Positions 1 to 64,000 of a DNA stretch of 64,000 bases are shown here, one piece after another (positions within the stretch are counted from its first letter, which is position 1; each line of letters begins with the position of its first letter). The translations under genes were made by a program, and so were the position numbers. Below the pieces are notes generated by a model. That model worked only from the letters and a program-made list of their open reading frames with translations, searched no databases and was not told the origin of the DNA. The DNA is from an uncultured delta proteobacterium (lineage in GTDB: Bacteria > Desulfobacterota > Syntrophia > Syntrophales > Fen-1087), in contig CAVPSX010000015.1 of NCBI GenBank assembly GCA_963708515.1, positions 6,396 through 70,395 of the forward strand, given 5' to 3'.

Positions 1-74
1 GCAATAGACCCCGGACTCCTCCCGGCCGAGATACCAGAAATGTCCGTGATTTTTCCCGCTTTGCGAAATCGCAT
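1..74 (-). CDS. Possible 5' end of a gene running off the left edge (MRFRKAGKITDISG...)
   Basis: ATG preceded by a GAAGGGGG RBS-like sequence, open to the window edge; no recognisable motif. Confidence 0.25.
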   Translation of the reverse strand, partial: MRFRKAGKITDISGISAGRSPGSI

Positions 75-603
75 GGCGCGCACCCCCTTCAGGTTCATAT
101 AGGTTTTCGGTCGTATGTATAGTCAATATCCGTCGTCATCGCAAGCACAAAGAAGTCAGGTTCATCCGGTGATGCGTACTTTTGATTTATAAAAGAATGA
201 AATGTATGAATCGTTCCGGAGCTTTCTTTCACCTATACGCATCCTTGATATTACCGACAGGTCATTCATTAGTTTATTGTAGTCGTGATTTCCGGCTGAT
301 GAGTTTGTGTAGCAGCTTGCAGACCGTTATGCTCAGGAGCGAACAATGAAAAAATGAAATGCGCCGGTTATTGACGCTACCTACAAGCCCTTAGCATGCC
401 CATTTTGATGAGAAACGAAGATTACCGATTGAATCTTTAATGAATCTTATTCGGAATTTCCCTCATTATACCCCAATCCTATCCCTAAAACTGGACTGGC
501 TTTCGGCTGGAGGTCAAAAGTCAGACCCGGATGCTTATGCATGAGGTTTTCCGCCTTTCGTTTCCGCCTATTTGCCCGACTTTTTCTGTGTACATCGAGT
601 GAT

Positions 604-1293
604 TCAATCAGCATTCCCTTGCCCGCGGGAATCCACGGACAGTGAAACCAGACGGGCAATAAGAATCGCCGGATAGAGCTGACCGGTGAAGGCCTCGAAC
701 ATCACAGCGGTTCGTGCAAACGGGTTCAGAGGTGTAATATCCCCGTATCCCAGTGTCGTGAGCGTGATGGTGCTGAAGTAAATGAAGTCCTGCGCCATGA
801 AATTGCTTGCTACCTGCGATGGTGTCGCGAATTGGAATGAACGGGGGGACAGATACTCGATCAGCGTATAAATAAGTGAAAAAATGACCGATAGTAGAAG
901 ATAGCCTGCGACAGCTCCCCGGACTCGGTGAGCCGTGACGGGACCTGGCCGGAAGACGTGCCACAAAACGATGGCAAGAAGGGACGTCGCGAAGAAGATC
1001 GTGAGAACTGCCTCGGTCAGGACGAAAATCGTGCTCCCAGTCGAAACCCGCAGCCAATGAACTGCTAAGTAGAGGATGACGACGAAGGCAATGGAGACCC
1101 GGAAAATCTTGCGCTCCGTCATGGCAAACAGCCCGCCTGCAAGAATCAGTGCCATGATGAGGCTGCTTATCATTCTCAGTATGCCGATCTGATTTGCCAA
1201 CGGGTTGATGACGAAAACGTAGGAGACGAGGCAGATTAAAAAAACCGACAGGCTGCGGTCTTCGTACCAGAAATTAAATAGGCGCTTCAGCAT
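604..1293 (-). CDS. Potassium channel family protein (Ion_trans_2)
   Basis: Multiple TM helices; pore motif YFSTITLTTLGYGDITP. Confidence 0.88.
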   Translation of the reverse strand: MLKRLFNFWYEDRSLSVFLICLVSYVFVINPLANQIGILRMISSLIMALILAGGLFAMTERKIFRVSIAFVVILYLAVHWLRVSTGSTIFVLTEAVLTIFFATSLLAIVLWHVFRPGPVTAHRVRGAVAGYLLLSVIFSLIYTLIEYLSPRSFQFATPSQVASNFMAQDFIYFSTITLTTLGYGDITPLNPFARTAVMFEAFTGQLYPAILIARLVSLSVDSRGQGNAD

Positions 1294-1493
1294 GGGTGCA
1301 CCGTGGTTTTCACGTCCCCTATGCCGATTCTTCTTGACGTCCGAGCTCGGGATGCTCTGCCGGCTCCCGCCAACCCAATATCGGGTGAGCCGAACTCGTA
1401 AAGCCCAATCCGACCGGCATAGGCTAACTCACCGGAAAAGATAGCCGCAAAAACCATGGCGAAAGCCACTCTGATTGATCCTGATTGTTTCAT
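1287..1493 (-). pseudogene. N-terminal fragment of a FadL/OmpP1-type outer-membrane transporter
   Basis: Signal peptide followed by IGLYEFGSPDIGLAGAGRASRA, typical of the FadL-family N-terminus; similarity stops after ~50 aa. Confidence 0.55.
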
Positions 1494-1633
1494 AAATACG
1501 TCCATTTCCATTCCGATCCAGGGGCTCTGCGCCAGGACCCTCTTTTATTTCATAAGTTCCAGCCACGCACTTATGCATGTTCCTGCGTCGGTTTCTTATG
1601 CGTCTTCCCCGTATCTCCGTCAACACATCCGGC

Positions 1634-2731
1634 TCACGGTCCGCTGGGCGGCAGCAAGTAGAGCGTGATGGCAAACATCAGGTAAACCCCGAGGACCAGC
1701 ACACCGATAAACCAGGCGCTACGGCCACCATTGGAAACCAGTGCCGCCGTAAGGGTCGCCAGCAGCATCATGAGTACTGCACCGGGCCAGAACTCCAGGG
1801 TCATGGGCGACGGCCCCAGCACGTAGCTGGCAAGAACCAGCACCGGGGCCACGAACAGGGCGATCTGCGTCGCGCTTCCCAGGGCGATGCCCACGCTGAG
1901 ATCCAGTCGGTTCTTGCGTGCAGCCGAAAACGCCGCAGCCATCTCCGCGGCACCGCCGACGAGCGCCACGACGATGAAGCCGACGAAGACGTCAGACATC
2001 CCCATCGCCTGGGCGGCTTCCTGCACGGACGCGACGAACACCTCACTGACCAGCGCGACCAGAACCGTGATACCGCCCAGGGTTACCAGCGCCAGATTGA
2101 GCGGCCAGGGCGCTTTATCTTCCTCCTCATGCACTGCCGCCGAACCGAAGAACTCGCGGTGTGTCTTGAGTGTAAACAGAAGTCCCAGACCGTAGATCAA
2201 GATCAGCAGGACGGCCAGGCACAGACTGAGATTCTGCGTAACATCCGCGATTGATTCCGCCTCCCTGCGGCCGACAACCGTCGGCAGAAACAACCCAATT
2301 GTTGCCAAAAACAAGAGACCGGCTTGAAGCCGTGCACTGGCATTATTAAATTGTTGCGCATGGTGTTTGAGTCCACCGAGCAGGAACGAGGCTCCCAGCA
2401 TGAACAATGTATTGGTCACAATCGCTCCGGCGATGGATGCCTTGACCAGCATGTACTCCCCGGCGCTCAGTGCGGTCAGGGCAATCACGAGCTCGGTCAG
2501 GTTGCCCAGCGTAGCGTTGAGCAGGCCGCCGACGTTATCGCCGGTCTTCGCAGCCACCGACTCCGTAGCGTGGCTGAGCAATGCCGCGAGTGGCACGATA
2601 GCGAGGACCGATAGCGCGAAAAGCAGGGTCTGCGCTTCCGGCCTGACCTGTTCGACGACAAACACCGCCGGCACGAACACCAGTAACCACAAGATCGGGT
2701 TGTGAATAATTTCCTTGAAGAGCAGATTCAT
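1634..2731 (-). CDS. cax: Calcium/proton exchanger (CaCA family)
   Basis: GGLLNATLGNLTEL and GSATQIALFVAP alpha-repeat motifs; ~10 TM helices. Confidence 0.92.
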   Translation of the reverse strand: MNLLFKEIIHNPILWLLVFVPAVFVVEQVRPEAQTLLFALSVLAIVPLAALLSHATESVAAKTGDNVGGLLNATLGNLTELVIALTALSAGEYMLVKASIAGAIVTNTLFMLGASFLLGGLKHHAQQFNNASARLQAGLLFLATIGLFLPTVVGRREAESIADVTQNLSLCLAVLLILIYGLGLLFTLKTHREFFGSAAVHEEEDKAPWPLNLALVTLGGITVLVALVSEVFVASVQEAAQAMGMSDVFVGFIVVALVGGAAEMAAAFSAARKNRLDLSVGIALGSATQIALFVAPVLVLASYVLGPSPMTLEFWPGAVLMMLLATLTAALVSNGGRSAWFIGVLVLGVYLMFAITLYLLPPSGP

Positions 2732-3121
2732 GTTTCACCTCCGCTGGATGGCCGGCCCCATCCCCGAGACCGGGTTGGTAGGCAAGCTGAACCGGATCAC
2801 CGGCCAGAGTATAAGACAAGGAAATCTCGTATGTCAAAGGATATATGGCGGTTAAATGGGGGATACTGAACGGAAAGTGCGGGCAGGATGTGAGGAGATC
2901 ACTCCTTCCCTGGAATATTTCAACCACCGATTCCGTTATTGTCATCTGCATGTCCCCCGTGAGCCTCCATGTCTAATATTTGATTCATTTTTGTGAATAA
3001 ATCACCCGCAGAGATTCCTTCATCATCTTTGAAGCGATGCCGGTGGAATAATGCATTGGAGGGTAAAAAACGCATGAATCAATGGTAGAATGTAATATAA
3101 TAATATATAGTATGTATCAGA

Positions 3122-3385
3122 TTAGGCATTTAATTCTTTCGAGAGACGCTCAGATAAAAATATTTTGATGAGCGATTGATATGGAACATCTCTCTTGTTG
3201 GCAATGAGCGTTAACTCTTCAAGCATGATTTGCGGCAGACGCAAAGAAATCGTTCTGAGAGAAGGCTTGATGTTGGGTAGCAAAACCCGACTTGCCTTCG
3301 ACCAGTCAATATAGTCGGAAGAATCAGCGTTTGCCCAAAATTCACGCTCTTCGGCTTCAGTTTTGAATTTAGGTATTTTTTTCAT
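3122..3385 (-). CDS. BrnA/CopG-like antitoxin
   Basis: KIPKFKTEAEEREFW N-terminus and ISLRLP...DVPYQSLIK RHH-like C-terminus. Confidence 0.85.
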   Translation of the reverse strand: MKKIPKFKTEAEEREFWANADSSDYIDWSKASRVLLPNIKPSLRTISLRLPQIMLEELTLIANKRDVPYQSLIKIFLSERLSKELNA

Positions 3386-3473
3386 GGTATTGATACGCCT
3401 CTCTTTCCTTGCAATTCATGTCTCGTGCTGAAATAATCCGGATGAGGTTATTCCTCACGGTAAATACAATAAA
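3369..3473 (-). pseudogene. brnT: C-terminal remnant of a BrnT toxin
   Basis: Translates as FIVFTVRNNLIRIISARDMNCKEREAYQYHEKNT*; RIISAR motif; in-frame TAA directly upstream, no start codon. Confidence 0.75.
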
Positions 3474-3643
3474 TTAGAATAAATCAGCAAGAAATACATT
3501 TCCAGCAAGCATGTAAAAGTCGGATGAACCAGCAGTTATGCATGGAAAATGACGGCCTTCCATGCTATGAATCCATAGCTGCCCCAATACCGACGGGGCT
3601 CCTATGATGCAAGCGCTCAGTAAGGATAATAAAGGAGGGAAAG

Positions 3644-5669
3644 ATGAAATCGATCAGCAATCTGGATGCACTCTTCAGACCGCGCAGCGTAGCCATGATC
3701 GGCGCTTCGGCCAGCCCCGGGAAACTCGGCCATGACATTCTCTACAATCTGATCCATGCCGGGTTCGGCGGGCCCATTTATCCCGTCAACCCCAAGGCGG
3801 ATGAGCTTCTCGGGTTGCGAGTTTACAAGGATATCGCCTCCCTTCCGGCGCCTCCCGATCTGGCCGTTGTCGTCATTCCTTCAAGAATGGTTTCGGGAGC
3901 CATCGAGGAATGCGGCAAACTGGGAGTCAAGGCGGCCGTCGTCGTGACCGGCGGTTTTGCCGAAGCGGGGCCGGATGGAGAAAAGCTCCAGAAGGAGCTG
4001 GCGGACATCGCCGGCCGCTATGGTGTTCGCGTCGTCGGTCCCAATTGCCAGGGGATCAACAGCCCGCACCATCATCTCTGCGCTTCCTGGCCCCTGATTA
4101 CCGCCAGGGGCAAGATTGCCTTTGTTTCACAGAGCGGCACTGTCGGGGCGGCGCTCATCGACTGGGCCAGCCAAGATCAGATCGGTTTCAGCGTGTTTGT
4201 CAGTCTGGGCAACCGGGCGGACGTGGACGAGGCGGACTGCATCCGGTATTTCAATGAAGATCCGGACACAAAAGTGATCGCCATCTACATGGAAGGGGTC
4301 AAGCGGCCTGCCTTATTTCTGGAATCCCTTGAACGGGCGACGAAGCCCATCGTGATCCTGAAGGCCGGGCGGACGGCCCGCGGCCGCGTCGCGGCGGAAA
4401 GCCACACGAAATCCCTGGCGGGCGACGACGCCATCTACGGGGCGATCTTCGATAAGTACAAGGTTCATCGGGCCGACAACCTCGAAGAACTCTACGATTT
4501 TGCCAAGGCCCTGGCGTATATGGAAAAGCCTTCCGGAAAGCGCCTGCTCAATATTTCCAGTTCCGGCGGCGCGGCCATTCTGGCCATCGACGAGGCGGAG
4601 AAACTGGGATTCGAAAATCCGGCGCCGTCGAAAGCGCTGCAGCAGCGGTTGCGGGCCTTTCTGCCGGCCCACTGCGGGGTCAGCAATCCCATTGATCTCA
4701 CGGGCGACGCCATCTCTGATCCCAGCCTTTACGCCAAAGTCATAGCCGCCGCCAAGTCGGACTATGACACAAGCGTGGTGATCTTCGGCGATCCCATTCA
4801 CGGCGCGTCCGACATTGTCACCGGAAAAGGTGAACTGATCGTCTACTGCGGAGGCGCCGACGTGGAGCGTGAGGAAACCATACTGCTGCATCGCAAAGGG
4901 ATTCCCGTCTATCCGACGCCGGAGCGAGGCATTCGGGCCCTCTACCAGCTTGTCCGCTTCGATGAAGCCCGGCCTGCAAAAAAAGCCCCGCATGCGGCCG
5001 CGCCGGAAACGGCTCTGAACCTCATGCCGGCCCGGAAGGCCGCCGCCTTGCTGAAGAAATACGGGGTTTCCGCCGTGGACGCAAAGCTGGCGCCGTCGTC
5101 AAAGGATGCGGTCGCGCTGGCAAGGAAATATAAAAAACCGGTGGTTCTCAAGATTGCCTCCCCGGATGTGGCTCACAAAACCGATGTCGGCGGGGTCCGG
5201 CTCAATCTGGCCAAAGCGTCGGAGGTCAAAAGCGCCTTTGAAGATATCGTGAAAAGTGTCCGGAGGAAGGCGCCGGGCGCGCGGATTGAAGGCGTTACGG
5301 TTTCACCCATGGCCGATCCGGGCGGGCTGGAGATCATATCTAGGCGTCATCAAGGATCCCCAGTACGGGCCTGCCCTGATGTTCGGCCTGGGCGGGATTT
5401 TCACGGAAATTTACAGGGATGTGCAGTTCTGCCTGCTGCCGGGTACGGTTAATGAGTTCCGGCGCATGATCAGAGGCATCAAGGGTTATCCGCTGCTTTC
5501 CGGCGTTCGCGGCCAGCAGCCGAAGGACGAGAAGGCCCTGATCGGGATCATGAAAGCCCTGTCAAATCTGGTCAAGGACCATCCGGAGATCGACCAGATC
5601 GATCTGAACCCGGTTCTGGTTTATGAAGAGGGCGTGGCGGTGGTTGACTACCGGATTTATGCCCGGTAA
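3644..5669 (+). CDS. Fused acetate/acyl-CoA ligase (ADP-forming), CoA-binding plus ATP-grasp; frameshift near 5340
   Basis: GPNCQG, SQSGT, SHTKSLAG and HKTDVGGV motifs; C-terminus (LGVIKDPQYGPALMFGLGG...DLNPV) continues in another frame. Confidence 0.88.
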
Positions 5670-5677
5670 GGGGGCCG

Positions 5678-6217
5678 TCATGGCTGTTGAATCAGCTTTT
5701 TCAGTTCCCCCGCGAAGACATCGTACATTTTCCGGCTGAACAGCACGAAGCGGACCAGATCAAGATCGCCGTGTTCCCCGAGGTAGTCCATGGCGGTCCT
5801 CAGGGCAATGCGGGCTGCCTCCTCGAGCGGATAAGCGTAAACGCCGGTGCTGATCGCGGGGAAAGCCAGGCTTTTCAATCCTCTGGCGGACGCCAGTTTC
5901 AGGCTTTCCAGATAAGCGCTTTTGAGCAGGGCCGCTTCTCCGCTACCGCCGCCCTGGTAGACGGGACCGACCGTATGGATGACGTATCGGGCCTTGAGGC
6001 TGCCGCCTGCGGTGATCACGGCCTGACCGGTCGGACAGCCGCCGATCTTGCGGCATTCCGACATGATGGAAGGTCCTCCGGCTGCGTGAATGGCGCCGTC
6101 CACGCCGGCCCCCCCTGCCAGCCTCGTATTGGCGGCATTGACGACAGCGTCCGTTTCCTGCAGGGTAATATCACCCTGAATGAGGGATAAAGTGGCGTTA
6201 TTTATTTTGATATCCAT
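5678..6217 (-). CDS. Macro domain protein, O-acetyl-ADP-ribose deacetylase (YmdB-like)
   Basis: GDIT, VNAAN, GGAGVDGAIH, FPAISTGVY motifs. Confidence 0.92.
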   Translation of the reverse strand: MDIKINNATLSLIQGDITLQETDAVVNAANTRLAGGAGVDGAIHAAGGPSIMSECRKIGGCPTGQAVITAGGSLKARYVIHTVGPVYQGGGSGEAALLKSAYLESLKLASARGLKSLAFPAISTGVYAYPLEEAARIALRTAMDYLGEHGDLDLVRFVLFSRKMYDVFAGELKKLIQQP

Positions 6218-6401
6218 AGCCGGGCTCCTTTCCTGACCTTCCGTATAATGAAATGACGAAAAACTGTAAAGGAAAACTTGGCTGAGCCGACAGGAAAGCC
6301 TTTTCACTTGAATATTGGGCTCTTAAATGATATACGTAAAATTATTTGTGTCCTGTTGATTGCGGGATGACCTCTGCCGGCAGGCCTCCTTTCCTTGATT
6401 T

Positions 6402-6803
6402 ATGGCATTGAACAAAAATAAGAGTACTGAAGATGTCCTTCAGGAAGAGTTTCTTCGGGAAAGAGCGGCTGTCTTGGGTCGGGCAGGGGATAGTGTTTCC
6501 AGGGCTCTCGAAAAATTGCACAGCATTGAAAACAGCCTGGAGGAAAGGATGGACCGGCTGGCGGAGATTGAACGGCTCGTCTCGCAGGATTTGACCGATG
6601 CCCGCAGCCTGAGCCAATTACGTCGTCAGATAGTTGCTGAAATCAATTGGGAGATCAGCAGATTCAACGGAGCTCGCGAATATGCCCTGATGAGGCTCTA
6701 TTATCTGATCGTCACCCGTGAAGCGATGGGAATGAGGCGGCATCATTGGGTGGACCAGCACTACCGTGTACCGCCGCGAAAAAAACATCTGCAGGATGAC
6801 TGA
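6402..6803 (+). CDS. Hypothetical coiled-coil protein
   Basis: 133-aa ORF whose stop overlaps the pcm start; helical and charged. Confidence 0.7.
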
Positions 6804-7456
6804 TGGACAGATATACAAAACAACGCATGAGGATGGTGGATACGCAGATCCACGCCCGAGGGGTCAAAGATGTACACCTCTTGAAGGTGATGCAAGCGGT
6901 TCCCCGCCATCTGTTTGTGGAAGAAGCCATGATGGATCAGGCCTATAACGACAATCCCCTGCCCATTGGTGAGAATCAGACCATATCGCAACCCTATATT
7001 GTAGCATTGATGACGGAGGCGCTGTCCTTGACGGGAAAGGAAAAGGTGCTCGAGATCGGGACCGGTTCCGGGTATCAAACCGCCATTCTGGCACAACTTG
7101 CCGACCGGGTTTTTTCAATCGAACGGATTGCATCATTGGCCGGCAGGGCAAGAAAAATACTCGATTACCTGCATGCCTTTAATGTGGCGATCCGGGTGGG
7201 AGACGGGACGTACGGTTGGAAGGAAGAAGCGCCCTTTGACGCCATCCTCGTAACAGCCGGCGCCCCCAAGGTTTCCTCCATCTTGGTGGGGCAGCTCAGC
7301 CTGGGGGGCAGGCTGGTCATTCCGGTGGGGAACCGCTTGACGCAGACCCTCATGAAGGTGACGCGCCTTTCCGATGATATCCACGATATCAAGAAGGAAG
7401 ATCTGGGCGGATGCCGGTTTGTCGATCTCATCGGGGAGCACGGTTGGGAAAATTGA
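6803..7456 (+). CDS. pcm: Protein-L-isoaspartate O-methyltransferase
   Basis: [30 protein letters not shown] motifs. Confidence 0.96.
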
Positions 7457-7488
7457 ACACACATCCCCGTGAACGGGTCAGCAGATGG

Positions 7489-8694
7489 ATGATTATTCTG
7501 ATCATCGGCTTCCTTTTTCCTGCCTGTTCGGGACAGCCTGTCAAATCGATGAAGACGTATCAGGCCAAGGGTATATATCACCACGTAAAAAGCGGAGAAA
7601 CCCTCTACCTCATTGCACGGGCATACAATGTGAACGTGCAGGAACTGGCAGAAGCAAATAATATTCAAGACCCGAGCCGGATTGAAGCGGACAGTGTTAT
7701 TTTTGTTCCCGATGCCAGGCAGGCGATCGATGACATCATCGCCTCGATGGATAAAAGGCGTCCTGCGACCGGCGACGTTGTGCCAAAAGCAGGTCAACCC
7801 GTGGTCAAGCAGCCTCCGGAAGGTGTCCGGGCGCCGGTGAAGCCGCCCGTCCGGGAAGCGACCATGCCGTCCCGAGCGGAAACACCCTCCGAGGCGACGG
7901 CCATGCGGCCCCGAACCGAAGCACCCCCCGGGGTATCGTCCATGCGGCCCAGAACGGAATCACCCATCGTGGTATCGACCATGCCGTCCCGAGTGGAAAC
8001 ACCCTCCGGGGTATCGGCCATAACGCCGCGAGTGGAAGCAACCCCCGGTATGTCGGCCATCCGCATCAAGCCGTCAAAGGTGCTGGAGCGTTTTCCTGAA
8101 GCATCCCGTGAAGGAGGCAAAGTCACTGCTCCCGTCTCTGAGAAAGAACCGCCTGCCCGGCATGCGGAACATACCTCCCTTGTGGTGCAAAAACCTGAAC
8201 AGGTGCATGAGCGGGTAGATCCTCCACCCGCTGCGGCCGCCGAGGTATCCCAGGGCATACCTGAATCTCCGGTAGTAACCGCGCCGACGAAGGCAGATGG
8301 CGAGACCCTTCAGTTTGACCGGAAGCGGTTTATCTGGCCCGTGAAGGGCAGGGTGGTCTCGCGGTTCGGAATCCAGCCGAATGGCATGTACTATAACGGG
8401 ATTACCATCGTTGCAGGGGAAGACAGACCGGTGGTTGCCGCCGCCAGGGGAGCCGTCATCTTCTCAGGTCTTCTGAAGGATTATGGAGAAACGATCATTA
8501 TCAAGCACGAGGATCATTATGCCACCGTGTATACCCGCCTGGGGCAACGGAAGGTCAAACTCGATGATCGCGTCAAACAGACCGAGATGATTGGTTATTT
8601 GGGAAAAGGTGAAGAAAAAGGGGGCGGATCCCGCTTGAACTTTGAGATCCGCCATCACAACAAAGCGCGCAACCCGATGTTTTTTTTACCATAG
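7489..8694 (+). CDS. nlpD: LysM + M23 lipoprotein (NlpD-like); start could be the TTG at 7453
   Basis: Lipobox FPAC, LysM (HHVKSGETLYLIA), Pro-rich linker, C-terminal WPVKG...NP M23 fold; follows pcm. Confidence 0.8.
   Translation: MIILIIGFLFPACSGQPVKSMKTYQAKGIYHHVKSGETLYLIARAYNVNVQELAEANNIQDPSRIEADSVIFVPDARQAIDDIIASMDKRRPATGDVVPKAGQPVVKQPPEGVRAPVKPPVREATMPSRAETPSEATAMRPRTEAPPGVSSMRPRTESPIVVSTMPSRVETPSGVSAITPRVEATPGMSAIRIKPSKVLERFPEASREGGKVTAPVSEKEPPARHAEHTSLVVQKPEQVHERVDPPPAAAAEVSQGIPESPVVTAPTKADGETLQFDRKRFIWPVKGRVVSRFGIQPNGMYYNGITIVAGEDRPVVAAARGAVIFSGLLKDYGETIIIKHEDHYATVYTRLGQRKVKLDDRVKQTEMIGYLGKGEEKGGGSRLNFEIRHHNKARNPMFFLP
7864..8058 (+). repeat. Five degenerate 39-bp (13-aa) coding tandem repeats in the NlpD linker
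   Basis: MPSRAETPSEATA / MRPRTEAPPGVSS / MRPRTESPIVVST / MPSRVETPSGVSA / ITPRVEATPGMSA. Confidence 0.85.
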
Positions 8695-8715
8695 AGGCGA
8701 TGTGATCCGGAAACA

Positions 8716-8901
8716 CATACCGAAGAAAAACGGCTTCGCTGCGGCTCACAATCATTTTCGATATAAGATATTAGAATTCTTTAAAATATTTATAAAATCA
8801 ATAATTTAGTCATGGGGACATTTATGGAGTCGTGTACCTATAGCGAAAAATCTTTCATTTGCCGCTTGCGAACCATTTTTCTTCGGTTATGTAAAGCTCT
8901 C
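8716..8901 (+). mobile_element. MITE-like inverted-repeat element, copy A (long form)
   Basis: Shares ACC..GAAAAA(T/C)GGCTTCGC left arm, CCGCTTGCGAACCATTTTT..GGTTATGTAAAGCTCTC right arm and central AATCAATAA with copies at 24787, 26589 and 47021. Confidence 0.8.
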
Positions 8902-8923
8902 AAAGAGTCAGGAGTTTACAAGA

Positions 8924-10072
8924 ATGTCATTTTCATTTGAACAGGGGCCCATCCGGCCGCCTAGTGAACATAGAAGTCTGCTGATCCGTGTGACCAGGAA
9001 TTGTCCCTGGAACAAGTGCGCCTTCTGTCATTCCTACCGCAATGAGCGGTTTGCCCTGCGATCGGTGGAGGAAGTCAAACAGGACATTCAGTCGGCAGGT
9101 CGGATTGCCGAAGAAATCCGTGCACTGTCGTGGAAATTGGGAGAAGGGGGGCATGTCAGCGAGAGGATCGCCAATGCCGTCTGGCAGCAGAACGAGCTCT
9201 ATAATGACCAGTTCCGCTCTATCGCCGCATGGCTTTACTACGGCGGCGAATCCGTTTTTCTGCAGGACGCCGATTCACTCATCCTGAAGACGAAAGATCT
9301 GGTGGAGATCCTTTCTTGCCTCAGAACGACATTTCCTTTGGCCAGGCGGATCACCTCTTACTGCCGTTCAAAGACGGCGGCCAGAAAGTCCGTGGAGGAC
9401 TTCCGGCTGCTCCGGGATGCCGGCCTGTCCCGAATTCATATCGGCATGGAAAGCGGTTATGATCCTCTGCTGAAATTTATCCGGAAAGGGACAACGGCGG
9501 CGGAACATATCGAAGGGGGCAGGAGAATCGTGGCGGCAGGGATTTCATTGTCTGAGTACGTGATCCCGGGGCTGGGCGGTACAAAATGGTCGAGGGAACA
9601 TGCCCAGGAGACGGCCCGGGTGATCAATCAAATCAACCCGGCGTTTATCAGGCTCCGGTCGCTGCACGTTGTCCGTGACACAGATCTTTATGAACGGATG
9701 CAGAACGGGGAATTCACCCCAGCGGGCGAGGAAGAGGTGTTGCACGAAATTCGCATGTTTATCGAGCACCTCGAAGGGATAGAGAGCACGCTGGTGAGTG
9801 ATCACATCCTGAACCTTCTGGAGGAACTGGAAGGGACCTTGCCGGCGGACAAAGAAAAAATGCTGTCTCTGATCGACCGGTACTTTGCCTTGCCGTCGCA
9901 GGATCGCATCATCTTCCGTCTGGGACGGCGGAAAGGCCTTTACCGAAGCCTGGATGACCTTGACAACCAGAAAACATACCTGAAACTGAAACAGATTGTC
10001 GACGAATATGTGTCGAAGGAGCCCGAGCAACTGGATAGAGACCTCAGAAGGCTGATGCATTCATATATTTAA
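8924..10072 (+). CDS. Radical SAM protein
   Basis: CPWNKCAFC (CxxxCxxC); IRPPSE N-terminus; GMESG. Confidence 0.9.
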   Translation: MSFSFEQGPIRPPSEHRSLLIRVTRNCPWNKCAFCHSYRNERFALRSVEEVKQDIQSAGRIAEEIRALSWKLGEGGHVSERIANAVWQQNELYNDQFRSIAAWLYYGGESVFLQDADSLILKTKDLVEILSCLRTTFPLARRITSYCRSKTAARKSVEDFRLLRDAGLSRIHIGMESGYDPLLKFIRKGTTAAEHIEGGRRIVAAGISLSEYVIPGLGGTKWSREHAQETARVINQINPAFIRLRSLHVVRDTDLYERMQNGEFTPAGEEEVLHEIRMFIEHLEGIESTLVSDHILNLLEELEGTLPADKEKMLSLIDRYFALPSQDRIIFRLGRRKGLYRSLDDLDNQKTYLKLKQIVDEYVSKEPEQLDRDLRRLMHSYI

Positions 10073-10078
10073 AAAAGA

Positions 10079-10107
10079 TTGACGAATGTGTAAAATCCTG
10101 GTAACAT
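10079..10107 (+). promoter_or_regulatory. Putative sigma70 promoter of the carD operon
   Basis: TTGACG-N17-TAACAT upstream of carD. Confidence 0.5.
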
Positions 10108-10144
10108 ATCAGGTTCAAATTTACAATGGCAGGTGGTGTGTACT

Positions 10145-10630
10145 ATGTTCAAGGTAGGGGATATGGCTGTTTATCCCGCCCAGGGCGTCGGTGTGATCGA
10201 GTCCATCGAAAACAGGGAAGTGATGGGCAATAAACAACTTTTCTATGTCATGAAAATCATGGGTAATGGCATGAAGATCATGATTCCCATGAGCGGTGCG
10301 GATGCCGTCGGACTCAGGGAGGTGATTGCCCGGGAGGAGATACCAAAAATCTACGAGATCCTCAGAAACAAGGATGTGACCATCGACAAGCAGACCTGGA
10401 ATAAAAGATACCGGGAATACCTGGAAAAAATCAAGACGGGATCGGTCTTTGAGATCGCCCGTGTGTTGCGGGATCTCTTAATATTAAAAACCGATAAGAA
10501 TCTGTCCTTTGGTGAGCGCAAGATGATGGATACGGCCAAGAACCTGCTCATCAAAGAAATCTCGGTTGCAAGTAATGCTGAAGAGACCAAGGTTGAGCAG
10601 GATCTGAAAACCATTTTTACTTTTCAATAA
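10145..10630 (+). CDS. carD: CarD family transcriptional regulator
   Basis: FKVGDMAVYPAQGVG; WNKRYRE; LSFGERKMMD. Confidence 0.95.
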   Translation: MFKVGDMAVYPAQGVGVIESIENREVMGNKQLFYVMKIMGNGMKIMIPMSGADAVGLREVIAREEIPKIYEILRNKDVTIDKQTWNKRYREYLEKIKTGSVFEIARVLRDLLILKTDKNLSFGERKMMDTAKNLLIKEISVASNAEETKVEQDLKTIFTFQ

Positions 10631-10668
10631 ATAATACAAACATTTATAAAGAAAGGAGGTGATTATTT

Positions 10669-11676
10669 ATGACCGTAAAGATTCTTTTGGTCTTGGCTTG
10701 TTCTTTGAGCGGACTCTTTATTGCCAACATTTACTATGGTCTCCCGATTGCGATAATTGGTTTATTTATAGGATTTTTAATCGCTTTATTTGTTATCCAG
10801 ATAGAAGAATCGATCCGGAAAGTATCATTACGGATCATCTTTGGCGGGGTTGTCGGGATGATCGTCGGCTTGCTGATCGCCTATCTGCTGGCCTATGGTT
10901 TGAATTTTGTAAGCGTGGAAAAACAACAGATCGTCCCCTGGATTTATGTGTTACTGACAGGCATCATGGCTTATCTGGGCCTTTTGATCGGTTCGAAGAA
11001 AATTGAAGAATTCAGCTTTCGTGGCTTAGGTCAGAGTAGGGACAGCAGCGATCACCGGGTTCTCGACACCAGTGTCATCATTGATGGCCGGATTGCCGAT
11101 ATTGCCGATACGGGTTTTTTGCATGGCAATTTGATTGTGCCGCGATTTGTTCTGGATGAATTGCAGTATATTGCCGATTCCTCCGATTCCTTGAAGCGCT
11201 CCCGTGGCCGGCGAGGGCTTGATATCCTGAACCGGATGCAGCGAAGCGTCGGGATCCATATCGATGTTATGGATCAGGATTTCCCGAAATTAAAAGGGGT
11301 GGACGCAAAATTGGTCGCCCTCGCGAAAAAGATGAACGCCAAAATTGTAACCAATGACTTCAATCTCAACAAGGTTGCCGAACTTCAGGGTATAAAGATT
11401 CTCAACGTCAACGAACTGGCCAATGCCCTCAAACCGGTCGTTCTTCCCGGTGAGACCATGTCCGTCAAAATCATCAAGGAAGGCAAGGAACCGGGACAGG
11501 GCGTTGCCTATCTTGACGACGGAACCATGATCATCGTGGATCATGCACAAAAGCATCAGGGGGCCAATGTCGAGGTCCTGGTCACCAGTGTCCTGCAGAC
11601 AACTGCCGGCCGGATGATATTTTCGGAACTCAAGCACGTTACATCTGAAAAGAAGGTTATCGGGCTGGCGACCTGA
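10669..11676 (+). CDS. PIN/TRAM domain membrane protein (YacL-like)
   Basis: N-terminal TM helices, LDTSVIIDGRI PIN motif, C-terminal TRAM (GVAYLDDGTMIIV...LQTTAGRMIF). Confidence 0.93.
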   Translation: MTVKILLVLACSLSGLFIANIYYGLPIAIIGLFIGFLIALFVIQIEESIRKVSLRIIFGGVVGMIVGLLIAYLLAYGLNFVSVEKQQIVPWIYVLLTGIMAYLGLLIGSKKIEEFSFRGLGQSRDSSDHRVLDTSVIIDGRIADIADTGFLHGNLIVPRFVLDELQYIADSSDSLKRSRGRRGLDILNRMQRSVGIHIDVMDQDFPKLKGVDAKLVALAKKMNAKIVTNDFNLNKVAELQGIKILNVNELANALKPVVLPGETMSVKIIKEGKEPGQGVAYLDDGTMIIVDHAQKHQGANVEVLVTSVLQTTAGRMIFSELKHVTSEKKVIGLAT

Positions 11677-11690
11677 TCGGCACGCAAATG

Positions 11691-11721
11691 AGCCCGGGAA
11701 ATCAACCCCCGGGCTTTTTTT
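11691..11721 (+). terminator. Intrinsic terminator
   Basis: AGCCCGGG-loop-CCCGGGCT followed by a T run. Confidence 0.7.
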
Positions 11722-11831
11722 ATCAATCTCTTAAAACGGCCTGCGCCTCGATGCGTCGCACCCATCAGTTATAGGGCTCGCGTCTCAATCCGGGCGCATC
11801 TGTTACGAGCCAAAAAGAGTATCCAGCAACC

Positions 11832-12516
11832 ATGACAACTGTCGCCATCGTCCCCGCCGCCGGATCCGGCAAAAGAATGCAGGGAAATCTGTCCAAGCAA
11901 TATCTGCCGGTTGACGGCAAGATGATCCTGCTTCACACCCTCTAGCGTTTTCGAGCTTTCGCCGGATATTGATGAGATTATCCTTGTGGCACCCGAGGAA
12001 GATGTCCTGATGGTCCGGCAAATGATTATTGAGTCCCGGGAAATTTCCAAGGTCCGTCATGTTATGGCAGGGGGAAAACAGAGACAGGATTCCGTCCGGA
12101 ACGGGTTGGCCGTCGTCGAGGACCACGCGGATATCGTTTTGATTCACGATGCGGTCCGGCCGTTTATATCAGAGAACTTGATCCGTCAAACCGTTCGGGA
12201 AGCCGAAAAACATGGCGCCGTCACGGTGGGGATGCCGGTGAAGGACACCATCAAGAGGGTTGATCCGGGCGGATGGATCGTCGAGACGATGAACCGGCAG
12301 TTATTATGGATGACGCAGACACCGCAGGCATTCAGACGATCCGTGATTCAGGAAGCCTACCTCAGGGCCGATCAGGATCAGTTTTATGGGACCGATGACG
12401 CCTCGCTGGTTGAACGGATGGGACTCCGGGTCAAGATGATTGCCGCCTCCTATGCGAACATCAAGATCACGACGCCCGAAGATCTTCTCATAGCGGAATT
12501 TCTGATAAAAAAATAA
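11832..12516 (+). CDS. ispD: 2-C-methyl-D-erythritol 4-phosphate cytidylyltransferase; +1 frameshift near 11943
   Basis: [12 protein letters not shown]...KQYL from ATG 11832; [29 protein letters not shown] in the next frame. Confidence 0.93.
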
Positions 12517-12533
12517 AGAGGGGGAGGGATCTG

Positions 12534-13016
12534 ATGAGAATCGGGTTCGGATATGACAGTCATCGCCTGGCGGAGGGGAGAAGACTGGTGCTGGGGGGGG
12601 TGGAAATTCCACATGACAGGGGCCTGCTGGGGCACTCCGACGCCGATGTGCTGGTCCATGCTGTTTGCGATGCCATTCTGGGCGCCCTGGCTGCCGGCGA
12701 TATCGGCCGTCATTTCCCCGATACGGATCCGGCCTATAAAGACATTTCCAGCTTGAAGCTGCTTGAGCACGTCCGGATTTTAGGCGCGCAAAGGGGGTAC
12801 GACATTCATAATGTCGATTCCACCGTCGTTCTGGAACAGCCAAGGATTTCTGAACATATCCCTGTTATGGCGGTGAAACTGGCTGAAACCCTTAAAATTG
12901 CTTTGGAAAGCGTCAATGTGAAAGCTAAAACGAATGAGGGGATGGGCTTTGCCGGACGTCAGGAAGGCATAGCCGCTTATGCGGTGGTGACGATTATCAA
13001 AAGGGAGGATGGATGA
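12534..13016 (+). CDS. ispF: 2-C-methyl-D-erythritol 2,4-cyclodiphosphate synthase
   Basis: [25 protein letters not shown]. Confidence 0.97.
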
Positions 13017-14477
13017 CCGTCGAAAAACCGCGTGTCCGGTTCGCTCCCTCGCCGACCGGTGATCTTCATGTGGGTAATGCCAGGACAGCTCTGTTCAACT
13101 ATCTGTTTGCCCGACATCATGGCGGCGAATTCATTCTCCGCATTGAAGATACGGATGCCGTGCGGACGTCAAATCATTCTGAAAGCCGGATCCTCGAGGA
13201 CCTGGCGTGGCTGGCCATCGACTGGGATGAAGGTCCCGGCGCCGGCGGAGAAAAAGGTCCCTATCACCAGCGTGAACGTCTTGATTTGTATGACCATTAT
13301 CTGAAAATACTGATCCGGGCCGGATACGTTTATCCCTGTTACTGCACGGAAGAAGAACTGGAGGCGGAGCGGGCGGAGCTGATTTTCAGAAAAATGATGC
13401 CCCGCTATATGGGAAAGTGCCGGAGCCTGAGCGATTCAGAGCGTAAAAAGCTGGCAGACCAGGGAAGAGAACCGGCTTACCGCTTCCGGACCGGAACAGA
13501 AAGCATCGCGTTCACGGATTTGATCCGGGGCGCCATGAAATTTGACGCCGGGGCAATAGGGGACTTTCATCATCGTCCGTTCCAACGGCATCCCCGCTTA
13601 CAATTTTGCCGTCGTCGTCGATGACCATCTGATGAGCGTCTCCCATGTGATCCGCGGAGAGGACCATCTTTCCAATACGGCCCTGCAGTTTCTGATCTAT
13701 CAGGCCCTCGGTTTCAGGCCGCCCGTCTTTGCCCATCACGCCCTCATTCTGGGAAAAGACCGGTCCAAGCTCAGCAAACGTCACGGATCCGTCACGGTCC
13801 GGGAATTCCGGGAAAGGGGTATCCTGCCGGAGGTGCTCCTGAACTATCTTGCACTGCTTGGCAGTTCCCTCGGCGGCGGACGGGAAGTCTGTTCCCTGGA
13901 GGAAATGATCTCCGCTTTTTCGCTCGATCGCGCCGGAAAGAGCGGGGCCATCTTCGATGAGGACAAACTTAAATGGCTCAACGGGATCTATATGCGCCAG
14001 GGGGATTTGCACAGGTTGACTGAACGATTACTGCCTTTCATCAGGGCTGCCGGTTATGATGTTGATGCCCTTGATCGGATGTGGCTTGAAAGGGTCACGG
14101 ATGCGGTTCGGGGCGATCTCTCGACGTTGTCGGACATAGGGGAGCAGATGGATATTTTTTTTGACGACCGCTATGTCCTTTCCAGCGAGGCGCAGCGACT
14201 TCTCGGGAAAGAACAGGCCCTGACCGTCGTCCGGGCCCTTCAGGAAAGCCTCGACAAGCTGCCCTCCTCCGCGGAACGCTTCTACCAGGAGATCATGGTG
14301 TCTGTCGAAAGAAAGACCGGCGCCAAAGGGAAAAAACTCTTCATGCCGATTCGCGCTGCCGTAACCGGGAAAACAAGGGGGCCGGAACTGGACAGGGTAT
14401 TTGCGATTTTGAGCCCCGCCTCCCTGAAGTATCGGGTCGAAATAGCGATCAGCGGTCTGTCGGGGACAAACCGCTGA
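13013..14477 (+). CDS. gltX: Glutamate--tRNA ligase; +1 frameshift near 13565
   Basis: [14 protein letters not shown] (HIGH), RIEDTD, CYC Zn motif, then HVIRGEDH and KLSKR in the second frame. Confidence 0.95.
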
Positions 14478-14538
14478 TCGTCGGGAACGACCACCACGAT
14501 ACAAAATTCCTCTTTGAAAAAACCCGCCTGAACCGCTT

Positions 14539-16107
14539 TTACAGCGGAATGTTGTTATGCTTCTTCGACAACCGGACCTCTGTTTTGTCTTTGAGCGCAT
14601 CCAACAGCATCACCACCCGTTTGCGGGTATCGCGGGGGGCGATGATCTCTTCGATGATGCCCATGCCGGCCGCGAAGTAGGGGTTATTAAACTGGTCTTC
14701 ATACGAAGCAACCAGCTCCGCGCGCTTGGCGGCAGGATCTTCTGCAGAAGCAATCTCCCTGCGATAGATAATGTTGCAGGCGCCCTCGGCGCCCATCACA
14801 GCGATTTCTGCCGATGGCCAGGCCATCACATAATCCGCTCCCAGATACTTGCTGCACATGCCGATATAGGCGCCGCCGTAATCCTTGCGCGTCACCACGG
14901 TGATTTTCGGAACCGTCGCTTCCGAATAGGCATGAAGCAACTTGGCGCCGTGGCTGATGATGCCCGACCATTCCTGATTCGTGCCGGGCATATAGCCGGG
15001 AACATCCGAGAAGGTCAGCAGGGGGATGTTGAAGGCGTCGCAGAAGCGGATAAAGCGGGAGGCCTTGTCCGATGCGTTGACATCCAGCACGCCGGCCCCG
15101 AACTTCGAATTATTGGCAATAACGCCGACCGTCCGGCCCATGATCCGGATGAACGCGACGAGCATGTTTTTCGCCCACATCTCATGTGGTTCGAAGATTT
15201 CGTTTTGATCGGCTACCGCCATCACGACCTTCTTCATGTCGTAGCCGCGCGTGGCCTTGTCCGGAATGATCCCGTCCAGTTCCGGGCATTCCCGCTCCGG
15301 ACTGTCCGAGCAGGCCGCCGGTGGCAGGGTGCTGTGGCAACTGTCGGGCAGATAAGACAGCAGCATCTTGACTTTATTGATACAATCTTCGTCATTTTCC
15401 GTGGCAAAATGGCAAACGCCGCTTTTGGTCGCATGGGCCACGGCGCCGCCGAGTTCATCGTGCGTGACCTCTTCGCCGATGACGGCCTTGATCACATCGG
15501 GACCCGTAATGTACATGTAACTGGTCTTCTTGACCATGAAGACCCAGTCCGTCAGGGCCGGTGAATAAACGGCGCCGCCCGCCGTGGGCCCCATGATCGC
15601 CGTGATCTGGGGAATATATCCGGAACCGATCGTATTGCGGTAAAAGATGCCGCCGTAGCCGTCCAGGGCCGGGACGCCTTCCTGAATCCGGGCGCCGCCG
15701 GAATCATTCATGGACACGAAGGGTTTGCGCGCATCAAGGGCCATGTCCATGATCTTCCAGATTTTCCTGGCGTGCATTTCGCCGAGACTGCCGCCGGAAC
15801 TGGTAAAATCCTGCGCAGCGGTAAAGACAGTGCGTCCGTTGACCTTTCCGAAACCGACAATTACGCCGTCTGCATGGATTTCTTTCTTGTCCAGGCCAAA
15901 CAGGGACGAGCGGTGTTTTACGAAAAGCTGCACTTCCTGAAATGTGCCCGGATCGAAAAACCTGTCCAGCCTTTCCCGGGCCGTGAGTTTGCCGAGTTCA
16001 TGCTGCTTGGCGATCATCTTCTCGCCGCCCATTTTCATGAGGGCTTCCTTCTTGGCTTCAAAGGCCTTGATTTTTGCCTGTGTTCCCTTCAATTCTTCCG
16101 TTCCCAT
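14539..16107 (-). CDS. Acyl-CoA carboxyltransferase subunit (PccB/MmdA-like)
   Basis: DSGGARIQEG, AGGAVYSPALTD, DVPGYMPG, KKHNNIPL. Confidence 0.93.
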   Translation of the reverse strand: MGTEELKGTQAKIKAFEAKKEALMKMGGEKMIAKQHELGKLTARERLDRFFDPGTFQEVQLFVKHRSSLFGLDKKEIHADGVIVGFGKVNGRTVFTAAQDFTSSGGSLGEMHARKIWKIMDMALDARKPFVSMNDSGGARIQEGVPALDGYGGIFYRNTIGSGYIPQITAIMGPTAGGAVYSPALTDWVFMVKKTSYMYITGPDVIKAVIGEEVTHDELGGAVAHATKSGVCHFATENDEDCINKVKMLLSYLPDSCHSTLPPAACSDSPERECPELDGIIPDKATRGYDMKKVVMAVADQNEIFEPHEMWAKNMLVAFIRIMGRTVGVIANNSKFGAGVLDVNASDKASRFIRFCDAFNIPLLTFSDVPGYMPGTNQEWSGIISHGAKLLHAYSEATVPKITVVTRKDYGGAYIGMCSKYLGADYVMAWPSAEIAVMGAEGACNIIYRREIASAEDPAAKRAELVASYEDQFNNPYFAAGMGIIEEIIAPRDTRKRVVMLLDALKDKTEVRLSKKHNNIPL

Positions 16108-16132
16108 AACTTCTGCGTCTCCTTTGATTATT

Positions 16133-16159
16133 GGGGGACAGATTTCAAATCTGTCCCCC
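16133..16159. repeat. Perfect palindrome GGGGGACAGATTT-C-AAATCTGTCCCCC
   Basis: 13-bp arms with 1-nt spacer, between divergent genes. Confidence 0.85.
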
Positions 16160-16343
16160 TTTGGGTGATTTCCGTCTTGACCTCGAAGTCTCCTTGAGAT
16201 ATGTACCCAGCAGCCAGGCTATTCCCGCAGAGCGGCCATGCCTGGCAAGGAATGTGTGTGCTACATCCGATGGGCATTATGAACAGGCTTCGAATTTCGG
16301 GGCGCCACATAGCACGTTTGGGATTAAGTTGCAAGGGGGATCA

Positions 16344-17537
16344 ATGATATTTATCGACCAAATAGACATCAGGGAGAAAAAAGTCCTGTTCAGATTTGAT
16401 TTCAATGTGCCTCTGGACAATAACCTGAAAATTACCGACGATACGAGGATCCGGGCCATTCTGCCCACGTTGAACCATGCCCTGGATGAAAACGCCCGGA
16501 TCATCGTCATGTCTCATCTCGGCCGTCCCAAGGGTAAACCGGTTCCGGAGATGAGTTTGGCCCCCGTAGCGAAAAGATTGTCGCGACTGCTGGGCAAGCA
16601 GGTGACAATGGCCGCTGATTGCGTAGGACCGGATGTGATGAAACTGGTTCAGGCCATGAACCCCGGAGACGTGGTCCTGCTCGAAAATCTGCGTTTTCAC
16701 CCGGAAGAGGAGAAGAACGAAGAGGGTTTCGCAAAGGAACTGGCCCATTTCGCCGATGTCTATGTTGACGATGCGTTCGGCAATGTCCATCGCAGCCACG
16801 CATCCAATGTGGGGATTACCCGGTTCATTAAAACCTGTGCGGCCGGTTTTTTAATCAAGAAAGAACTCAACTATCTGATCCGGGCGGTTGAGAACCCGGT
16901 GAGACCTTTCGTGGCGATCATCGGCGGCTCCAAGGTGTCGGGCAAGTTGGAGGCCCTGATCAATCTGGTTGAGAAGGTGGATAAGCTCATCATTGGCGGC
17001 GGGATGGCCTTCACGTTCCTCAAGGCGCTCGGATACGATGTCGGCCGATCCATTGTTGAAGATGACCTGATCGACAAAGCGCGGCAGATCATGGAAACGG
17101 CCAGAAAGCTACGAGTCAAACTCTATCTTCCCGTGGATTGCGTCATTGCCGAAAACCGGAGCGCCGATGCGGAAAGCAAAATTGTTCCGATCCAGGAGAT
17201 GAACGACCACTGGATGGGTCTGGATATCGGCCCGGCCACCATCACGCTGTTTACGGAGGCCCTCGGCAACGCCAAGACGATCGTCTGGAACGGTCCCATG
17301 GGCGTATATGAATTGGACGCCTTCAGCCGTGGAACGACGGCCATGGTCCACAGTGTGGCCAATTCCTATGCGCTGACCATCGTGGGCGGCGGCGATACGG
17401 ATGTGGCGGTCCACAAGACAGGAGAGAGCGACAAGATTACGTTCATTTCCACGGGGGGCGGCGCCTGTCTGGAACTGCTGGAGGGTAAGACCCTCCCGGC
17501 GATCAAGGCCCTGGAAGAATGCGGTGAAAGGGCGTAG
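16344..17537 (+). CDS. pgk: Phosphoglycerate kinase
   Basis: [36 protein letters not shown]. Confidence 0.97.
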
Positions 17538-17627
17538 AAATGGGGACTGCTTAAGACCCTTCCTGCGGCTGCAACCTGGGCTTTTCGGAGCCATCGTCCC
17601 TTATCTTCAAAGACCGGACAGATCCTC

Positions 17628-18365
17628 ATGCGCACCCTCAGGATGATCCTGGAGTACGACGGCACGGTCTATCACGGCTGGCAGCGCCAGGCCAACGGCC
17701 TGACGATACAGCAGGTTATTGAGGAAAAAATAGCGGTCATCACCGGCGAAAAGGTCAAGGTCATTGGCTCGGGAAGGACGGACGCCGGTGTCCATGCTTT
17801 GGGCCAGGTTGCCCATTTCAAGACGGCCGCGACTATTCCGGTTGTCCATTTTCTGAAAGCACTCAACAGCGTCCTTCCCAGAGATATTGCCGTAAGGGCC
17901 ATGCAGGAAGTCGATCCATCCTTTCATGCGCGCTATGACGCCAAGAGCAAGGTTTATCTGTATCAAATCGTCAATGGGCACGTCCGTCCGGTCCTGTTGC
18001 GTCAATATGCCTGGTTTGTCCCCGGATCGCTCGATCTGGCATGCATGCGCGAGGCCGCCGTCCATTTCATGGGGACCCACGATTTTTCGTCTTTTTGCTC
18101 TGCCCATAGCGATGCACCGGACCATATCCGAACCATTACGGACATCCAGATCGGGACGGGATCACAGGGGCTCATCAAGATTGCGATAGAGGCGGACGGC
18201 TTTCTACGACATATGGTCAGGGGGATCGTCGGAACCCTTGTGGATATAGGCCGAGGCAAACGATTTGCTTCCGACTTGCAGGAAATCCTGCATGCAAAAG
18301 ACCGGCGACAGGGGGGGGTGAACGCGCCGCCCCATGGATTGTTCCTGAAAGATGTGAGATATTGA
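17628..18365 (+). CDS. truA: tRNA pseudouridine(38-40) synthase
   Basis: YDGTVYHGWQRQ, GRTDAGVHALGQ, FHARY, FLRHMVR. Confidence 0.96.
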   Translation: MRTLRMILEYDGTVYHGWQRQANGLTIQQVIEEKIAVITGEKVKVIGSGRTDAGVHALGQVAHFKTAATIPVVHFLKALNSVLPRDIAVRAMQEVDPSFHARYDAKSKVYLYQIVNGHVRPVLLRQYAWFVPGSLDLACMREAAVHFMGTHDFSSFCSAHSDAPDHIRTITDIQIGTGSQGLIKIAIEADGFLRHMVRGIVGTLVDIGRGKRFASDLQEILHAKDRRQGGVNAPPHGLFLKDVRY

Positions 18366-18371
18366 GCGGAT

Positions 18372-20192
18372 ATGGGCCAAGAACAGATCTTGTCCGGAAA
18401 AATCGTCAGACTCTCCGAAGCCTTGACCCATAAAATCGCGGCGGGGGAAGTCATCGAGCGGCCGGCATCCATTGTCAAGGAGTTGCTGGAAAACGCCCTG
18501 GATGCCGGAGCGACGGACGTCCGGATCGAGCTCACGAAAGGCGGTTGCGGTATGATCCGCATCACCGACAACGGCGAGGGATTCGCGCCTGCCGATGTGC
18601 CGATGGCTTTCGAGCGATATGCCACGAGCAAAATCTATGAATTTGACGACATCTACAAGGTCAGGACCTTCGGCTTCCGCGGCGAGGCCCTGCCCAGCAT
18701 CGCCGCCATTGCACGCGTGGAAATGACGACAAGAGCCAGGGGCGCGCTCTCGGGCAAGCGGGTGGTGGTGACGGCCGGACGCATCGGGGAGATCATGGAT
18801 GCGGGCTGTCCGGAAGGCACGACGTTCACCGTGACCGAGATCTTTGACCCAGTTCCGGTCCGGAAAAAATTTCTCAAGACAGATTCCACGGAACAGGGGT
18901 ATTGCATGGATGTTGTGACACGGACGGCTCTGGCGCATCCGCATGTGAGAATCCAGGTCACGGCCAACGGCAGGGAGGTCTTGAAAATACCTGCCACGGG
19001 TGATCTTTCCGAACGCATGGCTCTGATCCTGGGCATGGATGTGGTGGAGCAGCTTCTGCCTGTTCAGGCCGTGAGGGACGATGCAAGGCTGCAGGGCTTC
19101 ATCTCCAGGCCACCGTTCACGCGCTCCCAAGCCAGGCAACTCTACAGCTTTGTCAATGGGCGCTATATCCGGGATTACCTTCTGAATCATGCGGTCATGA
19201 CGGCTTACCGGCATCTGATCGAGCCCCGGAGATATCCGGCGGCGGTCCTGTTGCTCGACTTGCCCCCGCAGGATGTGGACGTCAATGTCCATCCGGCCAA
19301 AATGGAAGTCCGCTTCCGTCATCCACGAGAAATCTACGGCATGATCGTCGAGACGTTGGCACAGGTCCTGGCGCAGCCCTCGCCCGCGCCTGAATCCGGC
19401 CTGTATCGGGAGGCCGCAGACCCACGGCGGACAGTGGATTACCGCCACCGCGTTGAAGATGCGCTTAAACGCTACCGGCTTCCCTCATCCGGGGGGAAGC
19501 TCTCCTTTACGGAAGCGATCCGGCAGGGACCCCGGGAATTGTTTCCTGCGCCCATTGATCGCGGCGCCGGTGAGATTCCCTTGCAGATGTCCTGCAGGCC
19601 GGCGGATGCGTTCAAATTCGGCAATATGGCGTATCTGGGCCAGGTTGCCTGCACCTATCTCGTCTTTTCGACGCCGGAAGGGATCGTCGTGCTGGATCAG
19701 CATGCCGCCCATGAGCGGGTTCTGTTCGAGAAATTCAGAAAAAGTCGTGGCACCCACGGCAACGCCCAGCGGATGCTGATTCCGGAAGTTCTGACCCTTA
19801 CACAAAAAGATTTTGTTTTATTGGAAGAATTATTGCCGATGCTTGAGAGAGCGGGGATCGAAGCGGAGTCTTTTGGCGGCAATTCAGTGGTGATCCGGTC
19901 CGTTCCCGTGATCTGTTCCGCTCTGGATGCCCGCGCCGTGATCCTGGACCTGCTGGGGTCGCTCTCCGGCAGCGACCGGTTGTCGGGCCTCGAGGAACGG
20001 CAGGATAAGATCTTCACCCTTCTGGCCTGTAAGGCCGCCGTCAAGGCGAATCAGCACCTGACACCGCCGGAGGTCGCGGCATTATGCCGTGACCTCGATG
20101 AAACACCTTATGCGGCGACGTGCCCCCATGGCAGGCCGCTATATATCTTTATGGACCTGGCAGAGCTGGAAAAAAGATTCAAACGAACATGA
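18372..20192 (+). CDS. mutL: DNA mismatch repair endonuclease MutL
   Basis: IAAGEVIERP, GFRGEAL, DQHAAHERVLFE, CPHGRP. Confidence 0.97.
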   Translation: MGQEQILSGKIVRLSEALTHKIAAGEVIERPASIVKELLENALDAGATDVRIELTKGGCGMIRITDNGEGFAPADVPMAFERYATSKIYEFDDIYKVRTFGFRGEALPSIAAIARVEMTTRARGALSGKRVVVTAGRIGEIMDAGCPEGTTFTVTEIFDPVPVRKKFLKTDSTEQGYCMDVVTRTALAHPHVRIQVTANGREVLKIPATGDLSERMALILGMDVVEQLLPVQAVRDDARLQGFISRPPFTRSQARQLYSFVNGRYIRDYLLNHAVMTAYRHLIEPRRYPAAVLLLDLPPQDVDVNVHPAKMEVRFRHPREIYGMIVETLAQVLAQPSPAPESGLYREAADPRRTVDYRHRVEDALKRYRLPSSGGKLSFTEAIRQGPRELFPAPIDRGAGEIPLQMSCRPADAFKFGNMAYLGQVACTYLVFSTPEGIVVLDQHAAHERVLFEKFRKSRGTHGNAQRMLIPEVLTLTQKDFVLLEELLPMLERAGIEAESFGGNSVVIRSVPVICSALDARAVILDLLGSLSGSDRLSGLEERQDKIFTLLACKAAVKANQHLTPPEVAALCRDLDETPYAATCPHGRPLYIFMDLAELEKRFKRT

Positions 20193-21163
20193 CCGTCTGT
20201 GCTTCTAAACCCCGCCTGATTGTCCTTGCCGGGCCGACCGGTATCGGAAAGACCGAACTGGCCCTCCATCTGGCAGCGGCAGCAGGCGGGGAAATCATCA
20301 GCGCCGACGCCATGCAGGTATATCGCCTGATGGATATCGGCACGGCCAAGCCCACGGCTCGGCAGCGCGCGCTGGTCAGACACCATTTGCTGGACGTGGT
20401 CGACCCGGATGAGCCCTTCAACGCCTCGCTGTTCATCAAACACGCTCAACCCGTCATCGAGGCGATGCATGCTCAGCGCAAGCCCGTCTTTGTCGTGGGC
20501 GGCACAGGACTGTACATCAGGGCCCTGCTGGGCGGGTTGTTCGCCGGGCCCGAAGCCGATGAAACCCTCAGGGCATCCTACCGGGAGGTGCTGTCGGCGC
20601 ATGGTCCCGCCTGCCTGTATGCAGAACTGAAAAGGAAGGATGAACAGGCGGCTCGACGGATCCATCCCCGCGATGCGGTGCGCATCATACGGGCACTGGA
20701 AGTCTTCGAATTAAGCGGAGAATCGATTGTGGAACAACATCGACAGCACCATTTCAGCGGGCGGCGTTACGACTGTCTGAAGATCGGGCTCAAGCTGGAG
20801 AGGCAGTCCCTGTTCGACAGGATCGGGCAGCGGACCGATCAGATGATGGCGGGAGGCTTTGTCGAGGAAGTCCGCTGCCTGCTTGCGATGGGCTATGCTG
20901 AAACGTTGAAGCCCATGCAATCGCTGGGTTACAGGCATATTGTCCGCTATCTCAAAGGATTGAATGATCTTCCGGAAGCGGTTCCTGCCATCAAAGGCGA
21001 TACCCGGCGCTACGCAAAAAGGCAGATGACCTGGTTTGGGTCGGATCGGGAAATGATCTGGTTCAGGCCGGATGACCGGGATGCCATTGCGAAAATCGTG
21101 GTGTCTTTTCTGTCTGAAGGATCTGATCAGAACATTCCAAGCCCTCAAAATAGCTTGACTTGA
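20189..21163 (+). CDS. miaA: tRNA dimethylallyltransferase
   Basis: GPTGIGKT, DAMQVYR, VGGTGLY, YAKRQMTW; overlaps the mutL stop. Confidence 0.96.
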   Translation: MTVCASKPRLIVLAGPTGIGKTELALHLAAAAGGEIISADAMQVYRLMDIGTAKPTARQRALVRHHLLDVVDPDEPFNASLFIKHAQPVIEAMHAQRKPVFVVGGTGLYIRALLGGLFAGPEADETLRASYREVLSAHGPACLYAELKRKDEQAARRIHPRDAVRIIRALEVFELSGESIVEQHRQHHFSGRRYDCLKIGLKLERQSLFDRIGQRTDQMMAGGFVEEVRCLLAMGYAETLKPMQSLGYRHIVRYLKGLNDLPEAVPAIKGDTRRYAKRQMTWFGSDREMIWFRPDDRDAIAKIVVSFLSEGSDQNIPSPQNSLT

Positions 21164-21259
21164 AATAGCGATAAAGATAATTTAGCGGCCATTTGGCCAA
21201 CAGTATGAACAGGGTTTTTTATTTTTGCAGGGTCGTCAGGTTGATCACGGGGAGGATGA

Positions 21260-23918
21260 ATGAGCAAGGGGTCTTTAAACAAAGCCTATGAACCACATGC
21301 GGCCGAAGCAAGGTGGTACCAATACTGGCTGGATCAGGATTTTTTCAGGGCACAGGATGTCTGCGACAAACCGCCATTCTGCATCGTCATACCACCCCCC
21401 AATGTAACAGGCATGCTCCACATGGGGCACGCCCTGAACAATGTCCTGCAGGATGTCATGACGCGCTTCAGGCGCATGCAGGGGTATAACGCCCTGTGGA
21501 TGCCGGGGACGGATCACGCCGGCATTGCCACGCAGAACGTCGTGGAGCAGGAACTGGCCAAAGAGGGCCTCACCAGGCACGACCTCGGCCGCGAGAAGTT
21601 CATCGAACGCGTCTGGCTCTGGAAGGAAAAATACGGCGGCGTCATCATCAACCAACTCAAGCGACTGGGCTGCTCCTGTGACTGGTCCCGGGAGCGCTTC
21701 ACGATGGATGAGGGCCTTTCCCGCGCCGTCCGCGAGGTTTTTGTGCGGCTCTACCATGACGGTCTGATCTACCAGGGGGACTATATCGTCAACTGGTGCC
21801 CCCGCTGTCATACGGCCATCTCGGACCTCGAAGTCGAATACGCCCAAGAGCCGGGCTTTCTCTGGAGCATTCGCTATCCCTATGTGGACGGCAGCGGCGA
21901 CATTGTCGTCGCCACCACGCGGCCCGAAACGATGCTCGGGGATACGGCCGTCGCCGTGAACCCGAAAGATGCCCGTTATGCCGGCAAGATCGGCAAAGAG
22001 GTGATCCTGCCGCTTGTAAACAGAATTATTCCGGTGATTGCAGATGATTACGTTACCATGGACTTCGGGTCAGGCGCAGTGAAAATCACGCCGGCATCCG
22101 ACCCCAATGACTTCGCCATCGCCGGCCGCCATAACCTCGAAATCATCAAGATCATGGACGGCAGCGCCGTTATCAATGAAAACGGCGGCCGCTATCAGGG
22201 GCAGGACCGCTACGAGTGCCGGGAAAATGTCGTTAGTGATCTTGAAACAGCAGGGTTATCTTGTCGGTGTGGAACCCTATGCGCGCAGCCTCGGCCAGTG
22301 TTACCGCTGCAAGACGGACGTGGAGCCCTTTATCTCCAAGCAGTGGTTCGTGAAAATCCAGCCGCTGGCGAAGGCCGCCAGTGCCGCCGTCATCAAGGGC
22401 GCCACGCGCATCATCCCGCCCATGTGGGAAGCGACGTATTTTGAGTGGATGAGCAACATCCGTGACTGGTGCATTTCCCGTCAGATCTGGTGGGGGCACC
22501 GGATCCCCGTCTGGTACTGCGACGAGTGCGGGCAGATTATTGTTTCGTCGGACGATCCCGATCGCTGCACGGGCTGTCAGAATGAACGGCTGCGGCAGGA
22601 TGAAGACGTCCTCGATACGTGGTTCAGCTCGGCCCTGTGGCCCTTTTCTACGCTGGGCTGGCCGGACCAGACCGAGGCTCTCAAGACCTTTTATCCCACA
22701 TCACTATTGGTTACGGGCTTTGACATTCTCTTTTTCTGGGTGGCACGCATGATGATGATGGGCATTTATGTCATGAAAGATGTGCCGTTTGGGGATGTCT
22801 ATCTGCACGCCCTGGTTCGCGATGAGCACGGCGACAAGATGAGCAAATCCAAGGGCAATATCATCGATCCCCTGCAAATGATCGACAAATATGGCGCCGA
22901 TCCCTTCCGCTTTACGCTGGCGGCCTTCACGGCGCAGGGGCGCGACGTGCGCATGTCGGAGGAGCGCATCGAAGGCTACAAGTTCTTTGTCAACAAGATC
23001 TGGAACGCCGCGAAATTTTCCATGATGAATCTGGAAGACTACGTTGCCGATGATCAGGCCGGGCCGGGCAAGGCCGATCTGTCGCTTCCCGATCGCTGGA
23101 TTCTGGCGCGGCTCAACCGGACCGTCGCTGAAGTGATCCGGGGGCTGGATGAATACCGCTTCAATGAGGCCACCGGGAGCCTCTACCAGTTTGTCTGGCA
23201 CGAATTCTGCGACTGGTACCTGGAGCTCATCAAGCCGGTCCTCTATGGCCGGGACCCGTCCTCCCGGCGGCGGGCGACGCAGCATACCTTGCTGCGGGCG
23301 CTCAGACAGATTCTCAAGCTGCTGCACCCCTTCATGCCGTTTTTAACCGAGGAAATCTGGCAGACCGCGGTGGCGGACGGCGTCTCGATCATGGTCAGTC
23401 CCTATCCGGAACCGGACAGGGGGCTTGAAGATGAAGACGCCGAGCGCCGCATGGGCCTCATCGTGGAGTGCATCACGCGCATCCGCAACATCCGCGGCGA
23501 AATGAATATCGCTCCATCCCGGAAGCTCAGGGTCGTCATTTCGGCGCCTGATGAGGCCCTGGCTGCCGTTCTCAATGAAGGCAGGGATTACATCGTCAAT
23601 CTGGGCAACCTCGGAACGCTGACAGCGGGCGTGAATCTAAATGAGCCCAAAGGGTCCGCCGTCGGCATAGTCGGCGCGGCGCGCGTCTTTGTCCTCATGG
23701 AGGGCATGATCGATGTCGCCGCCGAGAAGGCAAGGCTGGACAAAGAGATGAACAAGGTCGCACGGGATCTCAGTGTGGTCTCCCAAAAGCTGGCCAATCG
23801 CGAGTTTATGGACAAGGCGGCCGAAGCTGTCATCAAAAAGGAAGAGCAGAAATATCAGGATCTGCGTGAAAAACACCAAGTCCTGGAGGCGGCCATCAAG
23901 AAGCTGGAGGCGCTTTGA
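21260..23918 (+). CDS. valS: Valine--tRNA ligase; +1 frameshift near 22245
   Basis: [19 protein letters not shown], then [20 protein letters not shown] and C-terminal coiled coil in the second frame. Confidence 0.97.
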
Positions 23919-24757
23919 TCCCTGAGGTTATTGTCCACCCGTTAATTCGATCCGCACTCGAAGAGGATATCGGCGCGGGCGACGTGACGACGGCAGCCGT
24001 GCTCACCGGGGCGGAAGCCGGAACGGCGCGGGCCGTGGCCAAAGCGGATATGGTCCTTGCCGGAATCGACGTGTTCCAGAGAACTTTTCTTTTGCTGGAT
24101 CCGGATGTCCGGTTCACCGGATATATCGAAGATGGCCGGGAAATCAAACGCGGTGAGATCCTTACCGAGCTGTCCGGCAGGCTCGCGAGCATCCTGACCG
24201 CCGAACGGACGGCCCTGAATTTCCTGCAGCGTATGAGCGGCATCGCCACGATGACGCGACGGTACGTGCAGGCGGTCGCAGGGACGCCCGCCCGCATCCT
24301 GGATACGCGCAAAACCGCGCCGGGACTGCGCGTCCTCGACAAATACGCCGTGCGCATGGGCGGCGGCGGCAATCATCGCTTTGCCCTCTATGACGGCGTC
24401 CTGATCAAGGACAACCACATCACGGCGGCGGGCGGCGTTACGCCGGCCATCCAACGAGCGCGAAAGAAAATTTTCCACGCGCTCAAGATCGAGGTGGAAG
24501 TCAAAAATATCGGCGAAGTCCGGGAGGCGCTGTTATCCGGGGCGGACGCCGTCATGCTCGACAACATGACGCCTGAGGCCATGAGCGAGGCCGTCCGGTT
24601 CATCGGCGGCAGGGTTCCCGTCGAGGCGTCCGGCAATGTCACACTGGCCAATGTCAGGCAGATCGCCGAAACCGGCGTCGATTTCATCTCCGTTGGCGCC
24701 CTGACCCATTCGGTCGCCGCGGCGGACATATCCCTGCTCGTCAGCTTGCAGGTGTAA
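23915..24757 (+). CDS. nadC: Nicotinate-nucleotide diphosphorylase (carboxylating)
   Basis: ERTALNFLQ, DTRKTAPGLR, LIKDNH, MLDNM, ISVGALTHS. Confidence 0.97.
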   Translation: MIPEVIVHPLIRSALEEDIGAGDVTTAAVLTGAEAGTARAVAKADMVLAGIDVFQRTFLLLDPDVRFTGYIEDGREIKRGEILTELSGRLASILTAERTALNFLQRMSGIATMTRRYVQAVAGTPARILDTRKTAPGLRVLDKYAVRMGGGGNHRFALYDGVLIKDNHITAAGGVTPAIQRARKKIFHALKIEVEVKNIGEVREALLSGADAVMLDNMTPEAMSEAVRFIGGRVPVEASGNVTLANVRQIAETGVDFISVGALTHSVAAADISLLVSLQV

Positions 24758-24786
24758 GGAACGCGGACACTTCACCCCGATCCCGT

Positions 24787-24974
24787 GAGACCTTTGAAAA
24801 ATGGCTTCGCCGCGGCTCAAAATCTTTTTCGCATGAAATATGATAAGGCTCAAATTTGTTAGAAATCAATAAAATAGTCATGGGGAGGGGGCTTGACGGA
24901 GTCGTGTCCCCATCAACGAAAAATCTTTGATTCGCCGCTTGCGAACCATTTTTCACCGGTTACACAAAGCTTTC
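24787..24974 (+). mobile_element. MITE-like inverted-repeat element, copy B (long form)
   Basis: GAGACCTTTGAAAAATGG...CCATTTTTCACCGGTTACACAAAGCTTTC; homologous to copies A, C and D. Confidence 0.85.
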
Positions 24975-24991
24975 CCCATCTCATCGATATT

Positions 24992-25795
24992 ATGGCCGAG
25001 TTGATTGATTTTACTCATGAAACACTGATATTGTACCTGAAGCGCAATCCATTCATTACAGAGGTTCATTATTTCGAGGCGGTCGGTTCAACCAATACGA
25101 CGGCCTGTCAACTGGCGCTTGCAGGCGCCCGGGAGGGGGAAGTTGTGGTGGCTGACGCCCAGACGAAAGGCAGGGGACGTCTGGACCGCGCCTGGCAATC
25201 CCCGCCCGGAACCAATCTTTACCTATCGACGATCCTGCGACCGAAGATCGAACCGGCAATGGCGCCCCAAATTACGCTGATGGCCGGCGTGGCTGTGGCG
25301 GATTTTTTTTCCGTCTTCTGCCCCGGAACCGTGTCCATAAAGTGGCCTAATGATGTGCTGCTGCGGGGGAAAAAAGCCTGCGGCATCCTGACGGAGATGA
25401 AAGCCGCCGCCGGCAGTCTTGACTTCATCATCCTGGGCATGGGGCTCAACATCAACATGAACAGGGAAGATTTCGATCCAACGCTCCGCGACGCTGCCAC
25501 GTCGCTCAAAATTGAGACCGGAGCAGACTATGACCGACTCGATATGATTTCAAAGCTGTTTGACTTCATCGTAAAATGGTATAAAGTCTTCCTGATTGCG
25601 GGATTCCCCGGTCTGCGCGAGACGTGGCTGCAATATGCCGACATTCTGGGCAAGCGGATCAAGGTGGTTTACAAAGACGAATTTCAAACCGGGATCGTGA
25701 CCGGAATCGACGATGACGGCACTATCCTGATGCAGCGTGAAGACGGCGTCGGAGAAAGGGTGATCGCCGGGGACGTTCATCTTTTGGGGAGGTAG
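24992..25795 (+). CDS. birA: Biotin--acetyl-CoA-carboxylase ligase (no N-terminal HTH)
   Basis: [29 protein letters not shown]. Confidence 0.94.
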
Positions 25796-25799
25796 AACC

Positions 25800-26576
25800 A
25801 TGCTTTTGGTCATCGATGTGGGAAATACGAATACCGTTCTGGGGCTTTATGACGGGGAGCAACTGATCCACGACTGGCGGATCCGGACCGTTGTGGACCA
25901 TACCATCGACGAATACGGGATGCTCATTTACAATCTCTATAAAACCAGCCGGATCGATTCACACAAAATCATAAAGGACATCATCATTTCCTGCGTCGTT
26001 CCGCCCATGCTGAATATTCTGGAGCCGCTCTGTCAAAAGTATTTCAACGTCAAACCGTTGATTGTGGGTCCGGGCGTCAAGACGGGGATGCCTATTTTTT
26101 ACGACAACCCGAAGGAAGTGGGGGCGGACCGGATCGTCAATGCGGTCGCCGGCTTTGAAAAATACAAACAGGATCTCATTATTGTCGATTTCGGAACGGC
26201 CACGACCTTCGATTATGTCTCGAAAAAAGGCGAATATATGGGGGGTTGCATCGCGCCCGGGATCATGATTTCAAGCGAGGCCCTCTTCGAACGGGCGGCC
26301 AAGCTGCCGCGCGTGGAGCTCAGCAAACCCAGGACCGTCGTGGGCAAGGATACGGTCAGCAGCATGCAGGCCGGAATCATGTACGGCTACGCAGGCCTCG
26401 TGGACGGCATTTGCGAGCGCATCAAGGCGGAGGTCAAATCGGATCCCCTCGTGATTGGGACGGGCGGGCTCGCCAGGATTGTGGCGCCGGAAACGAAAAG
26501 CATCAAAGTGGTCGATGACATGCTGACCCTCGAGGGGCTGCGGATCATCTACTTGCGCAACAAGACAGCGGCCTGA
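25800..26576 (+). CDS. coaX: Type III pantothenate kinase
   Basis: [24 protein letters not shown]. Confidence 0.96.
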
Positions 26577-26588
26577 CATACAGAGGGT

Positions 26589-26752
26589 GAAACCGTTGAA
26601 AAATGGCTTCACAGCGACTCAAAAACTTTATCCTAAAAATATCATAAAGCTTACATATCTTTTAACCAATAAATTAGCCCAATTTCCGGATATGCGATAA
26701 ATCTTTGATTCACCGCCTGCGAACCATTTTTCACCGGTTATGCAATGCTTTC
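26589..26752 (+). mobile_element. MITE-like inverted-repeat element, copy C (short form)
   Basis: GAAACCGTTGAAAAATGGCTTC...GCGAACCATTTTTCACCGGTTATGCAATGCTTTC. Confidence 0.82.
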
Positions 26753-26764
26753 AGGCATATCAAC

Positions 26765-26801
26765 AAAAAAGGGGAATTTCCTGAACGAAACTCCCCTTTT
26801 T
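26765..26801. terminator. Bidirectional terminator between coaX and the MFS gene
   Basis: AAAAAAGGGGA...TCCCCTTTTT hairpin flanked by A/T runs. Confidence 0.65.
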
Positions 26802-26820
26802 GTTTTTAGTGTGAAGTGTT

Positions 26821-28053
26821 TTATGATCTCTTCGGCGGTTTCAAAAGAAGGAACGCGATGACCATGCCGACAATGGCAAGCCCCGCCGTGGGATAGAAGG
26901 CGACCGCGTAGGAGCCGAAAGCGTCTTTCGCCTGTCCCGAGATGATGCCGCCCAGAATCGCGCCGATGCCGTAGGCGATGAAGATCAGGCCGTAGTTCTT
27001 GGCGTAGTTCTTGACGCCGAAGAACGTGTTCGTTGCCGTCGGGGCAATGGCAAGCCAGCCTCCGAGACAGAGCCAGAAGCCGATGAAGCAGATCACGTAG
27101 AGCACCACGTCTCCCGCGCCGGCGGTCAGCATGCCGAGCGAACACAGCAGGATGATGATGTACGTGATAATGGCCGCGCCCCGGGGCGACAGCTTATCGG
27201 TGATGACACCGAAAATAGGCCGGCCGGCGCCGTTGAAGATGGCGAAGACGCCGACGAGCATCGCCGCTGTGCCCGGTTCGATCTTGATGATTTCCTGGGC
27301 GACAGGGCTCGAAATGCCGATGGCCATGAGTCCGGCGAGACAGCCGATGATGTAGCATAAAAAGAGACCGTAGAATGCAGGTGTTTTTGTCATCCCACCG
27401 ATGTTAAGATCGACCGCCCCGGAAGCCGCGGCAGCCGAAGGCGCCCAGCCGGCCGGTTTCCAGCCGTCTTTGGGGAAACGATACGGGATGAAGAGTACAC
27501 AGACGATAATCAGAAAGGCCAGACCCAGATACAGGAAGGTCTGCATGGGACCGACGACCTTGATGAGCGCCACGGCCACATTTGCGGAAACAAACGGCGA
27601 TCCGCCGAAACCGGCCAGCGTGAGCCCCAGGGCAAGGCCCCGTTTGTCGGGGAACCACCTGCCCGAAACAGCAAGGGGAACGCCATAGGCCAAGCCCACG
27701 CCACCGCCACCGATGGCGCCGTAGCTGATCGCAAGCATCATGATGCTCGTGGACTGGCTCGCCATCATCCAGCCCGCGCCGAGAATCACGCCGCCCAGGA
27801 TGCCGAGATTCCTCGCGCCCAGCTTTCCAATCAACTGGCCGCCAACGAACACGAAGAAGGCGAAGAAGGCCAGAAAGACCATGAAGGGCAGCCCCGCCTC
27901 GGTGGCGCTTACATTCATGAGCGCCCGCACCGGTTTTGCAAACACGCTGTAGGCATAAACGCTTCCCAGGCAGATGTTGATGATAAACCCTAATACGATG
28001 AACACCCACCGCCCCGATTCTGCAGGCATTCCAAACAATTTTTCATTACTCAT
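26821..28053 (-). CDS. MFS transporter, oxalate:formate antiporter (OFA) family
   Basis: 12 TM helices; GSVYAYSVF, WFPDKRGLA, FNGAGRPIFG, NYGLIF. Confidence 0.85.
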   Translation of the reverse strand: MSNEKLFGMPAESGRWVFIVLGFIINICLGSVYAYSVFAKPVRALMNVSATEAGLPFMVFLAFFAFFVFVGGQLIGKLGARNLGILGGVILGAGWMMASQSTSIMMLAISYGAIGGGGVGLAYGVPLAVSGRWFPDKRGLALGLTLAGFGGSPFVSANVAVALIKVVGPMQTFLYLGLAFLIIVCVLFIPYRFPKDGWKPAGWAPSAAAASGAVDLNIGGMTKTPAFYGLFLCYIIGCLAGLMAIGISSPVAQEIIKIEPGTAAMLVGVFAIFNGAGRPIFGVITDKLSPRGAAIITYIIILLCSLGMLTAGAGDVVLYVICFIGFWLCLGGWLAIAPTATNTFFGVKNYAKNYGLIFIAYGIGAILGGIISGQAKDAFGSYAVAFYPTAGLAIVGMVIAFLLLKPPKRS

Positions 28054-28165
28054 CGGATATCCCCCCTTAACGCATTTTTATTTGCCATTTTTAAAAATCC
28101 CTCCTTCGGTAATAATGCGCGAGTCATTAACATATTTGATCCGTCGTGTCTAACAAATATTCAGA

Positions 28166-28738
28166 TTATCGGGCCTGCAATCGGGCCAGGTCTTCCGGGG
28201 TATTAACATTTATAAACATGCGCATGTCGGGATCAAATGTTTTCAGGACAGCATCAGAAATAGTCAAGCAATTCAGTCCCTTATAAAAGCCCGTGATCTT
28301 AAGTTGCTCCTGGATGATCCGGCCCTTCATGCGGGGAAGGCAGCTTTTCGCATAGATCGCATGCAGAGGCTCAAGTCCACCCGGCGTCTCCGGCACGACG
28401 ATATCATGCGCAGGCGCCTGTTGCATCATCCAGGTGATGAAACGGTGGTTCAAGAAAGGCATGTCGCAAGCGGCGACGAAGGCATGAGAGCAGCTTGCAT
28501 AAAAAAGGCCCGTATAGACGCCGCCCAGGGCCTTCTTACCCGGGTAAATGTCGGTGACAATCGTTACGTCCAGATCGAGATAGTCGAGCGGCGAGTTTGT
28601 GACTACAATCACTTCTTCAAAAAGGCCCCTGAAAATTTCAAGGGTCCTGTCAAGCAGCCGCTTACCGTCCATGACGACAAGGGCCTTGTTTACGCCCATG
28701 CGGGAATTTTCCCCGCCGGATAAAATGATGCCAGTCAT
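28166..28738 (-). CDS. mobA: Molybdenum cofactor guanylyltransferase
   Basis: ILSGGENSRMGVNKA, ACDMPF, EPLHAIY, NVNTPED. Confidence 0.93.
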   Translation of the reverse strand: MTGIILSGGENSRMGVNKALVVMDGKRLLDRTLEIFRGLFEEVIVVTNSPLDYLDLDVTIVTDIYPGKKALGGVYTGLFYASCSHAFVAACDMPFLNHRFITWMMQQAPAHDIVVPETPGGLEPLHAIYAKSCLPRMKGRIIQEQLKITGFYKGLNCLTISDAVLKTFDPDMRMFINVNTPEDLARLQAR

Positions 28739-28810
28739 GTGCCATCCCTCATACTGGCTTCCCTACAGGAATTCCGCTGTCAGGTCAAGGATGACGACCT
28801 CGTAACAAGT

Positions 28811-28854
28811 CCATAATCCCCTCCCTTGGCGGGTGGGGATTATGGGGGGGGGGG
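28811..28854. repeat. REP-like GC hairpin followed by a G11 tract
   Basis: CCATAATCCCC-TCCC-ttggc-GGGT-GGGGATTATGG. Confidence 0.55.
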
Positions 28855-28975
28855 ATTCTTGACTTCTTACGAGTGCGTCAAGGATGACGATGTTGGAAAG
28901 ATGGAACCATTCCGGTTTTGACATATCGACGTTGATTGTGTAGAAGAGCCGTGGGAGGTCATTCTGACGTGTTCG

Positions 28976-30396
28976 GTGTGGCCGCAGGCATCAAACTGCG
29001 AACGATGCAGAGAATATCTGGATAATCTTGTGGAAATAGACAAGGATAAAACAGGTCCCCTGTTTGTGCAGGAACCCGAAATCAAAGTCGGCATCATGGA
29101 AGAAGTCCGGGGGCTGACGGGCCGGTTCAACGGGCCGTTTCGTCTGCAAGACGGCCGGACATTTGTCGGTTCCTTTGCGGTTCAGGCGGGCGAGGACGGG
29201 ATGATTTTTACGGATCAGACGGGAGCGCGGATTGACGGGCAGGTTGAAATGTGCTTCTCACCGACTGGGGGCGCCACCTTTTCTCTGGCGGATGTAACCA
29301 TTGGGATTCAATTTCACTGGGAACGCAAACAGCAACAGACCTTTCGAGGAGATCTCTTGCTGCGCAACATCCCAGGAGGGACTCTGACGGCTGTCAACCG
29401 GCTGCGCCTGGAGGCCTATTTGACCAGCGTCATTTCTTCAGAGATGAGCGCCGCGGCGCCGCTGGAAATGCTCAAAGCCCACGCTATCGCCTCACGCAGC
29501 TGGCTGATGGCCATGCTGAGGCGACAGGGGGAAAAAGGGGTCGGGAAGCGGATCACCGCGAGGCGTTTGGACCAGACGGTGAAATCACGCGCTGGTACGG
29601 CCGGGAGGATCATGCCCGCTTCGACGTCTGCGCCGATGACCACTGTCAGCGCTATCAGGGCGTCACGAAAATCATTTCCGACCAGGCGGCGCAGGCGGTA
29701 CAATCGACGCGCGGGGTATGTCTCGTCCATGCTCATACGGTCTGCGACGCCCGCTATCACAAGGCCTGCGGCGGCCGGACGGATAATTTTGAAAACACCT
29801 GGGAAGAAATCCCGGTTCCATATCTTTGCTCGGTTGTCGATGCGGATGTTCCCCATGAACCCGTCGATACGGAGGCAGCGGCACGGAAGTGGGTAGCCAC
29901 CCGGCCGGACGTCTATTGCAACACGGCCGATGCAGCGCTGCTGCGCCGGGTCCTTCCTGATTTCGATCAGGAAACAGCGGATTTTTTCCGGTGGCGCGTG
30001 AGCTACGGGCGGGAAGAACTGGAGGCGATCCTCAGGGAAAAAACCGGCATCGATTTCGGATTCCTGCAAAAACTCGTTCCCCTGGCGCGCGGTCCTTCCG
30101 GACGGATCATGCGGTTGCGCATCGAAGGATCGAAACGAACCATAACGGTAGGCAAGGAGCTGGAAATCCGGCGATGGCTCTCGCGGTCGCACCTATACAG
30201 CAGCGCCTTCTGTGTGTCGGTTCAGCGTGACGCATCCGGACTGCCGGTGCACTTCGTGCTCGATGGCGCCGGATGGGGGCACGGCGTCGGCATGTGTCAG
30301 ATCGGGGCCGCCGTGATGGCGGAAAAGGGCCATAAAGCCGAAGCGATTCTGAAACACTATTTCCGCGGCGCTGAACTGAAAAAATTGTATGATTGA
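28976..30396 (+). CDS. SpoIID/LytB domain protein; frameshift near 29545; start may be the GTG at 29066
   Basis: LEAYLTSVISSEM...LKAHAIASRS in one frame; DVCADDHCQRYQG and GWGHGVGMCQIGA in another. Confidence 0.88.
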
Positions 30397-30423
30397 GTCA
30401 ATAAAGAACAACAGGAGGATAAG

Positions 30424-31212
30424 ATGAAACTGCAGGATTTATTCAAACTCAATGGAAAGGTCGCCCTCGTGACCGGCGGCGGGCGGGGCATCGGCAAATT
30501 CATCGCCACGGGACTCGCGGAAGCGGGCGCAGACTTGGTGCTCACGTCTCGCAAGCTGAAGAACCTCGAGGCGGCCGGGCAGGAAATCGCAAAAGAGACG
30601 GGCGTTACCGTTTTTCCTGTTGCCTGTGATGTGGCCAAGCCGGAGGACATCGACGGCATGGTGAAGGCGGCGATGGAGAAATTCGGCCGCGTCGACATTC
30701 TAGTCAACAACGCCGGGGCCACCTGGGGCGCGCCCACGCTTGAATTTCCGCTCGAAAGATGGGATCAGCTCTTCAACGTCAATGTCCGCGGCGTCTGGAT
30801 CCTGACACAGAAGGTCGCCGGCATCATGAAGGAGCAGGGCGGCGGCAACATCATCAACATTTCGTCCGTCATGGGCTTTCGGGGCTCGGATGAGCTGACC
30901 CATCCGGCCATCCCCTACAATTCCACGAAGGCGGCGATTAATCTATTGACCATGAACCTGGCGGTCAAACTTGCCCCGTACAATATCCGTGTCAACGCCA
31001 TTGCTCCCGGTTTCTTCCGGACGGACATGATGGCCTACATCGAGAAGCCGGAATTCAGGACAGCCCACGATCTCGTCATCGACTCCATCCCGTTGCGGCG
31101 CGTGGGCGACGTGGATGACATGAAAGGCCTGGCAGTTTTTCTCGCATCGGACGCCTCGGCCTACATGACGGGCCATGTCGTCGTCAACGACGGCGGCCTG
31201 CTGGCGAAATAG
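30424..31212 (+). CDS. SDR family oxidoreductase
   Basis: TGGGRGIG, NNAG, YNSTK (YxxxK). Confidence 0.93.
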   Translation: MKLQDLFKLNGKVALVTGGGRGIGKFIATGLAEAGADLVLTSRKLKNLEAAGQEIAKETGVTVFPVACDVAKPEDIDGMVKAAMEKFGRVDILVNNAGATWGAPTLEFPLERWDQLFNVNVRGVWILTQKVAGIMKEQGGGNIINISSVMGFRGSDELTHPAIPYNSTKAAINLLTMNLAVKLAPYNIRVNAIAPGFFRTDMMAYIEKPEFRTAHDLVIDSIPLRRVGDVDDMKGLAVFLASDASAYMTGHVVVNDGGLLAK

Positions 31213-31241
31213 AGGCATTAGAGGTTGAGGTCTTTATAAAA

Positions 31242-33044
31242 ATGAAAGAAGAGCGCACAGATCTTCGGCAAGCGGAAAAAGAGCTCAGAGAGAGCGAGGC
31301 GCTGTATCGCGCCCTCGCGGAGAAGTCCATGTCCGGTGTTTATGTCGTGCAGGACGGCGTGTTCAAGTTTATCAATGCCAATGCCGCGGACTACGTCGGT
31401 CACAAAAAAGAAGAGCTGATCGGCAGAAAAACGCTTGAGATCGTATATCCCGAAGACAGGAAGGATCTCGTTACCAACGCCCGGGCGATGCTGCGAGGCG
31501 AGCAACATTCCCCTTATGAGTACCGTGTCATTACAAAAGATGGGCAGATCCGGTGGATCATGGAGACGGTTACACCGATTGTTTACGAGGGCAAACCTGC
31601 GGTCCTCGGGAACTCCATGAATACGTCCTGGGCCCTCTCGAGGATGGACGTAGGGATCGTGATGGCCATCATCGAGGCCGTTTACGACGGCGTGTACATT
31701 ATCGATATGGATGGTTATTTCATTGCAGCGAACAAGGGGTTTGAGAGAATTACAGCCATCAGCCGGGAGGAACTGATCGGGCAGCACACGAACTATCTGA
31801 CTGAAAGGAAATATATCAACGAAGCCGTCAATGTCGATGTCCTCAAGGATCTGAAGACCCGGTCGAAGTTGATCCGCTATCCGAGCGGGAAGGAAGTGCT
31901 TGTCTCGGCTGCCGTGGTCTGGGATAAGAATAACAGGGCCGTCGGCGTGGTCAGCACGCTGCAAGACCTGACGGAACTCAATAACATGCAGAAGAGTTTG
32001 GTTCAATCCAATGTTTTGGTTGAAAAATATAAAAGGAAGCTGGACCATCTGGCGGAAAAGTTAGAGCTCAACAAGCATGAATTTATCACTCAAACGGCGG
32101 AAGGCAAGCATGTCCTGACGCTCGCGGAAAAGGTCGCCGGTTCCAATGTCACCGTCCTGATTACGGGGGACTCCGGTGTCGGAAAGGACGTGATCGCCAG
32201 ATACATTCATGAGCACAGCAAGCGCAAGGAGAAAGGCGCTTTCACAAAAGTGGACTGCGCCGCGATGCCTGCAAACCTGCTGGAGTCGGAACTTTTCGGA
32301 TACGAGAAAGGCGCCTTTACGAATGCCAGAAACGAAGGTAAAAAAGGATTGATCGAAGTTGCCGACAAGGGCACCCTGTTTCTGGACGAAATCGGGGAAT
32401 TGCCTTTCGAACTGCAGTCCAAGTTATTGAATGTCATCCAGGATAAAGAATTTAAAAGAATCGGCGGATTGACCACGCTGTCGGCCGATGTCCGGATCAT
32501 TGCCGCGAGCAACCGCAATATCGGGGAGATGGTCAGGAACCGTACATTCAGGCAGGATCTTTACTATCGGTTGAGCGTCGTTCCCATACAGGTGCCGCCC
32601 CTGCGGGAAAGGCGGGAGGACATCGTCCCCCTTGTTTTGCATTTTCTGAATTATTTCAACAATATATACAATACGAGCAATTATATCTTCAAGGGGGCCC
32701 TGGACTATCTGAAAACTTACGACTGGCCGGGCAATGTGCGGGAATTAAAGAACATGATCGAACGGTTTGTGATCGTCAATCCCGATGTTGAAATTCAAGT
32801 CGCCGATATCGACGCCGAGATCAGGAACCTCTCCAAAGTTAACTTGACGCATCTCGATGAGATGAAAATCCTCAACCGGGTCGGCCCGCTGAAAAACCAC
32901 GTGCATCAGCTTGAGAAGGAACTGATCAAGGCGGCATTGGAAATGCATCGCACGCTGGCCGATGCTGCCGGCGATCTCGGAATCGACATTTCAACCCTGA
33001 CGAGAAAAAAGCAGAAATACGGACTCCGTGGCGGCTGGGATTAA
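31242..33044 (+). CDS. PAS-domain sigma54-dependent enhancer-binding protein
   Basis: Two PAS domains, GDSGVGKD Walker A, GAFTNA, LFLDEIGE, WPGNVREL, Fis-type HTH. Confidence 0.93.
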   Translation: MKEERTDLRQAEKELRESEALYRALAEKSMSGVYVVQDGVFKFINANAADYVGHKKEELIGRKTLEIVYPEDRKDLVTNARAMLRGEQHSPYEYRVITKDGQIRWIMETVTPIVYEGKPAVLGNSMNTSWALSRMDVGIVMAIIEAVYDGVYIIDMDGYFIAANKGFERITAISREELIGQHTNYLTERKYINEAVNVDVLKDLKTRSKLIRYPSGKEVLVSAAVVWDKNNRAVGVVSTLQDLTELNNMQKSLVQSNVLVEKYKRKLDHLAEKLELNKHEFITQTAEGKHVLTLAEKVAGSNVTVLITGDSGVGKDVIARYIHEHSKRKEKGAFTKVDCAAMPANLLESELFGYEKGAFTNARNEGKKGLIEVADKGTLFLDEIGELPFELQSKLLNVIQDKEFKRIGGLTTLSADVRIIAASNRNIGEMVRNRTFRQDLYYRLSVVPIQVPPLRERREDIVPLVLHFLNYFNNIYNTSNYIFKGALDYLKTYDWPGNVRELKNMIERFVIVNPDVEIQVADIDAEIRNLSKVNLTHLDEMKILNRVGPLKNHVHQLEKELIKAALEMHRTLADAAGDLGIDISTLTRKKQKYGLRGGWD

Positions 33045-33074
33045 AAAGGGAACTGTCCCCTTTTTAATCCAGCC
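33033..33074. terminator. Palindrome overlapping the bEBP stop codon
   Basis: GGATTAAAAAGGG-AACTGTC-CCCTTTTTAATCC. Confidence 0.6.
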
Positions 33075-33081
33075 TCCGTTG

Positions 33082-33117
33082 CTGTGCGTAAATGCACATC
33101 TGTGCATTTACGCACAG
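33082..33117. promoter_or_regulatory. Putative upstream activating sequence (bEBP binding site)
   Basis: Perfect 17-bp inverted repeat CTGTGCGTAAATGCACA-tc-TGTGCATTTACGCACAG, ~80 bp upstream of a -24/-12 element. Confidence 0.65.
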
Positions 33118-33191
33118 GCATCTTTACATAACCTCCGATTAACCACAAAAACAAACCATGTTAATTTAATCGCTTATGTTTATTTTTCAAA

Positions 33192-33208
33192 TTGGTATGC
33201 CTGTTGCT
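33192..33208 (+). promoter_or_regulatory. Sigma54 (-24/-12) promoter
   Basis: TTGGTATGCCTGTTGCT with GG-N10-GC spacing, downstream of the bEBP gene and upstream of the operon. Confidence 0.75.
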
Positions 33209-33353
33209 GTATGGTTAAGACAAATTCACAGACAGATGATGCTCTAACTTAATTTCTTTGAAGGAAAGGAGGTGGAAAAGCGCTTTGAGTGTCAGGAGAG
33301 GGTAAGGAAATGATAGATCAGGGGGCAGAATCTACAGGATGGAGGTTGGCAAA

Positions 33354-34358
33354 ATGGAAATATTAGAACAAGGCAGCGGAGAGATTTTCTCGAAAATCAC
33401 CCCTGATGATTTCCGCAGTCACATGCTCGCCAAGACAGAAAGAGCCAATACGGACAAGCGCATGGAATTAAAAGAGGCCATCAAGCGTTTCATCAGGACA
33501 GGTGATTATATATCCATCGGCGGATGCAGCATTGTACGCCTGCCCATCGCCTTCATCCATGAGGTCTTGAGACAGGGATATTATTTCAGAATGGCTGCGG
33601 GTACGCGGACATTCGATGTGGATCTGCTCCTGGATAACGACAGGATCATGGAACTGGATATCGGCTATATCCTGGGGCTCGAGATGCTGGGCATTCCGCA
33701 ATATACCAGGACCCGCGTCAAGGAGAGGCTGGCAAAAGGCGAGCTCAAAATTACCGAGTGGTCGAATGGAACCATGGCTTGGCGGCACAAGGCCGCATCC
33801 ATGGGAGTCTCTTTCCTGCCGGTGCGAAGCCTGGCCGGGACCGATACGTTCAAGCACAGCGCTGCGAAGAAAGTCAAATGTCCCTTTACGGGGATCGATA
33901 TGATTCTGGTTCCGGCCCTGTACTGCGATGCGTGCATCATCCATGTGCACCGGGCGGACAAGTACGGGAACTGCCAGATCGACGGCATGCTGAATGAGGA
34001 TCTGGAGAAGGCACGCTCCGCAAAAAATCTCATTATCACGACGGAACAAATCATCGACACCGACGAAATCCGCAAGGACGGCTCCAAAACCGTGATTCCC
34101 CAGTTCTACGTGGACGCCGTTGTCGAGATTCCCTGCGGCGCCTATCCCACGAATATGCCGGGAATGTACTACCTGGATCTGGACCATTTAAAAGCTTATG
34201 CAAAAGCCGCCGAGGATCGTTCCGGAGAAAGCCTGAAAACTTATTACCTCGACTATGTATTCGGGACGAATGATTTTGATGAATTTCTCGAAAAGTGCGG
34301 CGGCCGCAAGCGGATCGAGGAACTTAAAGCAGTTGAATTGATGGAAGGGAGAGCCTGA
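33354..34358 (+). CDS. Family I CoA-transferase subunit A (glutaconate CoA-transferase GctA-like)
   Basis: EWSNG, AASMGVSFLPVRSLAGTD, IHVHRADKYGN, GAYPTNMPGMY. Confidence 0.88.
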   Translation: MEILEQGSGEIFSKITPDDFRSHMLAKTERANTDKRMELKEAIKRFIRTGDYISIGGCSIVRLPIAFIHEVLRQGYYFRMAAGTRTFDVDLLLDNDRIMELDIGYILGLEMLGIPQYTRTRVKERLAKGELKITEWSNGTMAWRHKAASMGVSFLPVRSLAGTDTFKHSAAKKVKCPFTGIDMILVPALYCDACIIHVHRADKYGNCQIDGMLNEDLEKARSAKNLIITTEQIIDTDEIRKDGSKTVIPQFYVDAVVEIPCGAYPTNMPGMYYLDLDHLKAYAKAAEDRSGESLKTYYLDYVFGTNDFDEFLEKCGGRKRIEELKAVELMEGRA

Positions 34359-34363
34359 GGGTT

Positions 34364-35155
34364 ATGGAAAAGAAAAAGTACAACCCGATCGAACTTATGG
34401 CAACGGTCGCCTCGCGGCATCTCGAAGACGGCAAAGTGATTTTCGCCGGCACCGGCATTCCCATGCTTGCCGCCGCCCTGGCCCAGAAGATTCACTCTCC
34501 TAATCTGGTTCTCGTTTTTGAAGCGGGCGGCATTTCTCCGAAAGCGTCCATGTTGCCCCTTTCGGTGGCGGATTCGCGGACCACCTACCGGGCGATTTCC
34601 TGTGCGAATATGCCCGAAGCGATGGAGATGCTGCAAAAAGGGCTGGTTACATACGCGTTTTTGGGCGGCGCCCAGATCGACAAATACGGGAATCTCAATT
34701 CCACGATGATCGGGGACGATTACCAGAATCCCCGGACAAGATTGCCTGGCAGTGGCGGCGCCAACGAGCTGGGCTCGCTGGCCTGGAAGACGCTGATCAT
34801 CATGAATCACAGCCGCAGGCGTTTTGTCGAAAAAGTCGATTTCATTACAACGCCCGGCTATCTGGACGGACCCGGCGCCCGCGAGCGGGCAGGGCTGCCG
34901 CCGGGAAACGGCCCCCATCTCGTTTTTACCGAGTTGGGGATATTCGATTTCGAGGAGAAAAGCAGGCGCATGCGCTTGAAATCCCTATTGCCTGGTGTTT
35001 CCCGGGAAAAGGTGATAGAAGAGACAGGTTTTGATCTGCTGATTTCAGACCATGTCGGTCGGGAGGAAGAACCGACTCGGGAGGAACTCAGAGCGTTGCG
35101 GGAGGATGTGGACCCCTGGAGGGTGGTGCTCAGCCGGGGAGACAGCAGTGATTGA
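34364..35155 (+). CDS. Family I CoA-transferase subunit B (GctB-like)
   Basis: FAGTGIP, LVFEAGG (catalytic Glu position), GGAQIDKYGNLN, GSGGAN, VDFITTPG. Confidence 0.9.
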   Translation: MEKKKYNPIELMATVASRHLEDGKVIFAGTGIPMLAAALAQKIHSPNLVLVFEAGGISPKASMLPLSVADSRTTYRAISCANMPEAMEMLQKGLVTYAFLGGAQIDKYGNLNSTMIGDDYQNPRTRLPGSGGANELGSLAWKTLIIMNHSRRRFVEKVDFITTPGYLDGPGARERAGLPPGNGPHLVFTELGIFDFEEKSRRMRLKSLLPGVSREKVIEETGFDLLISDHVGREEEPTREELRALREDVDPWRVVLSRGDSSD

Positions 35156-35209
35156 TTTTCTCCCCGCTGCTTGAGGCGGGGAACAACCAAAAGAAAAGGA
35201 GAAAAAGCG

Positions 35210-36304
35210 ATGAAAAAGAGTTTGACAATCATGGTCGCCGTCGTACTCGCGACGGTATTCTGCGCGGGTCTCGCCATGGCCCAGTCCGGCGTCATTAAAT
35301 GGAAGATGGTCTCCACCTGGACGCCGTCCATCGATCTGCTCGAAGGCGACAAGAACTTCGCCAAGCTCGTCAACGAGATGAGCGCCGGACGCCTTCAGAT
35401 CACGGTCTCGCCCGCGGGCGAGCTGGTCCCGGCCAATGCGGTTTTCGACACCGTTGCCAAGGGCTCCGTAGAGTGCGGCGGCGACTGGCCGAGCTACTGG
35501 GCCGGCAAGAACAGCGCCTTCGACCTTCTCGGTTCCTTCCCGATGGGGCTGACCCAGTACGACTACATCAACTGGTACTACCATTACGGCGGGAAGAAGG
35601 TTTTCGACGACCTGTTCGGAAAGTACAATATGGTCTATTTCCTGACGTCCGTCAGTCCGCAGGAATCGGGCATCCGGACCCGCGTCCCGATCAAAACGCT
35701 GGCCGATTACAAAGGCAAGAAACTCCGCATGTCCGGCAAGGCCCAGGGTCATATCTTGAAGAAGCTGGGGGCCGCCCAGGTCATGGTGTCCGGCGGCGAG
35801 ATCTACCAGGCCCTGCAGATGGGGACCATCGACGGCGCCGAGTTCAGTGTTCCCTCGATCGACTGGAAGATGGGCTTCGCCGAGGTGACGAAGTACAATA
35901 TCGGTCCCGGGTGGCATCAGCCCTCCTCCACCTTCGGCGTCATGATCAACAAGGACGCCTGGGCAAAACTTCCGGCGGATCTGAAGCTGGTCGTCGAGAG
36001 GGCGGCCCAGGCCAATATGGCTGTCATGAGCAGCTGGTATGAAACCGGCAACATGAGCGCCCTGTATAACTTCAAGCAGAAGGGCACGCAGGTCATCCGG
36101 CTCTCCAACAACGATCTCAAGAAGCTCGAGGAGTATGCCTGGGAGTTCCTCGTGGATGAGGCGTCCAAGAACCCCGATTATCAAAAGGCCGCCCTTTCCA
36201 TGTTCCAGTACCTGAAGGACTTCCGTGACGTCAGGGATTTCCAGGAGCCGTTTGCACAGGGAAGAAACCCCTTTACGATTCCGAAACTTCCCGGGCTTAA
36301 ATAA
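35210..36304 (+). CDS. dctP: TRAP transporter substrate-binding protein (TakP-like)
   Basis: Signal peptide; WKMVSTW; KLRMSG; EIYQALQMGTIDGAEF; PGWHQP. Confidence 0.92.
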   Translation: MKKSLTIMVAVVLATVFCAGLAMAQSGVIKWKMVSTWTPSIDLLEGDKNFAKLVNEMSAGRLQITVSPAGELVPANAVFDTVAKGSVECGGDWPSYWAGKNSAFDLLGSFPMGLTQYDYINWYYHYGGKKVFDDLFGKYNMVYFLTSVSPQESGIRTRVPIKTLADYKGKKLRMSGKAQGHILKKLGAAQVMVSGGEIYQALQMGTIDGAEFSVPSIDWKMGFAEVTKYNIGPGWHQPSSTFGVMINKDAWAKLPADLKLVVERAAQANMAVMSSWYETGNMSALYNFKQKGTQVIRLSNNDLKKLEEYAWEFLVDEASKNPDYQKAALSMFQYLKDFRDVRDFQEPFAQGRNPFTIPKLPGLK

Positions 36305-36376
36305 GCGGGTGAACGCATCGGGGCGTCCGGCCGGTTGCCGGGCGCTCCGAAATTCAACAGAAAGAGGTTTTCCGAT

Positions 36377-36892
36377 ATGAACACATTGCTTGGCTTATCC
36401 AAGAAGATCGATGCGTTAAGCACATGGACGGGGAAGGTCTTCAGCTACTTACTGATCCCCCTGACGGTGTGCGTCGTCTTTGAGGTCGTCACGAGGTACC
36501 TTGGTAGTCCCACGATCTGGACCTTCGAGACAAGCAACTTCTTCTACGGCGCCCATTTCATGCTCGTGGCCGCCTACGGCCTTCTAATGAAATCCCATGT
36601 AAGCATCGATCTGATCTCCACCAAGTTCTCCGGCAAGACGCAGGCCATCGTCTCGCTGTTCTGCTACGCCACCATGTATCTTCCGTTCATTGCGGTATTC
36701 ACCTATTTTGGGTTCGCATACTCGTACAACTCGTGGGGCATGTTGGAAAATTCATGGAGCAGTTGGGGGCCGCCGCTCTATCCCATCAAGACCGTCATCC
36801 CGGTGACCGCCGTGCTGCTGCTCTTGCAGGGCGTCTCGGAGGTCATCAAGACCGTCGACGGTCTTACGCAAACAAAGGAGGTGAGCCGATGA
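36377..36892 (+). CDS. dctQ: TRAP transporter small permease
   Basis: 4 TM helices, HVSIDL; between dctP and dctM. Confidence 0.9.
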   Translation: MNTLLGLSKKIDALSTWTGKVFSYLLIPLTVCVVFEVVTRYLGSPTIWTFETSNFFYGAHFMLVAAYGLLMKSHVSIDLISTKFSGKTQAIVSLFCYATMYLPFIAVFTYFGFAYSYNSWGMLENSWSSWGPPLYPIKTVIPVTAVLLLLQGVSEVIKTVDGLTQTKEVSR

Positions 36893-38214
36893 GTCCTGAA
36901 CTGGCTGCCATCAGCATGTTTGTCGTGCTGGTCATCTTTTTATTCCTGGGGCATCCCCTGGCCTTCGTCCTTGCCGGCGTCGGCGTCATCTTCGGTTTTG
37001 CCTTCATCGGACCGCAGTTCTTCGGTATTTTTATGGAGCGGATTTACGGAACCATGGACAATTTCGTCCTTGTGGCCATCACGCTGTTCATTCTGATGGG
37101 GAACTTCCTCACGATGTCGGGTGTGGCGGATGAACTCTTCAAGGCCCTGCGCGTCCTGCTCGGTCCGATCCGGGGCGGCGTGGGGCTCGCCGTGATCGCG
37201 GTCTGTATCGTCTTTGCGGCCTGCACGGGCATCATCGGCGCCTCGGTCGTCACGATGGGGCTGCTCGTCGGGCCGATGCTGATCCGCTACGGCTACCAGA
37301 GGGAAATCACCATGGGAATGGTCGCGGCAGGCGGGAGTCTCGGGATCCTCATTCCCCCGAGCATCATGCTCGTCATGATGGCCGACCAGGCGGCGATGTC
37401 CGCCGGAAAGCTCCTCATGGCCGGCGTTGTTCCGGGCGTGACGCTGGGCGTCATCTACATGATCTACATCGCGATCCGCTGCGCCATCAATCCGGAAATC
37501 GGGCCTCCCATCCCCGCAGCGGAGCTCGCGTTGATCCCCTTTGCCAAGCGCGTCAAGGACACCCTGCGCTATGCCATCCCACCGCTGGTGCTGATTTTCC
37601 TCGTTCTCGGGGCGATCTTCTTCGGCATCGCCACGGCAACTGAGGCGGCCGGTGTCGGGGCTTTCGCTGCGTTCATCATGGTCGTCGCCTACCGAAAACT
37701 GACCTGGCAGAATTTCACCGACTGTCTCTACTCGACGTCGCGTACCACAACGATGGTCATCATCATCATCATCGGCGCCACCTGCTTCACGGGCGCCTTC
37801 CTGGGTCTGGGCGGAGGCAAGGCCATCGTCGAGGCGATGCTCGGACTCGGTCTGGGGAAATGGGGCACCTACGTCCTGATCATGGTGATCTACATTATCC
37901 TCGGCTGCTTCATCGACTGGATCGGGATCGTCATGATCACGTTTCCGATTTTCCTGCCCGTCGCCCAGGCGCTGGGATTCGACATGCTCTGGTTTGTTGC
38001 CATGCTGGCAATCAACCTCCAGATGTCCTTCCTGACCCCGCCGTTCGGCTATGCCCTGTTCTACCTGTCGGGGCTCGGGATAGAGGGGGTGACTTTGGCC
38101 CACATTTACCGGGGCGTCGTACCGTTTCTGATTCTCCAGGCGATCGGGGTGATGATCTGTACGATTTTCCCGGAGGTTGTCGTCTGGCTGCCCAATGCCA
38201 TGTTAGGGAAATAG
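36889..38214 (+). CDS. dctM: TRAP transporter large permease
   Basis: GSLGILIPPS, ATATEAA, SFLTPPFG. Confidence 0.93.
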   Translation: MSPELAAISMFVVLVIFLFLGHPLAFVLAGVGVIFGFAFIGPQFFGIFMERIYGTMDNFVLVAITLFILMGNFLTMSGVADELFKALRVLLGPIRGGVGLAVIAVCIVFAACTGIIGASVVTMGLLVGPMLIRYGYQREITMGMVAAGGSLGILIPPSIMLVMMADQAAMSAGKLLMAGVVPGVTLGVIYMIYIAIRCAINPEIGPPIPAAELALIPFAKRVKDTLRYAIPPLVLIFLVLGAIFFGIATATEAAGVGAFAAFIMVVAYRKLTWQNFTDCLYSTSRTTTMVIIIIIGATCFTGAFLGLGGGKAIVEAMLGLGLGKWGTYVLIMVIYIILGCFIDWIGIVMITFPIFLPVAQALGFDMLWFVAMLAINLQMSFLTPPFGYALFYLSGLGIEGVTLAHIYRGVVPFLILQAIGVMICTIFPEVVVWLPNAMLGK

Positions 38215-38290
38215 GAGTCGGATCGGCTCTATACATAAAAACCATTTTCATGCTTTGTGCCCCCCCTCCTCGCCGGCATGAGTGGTTTTA

Positions 38291-38332
38291 CAAAAAAGGG
38301 CGAGAAAAGCCATGTTTCCTCGCCCTTTTTTG
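38291..38332. terminator. Bidirectional terminator
   Basis: CAAAAAAGGGCGAG...CTCGCCCTTTTTTG. Confidence 0.7.
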
Positions 38333-38347
38333 TGGTGCAACATATAA

Positions 38348-38650
38348 TTACTTGAGTTTATAGCCCTCTCTGAGGTAGTACCGTCCCCCTTCCAGCATGC
38401 GGACCACGTCCTGTTTGAACAGTTCCTCGAGCGCCTTGGGCCGGTAGTCCTTCAATCCGACATTGATCGTCGGATTTTTGGCGTAAGGCAGCTCCACCGC
38501 CGATGCCGGGTCGAACGCCTTTTTCTCCTTCAAGTCCCGGATGATGAAGTCGCAGGCCTTCTTCATCTTCCAGCCGGCGATGCGCAGCGCCAGGAACAGG
38601 GCTCCGATCACAAATAGAATGAATAAAATGGTCTTGAGGGCTTCCGGCAT
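38348..38650 (-). CDS. Hypothetical membrane-anchored protein
   Basis: 100-aa ORF, N-terminal TM, GGAG RBS, genome-like codon usage. Confidence 0.7.
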   Translation of the reverse strand: MPEALKTILFILFVIGALFLALRIAGWKMKKACDFIIRDLKEKKAFDPASAVELPYAKNPTINVGLKDYRPKALEELFKQDVVRMLEGGRYYLREGYKLK

Positions 38651-38805
38651 GGCGGTAAACTCCTGAGATGCTGTTTGTGACCCGTGTGTATGTCTCGTCT
38701 CACGATTCTTTTCTAAATTTAATAGCACCGGTAAGGAAAGGGGGTCAATAAAAATCAAGGCCGCAGACCTGCAAAAATATGGGACGCTTCCCAGTCAGAG
38801 GTCCG

Positions 38806-41388
38806 TCAGACGCTATCCTGCTGCCGGCCGAGCACCCGGTAAATCTTTATCTTTCCCGAATCGCTGTCCGCATGATGGTCGATCTCTTCGACTTGAAGGG
38901 CGGATTCGCAGGCGTGGAGGGTTTTTTCGCTGATCAGGATGCCGTTGGGCCAGGGCTTGCACAATAACTGCAGCCTGAAGACATAATTGACAGAATCCCC
39001 GATCACCGTATAGTCCATCTTTTTTTCGAAACCGATATTGCCTACGACCACTTCGCCCGTATGGATGCTGACCCCCATGGTCAGGGAGGCACCAAAGCGC
39101 CGTTCCAGGTATGCATTGACGCCTTCCATGCTTCTCTGCATGTCCAGCGCTGCCGCGACGGCGTTATCGACATCCGTCGCGCTGGAAACGGGTGCGCCGA
39201 AAAGCGCCAGGAAACCATCTCCCAGATACTTGTCCACGATCCCGTGATGCCTGAAGACAATCTCTCCCATGGCAGCGAAGAAGTAATTCAGGATAGCGAC
39301 CGTCTTCTGGGGGCCGACCTTATGGGAAAGAACGGAGTAACCGCGGATATCGATGTTCAGCAGCGTGATGATCTTGAATTCGTCTATGACAGGTCTTTCT
39401 TCCGTACCGAGCGTAATCTTGTCGATGACTTCCTTGGGCACGAACTTTTGAAACAGGTTGCGGATGCCCCGTTCCTTTTCGGCCATGGTCATCGTTTCGC
39501 CGTAGAGGCGCGCGTTTTCCATGGCAATGCTTACCGTTGTGGCGATGGACTGCAAAAGCTGCAGATCACCCTGCAGGAATTCTCCCTGGCGCTTGTTGAG
39601 CACTTCGATGACGCCGAGCACCTTTCCCTGGGAGACCAGCGGGACGCAGAGAACGGATCGGGTTTCAAAGCCCGTTATGCGGTCGAAATCCGGCTGGAAA
39701 TACTGGGATTCTTTTACATTCCTGACAATCAGGGACTCTCCCCTTGCTGCGGAATAGCCCGCGATCCCTTTCCCGAGTTTGAACCGGCTTCCCTTCAGGG
39801 TATCGACGTTCATACTGACATTGAAGGCCATTTTGAATTCCAGTTCGTTTCCGTCCAGCAGCAACAGCGATCCGGCCTCCACATCCATAACGACCTGTAT
39901 CATGTCCATGGTATGTTTCAGGACCTTGTCCATGTCGAAAGTCGATGCGGCGAGGGCGCCGCCGATCTGTCTCAAGGTATCCAGTTCCCGGTTCCGCCTG
40001 GCGAATGCGACGAGCAGTCTTTCCTTTTCGATGGCGCGAGACAGGCTGACCGCCATGGCTTCGATCACGGCGCTTCTGTCTTCCAGGGCGTCGGTCGGGA
40101 TGTTGCACATCACCAGGACGCCCGTCACACGACCCTCCACTTTCAGAGGCGTCAGGAGCGCGTTGCGGGCTCCGTGATTTAGGAGGATCTCTTTTTCAAC
40201 GGGATGAATCAAAACGCCCGAGTCGCGGAGAATGAGAGATTCCTGCTGTTTCAACGCCTTGTCAAAAACGGTGCCGGCGCACACATACATCTGTCCCTTA
40301 TTGAGGCTGCTCGGAATCGAGGCCTGGAAGTCGGCAACGGACAGGTTCTGCAGGTTTTCTTCGTCTGCGATCAATATGAGAGCCAGGTCAAAGGAGATCA
40401 CCTCCCTGATTTCGTTCAGGATGGCGTGAAGCAGCTCGCTGCCGCGGAAACTTGAGTTGATGATCGAAGACAGGTTTTCCATGGCCTTGAGCTGGATGGA
40501 TCGGTCCTCGCTTTCTTTTAGCAGGCGGAGGTTGTCAAAAGTGAAAGCGGCGTTGCTCAACAGGGGAACAAGAATGTCTACGTCCTCCTGCGTGAAGGGT
40601 TTTTCGGTCTTTCTTCTGGAAATGGTCAAGACGCCGATGACATCGTTGATGGTCTTCAATGGCATGCAGATGAACGATTTTGTCGCATATTGAGGCCGTG
40701 ACAGGCGTCCGAAGCGCATATCCGTTTCAATATCATCAACCAGAAGCGGCGTCTTGTTGATGACGGCATGCTTCGCGATACTGTCAGCAAAACCGATGCG
40801 CATCCCCTTTGGGGCCATATCGCCGAGGCCGATGCTGGCCTCAATCACGAAGGTGTCCCGTTTCGGCTTTTCCAGGATCATGACGGACCCGATGTCCGCA
40901 TCGGTCAGTCTCAAGGCCCGCTCGAGGGTGATGTAAAGAAGATCCTCCGTGTTGAATGTCATAAAGCAGAGATCGGACAGTTCTTTTAATGTGGAGATAT
41001 CCGATGTCTTTTTTTCCAGGTGCCGGAAGCTGTCCCTCAATTCATGCTCGAGAGTCTGAAAAGAATGGACGATACTCTTGAGTTCATCTTCCGGCGGAAG
41101 CGTCTGAGATGGTGAAAATTCATCGGCAATGGATTGCGAAAAGGTTTTCGAGACGTGGATGACTTCATCGAAGAGCTTGCGCAGTATGATCAAGCCCAAA
41201 AACGAAAAAAACAGCAGAACGATAAAGTAAAAGGGGATGTGCTGGTCGTTCAGGATGTCGTATTTTACGGCAAAGTACAGGAAGCCCGCAATAGGGGCGA
41301 GAAAGAATAATCCGAAGATAACTGAAAGTTTGTAATTCAGCCCCTGGCTTTCGACAGAGAGTCTGCTGAACCGCTTCCGGAGATTCAT
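38806..41388 (-). CDS. Membrane GAF-domain class III adenylate cyclase
   Basis: 2 TM helices, three GAF-like segments, DIRGYS, DKYLGDG, DYTVIGDSVN. Confidence 0.9.
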   Translation of the reverse strand: MNLRKRFSRLSVESQGLNYKLSVIFGLFFLAPIAGFLYFAVKYDILNDQHIPFYFIVLLFFSFLGLIILRKLFDEVIHVSKTFSQSIADEFSPSQTLPPEDELKSIVHSFQTLEHELRDSFRHLEKKTSDISTLKELSDLCFMTFNTEDLLYITLERALRLTDADIGSVMILEKPKRDTFVIEASIGLGDMAPKGMRIGFADSIAKHAVINKTPLLVDDIETDMRFGRLSRPQYATKSFICMPLKTINDVIGVLTISRRKTEKPFTQEDVDILVPLLSNAAFTFDNLRLLKESEDRSIQLKAMENLSSIINSSFRGSELLHAILNEIREVISFDLALILIADEENLQNLSVADFQASIPSSLNKGQMYVCAGTVFDKALKQQESLILRDSGVLIHPVEKEILLNHGARNALLTPLKVEGRVTGVLVMCNIPTDALEDRSAVIEAMAVSLSRAIEKERLLVAFARRNRELDTLRQIGGALAASTFDMDKVLKHTMDMIQVVMDVEAGSLLLLDGNELEFKMAFNVSMNVDTLKGSRFKLGKGIAGYSAARGESLIVRNVKESQYFQPDFDRITGFETRSVLCVPLVSQGKVLGVIEVLNKRQGEFLQGDLQLLQSIATTVSIAMENARLYGETMTMAEKERGIRNLFQKFVPKEVIDKITLGTEERPVIDEFKIITLLNIDIRGYSVLSHKVGPQKTVAILNYFFAAMGEIVFRHHGIVDKYLGDGFLALFGAPVSSATDVDNAVAAALDMQRSMEGVNAYLERRFGASLTMGVSIHTGEVVVGNIGFEKKMDYTVIGDSVNYVFRLQLLCKPWPNGILISEKTLHACESALQVEEIDHHADSDSGKIKIYRVLGRQQDSV

Positions 41389-41463
41389 GACGGCTGTCCC
41401 CCCGATATGATGAACTCGAAAAAAGTCCGATACCTGTCCGGACCTTATCGAGATGAAAGATCA

Positions 41464-41480
41464 GAGACCTTTGAAAAATG
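41464..41480 (+). repeat. Isolated left end of the MITE-like element
   Basis: GAGACCTTTGAAAAATG, identical to 24787-24803. Confidence 0.55.
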
Positions 41481-41528
41481 AGCAACGCCCCTACCTCAAA
41501 CATAGATGAATATCAGGACCCTGTCAAC

Positions 41529-41561
41529 GTGATTCCGGGGGAAATGTGATTCCGGGGGAAA
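41529..41561 (+). repeat. 17-bp tandem direct repeat
   Basis: GTGATTCCGGGGGAAAT followed by GTGATTCCGGGGGAAA. Confidence 0.8.
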
Positions 41562-41647
41562 GAAGGGCGACGCAAGTTCATCATGCTCGTTCCCGGATTG
41601 CCCCTGCACATTTGACAACAGGCCCGGTATCGTTTATATTCGAACCC

Positions 41648-43261
41648 ATGAAGCTAAGACCTGTTCCGATTCTTGTGGGCGCCGCCCAGATTACGCAGCG
41701 AAATGACGCGGACCCCGTCCTTGATCCGCTGGGCCTCATGATTCACGCAAGCCGCCGGGCCCTTGCCGACACCGGGGCGGACGGCCTGTCCGGCCTGATC
41801 GATACGGTCTGCGTCGTCAACAGCTTTTCCTGCGATGATGAACAGTTGCCGGACAAACTCAGCCGCGCACTCGGGATCGTGCCCAGGGAGGCCATTTATG
41901 CGCTGATCGGCGGCAATACGCCGCAGATGCTTGTGAATGAGTTTTCGCGGGACATCGCGGCGGGCCGGAAGCAGGCGGTTTTGATTGCCGGCGCCGAGGC
42001 CATCCATGCGATGGTGAAGGCGGCAAGGGGAAAAGCAACGCTGGACTGGCCGGACAATATCACATGGCGACAGGTCCGGAATGCCGGAATGCCCGTTAAT
42101 TTCGACACGCTGCTGCGCATGGGGTGCGAGCATGAAGCAAAGAGGCGGCACAATGCCGGTGAAAAATATCCGGACCCCAACAACCGCGCCGAGGACGCCT
42201 TTGACCTCTTTCTTCCCCAGCTCATGTATCCCTTCTTTGAAACGGCCCTGCGGGCGTTGTCCGGACGAACGCCGGAAGAACACCGCCGGTACATGGGGAC
42301 CCGGTGCGAACACCTGGCCGGTATCGCCGCCCGGAATCCCCACGCCTGGAACCGGAAGGCGGCCACGGCCGACGAGATCACTTGCAGCACTGCGAAAAAC
42401 CACTATGTCGTCTATCCCTATACGGTCCGGATGGTGGCCAACATCAACGTGGATCAGGCAGCCGCCGTGATCATGACAAGCGTTGAGGCAGCAGAAAAGC
42501 TCGGCATCGACCGCATGCGCCGGGTGTATCCGATGGGCGGCGCCGAATTCAGCAATATCTGGCATGTCAGTAGGCGGCCCTGCCTTTACGACTCGCCGGC
42601 GGTGACGGAAGCGTCGCGGCTCGCCCTGGAGCAGGCCGGCCTTGCACTGAACGACATCGGTGTGTTCGATCTGTACAGTTGTTTTCCATCCGCGGTGGAA
42701 ATCGCCCGCCGGGCCATCGGCATCCCCGAAGACGACAAACGGGACCTGAGCATCACGGGCGGGCTGGCCTATTTCGGCGGTCCGGGGAATAACTACACGC
42801 TGCACGCCATTGCCTCGGTCGTGGAGCGCATCCGCCGGGATCGCTGCTTGAAGGCGATGGTCACGGCCAACGGCTGGTACAACTCGAAGCATGCCGTCGG
42901 CGTTTACGGCGCCGAGGCGCCGCTGCATCCCTGGGAGGATCGGGATGACGCGCCGATCCAGCGGGCCATCGATGCCCAGGCCCTGCCCGAGCCTGTGGAG
43001 CAGGTTGAAGGAGAGGCGTCCTTGACGGTTGAGGCCTATATGCTGCGTTACGGGCGCGATGGACGGCCGCAGCGCGGGACGGTGATCGGACGCCTGCCCG
43101 ACGGGCGACGCGCCCTGGCCGACATCGATGCAGGCCCGCAAAACCTCCTGAAAGCCGAGCGGATCGAACTGGTGGGCCGCACCTGCAAGGTCCGCTACGA
43201 TCCCCTTGTCAAGCGCAACCAGGTCGCCTTCAGCGCGTCCATATATGACGGCCTTTCATGA
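41648..43261 (+). CDS. Thiolase-like protein (TLP1 type) with extra C-terminal domain
   Basis: GGNTPQ, VDQAAA, DLYSCFPSAV, TGGLAYFGGPGNNY. Confidence 0.8.
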   Translation: MKLRPVPILVGAAQITQRNDADPVLDPLGLMIHASRRALADTGADGLSGLIDTVCVVNSFSCDDEQLPDKLSRALGIVPREAIYALIGGNTPQMLVNEFSRDIAAGRKQAVLIAGAEAIHAMVKAARGKATLDWPDNITWRQVRNAGMPVNFDTLLRMGCEHEAKRRHNAGEKYPDPNNRAEDAFDLFLPQLMYPFFETALRALSGRTPEEHRRYMGTRCEHLAGIAARNPHAWNRKAATADEITCSTAKNHYVVYPYTVRMVANINVDQAAAVIMTSVEAAEKLGIDRMRRVYPMGGAEFSNIWHVSRRPCLYDSPAVTEASRLALEQAGLALNDIGVFDLYSCFPSAVEIARRAIGIPEDDKRDLSITGGLAYFGGPGNNYTLHAIASVVERIRRDRCLKAMVTANGWYNSKHAVGVYGAEAPLHPWEDRDDAPIQRAIDAQALPEPVEQVEGEASLTVEAYMLRYGRDGRPQRGTVIGRLPDGRRALADIDAGPQNLLKAERIELVGRTCKVRYDPLVKRNQVAFSASIYDGLS

Positions 43262-43377
43262 AGAATAACCCCGCCGCATCGATCTTTCCCTCTTCCAATA
43301 ATTTCTTGCCGATTCGACAGCTTGTCTGCTATGAGGAAGCCGTTCCTCATAGGCTGTGATAGTATGGAGGCGAAGCA

Positions 43378-43821
43378 ATGCCCGCGCATTTAACCATTAC
43401 GTTGCCGGCCAGGATGGATTCCCTGCACGCTTTTATGGAACAGGCGTCCGTCTGTGCCGAAAAGCAGGGTTTCAGCCCGGACAGGATCAGGGATATTGAG
43501 CTCGTGCTGGAGGAACTTTTCGTGAATATCATCAGTTATGCCTATCCGGAGGGGGAGGGGTTCATCGAGATGACCTGCCGCAGCGATGCCCGCGGCCGGC
43601 TTGTTTTTGAAATTGCGGACAGCGGCGTTTCCTTCAACATGCTTGCTTACGGCGATCCCGATACGACGGCGCGAATCGAAGAACGGCAGATCGGGGGGCT
43701 CGGCATTTTCTTTGTCAAGAAACTCATGGACGAGGTGCATTACCGTCGGGAGGACGACCGGAATATCCTGACGATCGCCGCATCCAGAAACCGGAAAGAG
43801 GATCGAGATGGAGCGGAATAA
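43378..43821 (+). CDS. Anti-sigma factor / Ser-Thr kinase (RsbW-like HATPase)
   Basis: ELVLEELFVNIISYAY, DSG, IGGLGIFFVKKLMD. Confidence 0.9.
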   Translation: MPAHLTITLPARMDSLHAFMEQASVCAEKQGFSPDRIRDIELVLEELFVNIISYAYPEGEGFIEMTCRSDARGRLVFEIADSGVSFNMLAYGDPDTTARIEERQIGGLGIFFVKKLMDEVHYRREDDRNILTIAASRNRKEDRDGAE

Positions 43822-44092
43822 CAAAAGCAGGCAGGAGATCCTGTTCGAAATCAAGGCGGGCGCCCTCTTGCTGCAGCATAACATGTCCAGCCACCTGCTG
43901 GGCGAGGCCCTTTACGCGCAGATGGAGTACGATCGGCTGGTGGAGCAGTTCCATGACGGCCATCGCGAGTGGTGTTCGGAAGAGGATTACGAGACCGCAA
44001 AGCGCGATTTTGACGCCTTCATCAGGCTGCTGGATGTGGCCATCGAGCGGGTCCGTCGGGAACAGAGGGAGGGGGCTCCTGATAAATCATGA
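43808..44092 (+). CDS. Hypothetical protein
   Basis: 94-aa ORF overlapping both neighbours. Confidence 0.65.
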   Translation: MERNNKSRQEILFEIKAGALLLQHNMSSHLLGEALYAQMEYDRLVEQFHDGHREWCSEEDYETAKRDFDAFIRLLDVAIERVRREQREGAPDKS

Positions 44093-45331
44093 ACCCGCAG
44101 GGACTTTTAGGGTTGGCGGTGTTGACGGCCCTGGCCTGGCTCATCAGTGAAAACAGGCGCCGCATCCCGGTCAAGACGGTACTGATCGGTCTTGCCGTCC
44201 AGTTCGCGCTGGCCTTCCTGCTGCTCAAAATTCCCGTTTTCAGGGATTTTTTTCTGTTGCTCAATAAGGCCGTCATCATCCTGGAAAAGGCCACAACAGC
44301 GGGAACGTCTTTTGTCTTCGGCTATCTTGGCGGCGGCGCGCCGCCCTTTGTGGAAACCTATCCCGGGGTCGAGCTTTATCTTTGCCTTCAGGGCCATGCC
44401 GCTGGTCCTGGTAATCAGCGCCCTGTCTTCCGTGCTGTTCTACTGGAAAATTCTGCCCCGGGTGGTCCGGGCCTTTTCCTGGCTGCTGCAGAAGACCCTG
44501 AACATCGGCGGGGCTGTTGCGCTGGGGGCCTCTGCCAATGTCTTTCTCGGGATGGTCGAGGCGCCGCTTCTGATCCGCCCCTATTTGAAAAACATGACGC
44601 GCAGCGAGCTGTTCATCACGATGGCCTGCGGCATGGCCAACATTGCCGGGACGGTCATGGTCATCTATGCCGTCATTCTCAACCGCGTGATGCCGGACGC
44701 CATGGGGCACATCCTGATTGCATCCATCATCAGCACCCCGGCGGCGATCATCATTTCCCTGCTCATGATTCCGGAGACGGGAGAAGTCACCTCCGGCAGG
44801 ATCGAGCCGCCGCAGGCGGCCTCCGGCACAATGGATGCCGTGGCAAAAGGAACTTCCGAGGGCATCGTCCTGCTCATCAACATTATTGCCATGCTTGTCG
44901 TGCTGCTGGCGCTCGTGGAACTGACCAACCAGATTTTGGCGATATTACCCGCCTGGGGAGGCCAGCCGGTTTCCCTCCAGCGGCTCCTGGGTTATCTGAT
45001 GGCGCCGGTTGCATGGCTCATCGGCATTCCCTGGTCGGAGGCGCCGGCGGCGGGCGCGCTGCTGGGCACGAAGACAATCCTGAACGAATTTATCGCTTAT
45101 GTCGATCTTGCAGGTCTGCCCGATGCGGTCTTGAGCCCGAGGAGCCGCATGATCATGCTCTACGCCCTGTGCGGATTTGCCAATTTTGGCAGTCTGGGTA
45201 TCATGATCGGCGGGATGGGGGCCATGGCGCCGGAAAGGCGCGACGAGATCGTCGCCCTCGGCTTCAAATCCATCCTTGCCGGGACCATGGCGACCTGCAT
45301 GACGGGGGCGATCATCGGCCTGTTTCTGTAA
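44089..45331 (+). CDS. NupC/CNT family nucleoside transporter; +1 frameshift near 44365
   Basis: N-terminus FVFGYLGG in one frame; ANVFLGMVEAP, KTILNEF, LCGFANFGS in another. Confidence 0.9.
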
Positions 45332-45446
45332 ATAAAGGTCTCCCTTTCATTTTGCTGCGGCGAGTGTTATAAGTCAACCATCCTGCACAAAGGGGCGGTG
45401 CCTTGATGCGCGGGACAAATTTACGGATCATCAGGAGAATGTATCG

Positions 45447-46997
45447 ATGCAGGAAGACCAGGGCGAAAAAGGCGCGACAGGCGCGACAGACGCGACAGAT
45501 ATTCCATTGCAGCAGCGTGAAGATCGTCAGCAACTCAGCAATGAACGGATCATAGAGCCGGTCAACGCCCTGCCCGAGACGACCATCGAGGCGCTACCCG
45601 AACGGTCCCGGGCGGCATGCGCCAGCGCGGGATGGACAAAACTGTTGCCGGTTCAGGCCCGGGCCATTCCCTATCTGATGGCCAAGCGCAACATCATGGT
45701 CCAGTCGCAAACGGGCAGCGGCAAGACGGGGGCTTTCCTGCTGCCGATCCTGGAGCGGATCGATATGGCGAAACGGGCCTGCCAGGCCTTGATCCTCGTT
45801 CCGACCCGTGAACTGGCCCTCCAGGTTTCCCGCGAGGCGGAGCTTCTGGGCGGCGATTTCGGGATACGGACGGCCGTGGTGTACGGCGGCGTCAAATACG
45901 GCCCCCAGCTGGATGCATTCCGGGACGGGGCGCAGCTTGTCGTGGGGACGCCTGGGCGTATTCTCGACCACCTGCTCAAGGAGACACTCTCTCTGGAAGC
46001 CCTGCAGATCCTCGTGTTCGACGAAGCCGACCGCATGCTCTCCATGGGGTTCTATCCCGACATGAAGCGGGTCCAGCAGTTCCTGCCTTCCCGGCCGATC
46101 AGCGGCTACATGTTTTCCGCGACTTTTCCGGGCTACGTGCTGCGCCTGGCAGGGGACTTCCTGCGCAATCCGGAGTTTCTGAGCCTGAGCCGCGATCATG
46201 TCCACGTCGTCGGGACGGATCACATCTACTATCTGGTGCCGGGAATGCAGCGGGAACGGTCGCTCATCCGGATCATTGAAATGGAAAACCCCGTTGCCGC
46301 GATCATTTTCTGCAACACAAAATCGACGGTGCATTTCGTGACGGTGGTGCTCAAGCGTTTCGGCTACGACGCCGACGAGCTGAGTTCCGATCTCGCGCAG
46401 GGAGCACGGGAACGGGTCATGGGGCGCGTGCGCAAGGGCGCCCTGCGGTTCCTCGTGGCGACCGATGTGGCGGCCCGCGGCATCGACATTCCCGACCTGT
46501 CTCACGTGATCCAGTATGAACCCCCGGAAGATCTGGAGCTCTACATCCACCGGGCGGGGCGCACGGGGCGCGTGGGGGCCAGCGGCATGGCCATCTCCAT
46601 TGTGGCCGGCATGGAACAGTTCAAGTTGAGAGAAATATCCCGCAGCTTCAATATCGCGCTTGAGCAGAAAACGCTTCCCACGGATGAAGATGTGGAAGCG
46701 ATCGTTTCCCAGCGCGTGATTGCCTTGCTGGAAGCCGAACTGCGTTCCCGAGGCAGCCTGGAGCTCGAGCGCATGCAGCGGTTTATCCCGCTGGGCCGCA
46801 GCCTGACCGAAGCGGAGGAGGACTCCCCGCTCATTGCCATGCTGCTGGACAACTACTACCAGCAGACCCTTCATGCCCCCCCGCAGCCTCTACCGGCGGA
46901 CGCGCCGGTCGAAAAAGAGGCGTTTGAAGAAAAGAAAAAACCGCGCCCCCGGCGGCCGAGCGATCGGCGCAGGCAGCGCGGCTTCAAAACAGATTGA
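45447..46997 (+). CDS. DEAD-box RNA helicase
   Basis: QTGSGKT, PTREL, DEAD, SAT, ARGID, HRAGRTGR. Confidence 0.96.
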   Translation: MQEDQGEKGATGATDATDIPLQQREDRQQLSNERIIEPVNALPETTIEALPERSRAACASAGWTKLLPVQARAIPYLMAKRNIMVQSQTGSGKTGAFLLPILERIDMAKRACQALILVPTRELALQVSREAELLGGDFGIRTAVVYGGVKYGPQLDAFRDGAQLVVGTPGRILDHLLKETLSLEALQILVFDEADRMLSMGFYPDMKRVQQFLPSRPISGYMFSATFPGYVLRLAGDFLRNPEFLSLSRDHVHVVGTDHIYYLVPGMQRERSLIRIIEMENPVAAIIFCNTKSTVHFVTVVLKRFGYDADELSSDLAQGARERVMGRVRKGALRFLVATDVAARGIDIPDLSHVIQYEPPEDLELYIHRAGRTGRVGASGMAISIVAGMEQFKLREISRSFNIALEQKTLPTDEDVEAIVSQRVIALLEAELRSRGSLELERMQRFIPLGRSLTEAEEDSPLIAMLLDNYYQQTLHAPPQPLPADAPVEKEAFEEKKKPRPRRPSDRRRQRGFKTD

Positions 46998-47020
46998 TCC
47001 CGCAAAGGCAGACACGAAGA

Positions 47021-47186
47021 GAGACCGGTGGAAAATGGCTTCGCCGCGTCTCAAAATCTTTTTCGCTGGAAATATGATAATGCTAATTTATGATTGGAAT
47101 CAATAAATTAGTCTAATCTCTGGAAAGTCGAAAAATCTTTGATTCGCCGCATGCGAACCATTTTCCACAGGTTATGCAAAGCTCTC
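47021..47186 (+). mobile_element. MITE-like inverted-repeat element, copy D (short form)
   Basis: GAGACCGGTGGAAAATGGCTTCGCCGCG...GCGAACCATTTTCCACAGGTTATGCAAAGCTCTC. Confidence 0.85.
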
Positions 47187-47198
47187 CAGGCCTGTTTA

Positions 47199-49196
47199 TT
47201 AATAGAAATTCTTTCCAAAGATCTTCTTGCTTACGCCTGTCAGGTCCGCCCATTTCATCGGGCCGCCCTTGTCCGCCGGAAAACCGATGCCCCAGATCAT
47301 GCCCACGTCGATCATGCGCACGTCACCCACCACTTTCCTCTCCAGCAGGTCCCTGCCCGTCTTGACCATGGCCTCGATCAGTCCGTCCTGGATCTGCTCC
47401 GGCGAGAGCTCTCGGGGTTGGCGCTTTACGATCAGGGGCAGAACCTCCGGATCGACGCTGCCGTCTTTGACGAAGAAGCCCTTGCCTGATTTCTTGAGGC
47501 CCAGGCGGCCGGACTCGACGACGTTGGCCAGCGTTTCCTGGCGGATGCCCATGCCCTTGAAGATTTTATAGGGGATGTCGATGCCCACCTCGTCCGTGAG
47601 ACGGATGGGGCCGACGGGCATGCCGAAGTCCAGCATGGCCTTGTCGATCTTCTCGATGGCGTTGCCTTCCTCGAGGTAGCGGAAGGTTTCGATCAGCATC
47701 GGGAAGAGCAGGGCGTTGACGACGAATCCCGCATTGTCGCGGCAGACGATTGGACGCTTTTTGATCAGGGCCGCGAAATTCAGCAGGTTGTCGATTACAT
47801 CCTGGCCGGTCTGCTCGCCCTTGATGACCTCCACAAGCTGCATGAGCCAGACGGGGGAGAAGAAGTGAACGCCGCCGAAACGCTCCGGATGCGTGACGTA
47901 TGTTGCCATGGCGGTGATGGGAATCGAGGAGGTATTGCTGGCAATGACGCAGTCGTCTTTGACGACCTTGCAGAGCTCTTTATAGACCTGTTCCTTGACC
48001 TTGATATCCTCGAAAACGGCTTCAATGACCAGATCCACATCCTTGAAGGCGTCGGTGTATTCGGAAACGGCGGTCAGGCGGCCCATGACGGCATCCACAG
48101 GCTCCTTGAGGCGCTTCTTCTCGGCCATGCCGTCGAGCGTCTTGCGGACAAAGGCCTTGCCGGGTTCCAGGGCTTCGGGAATGTCCTTGACCAGGACGGG
48201 AATCTGTGTGTTTCTGATAATATCAATGGCAATGCCGCGGCCCATGGTGCCGAAGCCCAGGACGCCGATTTTGTTGAGCGGTTTCGGCTGGAATCCCTTG
48301 GTCATCATGGCTTTGGGCTTGTCGGTCATGCCTTTGATGAAGAAGGTATTGATGCTCCCCTTGGCCTGGGGAGTCAGAACCACTTCCGCAAAATTGTCGA
48401 TTTCTTTTTTCAGTCCTTCCTCCAGCGAAACCTTCAGGCCCTCATGGATGGATTTGAGCGCCAGAAAGGGGCCGGGAATGTAACGGCCTTTGGTCGCCTT
48501 CAGGATGCCCTGTTTGGCCATTTCCGCAACGGCGTCGATCTGCGAGAAATCATGGGTCGGGCGTTTCAGACCGGCCGTGCCGGCGTTGATCTCGCCAACC
48601 AGTTTTTTTGCTTCGGCCAGCAGGTCGCCGTCCGCGGGGACCAGGCGGTCCACGACGCCGGCCTCATAAGCCTTGGCCGCAGGCATCATCGTTCCCTTCA
48701 GGATCATCTCAAGGGCGGGATAGCCGACCAGCCGCGGCAGGCGCTGCGTGCCGCCGCCGCCCGGGAAAAGGCCCACGTTGCATTCGGGCAGGCCGATCAG
48801 CGTGCTTTTGCCTTCCTTGGCGATCCGGGCCGTACAGGCCAGCGCAAATTCGAGGCCGCCGCCCAGGCAGTAGCCGTGGATGGCGGCGATGGACGGATAA
48901 TTGAAGGCGTTGAGCTTCGCGAAAGAGCCGTGGAACAGATTCAGCATGTTGCGCGCCTCTTCGCCTTTTTCGATCTCCGCGATCATTTTCAGATTGGCGC
49001 CGGCAAAAAAGTTGTCCGGTTTGCCGGAAATGAAAATCAGGCCCGTGATCCCCGGCGTTTTGTCGAGTTCACCCATGAGCTCGTCGAAACTCATAAAGGC
49101 CTTGTCCGTCCATGTGTTCATGGCGTCGCCCGCGACATCGAATCTGACGACCCCGATGCCGCCGTCCTCCACTTTCAAATCAAAGATCTTGCTCAT
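47199..49196 (-). CDS. Bifunctional enoyl-CoA hydratase / 3-hydroxyacyl-CoA dehydrogenase (FadB/FadJ-like)
   Basis: CLGGGLE, PGGGGTQRLPRL, GFGTMGRGIA, ASNTSS, HFFSPV. Confidence 0.93.
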   Translation of the reverse strand: MSKIFDLKVEDGGIGVVRFDVAGDAMNTWTDKAFMSFDELMGELDKTPGITGLIFISGKPDNFFAGANLKMIAEIEKGEEARNMLNLFHGSFAKLNAFNYPSIAAIHGYCLGGGLEFALACTARIAKEGKSTLIGLPECNVGLFPGGGGTQRLPRLVGYPALEMILKGTMMPAAKAYEAGVVDRLVPADGDLLAEAKKLVGEINAGTAGLKRPTHDFSQIDAVAEMAKQGILKATKGRYIPGPFLALKSIHEGLKVSLEEGLKKEIDNFAEVVLTPQAKGSINTFFIKGMTDKPKAMMTKGFQPKPLNKIGVLGFGTMGRGIAIDIIRNTQIPVLVKDIPEALEPGKAFVRKTLDGMAEKKRLKEPVDAVMGRLTAVSEYTDAFKDVDLVIEAVFEDIKVKEQVYKELCKVVKDDCVIASNTSSIPITAMATYVTHPERFGGVHFFSPVWLMQLVEVIKGEQTGQDVIDNLLNFAALIKKRPIVCRDNAGFVVNALLFPMLIETFRYLEEGNAIEKIDKAMLDFGMPVGPIRLTDEVGIDIPYKIFKGMGIRQETLANVVESGRLGLKKSGKGFFVKDGSVDPEVLPLIVKRQPRELSPEQIQDGLIEAMVKTGRDLLERKVVGDVRMIDVGMIWGIGFPADKGGPMKWADLTGVSKKIFGKNFY

Positions 49197-49404
49197 TGGA
49201 CACCTCCTTAAGTTTATTATTTTATCGTCCTTGAATCATGACGACTTTGCAAGAAAACCCATGTGCCACGGTGTCACGTAAAACGCTTTTATCATATTTT
49301 TTTGTGGAGTTCTGCATTTTTTCAATCAACACTATCATTTTTCGGTGCAGCGCCAACGACAATTATGTTAAGAGACGTGAAAACAGATGGATGGAGCATC
49401 GAAT

Positions 49405-50352
49405 ATGAAAATCCTCTTTGCCGCGCATGAAAAAGCCTGGGGTGGTTTTTTCGGGTTAATACAAACCGAACTGCCGCAGCATACATTTGATGCCAGCGGG
49501 CGCTTCGGTTTCGAGAGTTTAAAGGGATTTGATGTCCTGATCCCGACCATGAGTGTCGTCGGCAGGGAGCAGCTTGCAACGGCGGACCGCCTTCAACTCA
49601 TTCAACAGTGCGGCGCCGGCCTGGAGGGCGTCGACATTCCGGCGGCGCTGGACCTGAATATCCGGGTAGCCAACGTTCCCACCGAGATGTCCGGCAATGC
49701 CGATTCCGTGGCGGAACTGGGCATCTACTTGTTGCTCGGTCTGTCTCGGGATTTCCGCAAGATGGCCCTGAGCCTGGCGAACAGGCAGACAGGGACGCCT
49801 CAGGGACGGGCCTTGTCCGGCAAGACGGTGGGCCTTGTCGGCCTCGGCGGCATCGGCCGCGCCCTGGCAAAAAAACTCGAGCCCTTCGGCGTTCGCCTGA
49901 TGGGCATTAAACGCCATAATCCACAAAAGGCGAAAGAGGAACTGGGCCTCGAATGGGCCGGGATGCCGGAGGAGATGGACGTGCTTCTGGGCCAGTCCGA
50001 CTATGTGGTGCTCTGTCTGCCGCTGACGCCCGAGAGCCGGCACATGATCGGACGGCAGGCCTTCAATGCGATGCGGCGGAATGCGTTTTTAATCAATCTG
50101 TCCAGGGGCGGTCTCGTTGACCGGGACGCGCTGGAGGAGGCGCTTGTCTCGGAGCGGATCGCAGGTGCCGGCCTGGATGTATTCTGGGAGGAGCCGGTGG
50201 ATCCGGACGATCCTATATTCAAATACAACGTTCTTGCAACGCCCCATATCGCCGGGTCCACGGACGTTTCCATCAGCGGCATCGTCGGGGCAGTGGCTGA
50301 AAACATCCGGAAACTGGAGCAGGGACAGGAGCCGCTGTATCAAAAAAAATAA
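49405..50352 (+). CDS. D-isomer-specific 2-hydroxyacid dehydrogenase
   Basis: GLGGIG, INLSRG, AGLDVFWEEP, TPHIAG. Confidence 0.92.
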   Translation: MKILFAAHEKAWGGFFGLIQTELPQHTFDASGRFGFESLKGFDVLIPTMSVVGREQLATADRLQLIQQCGAGLEGVDIPAALDLNIRVANVPTEMSGNADSVAELGIYLLLGLSRDFRKMALSLANRQTGTPQGRALSGKTVGLVGLGGIGRALAKKLEPFGVRLMGIKRHNPQKAKEELGLEWAGMPEEMDVLLGQSDYVVLCLPLTPESRHMIGRQAFNAMRRNAFLINLSRGGLVDRDALEEALVSERIAGAGLDVFWEEPVDPDDPIFKYNVLATPHIAGSTDVSISGIVGAVAENIRKLEQGQEPLYQKK

Positions 50353-50353
50353 G

Positions 50354-50412
50354 AAGTGCTTTGCATAACCGGTGAGAAATGGTTCGCAAGCGGTGAATCA
50401 AATATTTTTCGA
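50354..50412 (-). mobile_element. Right-arm half copy of the MITE-like element (copy E), inverted
   Basis: Reverse complement reads CGAAAAATATTTGATTCACCGCTTGCGAACCATTTCTCACCGGTTATGCAAAGCAC. Confidence 0.8.
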
Positions 50413-50543
50413 ATTTTCACGGCTGAGGAATTTCCAGTCGCCTTTTTCAGTAGCAGGTGAACCACGCAACATCTCTTACAGGGCCACGCTACAAAGGGCA
50501 CGCCCCTGTCATATGACCCTCTTTGCAATGGATGGGTGAACGC

Positions 50544-51395
50544 TTACGGTTTAGGCGCTTCTTTCCACTTGACCTGCATGAAGTCCAGATAAGACTGTAC
50601 AATCGTATCACCCAGTCTTGCGGCTGTTACCCAGTCTCCAACGGCCTTCTCGCGATCTCCGATATTCTGGTAGGCATTGCCGCGCAAGCGGTAAGGTAAG
50701 CTTTCCCTGGGATTTTCAGCAATGATCTCCGTAAAAGTCTTGATGGCGCCGGCATAATCACCGGTGTTCATCTGGGTCCGGCCCCTGTCCGGCGTGCTTC
50801 TGTCCACGGCAGGCTTTGCTTTTTCATCCACGACAACCTTGGCCTCACTGACAGGTTCTTGTTTTACTGCTGTTTCTGTCGGCTTGAGATCTTTGTCAGT
50901 GGGTTTCTGTGCCCCCCCAGCGATAGATATGCGTTTCTCCTGTGTTTCGGCATCTTTGCCTTTTGCACGCTGCTTTTCGGCGATCGAAAGAGTGTAGGCA
51001 TTAACGGGCTGGTCTTGTAGCGCTTGAACGGTAAAGTACTTCGATGGGGCCATATCGAGTACGACCCTCAACTTTTTTGTGTCTTTATCTAAATAGCTCC
51101 TTATTTTCTTTACATATTTCCCGGGTACAGGAAGGTTGCGATGTTTCCTTTCTATAAAGGAAACACCTTCAAAGTCCATAATAAGCTTTGCATCCTTGCC
51201 ACCCATTGACGATAACGCCGGGACACAGGACTGACTGCACAGGACGGAAACTCTTTCGTTGCCGTCCTTGTCCGCTTTGAAAGCAATTGCTTTAACGCTC
51301 AGTGTCGTTGTTTGACCCTGAGCCATACAAATGCCATAAGAACTTAATACGAGACAAACAGCCAAGCAGGTTAAACCCCAATGTTTTGTTTTCAT
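50544..51395 (-). CDS. Secreted AMIN-domain + TPR protein
   Basis: Signal peptide; KKIRSY...LRVVLDM AMIN-like segment; C-terminal TPR (YRLRGNAYQNIGD). Confidence 0.7.
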   Translation of the reverse strand: MKTKHWGLTCLAVCLVLSSYGICMAQGQTTTLSVKAIAFKADKDGNERVSVLCSQSCVPALSSMGGKDAKLIMDFEGVSFIERKHRNLPVPGKYVKKIRSYLDKDTKKLRVVLDMAPSKYFTVQALQDQPVNAYTLSIAEKQRAKGKDAETQEKRISIAGGAQKPTDKDLKPTETAVKQEPVSEAKVVVDEKAKPAVDRSTPDRGRTQMNTGDYAGAIKTFTEIIAENPRESLPYRLRGNAYQNIGDREKAVGDWVTAARLGDTIVQSYLDFMQVKWKEAPKP

Positions 51396-51671
51396 ATCAT
51401 CCCTCCCCGAGAAGTTCAGTTCATCCAATGCAAACGACCGTGATGTGTATTATACCATCACTGGTACCCGGATAGCCAGAAAAAAACGCCAAAAGATCTC
51501 CCCCTTCGGTAGCATTTATTTATGAGGCAACTGGCCGCTCCGCTGAAGGCGGGTATGAAGACTTTCTTTCCATACATAGTACACAATTCTGAAGGATCTC
51601 CGCTTCCATATCGGCAGGTGAAAAAGAGGGGCATCCTGTGGGCACATCATTCCCTCTCAAATTCTGTTTGT

Positions 51672-52724
51672 TCACGGCTCACCGGTTATTTGTATGTTGA
51701 CCGCTACCGTTCCGTTCGAAAGATCACGGGGGATCTTTTTGACTTTAATCCAGCCGATCGCTTCGATTCCATGCAGAAACGCGGTGAGGTTGTTCACCGC
51801 AACTTCCGCCTTGACAAGTGCTCCTGCGTCCCGATGCTTCCTCTCGATGACGCGGCCGTTGACCTGGCCGATGCGTTCTTCGATCTCCCGGACGGCGACA
51901 GACACATCCTTGACCTGAATGGTCAGATGAACGGCGGCATCCATTGCCTGTGATGGGGCGGGTGCGGTGCCCATGGCGGCCATTTTTCCCTTTCTGACGG
52001 GTTCGGATAGGGGCGCTTCAAAAGACTGCGCTACCTCCTGCTTATCGGCCCGCTCCTGCGTCCTGCGCAACGCCTCTGCGCGCAGCGTCAGGCTCTCCTT
52101 TTCTCTGGTTGCGATGACCGGGGCTGCGGATTTCGCCACTGGCGCCCGCGCTTCCGGCAATGACGGCTGTGGACCGGTTATCCGGTCAGCTTTTGCGCCA
52201 TCTTCAACCGGCGGGGCCGAAAATCCCTGCCTCTTTTTATCGGAAAAATCCCTTGCAGGCGCTTTCATCACCGGTGTGACGATGGCTGGCGCCCCGGGGG
52301 CTTTGATGGATTCAGCCGTGGCCCTGCCTTTTGCGGGCTCCGGTTCGGTGATCGCGGGCGGCGCCAGGTCTTTCAATTCCGGAATGACCGTCCGGTAGAT
52401 GGAGAAGGCCAGGACGGCAACCAGCAGCGTGGCGAAGGCCTGGATGGGAACCTTGATGTAAAGCGGATAGAAAAGTTTGCGCAGAATTCCCTGCTTTTGT
52501 GCGGTCTCTTCCCGGACCCCGGACATGATCCGCTGCTCGAAGAAGGGCGGCGGTTCCACATCCGGGAGGTCTTGCACGAGTCTCTGCGTCTTCCTGAGGT
52601 TCTCGCAAGCGCGGCTGCAGCGCGGACAGGAGGCAAGGTGCCCCTCGATGGTCTCTTTCTCTTCTGGAGACAGCAGATGTTCCAGATAGGCCGGAAGCCG
52701 GTTTTCGATCTCCTTGCACGTCAT
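51672..52724 (-). CDS. Zinc-finger (HxxxCxxC) membrane anti-sigma factor
   Basis: C...HLASCPRC ZAS motif, one TM helix; overlaps the ECF sigma stop. Confidence 0.85.
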   Translation of the reverse strand: MTCKEIENRLPAYLEHLLSPEEKETIEGHLASCPRCSRACENLRKTQRLVQDLPDVEPPPFFEQRIMSGVREETAQKQGILRKLFYPLYIKVPIQAFATLLVAVLAFSIYRTVIPELKDLAPPAITEPEPAKGRATAESIKAPGAPAIVTPVMKAPARDFSDKKRQGFSAPPVEDGAKADRITGPQPSLPEARAPVAKSAAPVIATREKESLTLRAEALRRTQERADKQEVAQSFEAPLSEPVRKGKMAAMGTAPAPSQAMDAAVHLTIQVKDVSVAVREIEERIGQVNGRVIERKHRDAGALVKAEVAVNNLTAFLHGIEAIGWIKVKKIPRDLSNGTVAVNIQITGEP

Positions 52725-53353
52725 GTCAGATCACCGAATACTTTCAGCAGGCCGTCTTTCAGGGCGTTTCGGGCGCGGAAGAGCCGCGACTTGACGGTTC
52801 CCTCTGGCAGTTTCAGCATCGCCCCGATCTCTTCGTAGGAAAACCCCTGAATGTCCCTGAGCACGAGAACTTCCCGCTGCTCGCCTTCGAGGGCGGTGAT
52901 GCACTCCTGGACCTTCATGTCCCTTTCCCGCTTTTCGATCTGTTCGATGACCGATGCCTCCCAGCAACAGGGCTCATTCAGAAAACGACCCTCCGCCGAT
53001 GTCGCAGGATCGTCAAGCGAAGCCCCTTCGCTGTGTGAGCGGGCGGTTCGCTGTGCCAGGTGGCTTTTGGCGTGGTTGAGGACAATGCCGCATAGCCAGG
53101 TGGAAAAACGGGCGTCACCCCTGAATTTTCCAATGGCCCGCCAGGCGGCCAGGAAAGCCTCCTGCACCGTGTCGCAGGCCTCGTCATAGTCGCCGATCAT
53201 GCGGTAGGCGATGTTGAGCATCTTCTTCTGGTGCCTCCGGACCAAAAATGCGAATGCCTCGGTTTCGCCCCGCTGGCAGCGTGCGACAAAACCGGCGTCA
53301 TCGTCTCCGATGGTCCGGCTTTGCGCGTCCCCTGATTCAGGTCTTTCCGGCAA
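52721..53353 (-). CDS. ECF sigma-70 factor (RpoE-like)
   Basis: VQEAFLAAW, FSTWL, SYEEIG, GTVKSRLFRAR. Confidence 0.93.
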   Translation of the reverse strand: MPERPESGDAQSRTIGDDDAGFVARCQRGETEAFAFLVRRHQKKMLNIAYRMIGDYDEACDTVQEAFLAAWRAIGKFRGDARFSTWLCGIVLNHAKSHLAQRTARSHSEGASLDDPATSAEGRFLNEPCCWEASVIEQIEKRERDMKVQECITALEGEQREVLVLRDIQGFSYEEIGAMLKLPEGTVKSRLFRARNALKDGLLKVFGDLT

Positions 53354-53481
53354 GAACGATCCCTCCTGTCAACACATGCAGGGCACGGCAATCTCATAAA
53401 AAGATCATCGCTGGATCAGCCTACCATGTTGCTTCGCCGTGCGCAATGACAGAAAACCCGTCGCTGCCATTTCAAGCCCCG

Positions 53482-54342
53482 TCAGCGCCGAAAACTCGTC
53501 GGCGGTGGAAGGGCGTAGCCGTCATTGTCCCACAGGCGGTTGTGTGGCCGGTGATACGGTCCGGCGCAGGCAATCACCCCCATCTTGCAGAGCGTTGCGC
53601 GCCATTCGTACTTCAGATAGATGGTCTCCGCCGCTTGTCTCTCAGATTCAAAGGCCACGGTGCGCGAGGGGGAATACTCGTCCCGGCCATAGCCGGTGCC
53701 GGCGCTTTCCATCGCCCGTTCGGACCGCGCGGCATCCTGCTTCATGCGCATGCCGGAGGCCGATGGAGCCGCCTGATCGGCCTGCGCCTTGCCGGCGGCA
53801 TCTGCCCCTTTCCCTTCCCGGCCACGCTCATAGGACGGGGTTGTCTGGGGCAGGGGGGTCGGCAGCCTGCAGCGCTGCACCTCCGGATAGACCGCCACGG
53901 CGATCACCCCCATGGCGCTTTCATCGCCAAAAGCCGCGGCATAGGAATCAGGCACATCGGTGAAGTAGAACCGGTTGATGCGATCCTGGGCCGTACGCCA
54001 GCCGGAGAATGCGCCCGAACCATAGGGCTCAAGAATGTACATGCGCTCGCTGTTTTTCAACCAGGATTTCGTGCCGCTGATGATGTTCCGGCCATCCACG
54101 GCAATGACCAGACCCACCCGTCGGTTGAGCCGGTTTTTCACTTCGATGCGGTAGTGGTCGCCCTTGATCGCCTCGGCATACACCTTGCGCACGTCGCTGC
54201 TCATCTTTACGGGAACGACCGGCAGCATCCGGCCGTCATCGCTTATGATGCTCACCTCCACGGCATTGCCCACGACGCCTGCCCAAGCGCTGGCCGAAAA
54301 CATCGCAATGGCCAGCATAGCAATAATGATGGTTTTCTTCAT
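53482..54342 (-). CDS. Secreted hypothetical protein
   Basis: Signal peptide (SAWA), AVDGRNIISG and GWR motifs, AGGAGG RBS; upstream of the ECF sigma. Confidence 0.8.
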   Translation of the reverse strand: MKKTIIIAMLAIAMFSASAWAGVVGNAVEVSIISDDGRMLPVVPVKMSSDVRKVYAEAIKGDHYRIEVKNRLNRRVGLVIAVDGRNIISGTKSWLKNSERMYILEPYGSGAFSGWRTAQDRINRFYFTDVPDSYAAAFGDESAMGVIAVAVYPEVQRCRLPTPLPQTTPSYERGREGKGADAAGKAQADQAAPSASGMRMKQDAARSERAMESAGTGYGRDEYSPSRTVAFESERQAAETIYLKYEWRATLCKMGVIACAGPYHRPHNRLWDNDGYALPPPTSFRR

Positions 54343-54375
54343 GATTCGATCCTCCTTGAAAGTTGTTTTGTATAT

Positions 54376-54404
54376 TTAGACAGTCGGAGGCGCAGAAAAG
54401 TTCC
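54376..54404 (-). promoter_or_regulatory. SigmaE-type ECF promoter
   Basis: Minus strand GGAACTT-N16-GTCTAA, ~35 nt upstream of the 54342 start. Confidence 0.75.
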
Positions 54405-54432
54405 CGGAAAGTGAATTTTCAGGGTGTATGGT

Positions 54433-54460
54433 TTGACATTATGAAGATCGCCCCTATATT
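54433..54460 (+). promoter_or_regulatory. Putative sigma70 promoter of msrAB
   Basis: TTGACA-N16-TATATT. Confidence 0.5.
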
Positions 54461-54491
54461 TAACCTCAAGGCACATCGGGGAGGTTAAAAG

Positions 54492-55616
54492 ATGAAAAGC
54501 AAAATATTGCTCAAGCTATTGATATGCATCACATTAGTGTTTTTTTACGCCGGTTGTCAGGCCAAAGACGGCGACCGGGGGAAGGAGGTCGGCAGGAAAA
54601 TGACGGAAAATCGTGCAGTATCCGGGACAGTCTTTGCCGCAGCGACATTTGCCGGCGGCTGTTTCTGGTGCGTTCAGGCCGCGTTTACGAAGGTGCCGGG
54701 TGTGGTGAAGGCCACGTCCGGTTATGCAGGCGGAACCGGAGAGAATCCAACGTATGAAAACTATATGCGCACGGGACATATTGAAGCTGTTCAGGTCCTC
54801 TACGATCCCGCGAAAGTTTCCTATGAGCAATTATTGGGTGTGTTCTGGAGACAGATCGATCCCACGGACCCAAGCGGGCAGTTTGCCGATCGGGGGCCGC
54901 ATTACCGCAGCGCTATTTTCTACCATGACGATGCGCAGCGGCGACTGGCCGAACGATCAAAGGATGACCTCATGAAGTCCGGACAGTTTGGCAAGATAAT
55001 CGTGACGGAAATTATCCCGTTTACGCGGTTCTATGCGGCGGAGGATTATCACCAGGATTACGACCAGAAAAATCCGCAGCATTACGAGAACTACCGCCAG
55101 GGATCAGGCCGAGGTCCCTATCTTGAGCGGATCTGGAAAAGGGACGGCAGCAGCGCCGGACCGGCATCCGGCCGGCCTTACAAAAAGCCCGATGAGCAGG
55201 CGCTGAAGCAAACACTGACCCCGCTCCAGTATGAAGTCACGCAAAAGGAGGGCACCGAGACGCCCTTTCAGAACCCGTACTGGGATAATAAAGAAGAAGG
55301 CATTTATGTGGATGTGGTCAGCGGCGAGCCCCTCTTCAGTTCCCTGGACAAATATGATTCCGGCACAGGGTGGCCAAGCTTCACAAGGCCCTTGGAACCC
55401 GCAAATCTCGCTGAGAAAAAGGACAATCGTTTATTCATGCCGCGCACGGAGGTCCGAAGCAGACACGCCGACTCGCATCTCGGGCACGTCTTTCCGGACG
55501 GCCCCAAACCGACGGGGCTGCGCTATTGCATGAATTCGGCGGCCATGAGGTTCATCCCCAGGGAGGATCTCGAAAAAGATGGCTACGGCCGGTATCTGCA
55601 TCTGTTCAAGAAATGA
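54492..55616 (+). CDS. msrAB: Exported fused methionine sulfoxide reductase A/B
   Basis: Lipobox YAGC; GGCFWC (MsrA); GWPSF, HLGHVF, RYCMNS (MsrB). Confidence 0.95.
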
Positions 55617-55734
55617 TGCGGGGCCCTGAAGGAATCAGCCTTTAATGCGTGTTTTGAAATACTCGGTGAGATCGTTGCCGGTCGCTGACTCCACGTAACA
55701 AAATGATGGTTGACAGTTCATAGGATGGTTGTCA

Positions 55735-56166
55735 TCATCTATCTGTTTTTCTTGTTGAATTAAGAAAAGGAGATAGCGACGATAAACTCGGGATCGGCAG
55801 CATCAAGCTCCTGGTGAACTTGTCGCCGGAGAGAGGCTGATAGCTAATGGTCGGTTTATCCGAGTACCGGCCTGAGGCTCCCACATGGGCGAAGGTATCG
55901 CCACGTCCGACCGGAGCAATTTCGCCGCTAAGGTTGACCTCACCCGTTAGCTCGTACGCGTTGATCACAGATGCAATGTCCATGAAGACCGGCGCATCGG
56001 AGTAACGAACCGTCAGCAGGTTGAGCAGCATCTGCCGTTTCCATGATTCTGAGATAGCGGTCACATAATCGAACCGGTCGCGGGTCACATTCGCAGGACC
56101 AATACTCGCGCAGCCGCTCGTGGACAACATTGCTGCGATCGCAAAGATGGAAACGATCTTTCTCAT
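55735..56166 (-). pseudogene. 3'-truncated hypothetical lipoprotein
   Basis: Lipobox TSGC; DRFDY...LLNL..RY...PTISYQPL; ends abruptly in AT-rich sequence. Confidence 0.5.
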
Positions 56167-56769
56167 GAGACCTCCCTTGCTCATTCCTGCCTCCCGAAGA
56201 CTCATCTGTTCTCTGTTATCAAAAATATTTCCGCTCCCTCATATCTTTTATCGCGCAGGGCCGAGCCCGACAGAGGATATTCGATTTTGTCGTTCATTAA
56301 ATAGTATAGGGTGTTTTTAGGTACATTGTTGATTTGCAATTGCGGTCATGCATTTTTATCAAGGTTGACTGGTTGTGTAGTACAGCAAGCTATACGTAAC
56401 AAATAATCCAATTACTGATTTTTCAAGAGCACCAAAACAGCCGGAATCGCTGTGTCCACCTACAACTGTTTGTCGATGGATATTCATCTGAAGTGGGGAT
56501 TACGGATTGAACTTGCTGGAGATACAAAATAAATATCCAAGTCCAAGCTCTCCTTTCGTGGCCTAATATCCAATATTCTGATTTGAGGGACACGGGATGG
56601 CCACTAATTGGCTGTAACCCTAACAATATCATCAACCCCGGGGGGGAAACTGAGGCTTGACCTGGAGTGCGCCTGAACAGGACCTTTTGTATTATGGTAT
56701 AGCCTATAGAAGAATACAGGTCTTTCCAGGCTGATAATCTTCGCGGAACAAAGCTGCTGCTATCATTTT

Positions 56770-57447
56770 TTAAAGCATAATCCTTGCGTCCGCAACCACG
56801 CACCTTTTGGAGGAGCACAGGAGGGGATTGATATCAATAGATTCGATCAGAGCCGAAAGATCCATCACTAAGTTTGAAAAGGCAACAACGGTATTTTCGA
56901 GATTGTCCTTGTTTACCGGTTCGGTGCCGCGATATCCCTCAAGGAGTTTGTGGGCCTGGAGGCCGGTTAGCATTCCCTGCACATCAGCCGGCAAAAGTGG
57001 TGCCATCCTCAGGCTCACATCCTGATAGATCTCAACACCGGTGCCGCCGATTCCAAGCAGGATCATAGGGCCGAACTGGAGATCGACCTTTGAGCCGAGG
57101 ATAAGTTCAACCCCTCTTACCATCTCTTCAATAAGCACACCCACGAAGCCTTCCATGACCATAAAGCGCGCAAAAACGTCTTTGAGATGGGTGTCGTCGG
57201 GTATGCCGACCACTACTCCGCCCACATCCGATTTATGGAGGATCACAGTTGAAACGACCTTGGCAACCACCGGATATCCGATATCGTGTGCAAAACGAAG
57301 GGCCTCGCTCTGGTTCCTTGCAAGGATAAATTTCGGGACGTCGAGCCCGTAAAGAGAAAAGATAAATTTTGCATCCGGTTCCAGCACCCATCCATTGCCG
57401 CGGGAATCATTTATGATCTTAATTATTTCAGGGCGGACATCCATCAT
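56770..57447 (-). CDS. Acetate/acyl-CoA ligase (ADP-forming) beta / ATP-grasp subunit
   Basis: HKSDVGGV, FGPMILLGIGG, DINPL, VADAR. Confidence 0.9.
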   Translation of the reverse strand: MMDVRPEIIKIINDSRGNGWVLEPDAKFIFSLYGLDVPKFILARNQSEALRFAHDIGYPVVAKVVSTVILHKSDVGGVVVGIPDDTHLKDVFARFMVMEGFVGVLIEEMVRGVELILGSKVDLQFGPMILLGIGGTGVEIYQDVSLRMAPLLPADVQGMLTGLQAHKLLEGYRGTEPVNKDNLENTVVAFSNLVMDLSALIESIDINPLLCSSKRCVVADARIML

Positions 57448-58808
57448 GGCCGGTTCCTCCTCATTGCCTTTACCATCTGCACTGAGCCATCAATGGAAGG
57501 GGATACAGGAACGCCATTGAGCTCAAATCCCTCAATGAGCATATTATATTTTTCCACATGGGGGATATAGGCCACCAGGGGTTTGCCGAAGTGTGACGCA
57601 ACACTGCTCAGTTTTGAGCCAAGGTCGGATGTTATCCCCGGCACATAGGGCAGGAGAAGCGCCAGCACGCAGTCAACTTCTTCCATGTTGAACAGGGCAT
57701 TGGTGCAGGCAACAAAGTCTTCATCAATGGCGCTTCCGGTAAGGTCGAGGGGGTTGCTTAGCGAGGCTATTTGGGCGATACTTTGCGTAAGTTTTTTCCT
57801 GAGCTCATCCTGAAAACTTTTTGAAAGTGCCGGTACGGATATACCATTAAGCGTGCAGGCATCAACTGCCATGGCACCATGGCCTCCGCTTACCGTAAGG
57901 ATGCCCACCTTGCCATCGATGGGTTGAGGATACGCGCTCAAGGCCTCGCAGAATGAAATGAATTCAAGCTCGGTCTTAGCCTCCAAGACACCGTACTGGG
58001 CAAGGGCCGAAGAGAAGCTCGCATAGTCGCCGGCCAGCGATGCTGTATGGCTGGAGACCGCTCTGCTCCCCTCAGGGCTCTTCCCGGACTTAATGACAAT
58101 CAACGGCTTGGAACACTTCTTTGCTGCCAGGACAAACTCTCTGCCCTCATTTCGATCGAATCCTTCGATGTAGAAGGCAATGACCTTGGTGGCCGGATCA
58201 TCAGAAAAATAGGAGAGCATGTCGATCTCATTGATGAGGGCCTTATTGCCTATGCTGACAGCCTTGGCGAGACCCACGCCCTCATCCGCAAACTTGATCA
58301 TCATGTCCACCAGGATGCCTCCGCTCTGACTCACAAATGAAACACCACCCGGATCAGGCTTTACCATTCGTTCGCTGGGCAGGAAAAAGGTGTCCACGAG
58401 GGAAGGGACGTAGATTCCGAGGCAGTTAGGACCTATGAAGGGAAGATTCCCCTCTGAGGCTATGGCGACGATCCTGTCCTGCAGGTCGGCTCGTCCCACC
58501 TCTTTGAACCCCCCTGTGATTATGGCGGCACAACAAACATGGGACTTAATACATTCAGAAAGCACGTCCGGGACAGATTCGGCCCTCACGGCAATTACTG
58601 CAAGATCGATCTTTTCGGATATGTCGGAGATACTCTTGTAGATTGTCTGGCCGTTGATGGTCCCTCCCCGGGGATTGACGGCAAAGACCCTCACCGGATA
58701 TCTGTGAAGGTTCTTTGTGAATATCACATTGGCCGGGTGCTGATAATTGCTGGAAGAAACCCCAATAACCGCCATGGTCTTGGGCGCAAAAAGGGGTTTA
58801 AGATCCAT
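57444..58808 (-). CDS. Acetate/acyl-CoA ligase (ADP-forming) alpha / CoA-binding subunit
   Basis: GPNCLG, SQSGG, SHTASLAG, NPLDLTG. Confidence 0.92.
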   Translation of the reverse strand: MDLKPLFAPKTMAVIGVSSSNYQHPANVIFTKNLHRYPVRVFAVNPRGGTINGQTIYKSISDISEKIDLAVIAVRAESVPDVLSECIKSHVCCAAIITGGFKEVGRADLQDRIVAIASEGNLPFIGPNCLGIYVPSLVDTFFLPSERMVKPDPGGVSFVSQSGGILVDMMIKFADEGVGLAKAVSIGNKALINEIDMLSYFSDDPATKVIAFYIEGFDRNEGREFVLAAKKCSKPLIVIKSGKSPEGSRAVSSHTASLAGDYASFSSALAQYGVLEAKTELEFISFCEALSAYPQPIDGKVGILTVSGGHGAMAVDACTLNGISVPALSKSFQDELRKKLTQSIAQIASLSNPLDLTGSAIDEDFVACTNALFNMEEVDCVLALLLPYVPGITSDLGSKLSSVASHFGKPLVAYIPHVEKYNMLIEGFELNGVPVSPSIDGSVQMVKAMRRNRP

Positions 58809-59049
58809 GTATATCCTCCTCATATGTCTGCAACATATATAATACGCAGAGACCCTTGTGGATAGAAGGGGGAGAAAGGAAGTGTTTTAAGCTGAAGGCG
58901 GATAGCTTTAAAAATGTATGTCCTACCGAGAAATGGAATCTGCCCGGGCCTTCACCTTCTTTGCGATTATGCTTATAGCCATAGAGCAATCCATCGATAA
59001 GAACTTCCTTTTTCATAGTGGGAGTATATGAAGAAGGATATGGTGTGTC

Positions 59050-59079
59050 AATTGAATATTACTAAATTGAATATTACTA
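59050..59079 (+). repeat. Perfect 15-bp tandem direct repeat
   Basis: AATTGAATATTACTA x2. Confidence 0.8.
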
Positions 59080-59319
59080 TACAATATGGGGTTTCGGCGA
59101 TCATTGCTGATGACAAGAAGATGTCTCTTTCGTCGACGGCGTGCCGGACGTTTTTTCTTCTACACTGCCGCCCTCCGGAACGCAAGTTCCGGTTGCAGAC
59201 CAAACGGACGGCGCCATGACTGGTAAATACCTGCGATCCGTAACAAGTGGAGACGTAAAACTAATTGATTCTATAGAGGCATCTGTGTTAAAAAAAGCTG
59301 ACAATTGTTTTTTTCTGTC

Positions 59320-59532
59320 AGCGAGACGGAGGAGATCGGACCCCACTATGCCCGCACCCTTCGGGAGTGGCGGAACCGCTTCCTGGCGCAGACCCCGGCT
59401 CTCGAAGCGATAGGGCTGGGAAGCGCTTCCCGACGGAAATGGGTCTATTATCTGGCCTCCTGCGAGGCCGGTTTCGCCACCGGCGCCACGGGAGGTCTGC
59501 AGATCGTCCTCGAGCGGGAGCCGGGGGAATGA
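59320..59532 (+). pseudogene. cfa: C-terminal fragment of a cyclopropane-fatty-acyl-phospholipid synthase
   Basis: IGPHYARTLREWR...RKWVYYLASCEAGF; N-terminal SAM-binding part absent. Confidence 0.8.
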
Positions 59533-59542
59533 AGGAGGTCTG

Positions 59543-59992
59543 ATGTCGAGGTACTGGCTGCTTCCCCTCGTGGTAATGATGGTCGGATGTGCGGGAAACC
59601 GCAACTCCCACATGGGGGTTACCGGCGGCAGGCTTGCCGCCTGTCCCGACTCGCCCAACTGCGTCTCCTCGCAAAGCGCCGATCCGAGGCATGCCATCGA
59701 CCCCCTCCGCTACGAGGGGACGGCCCAGAAGGCCCGGGAACGCCTGGTCAAGGCGATCTCGGAGATGAAACGGGCCCGCATCGTCATAGCCGAAGAGCGT
59801 TATATCCACACAGAGTTCACCTCCGCCTTCTTCCGCTTCGTGGACGACGTGGAGTTTCTTCTGGACGACGGGACCAGGACGATCCATGTGCGTTCGGCAT
59901 CCCGCGTCGGCTATTCCGATTTTGGCGTCAACCGCCGGCGCGTGGAGGAGATCCGTACGCGGTTCGACGCCCTCAACAAAGAGAGGACTTAA
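59543..59992 (+). CDS. DUF1499 family lipoprotein
   Basis: CPDSPNCVSS, FVDDVEF, RSASRVGYSDFGVNRRR. Confidence 0.9.
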   Translation: MSRYWLLPLVVMMVGCAGNRNSHMGVTGGRLAACPDSPNCVSSQSADPRHAIDPLRYEGTAQKARERLVKAISEMKRARIVIAEERYIHTEFTSAFFRFVDDVEFLLDDGTRTIHVRSASRVGYSDFGVNRRRVEEIRTRFDALNKERT

Positions 59993-59996
59993 GGAG

Positions 59997-60584
59997 ATGA
60001 TTATTTTCAGAAGAGGGATTCCGGTCTTGATCATTATGGTTTTGCTGACCGCCGGCGGGTGCGCCCACCGGGGGCAGGAAGGAAGCGACATGATTCGATA
60101 TGAAAAGGCCCTGGCGGAGACGGACCCGGCGAAGGTTGCCGGACTGCAACCCGGCTCACAACTGGAGAAAGAAGCAGTTGCGCGCTTTGTGGATTTCTAC
60201 CGGGTCTTTTCCTCAGAGGTGATCCGGAAAGGAGTGCGGGGGCTGTATGCGGACGGCGCCTACTTCCGGGATGGTTTCAAGGAGGTCGTGGGGATCGAAG
60301 CGATTGAGGCCTATTTCCTCAAGAGCGCGGAGGGGATACAGACCTGCACGTTCGACATCCAGGAGATGGCCGTCCATGGGGGTAACTACTATTTCCGCTG
60401 GGTCATGCACCTGAAGATGAAGCGCAGCCCTGACGACCCCATCCGGACGGTGGGCATGTCCCATGTCCGGTATGACGCCAAGGGCAAGGTGAACTTCCAT
60501 CAGGATTACTGGGACACGGGAGTGGTCTACGAGAAGATCCCCGTCATGGGCGCGGTGATTCGCTGGATCAAGAACAAGTTTTAG
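59997..60584 (+). CDS. SnoaL/NTF2-like lipoprotein
   Basis: Lipobox AGGC; YADGAYFRD, HQDYWD. Confidence 0.8.
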   Translation: MIIFRRGIPVLIIMVLLTAGGCAHRGQEGSDMIRYEKALAETDPAKVAGLQPGSQLEKEAVARFVDFYRVFSSEVIRKGVRGLYADGAYFRDGFKEVVGIEAIEAYFLKSAEGIQTCTFDIQEMAVHGGNYYFRWVMHLKMKRSPDDPIRTVGMSHVRYDAKGKVNFHQDYWDTGVVYEKIPVMGAVIRWIKNKF

Positions 60585-60741
60585 CGGACGAGCGGCGGGG
60601 CGGGGCCGCCTGCCCGCCACGCTGACATTTTACAGGAGAGACACGAATTTTTTAGCGATCCAGTTGAACGGCTGGCTACTCCCTCCCTTCGTTGTGATTA
60701 CCGATAGCTTGGAGAAGGTTTGTGACATTATTCCCAGTAAT

Positions 60742-61161
60742 TTATTCTGCTTTATCATGAGACTGGCTTCTCTTCATTAGGAAATAGCCAACTGTCAGCG
60801 CAACAATAATAGAGGCGATCCCGATCAAGCTCAGACTGTCAACCTCCTTCAAATCCAGAATTATGACTTTACGGGAAATTGCAATTATCGCCACTGAAAG
60901 AACGACCTCATAATGAGGTTGCCCTTGGGTTATGTAGGTCTTCATAATGGTTTCCAGAAGCTCAATTCCGATAACGACCAGCATAAAGAGCCCGAATATA
61001 TCTAGCAGCTGATCGATTTCGAGAAGAAAGTAAGGTGGCCTAAAAATATCTTTGATTATGTGCCAACCAAGGTCAAGGGTGGCAAGGCCCAGAACGATTG
61101 CCATCATCACCATAAGCGCTTGAATCATAAACTTTTCGTACTTCTTCAATAGAGTGAACAT
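60742..61161 (-). CDS. PsiE-family membrane protein
   Basis: 4 TM helices; IGIELLETI, AIIAISRKVIILD. Confidence 0.85.
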   Translation of the reverse strand: MFTLLKKYEKFMIQALMVMMAIVLGLATLDLGWHIIKDIFRPPYFLLEIDQLLDIFGLFMLVVIGIELLETIMKTYITQGQPHYEVVLSVAIIAISRKVIILDLKEVDSLSLIGIASIIVALTVGYFLMKRSQSHDKAE

Positions 61162-61310
61162 AATCTGCTTGCTCCATTCATAATAGTGACTTTCACTTCT
61201 GCGATGTGGTCTCCCCTATTTCAACATTTCAGGTATAAATGTCGCCCATTGTTTCGTCTTGATCGCCTGTTCGCATGACGCAGTGCTCCATGCTATTAAG
61301 GGGCTGTTTC

Positions 61311-61940
61311 TTAGTCAGTACTGACATCTACCGGAATCAGAATCTCGTTCCGTCGCAGGAACCACGGTGTAAAAGGGGGGTTGTAGCGGGCCCAGATGGG
61401 ATCGCCCACAACGGTAAGGCCCCTTTCGTGAATCCAAGACTCCAGTTCCAACTTGTATCGAAGGTAGTTTTTCTCACTCCAGAAACCGGAGTAGCGTACT
61501 GCGGCCATCCGGCGAGCGGGAACCTGGCGCAACGTGACTTTTGGATCCTCCGGCTCCGGAAGGGTTTCCAGGGTGTACGAGGCCGGCATCATGAAACTCA
61601 CCGCCCACTTTTCCTGAACACTTCGCTGTCCAACGGGAGCCGTCATCTGGATCTTCTCCCCCTTTTGCTCTTGGGATACGGGAGCTGCCATCGCCATTTT
61701 GTCGCGCGAACGGTTGTCGCCGGAGATATAGCGAAAGAGCCTATTGAATGCCTTGTCGCCGGCCTCTTCAAGGTCTCCTTCCACGACGGTTTCGGCAAGG
61801 ATGTGGGGTGCATAATCGCGGATCTCGAAATTGTTTTCTTTTTTTAATACCTTGTAAGCAGCTTCTTCGATCGCCATGGCATCCATCGCTCCAAGAATTA
61901 TGATCGCTGCTGCAAGTATAACGCGTACTGAGTGTTTCAT
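61311..61940 (-). CDS. SOUL family heme-binding protein
   Basis: FEIRDY, AFNRLFRYISG, MTAPV, YNPPFTPWFLRRNE. Confidence 0.92.
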   Translation of the reverse strand: MKHSVRVILAAAIIILGAMDAMAIEEAAYKVLKKENNFEIRDYAPHILAETVVEGDLEEAGDKAFNRLFRYISGDNRSRDKMAMAAPVSQEQKGEKIQMTAPVGQRSVQEKWAVSFMMPASYTLETLPEPEDPKVTLRQVPARRMAAVRYSGFWSEKNYLRYKLELESWIHERGLTVVGDPIWARYNPPFTPWFLRRNEILIPVDVSTD

Positions 61941-61987
61941 GATCACCTCCGCTATTTAAATATAATCAATCCGTTGTGAATAACCTA

Positions 61988-62160
61988 TCAAAGGAGCCAC
62001 CGGGCCAGATGCCCGACAATAAAGCCGGAAAGTCCGCAGGCGACTATGCCCCAAAGCATATCGACAATCGTCATGGACAGGGACCAATCTTTCAAGAGAG
62101 CGTAATTCGTGAGATCATAAACCCCGTAAACAACGAGACCAAACAGAATTAGTGCAAGTG
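61988..62160 (-). pseudogene. C-terminal fragment of a DUF2177-like membrane protein
   Basis: FGLVVYGVYDLTNYALLKDW...DMLWG; no plausible independent 5' half. Confidence 0.65.
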
Positions 62161-62186
62161 GGATACTGATAGATCTTATAACGTGT

Positions 62187-62678
62187 TCAATGTCCAAACA
62201 TCGGTCCGCCAGGGCCGAGATGGCAGGAATAGCAACCAAAGCCTCTGCGGGTGATAACGCTGAAGCTCTTTAGGCCCAGTGCTTCGCTCATCGCCGGCAC
62301 AAGTCTATCCAGTTTCAGACGCGTGGTGTCCGGATGTTTCGCAAACTCAGGCCCGAGGAGCGCCTCTCCGCTCAGCCGCGGCAGATGGGCGGAGGGCATG
62401 CGAAAATTAACAGCCACCGGATCCGGGCCGTGGCACAGCGTGCAGTCGATCTGGGGATAGCGATCGGGCCGCCAGGCGCGAAACACCTGGGCGGCGCGAG
62501 GCAGGACAACATCTTCCATGTGCCTCTTCTTTTGGTCGATGCTCATCTTCGTCCAGGCAAGGCGCTCTCCGGACATTCCTGCCGGACCAACAGGTTTGGG
62601 ATAACAGCTGCCCAATGCCAGTATAGCGATGACAAAACCAACTCCCCAAAGCCAAGTCCAATGGTTGCCTTCTGCCAT
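62187..62678 (-). CDS. Putative diheme c-type cytochrome lipoprotein
   Basis: Lipobox LGSC; CTLCH and CYSCH heme motifs. Confidence 0.75.
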   Translation of the reverse strand: MAEGNHWTWLWGVGFVIAILALGSCYPKPVGPAGMSGERLAWTKMSIDQKKRHMEDVVLPRAAQVFRAWRPDRYPQIDCTLCHGPDPVAVNFRMPSAHLPRLSGEALLGPEFAKHPDTTRLKLDRLVPAMSEALGLKSFSVITRRGFGCYSCHLGPGGPMFGH

Positions 62679-63033
62679 CGATCCTCCCCTGATTCACGTG
62701 GTTGAGCAGGCACTCCCTATTGTTCTTTATTAACATAATATTAATTAAAAATCAATTTCACAAGCGAGAATTCTTTCAGTCCGCTGATTTCAGAAAGGGC
62801 TATCTGCCCCTTTGTCAGGGAAAGAATTTTCTGTTTACTGGGCAGTTTCGTTCAATCATCGGCGGGTTCACGAGGCCAGGGAAAGCCTGGCGTGTCCTAT
62901 ATTTTATCGTTTGTATTTCATGTTCCGGAATTTATTGACAACTGGGGATGTCGTTCCTATATTCTCTGTGTGACTTATCAAACAACATATGGCAAAGATT
63001 GAAAGATGTGGATCGTAAACCTGATGGAGGTGG

Positions 63034-63459
63034 ATGATGACGCTGAAAGACTATTTTGACAACGCAAAGGGATACGGAGTCTTGGCTACAGCCGACGCTG
63101 CGGGGAAGGTTAACACAGCTGTATATGCACGCCCGCATGTGATGGATGAAAAAACGGTTGCTTTTATTATGGCCGAGCGATTAACCCACGAAAATCTCAA
63201 GTCGAACCCCTGGGCTGCCTATCTTTTCATGGAGGCGGGAGGGGGTTGGTCCGGCAAAAGGGTGTATCTGAAAAAGCTGAAGGAAGAACAGAACGAGGGC
63301 CTCATCCAGGAGATTTGCCGCAAGTGTGATTACTCTCGTTACGACGTCAAGAACCGGTTTATCGTTTATTTCAGTGTCGAGAACGTCTTGCCGCTGATCG
63401 GAAGCCAGGAGGTCCATGATCAACAGCAAGCCGGGACAACCCGTTCAGGGATCGTGTAA
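63034..63459 (+). CDS. Pyridoxamine 5'-phosphate oxidase family (split-barrel) protein
   Basis: GVLATADAAG, YARPH, NLKSNPWAAYLF. Confidence 0.85.
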   Translation: MMTLKDYFDNAKGYGVLATADAAGKVNTAVYARPHVMDEKTVAFIMAERLTHENLKSNPWAAYLFMEAGGGWSGKRVYLKKLKEEQNEGLIQEICRKCDYSRYDVKNRFIVYFSVENVLPLIGSQEVHDQQQAGTTRSGIV

Positions 63460-63518
63460 AAAGGCAGAGGAGAAGATGCGGGGTAGTGAAACCATACTGG
63501 GTCATCCCGTCTGAAAGC

Positions 63519-64000
63519 ATGAACGTTTCTCATCAAAAAATGGTCCCTGCGGCCATGATCCTTTTGCTGGTCCTGCTGCTGGCGTCGTGCTTCTTGCCCA
63601 TCAGGACCTTCGATGAAAAGAAGTGGCGGGAGCAAGTGGAGTCTGCAGACCCGGCGCTTCTCTATGCCCCGCATCTGGAACACGGCCGCTATTTCAATCC
63701 CTGGATGCCCATGCAGAAGGGCTTCAGTGATTTTCTGCGCTGGCAGCTTTCTGAAAAGACCCCCTATGCTCCGGGGGAAGAAAAGGACGTTCCCGCGGTC
63801 TTATCGGATCTCCCTGAGCGGATACGGTCAACACCGGGCGATTTTATCGCCTGGATCGGTCATGCCTCATTTCTGATCAGAATCAATGGTGAATACTGGA
63901 TCACCGATCCGATCTTTTCGGAGCGGGCGCTGTTGCCGAAGCGGAAAACCCCGCCGGGCCTCTCCCTCGATGAGTTTGCGGCCCTGCCCGGCAAGAAAAA
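63519..64000 (+). CDS. Metallo-beta-lactamase-fold lipoprotein, cut by the window edge
   Basis: Lipobox LASC; YFNPW; WIGHASFLIRINGEYWITDPIFSER. Confidence 0.8.
   Translation, partial: MNVSHQKMVPAAMILLLVLLLASCFLPIRTFDEKKWREQVESADPALLYAPHLEHGRYFNPWMPMQKGFSDFLRWQLSEKTPYAPGEEKDVPAVLSDLPERIRSTPGDFIAWIGHASFLIRINGEYWITDPIFSERALLPKRKTPPGLSLDEFAALPGKK

Follow-up and report, generated by a model that had tools for sequence, protein, structure and literature searches.

The window, a stretch of 64,000 nucleotides from the genome of an uncultured delta proteobacterium of sediment (Syntrophales), carries four full copies of a short element, the left-end relic of a former copy and an inverted right half (Table 1). 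These six pieces, reported in a preliminary description of the window, were all located again by alignment, by profile scores and, for the relic at 41464, by its orthologous site. The four full copies can be aligned end to end and score 148-192 bits on the family profile; with the right-end profile, the inverted right half at 50354 reaches 63.7 bits. A real relic also stands at 41464, where the short left end corresponds in one genome of the same genus (G003) to a full copy with a perfect GATCA/GATCA duplication, in another (G001) to the same relic and in a third (G006) to an empty site. At the 47021 copy, the target duplication is absent. The copies had also been described as lacking ORFs, which agrees with the whole assembly, where 0/119 paired copies lie inside genes of our crude gene model (2,501 genes). 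Where ORFs of a mechanical list run into copies, we take them for antisense frames or upstream extensions.

Table 1. Copies of the element in the window, with their target duplications and internal features.
Feature	Position	Strand	Context or remark
Full copy, 186 bp, long form with decayed nested palindrome	8716..8901	+	Between an M23/NlpD-like gene and a 382-aa ORF
5-bp target duplication of the 8716 copy	left 8711..8715, right 8902-8906	+	4/5 bases match
GGGGAC...GTCCCC-type palindrome, decayed, inside the 8716 copy	8814..8839	.	From sequence and marker scan
Full copy, 188 bp	24787..24974	+	Between nadC and birA
5-bp duplication of the 24787 copy	24782-24786 / 24975-24979		4/5 bases match
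GC-rich palindrome from a second repeat family, nested	24882..24911	.	Inside the 24787 copy; family found alone elsewhere in the genome
Full copy, 164 bp	26589..26752	+	Spacer on which coaX and an MFS transporter gene converge; decayed duplication, 3/5
Left-end relic of a former copy	41464..41481	+	GATCA (41459-41463) just before
Full copy, 166 bp (commonest size)	47021..47186	+	Spacer on which a DEAD-box helicase gene and a FadJ-like gene converge
IHF-site consensus match in the A+T-rich interior of the 47021 copy	47098..47110	+	Putative site, from sequence only
Inverted right half of a copy	50354..50412	-	Just downstream of a 2-hydroxyacid dehydrogenase gene

The boundaries of the element are sharp, and metagenome contigs confirm one of them, with loose ends piling up at 24786-24787 in three metagenomes. 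The termini form the imperfect inverted repeat of ~15 bp noted earlier, in which 12/15 bases are complementary on direct reading. A larger symmetry is distinct from this terminal repeat. In it, the left ~45 bases are paired with an arm on the inner right side, which ends 13 bases before the right terminus, and the folding z-scores are -4.88 as RNA and -5.94 as DNA. The interior is A+T-rich; in 87 long copies of this genome it falls into at least two subtypes (75 A, 9 B and 3 unassigned), and relatives have further ones. Exact matches to the IHF consensus, putative binding sites, occur in 35/87 long copies and number 141 genome-wide. In long forms, a GC-rich GGGGAC...GTCCCC palindrome occupies one of two internal positions. 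Its strict pattern is matched 52 times in the genome, in many cases outside the MITE family and in a few probably by chance.

The preliminary description expected, from the density in the window, many copies across the genome, and this was borne out. Searching the assembly (2.81 Mb, 23 contigs) with a profile built from the four window copies gave 88 near-full matches. With separate left- and right-end profiles we obtained 119 paired copies (both ends, 53-191 bp) and 66 unpaired end matches, some of which are weak or antisense duplicates. The paired copies extend over 17,642 bp in total, or 0.63% of the DNA, and two copy pairs sit on strain-duplicate contigs (C16/C19). Their sizes cluster at 53-67 bp (16 copies), 87 bp (11), 133-159 bp (5), 161-168 bp (61) and 179-191 bp (26). 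Tandem spacers hold 84 copies, divergent spacers 19 and convergent spacers 15, with one further copy at the edge of a contig; these counts follow the genome's own spacer classes (1031/242/156). Within tandem spacers, 36 copies point with transcription and 48 against it, so that there is no orientation bias. No described Rfam family was matched at the gathering score in the whole window, and the E-value mode applied to 46900-47300 returned one chance match only (ylbH, 17.8 bits vs a gathering score of 50). Plasmid and phage collections gave no match to the element, and the two matches to an 18-base pattern in viral contigs are not copies of it.

The earlier impression that no target-site duplication is obvious did not stand, given that a 5-bp duplication is detected statistically. 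It is exact in 18/88 near-full copies (shuffled mean 0.34, maximum 3 in 500 shuffles) and within one mismatch in 38/88 (shuffled mean 2.6, maximum 10 in 500 shuffles), and in the same 88 copies the lengths 2-4 and 6-10 are at background. Among all 119 paired copies there are 26 exact duplications and 55 within one mismatch, and a 5-bp duplication was found in 39/87 copies from relatives. The target bias is weakly palindromic, with A at -4 in 55% and G at -3 in 5% of 94 symmetrised sites (intergenic background, A 27% and G 23%), mirrored by T at +4 and by avoidance of C at +3 from the centre.

Comparison with orthologous loci, which the preliminary description had proposed, revealed clean empty sites in genomes of the same genus. 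At the 8716 site, the element and exactly 5 bp (gap -5) are missing in G002, G003 and G004, and the site is filled in G001 and G006. The unrooted genus tree pairs this genome (G000) with G001, G002 with G004, and G003 with G006; therefore, at least two events must have taken place at this site. The 47021 site, 3' of the helicase gene, is empty with a gap of -6 in G002 and G004, holds other sequence in two relatives and is rearranged in one. In the nadC-birA spacer (24787) the element is absent in G003 and a different repeat family is found in G001, and the coaX spacer (26589) carries in G004 a copy with a different interior ~15 bp away. When 87 relatives' copies, mostly the best-scoring of G001 and G004, were mapped onto this genome, 22 fell on filled and 16 on empty sites, 25 gave other configurations and 24 could not be placed, with a few assignments loose and one copy (L244) mis-mapped. 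Twelve tightly anchored empty sites showed gaps of -5 (6 sites), -4 (2), -6 (2), -3 (1) and -8 (1). No clean joint skipping a window copy was seen among the metagenome matches listed, and these thus give no sign of present activity; one run of raw reads gave no alignment to the window.

Inserted copies have also changed in place. In 7/22 filled pairs a short form of 52-88 bp stands where relatives hold 165-189-bp copies, and the joint of the 87-bp form is visible in metagenome contigs, with a 9-base overlap; slippage between short internal repeats may account for such forms. In 17/50 non-TTT copies, left positions 7-9 complement the inner arm of the same copy, with a shuffled expectation of 6.0 (maximum 14 in 20,000) and related copies that are not independent. 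The three orthologues of the 8716 copy differ in their triplet pairs, each of which matches perfectly. In three copies from relatives (L270, L239 and L111), and in none found in this genome, the termini are fixed and the core between them is inverted. Template switching between inverted repeats produces both arm matching and core inversion (PMC8604942), and in this long hairpin it would explain both. The nested palindrome could reflect insertion of a second repeat.

The same site can also be filled in the opposite orientation (L227, L228 and L235), in the case of L235 by another subtype. All four combinations of left-arm allele and interior subtype exist (3, 1, 72 and 8 copies), and at least one multi-base marker differs in 9/13 same-site long pairs. 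The rank of the same-site partner among 89 long copies of this genome ranges from 1 to 83, a comparison of little power. The mosaic interiors may have arisen by recombination between copies or by repeated insertion at favoured sites, which the marker data do not tell apart.

The family was detected in 14/41 relatives, including 6/6 of the same genus, and in 13/251 genomes of the class at E 1e-8, across three families. Named records carrying the element are Syntrophus, Syntrophaceae and Syntrophales assemblies. Coding DNA of the genus members is 85-94% identical (12,344 aligned columns). Pairwise identity among the 87 long copies of this genome averages 80%, its median between nearest neighbours is 89%, and the highest value apart from duplicates is 95%; the copies are therefore old, and there was no recent burst in this genome. 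In genome G151, six compared copies average 94.5% identity and reach 99.4%.

With regard to the enzyme, the preliminary description pointed to an IS5-family link for the ends, and Table 2 of PMC4596501 gives ends almost the same as those of this MITE for ISPg1 and ISNme1, both of the IS5 family. In our survey of partners, DUF772 matches were found in 66/151 same-order genomes and 30 loci were fetched. The end motif occurs only at fetched loci with 330-390-aa ORFs (IS5 type), and the two transposases tested (L014 and L029) pass the IS5 model NF033581 with 174 and 199 bits (cut-off 140). These elements of related genomes measure 1.27-1.50 kb, and their ends match those of the MITE, as anticipated, at up to 16/17 and 15/17 positions (L194; 16/17 in L014). 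On the IS side, the end upstream of the transposase gene (IRL) is similar to the MITE right end, and the downstream end (IRR) to the left end. Upstream ends agree with the MITE right end at 12-16 of 17 positions in 11/12 elements (10 in L015), and the downstream end of L194 agrees with the left end at 15/17. Of 18 IS elements with readable flanks, 5 have an exact 5-bp duplication (L029, L159, L162, L163 and L194) and 13 lack an exact one. One genome of another family (G124) holds both an intact IS5 element (L022) and a MITE copy (L295), and in the same-genus genome G006 an IS5 C-terminal relic lies behind a MITE-type left end together with an IRL-like end.

A cognate IS5 transposase was not found in this assembly (99% complete; best tblastn E 0.42), in which neither a profile of 11 IS5 translations nor PF05598 (DUF772) gave a match and no IS ends lie at contig ends. 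None of 11 family genomes (0/11) has an intact IS5 transposase passing the NF033581 cut-off, and only relics were seen among them, in G005 and G006. Multi-copy IS are often lost from short-read assemblies, and the absence of IS5 here is for that reason weak evidence. The single PF01609 (DDE_Tnp_1) match, considered as a partner, is an IS4-type gene with other ends and was rejected. Long elements bounded by MITE ends were also sought, and none above 219 bp with a duplication exists among 114 pattern loci. Beyond ~30 terminal bases, nothing in the MITE could be aligned with 12 IS5 elements (best E 0.15), and an origin by deletion from one specific IS is therefore unsupported.

IS5-subgroup insertion sequences (ISNme1/IS1106 and ISPg1; NF033581; L014, L029 and L194) thus have the same end motif, end asymmetry and 5-bp duplication, and the MITE differs from them in its unalignable interior, in having no transposase gene and in its length (53-191 bp vs 1.3-1.5 kb). 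Among known MITEs, the Correia element (NEMIS) of Neisseria makes a 2-bp TA duplication. It is, like the family described here, an intergenic MITE of high copy number that falls into size classes and has a long stem-loop, and its IHF site has a putative counterpart here; it differs in its terminal sequence and in the promoter, IHF and RNase III effects that have been demonstrated for it (PMC3898611, PMC10969869, PMC3184786). IS1106 (IS5) has been suggested as its possible mover (PMC3898611). Chunjie, a MITE found in Geobacter uraniireducens, comes from the same broad lineage and resembles our family in size (178-235 bp), in the many intergenic copies, full as well as partial, and in a stable fold (PMC3184786, PMC10969869), but its terminal repeats are 21 bp and its duplications 9 bp, against ~15 bp and 5 bp here (PMC3184786). 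A 9-bp duplication was seen in 0/88 of our copies, which makes the two different families.

BrickBuilt and MITEPgRS/MITE464 of Porphyromonas gingivalis are IS5-family MITEs that are likewise non-coding and intergenic, with filled and empty sites between strains, and their 12-bp ends are nearly those of ISPg1/ISPg9/ISNme1, as in the Syntrophales MITE (PMC4596501). BrickBuilt differs in its 23-nt minisatellite and ~19 copies, its interior is unrelated as far as it is described, and the duplication reported at BrickBuilt_4 is 4 bp, vs 5 bp here (PMC4596501). The Syntrophales MITE works like these IS5-associated MITEs of Porphyromonas. We found no description of the family in the literature on MITEs, including a search for MITE with Syntrophus, and the main text of a MITE catalogue covering 183,232 genomes (PMC11602168) contains neither 'Syntroph' nor 'Desulfobacter'. 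The family is apparently new, and ordinary in kind, although ISfinder and the supplementary catalogue of PMC11602168 could hold it.

The ends, duplications and empty sites make it very likely, in our view, that the element is an IS5-subgroup MITE family whose mover would be an IS5-type transposase supplied from elsewhere. The MITE interpretation of the preliminary description is thereby upheld by the copy number, the empty sites, the IS5 elements with matching ends and the lack of an Rfam family. Its view of a non-autonomous element mobilised in trans gains support as an inference from those matching ends. Such a transposase would bind 15-30 terminal bases and pair the ends, with insertion at a 5-bp staggered cut of weak palindromic preference. 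Insertions into genes would be purged, leaving copies to collect in spacers, sometimes repeatedly in one spacer. The driving IS likely visits these lineages episodically and is likely absent or unassembled now, and most copies here are probably immobile and decaying.

A more far-reaching reading, which we regard as doubtful, is that this DDE-type MITE population behaves like REPINs. It would persist and turn over across the genus with no resident transposase, the same 5-bp sites being re-invaded either way round, the inner arms kept uniform by copy-to-copy recombination and a second RAYT-type palindrome being hosted. The REPIN-RAYT system is likewise a diverged, long-resident and hairpin-forming intergenic population common to related species, but REPINs depend on a kept single-copy Y1 transposase (bioRxiv 10.1101/2021.07.10.451892). 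The Syntrophales MITE, by contrast, shows ends and duplications of the DDE type, and our searches found no partner kept with it. Membership in REPIN-RAYT itself was rejected: the single Y1 gene of this genome is flanked by other motifs, and no MITE copy was seen in its locus. If REPIN-like persistence were true, it would amount to a long-lived, possibly host-maintained MITE ecosystem and would contradict the notion that MITEs die with their IS. Knowledge of MITEs stays unchanged unless long partner-less persistence is confirmed in closed genomes.

It is also conceivable, if quite improbable, that the element is a MITE by origin that was co-opted and is selectively kept in a REPIN-like manner. 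Its hairpin or IHF-like site would then serve the host (mRNA processing, nucleoid bending), with slow turnover through a host-kept enzyme. This would fit the presence of the element in all six same-genus genomes, whose coding DNA is 85-94% identical, at shared and lineage-specific sites, the missing intact IS5 in 11 family genomes, the strong folding, and the 35 of the genome's 141 exact IHF-consensus matches that fall in long copies. Ordinary MITEs are also held to persist only briefly (Bertels and Rainey, bioRxiv 10.1101/2021.07.10.451892). Moreover, in 40 duplication-intact copies the inner arms agree more closely (0.94-0.95) than the termini (0.89-0.90), although transposase binding by itself should give the opposite. 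The identity of the arms at 15 shared sites (0.884; 493/558) is nevertheless barely above that of the flanks (0.859; 642/747), with the termini at 0.807 (343/425), and this gives no clear sign of selection. Co-option is further weakened by the lack of a conserved partner gene, the sole DDE_Tnp_1 gene being of IS4 type, by spacer classes that simply follow those of the genome, and by the little weight that a missing IS carries in short-read assemblies. The earlier suggestion of possible domestication consequently found no support, as the copies show bias neither in orientation nor in context and match no Rfam family. RNA sequencing runs yielded only short, divergent pieces that are uninformative on transcription, and it is possible that single copies affect neighbouring genes.

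It is scarcely credible that recombination, and not transposition, multiplied a conserved element of another kind, be it a non-coding RNA, a terminator or a protein-binding site. The stable hairpin and the arm covariation within copies (17/50 vs 6.0 shuffled, kinship uncorrected) would suit such a site, but the 5-bp duplications and the -5-gap empty sites are scars of transposition and largely refute it. In addition, the best Rfam score was a chance match far below gathering, both orientations occur even at one site, and arm matching and core inversion are known products of template switching (PMC8604942). Y1 enzymes make no target duplications, which counts against such an enzyme as mover. 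Movement by any other enzyme, be it an IS1182-like DUF772 transposase, the IS4-type gene on contig C4 or the Y1/RAYT-like gene on contig C21, seems highly implausible: IS1182-sized DUF772 ORFs (460-570 aa) do occur in family genomes and the other two genes in this genome, yet the end motif was at none of those loci examined and is carried by the IS5 type (350-390 aa) only, and the Y1 gene is flanked by GGGACAG motifs, like the nested palindrome and unlike the MITE ends.

As an IS5-type MITE family, the element adds an apparently undescribed and abundant repeat (0.6% of the genome) to an uncultured Syntrophales-like genus. With candidate partner transposases named, its mobilisation becomes directly testable, and the orthologous filled, empty, inverted and re-written sites form a natural data set for the decay and recombination of hairpin repeats. 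Several unrelated short families in Syntrophales and Desulfobacterales records (36-219 bp, 5-bp duplications) are likewise delimited by the exact 18-base end pattern, and because of this the IS5 lineage with these ends appears to have spawned many MITEs.

A second palindromic repeat family, ~165 bp in length, was observed in the orthologues, in the same-genus relative G001, of the spacers that hold the full MITE copies at window 24787 and 26589 (locus L174). The same repeat was also found at several sites of G000, the assembly of our genome, and the spacers that carry it in one genome are spacers that carry the MITE in other genomes. Because both families occupy the same spacers in different genomes, particular spacers are colonised repeatedly, by the MITE and by the second repeat family. 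A comparison of locus L122 with G000:C2:113163 showed that one and the same 5-bp site, within an orthologous flank, is filled by an interior of subtype B in one genome and of subtype A in the other. An IS5 relic was detected beside a MITE-type end in another same-genus relative (L156, table).

Transposase-related loci in G000 and a relative (G006)
Locus	Position	Feature	Length	Profile match
L011	G000:C4:29101-32739	IS4-family transposase gene, intact-looking	390 aa	NF033592, 256 bits
L156	G006:C117:29892-33185	IRL-like end (the end upstream of a transposase gene) and C-terminal IS5 transposase relic, immediately behind a MITE-type left end		
L193	G000:C21:315527-315853	Y1_Tnp (RAYT-like) gene, single in genome	about 220-234 aa	

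The MITE end motif was shared by at least four more short families of 36-219 bp (L043, L048, L060, L061, L084, L053, L113 and others), whose source records were Desulfobacterales, Syntrophus and Bacteroidales. Several of these families had 5-bp duplications, and the shortest (36 bp) consisted merely of two ends joined. The IS4-family transposase gene (L011) has ends of its own and is unrelated to the MITE family.

Distinct from the MITE is a REP-like palindrome family, GGGGACAG...CTGTCCCC (e.g., window 16134-16158). A strict pattern for it had 52 matches in G000, a few of them probably due to chance; the palindrome occurred on its own, at two positions within the MITE and within the second repeat family. 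Inverted GGGACAG motifs, similar to the palindrome, lie on both sides of the Y1_Tnp gene (L193), and its protein is a candidate mover of the palindrome family. A Fic-like ORF adjoins this gene on the opposite strand.

With regard to assembly quality, the end of C2, the end of C6, C16/C19, C10, C14 and the start of C22 in G000 duplicate other assembly parts, with identities of 81-98%; the 7300-8770 region of the window recurs at the C2 end (93%). These duplicates are strain or relative contamination, and copy counts in G000 are slightly inflated by them. valS (window 21260-23918) was split into two frames by one additional base in a run near 22247-22250, which is likely an assembly error since relatives and metagenome contigs lack it. 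The commonest 21-mers genome-wide derived from a purine-rich tandem repeat (about 37-39 copies) that is probably coding.

Follow-up and report, generated by a model that had tools for sequence, protein, structure and literature searches.

An IS5-ended MITE family of Syntrophales in which mirrored arm substitutions are likely made in place by template switching

Introduction

Two IS5-family MITEs with ISPg1/ISNme1 ends, BrickBuilt (Porphyromonas gingivalis) and ATR (Neisseria meningitidis), are the closest described counterparts of the repeat analyzed here, which has the same terminal motif (PMC4596501, in its available portion). Like the present repeat, they are described in that portion as non-coding and intergenic, with both empty and filled sites and a parent inferred from the ends (PMC4596501). 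The repeat differs from BrickBuilt/ATR as available (PMC4596501) in having a different interior, ~90 full copies rather than 19, a uniform 5-bp duplication and long imperfect arms with a nested second partner. Non-random SNPs are reported for BrickBuilt/ATR, with no arm-to-arm copying described in the same portion of the paper (PMC4596501).

Template switching in quasi-palindromes has been described in Escherichia coli thyA and lacZ, T4 rII and yeast, where, in the sections available of three reports (PMC5941160, PMC7202029, PMC8604942), arms are made more perfect, several bases change in one step, spacers are inverted and the same events recur in parallel, all of which resembles what is found here. 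In a difference with those reporters (PMC5941160, PMC7202029, PMC8604942, as available), the arms of the MITE lie far apart (L9 to R39, ~140-160 nt, numbering given below), the tracts are seemingly only 2-9 nt, a nearby bulge is unrepaired, the direction is strongly one-way and the same target is present at hundreds of natural loci. Template switching that creates and maintains RNA hairpins likewise makes multi-base compensatory changes by one mutational event, and the cases in the available part of PMC8794818 are functional RNA genes, whereas an RNA function of the MITE here is hypothetical. The Correia/NEMIS and ERIC RNA-processing signals, as far as the accessible text of PMC3184786 describes them, are similar in being MITE-sized with a long predicted stem-loop, a position near gene ends and an IHF-like core site; compared with them the MITE here has different ends and no transcription-linked bias (PMC3184786).

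Results and Discussion

Copies in the window

The window is the whole stretch of DNA analyzed, 64,000 nt of a 2.8 Mb draft genome in 23 contigs (G000), and contains four copies of the repeat and one remnant. Positions in the element are numbered L1-L46 for its first bases (8716 onwards in copy A) and R1-R58 for its last 58 (8844-8901 in copy A).

8711..8715, no strand: left target site duplication, 5 bp, AAACA; present as a single 5-mer copy at empty sites
8716..8901, + strand: copy A, a MITE copy of 186 bp, long subtype with an inner hairpin
8716..8760, + strand: left arm L1-L45; L1-L15 are the left terminal inverted repeat, which in copy A has decayed
8716..8724, + strand: likely templated tract L1-L9, complementing 8882-8891 with one A skipped and differing from the G001 orthologue at L1, L3 and L9
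8796..8808, + strand: part of the AT-rich spacer of copy A matching the IHF-site consensus
8812..8841, + strand: inner hairpin module, REP-like; in copy A it has decayed with no compensating changes; found outside the MITE too in relatives
8844..8887, + strand: inner right arm R1-R44, pairs with the left arm
8888..8901, + strand: tail R45-R58, 14 nt, which with R44 forms the right terminal inverted repeat, IS5 type
8902..8906, no strand: right target site duplication, 5 bp, AAAGA, one change from the left
24787..24974, + strand: copy B, 188 bp, with the ancestral unpaired TT/CC at L7-L8/R41-R40
26589..26752, + strand: copy C, 164 bp
47021..47186, + strand: copy D, 166 bp, with GG in the left arm plus a mirrored change at L11/R37; G002 and G004 have the site empty
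50355..50419, - strand: right-arm-only remnant

A nested inverted repeat had been placed at 8716..8901 by the first-pass annotation, and its coordinates are exact, with 5-bp direct repeats on both sides. In copy A ACCGAAGAAAAA is located at 8719-8730 and TTTTTCTTCGGT at 8876-8887. The ~14 nt said to stay outside the long hairpin correspond to a real 14-nt tail; the letters quoted for it are the family consensus, and copy A reads TATGTAAAGCTCTC.

Copy A is separated by 21 bp from the preceding gene and by 22 bp from the next on the same strand, its neighbors being an M23/NlpD-like gene and a radical SAM gene (matches below curated cut-offs). A 39-bp tandem repeat at window 7846-8063 lies within the M23/NlpD-like gene. 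No Rfam match is found in the window at gathering scores. Window 1-8768 recurs at ~97% identity on contig C2 of G000, which stops inside copy A, and together with other near-duplicate contigs this indicates that the assembly mixes strains. The IHF-consensus match occurs in 77/229 copies and is no more conserved across the 229 than the rest of the spacer, so it was dropped as a selected feature. The GGGGAC...GTCCCC module (window 8812-8841) is also found alone and in an unrelated repeat family (L017, L018, L381, L391) and thus resembles separately moving cargo. The intergenic gaps of relatives that correspond to copies B, C and D are occupied by other repeat families or by decayed copies (L381-L391), which suggests insertion hot spots.

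Ends, target sites and candidate transposases

A profile built from the four window copies and searched against G000 gives 210 hits at E <= 0.01, merging into 168 loci with 92 full copies of 133-191 bp. The repeat is short, non-coding, multicopy and intergenic, and ends in 15-bp terminal inverted repeats that are complementary at 12/15 positions in the reference arms. Across the 92 full copies the 5-nt flanks are 63.7% identical compared with 27.8% when shuffled (maximum 33.9%), being perfect in 21/92 and carrying at most one mismatch in 42/92; flanks of 3, 4, 6, 7 or 8 nt in the same copies show identity at background only. The target duplication of Correia/NEMIS and ERIC elements is TA. Among five relatives, site A is filled in G001 and G006 and empty in G002, G003 and G004, and site D is empty in two (G002, G004). 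The family has matches in 16/61 genomes searched and is dense within the genus, and among the matches listed (80 of 117) most named records containing the right arm bear the title Syntrophales, Syntrophaceae, Syntrophus sp. or delta proteobacterium.

The same end motif is present at both ends of 14 DUF772 transposase loci of the order (30 loci examined of 281 matches). Perfect 5-bp duplications surround 4/14 of these IS elements with both ends found, and two of their transposases pass NF033581 IS5 with 182 and 177.6 bits (cut-off 140). The published IS5 end of ISNme1 matches 14/15 bases of the MITE left end and 13/15 of the right end, and that of ISPg1 matches 12/12 bases of the left end (PMC4596501, available portion). 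The family is likely a MITE mobilized in trans by an IS5-family transposase. It is a new family of a known class, the IS5-ended MITEs such as ATR and BrickBuilt. Neither the family nor arm-to-arm overwriting in a bacterial MITE is described in the literature searched, which takes in few subscription journals and excludes the MITE-census supplements (PMC11602168) that may list the family.

A search of the 23-contig draft of G000 with NF033581, PF05598 or a protein query gives no cognate transposase, and because no matching enzyme is found in the assembly the copies are probably immobile in this genome now; across 11 family genomes there are weak or partial matches in 3. A PF01609 hit in G000 has other ends and was ruled out as the parent, as was the one Y1 transposase gene of G000, beside which no MITE copy is located. 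The 71 loose end-motif matches outside known copies in G000 include no obvious IS, and a left/right end pair 1.8 kb apart in G008 is formed not by an IS but by two decayed copies flanking housekeeping genes. Viral contigs give 7 matches to the left end, none MITE-like beyond the 18-mer.

The repeat does not belong with REPIN/RAYT systems, as no REPs flank the Y1 transposase and terminal repeats with a 5-bp duplication are present instead. It is also highly improbable that the hairpin is a single-stranded DNA substrate of a mobilizing enzyme of REP/RAYT or IS200/IS605 type, with pairing selected for mobility: the DNA folds are stable (-19 to -34 kcal/mol), the interior modules are REP-like and the genome has its one Y1 transposase, but terminal repeats combined with 5-bp duplications indicate a DDE enzyme, the Y1 gene is without an adjacent copy, and the mirrored changes described below are post-insertion, even in copy A with its decayed left end.

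The inner right arm, we infer, represents a terminal repeat that is older or was duplicated, with the 14-nt tail being the working right end; as the right terminal inverted repeat, the tail needs no structural explanation. An autonomous IS5 element at L112:2566-2603 has its right end tandemly duplicated 19 bp apart, a possible model for the origin of the nested end. Sister MITE families with the same IS5-type ends and 5-bp duplication and with different palindromic interiors are present in G013 (L236-L260), G021 (L250, L262), G031 (L235-L263) and G043 (L237-L257); the G021 family is the only one of these with a nested end, and the G043 family has related arms without it. At L004:1496-1810 two different MITEs of the same end type stand in tandem, one 5-mer occurring thrice, between and flanking them.

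Stem geometry and predicted fold

The inner stem is formed by L4-L18 with R44-R30, a one-base bulge at L19, and then L20-L45 with R29-R1, with interruptions, and the outer pairing would place L1-L15 against R58-R44. The fold of copy A is predicted at -47.4 kcal/mol with a z score of -4.16 (200 shuffles) and uses only the outer ~30 nt of the arms. Pairing of the left arm with the inner right arm, as first described, is confirmed; its length of ~45 bp is a span with bulges, copy A having ~33/37 scored pairs and three uncompensated changes (L16, L34, L39). The accompanying proposal that the left arm has two alternative partners is not supported by the predicted pairing. For copies A-D the pairing probability of the left arm is 0.99-1.0 with the inner arm and <=0.001 with the outer end, forcing the outer pairing costs 6-28 kcal/mol, and at that probability the outer end was ruled out as a genuine alternative fold. 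The outer partner is complementary at 12/15 positions only and is without mirrored excess.

Mirrored substitutions in the two arms

Covariation was assessed by permutation and slid-register tests in 121 copies of G000 (3/124 rows removed, being duplicates or artefacts of merging, with a few partial copies retained) and in 144 copies from eight relatives, a set biased toward well-kept copies because these were picked mostly as best matches. The G000 copies contain 30 double changes that keep a pair compared with 8.64 +/- 2.68 in 5000 shuffles, and 18 compared with 4.08 when L7-L8 are left out. In the relatives 28 mirrored changes are seen against 7.82 shuffled, and 14 against 4.44 without L7-L8. 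The excess expected of a larger copy set therefore held in both, and the two arms change in step far above chance. In the core, 14 mirrored changes are present where 2.0 are expected.

No mirrored excess occurs in the outer repeat (10 vs 8.41, P 0.33 in G000; 14 vs 11.4, P 0.25 in the relatives), slid registers are not significant in G000 (P 0.06-1.0), and the inner stem half in relatives has no excess (3 vs 1.7, P 0.24). Covariation of L43 with R3, which makes up 9/18 inner-half events, is a subfamily trait and was left out of the replication test. Of the substitutions first reported as mirrored within individual copies, those of copies A and D are real, D having G/C as quoted, and the arms quoted for copies B and C are the family consensus.

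A two-base overwrite at L7-L8

Most copies carry an ancestral TT/CC mismatch at L7-L8/R41-R40. Where the left arm departs from it in the 229 full copies, GG is found with right CC in 25/29, GA with CT in 7/9 and GC with CG in 8/9. L8 pairs with R40 in 41/47 copies having L7=G vs 7/135 having L7=T (P 6e-27), and by genome the L7=G copies pair in 14/17, 9/11, 5/6 and 13/13 cases. A third set of 56 further copies, among the matches listed (80 of 117 loci), gives 4/4 vs 3/41, and the derived R40 alleles alone give 16/19 vs 2/66; in mini forms the signal is weak (3/7 vs 0/17). These counts show that L7-L8 of the left arm change jointly to the complement of the R41-R40 allele of the same copy. The direction is right to left in 40 cases and left to right in 3, with 2-3 further tail-less candidates. 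At L7, lone changes that pair are as rare as those that do not (G 5, A 6, C 4), which disfavors stepwise selection for pairing.

Pairing beyond L4 is not enriched in converted copies (6/57 vs 33/258), core mismatches average 0.66 in converted and 0.64 in unconverted copies, and mirrored core changes are not tied to L7-L8 conversion (4/13 vs 46/216 copies, P 0.49). Judged by the remainder of the sequence, converted GG and GA copies do not form clades in a distance test and are found in four interior types; the GG copies lie at a distance of 0.162 vs 0.175 for random draws, 20% of which are as low. R40 (window 8883 in copy A) is the most variable base of the outer stem (C, G, T), often differs between orthologues and has a high C-to-G rate.

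Orthologous copies and exchange between loci

Orthologues were compared in 28 pairs at 18 sites, which are not independent and about four of which may represent distinct insertions very close to one another. The L7 state differs in 9/28 pairs, at 7 sites. L138 and L047 have five private changes in common, on both arms, yet read TT and GA at L7-L8. In the three genomes with site A filled the stem reads GAA/TTC, GAT/ATC and AAT/ATT and is fully paired in each, all three having L8=A and R40=T, with a private R17 change common to G000 and G006. The bases of copy A that differ from G001 (L1, L3, L9) all agree with the complement of R39-R48 of that copy if one A is skipped, and L1-L9 resemble the tail of the same copy, not the left end of the family. 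The mirrored changes arise after insertion.

Interior type differs in 15/28 orthologous pairs (type caller with at least one miscall), for example between L138 and L047 despite the same duplication and private arm changes, and loci therefore exchange sequence with other copies. In four copies from relatives the interior is inverted with respect to the ends. Three of these have perfect 5-bp duplications, and no such copy is found in G000; this spacer inversion product is also expected from ordinary crossover between the arms.

Such exchange bears on a phylogenetic reading of the covariation, in which a few master copies passed on the mirrored states or gene conversion carried them from locus to locus. 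L43/R3 is plainly a subfamily trait of this kind (9/18 inner-half events), the interior exchange is common (15/28 pairs) and could also hold arms near the consensus, and the distance test places its two GC/CG copies near each other (0.086 vs 0.176). The GG and GA copies, however, are not clustered, the left arm tracks the right allele of its own copy with derived alleles included, L138 and L047 differ at L7-L8 in spite of common private changes on both arms, and L1-L9 of copy A match their own tail rather than the family left end, which makes a phylogenetic origin very unlikely.

Template switching between the arms

The element is best explained as an IS5-ended non-coding repeat, likely a MITE moved in trans, whose mirrored substitutions probably arise in place when the polymerase switches templates between the two imperfect arms. 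The nascent strand would fold back on the already copied arm, copy a few bases and return. As one such event would make both changes, a double change that appears compensatory would need no selection. Recombination between copies would swap interiors, crossover between the arms would flip the interior, and slippage between short direct repeats would give minis of 60-90 bp. Arm homogenization, multi-base change and spacer inversion are signatures of template switching in the available portions of PMC8604942 and PMC5941160. Homogenization by template switching, one of the options in the first-pass annotation, agrees with a two-base overwrite that follows the other arm, with single steps that are not enriched, with post-insertion events and with the interior-inverted copies. 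We infer the template-switching mechanism itself from these sequence patterns.

Mismatches are co-repaired at L7-L8 and at L1-L9 of copy A and not at core mismatches or at the L19 bulge, whose spacing is kept in 216/229 copies and which is removed in about one; the conversion tracts look very short. A test for replication-strand bias gave P 0.017 at first and then 0.03-1.0 across skew measures and thresholds, the initial value failing to persist.

The arms diverge 2-4 times more slowly than the spacer and tail. In most blocks 4-9% of arm sites differ between orthologues, rising to 11% in L26-30 and 21% in L20-24, and the corresponding values are 19% for the tail and 13% or more for the aligned flanks; distance from the consensus is 16-18% in the spacer and mostly 3-7% in the arms. 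Templated repair resolves ~1/6 of mismatches by our own arithmetic from 147 unpaired and 14 mirrored core sites, and as the observed repair is too rare for this conservation, selection on sequence or structure, or conversion between copies, must contribute. A speculative extension, which we regard as rather unlikely, is a self-editing hairpin in which directional, very short templating rewrites the left end from the copy's own inner right arm after insertion, in ~1 copy in 5, breaking the transposon end and sealing the stem, with the host keeping sealed arms under selection. If so, the element would carry its own path from mobile DNA to a fixed regulatory hairpin.

The slow arms are also what would be seen if the MITE were domesticated as a co-transcript RNA hairpin, a substrate of RNase III/RNase E or a stabilizer, with host selection keeping the pairing and template switching only supplying variants. 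ERIC and Correia elements behave so (PMC3184786, in its available text). Under this reading the arms vary less than tail, flanks and spacer, the 14 isolated mirrored pairs vs 2 expected stand without co-conversion, the favored direction yields a G-C pair rather than A-T pairs, and copy A lies 21 bp after and 22 bp before same-strand genes. Selection of the stem as RNA, also raised in the first-pass annotation, is nevertheless not supported by the observations that bear on it. G-U-compatible mismatches ignore the transcribed strand (47:48 vs 64:84, P 0.36) and orientation to genes is unbiased (69 vs 83, P 0.29), both on crude gene calls of our own and the former with modest power. On the same gene calls, copies lying between divergent genes have a similar stem mismatch load (3.2 vs 2.5-2.9) and older tails. 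A single L7 change that forms a pair is no commoner than one that does not, the unpaired arm bases (L36-L38, R23-R24) are about as conserved as paired ones, and copy A combines its three uncompensated changes in the stem with an inner hairpin that has decayed. The sequencing runs matched comprise one RNA run (share 0.06 of the words) and 4 untyped runs, all of them as contigs only, and are silent on transcription or processing. A selected RNA hairpin is unlikely, and since templated mutation produces covariation too, covariation is not diagnostic of one.

A selected RNA structure is normally argued from covariation between stem arms. In this family the covariation is strong, replicated across genomes and nonetheless best read as one-step DNA templating, a cautionary example for screens of repeats and MITEs with R-scape or CMfinder. 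The element class is ordinary and the mutational mechanism known, and the documentation in natural loci is unusually good. With one quasi-palindrome at hundreds of loci and with outgroups, the family is a natural reporter from which one can count how often, over what tract length and in which direction templates are switched in uncultured bacteria.

Mini forms of ~63 and ~87 bp stand where relatives have full copies, at G000:C2:145284-145348 (full in L041), G000:C12:183918-184008 (L056) and G000:C6:41381-41468 (L052, L087), and they fit deletions between two short direct repeats common to both arms.
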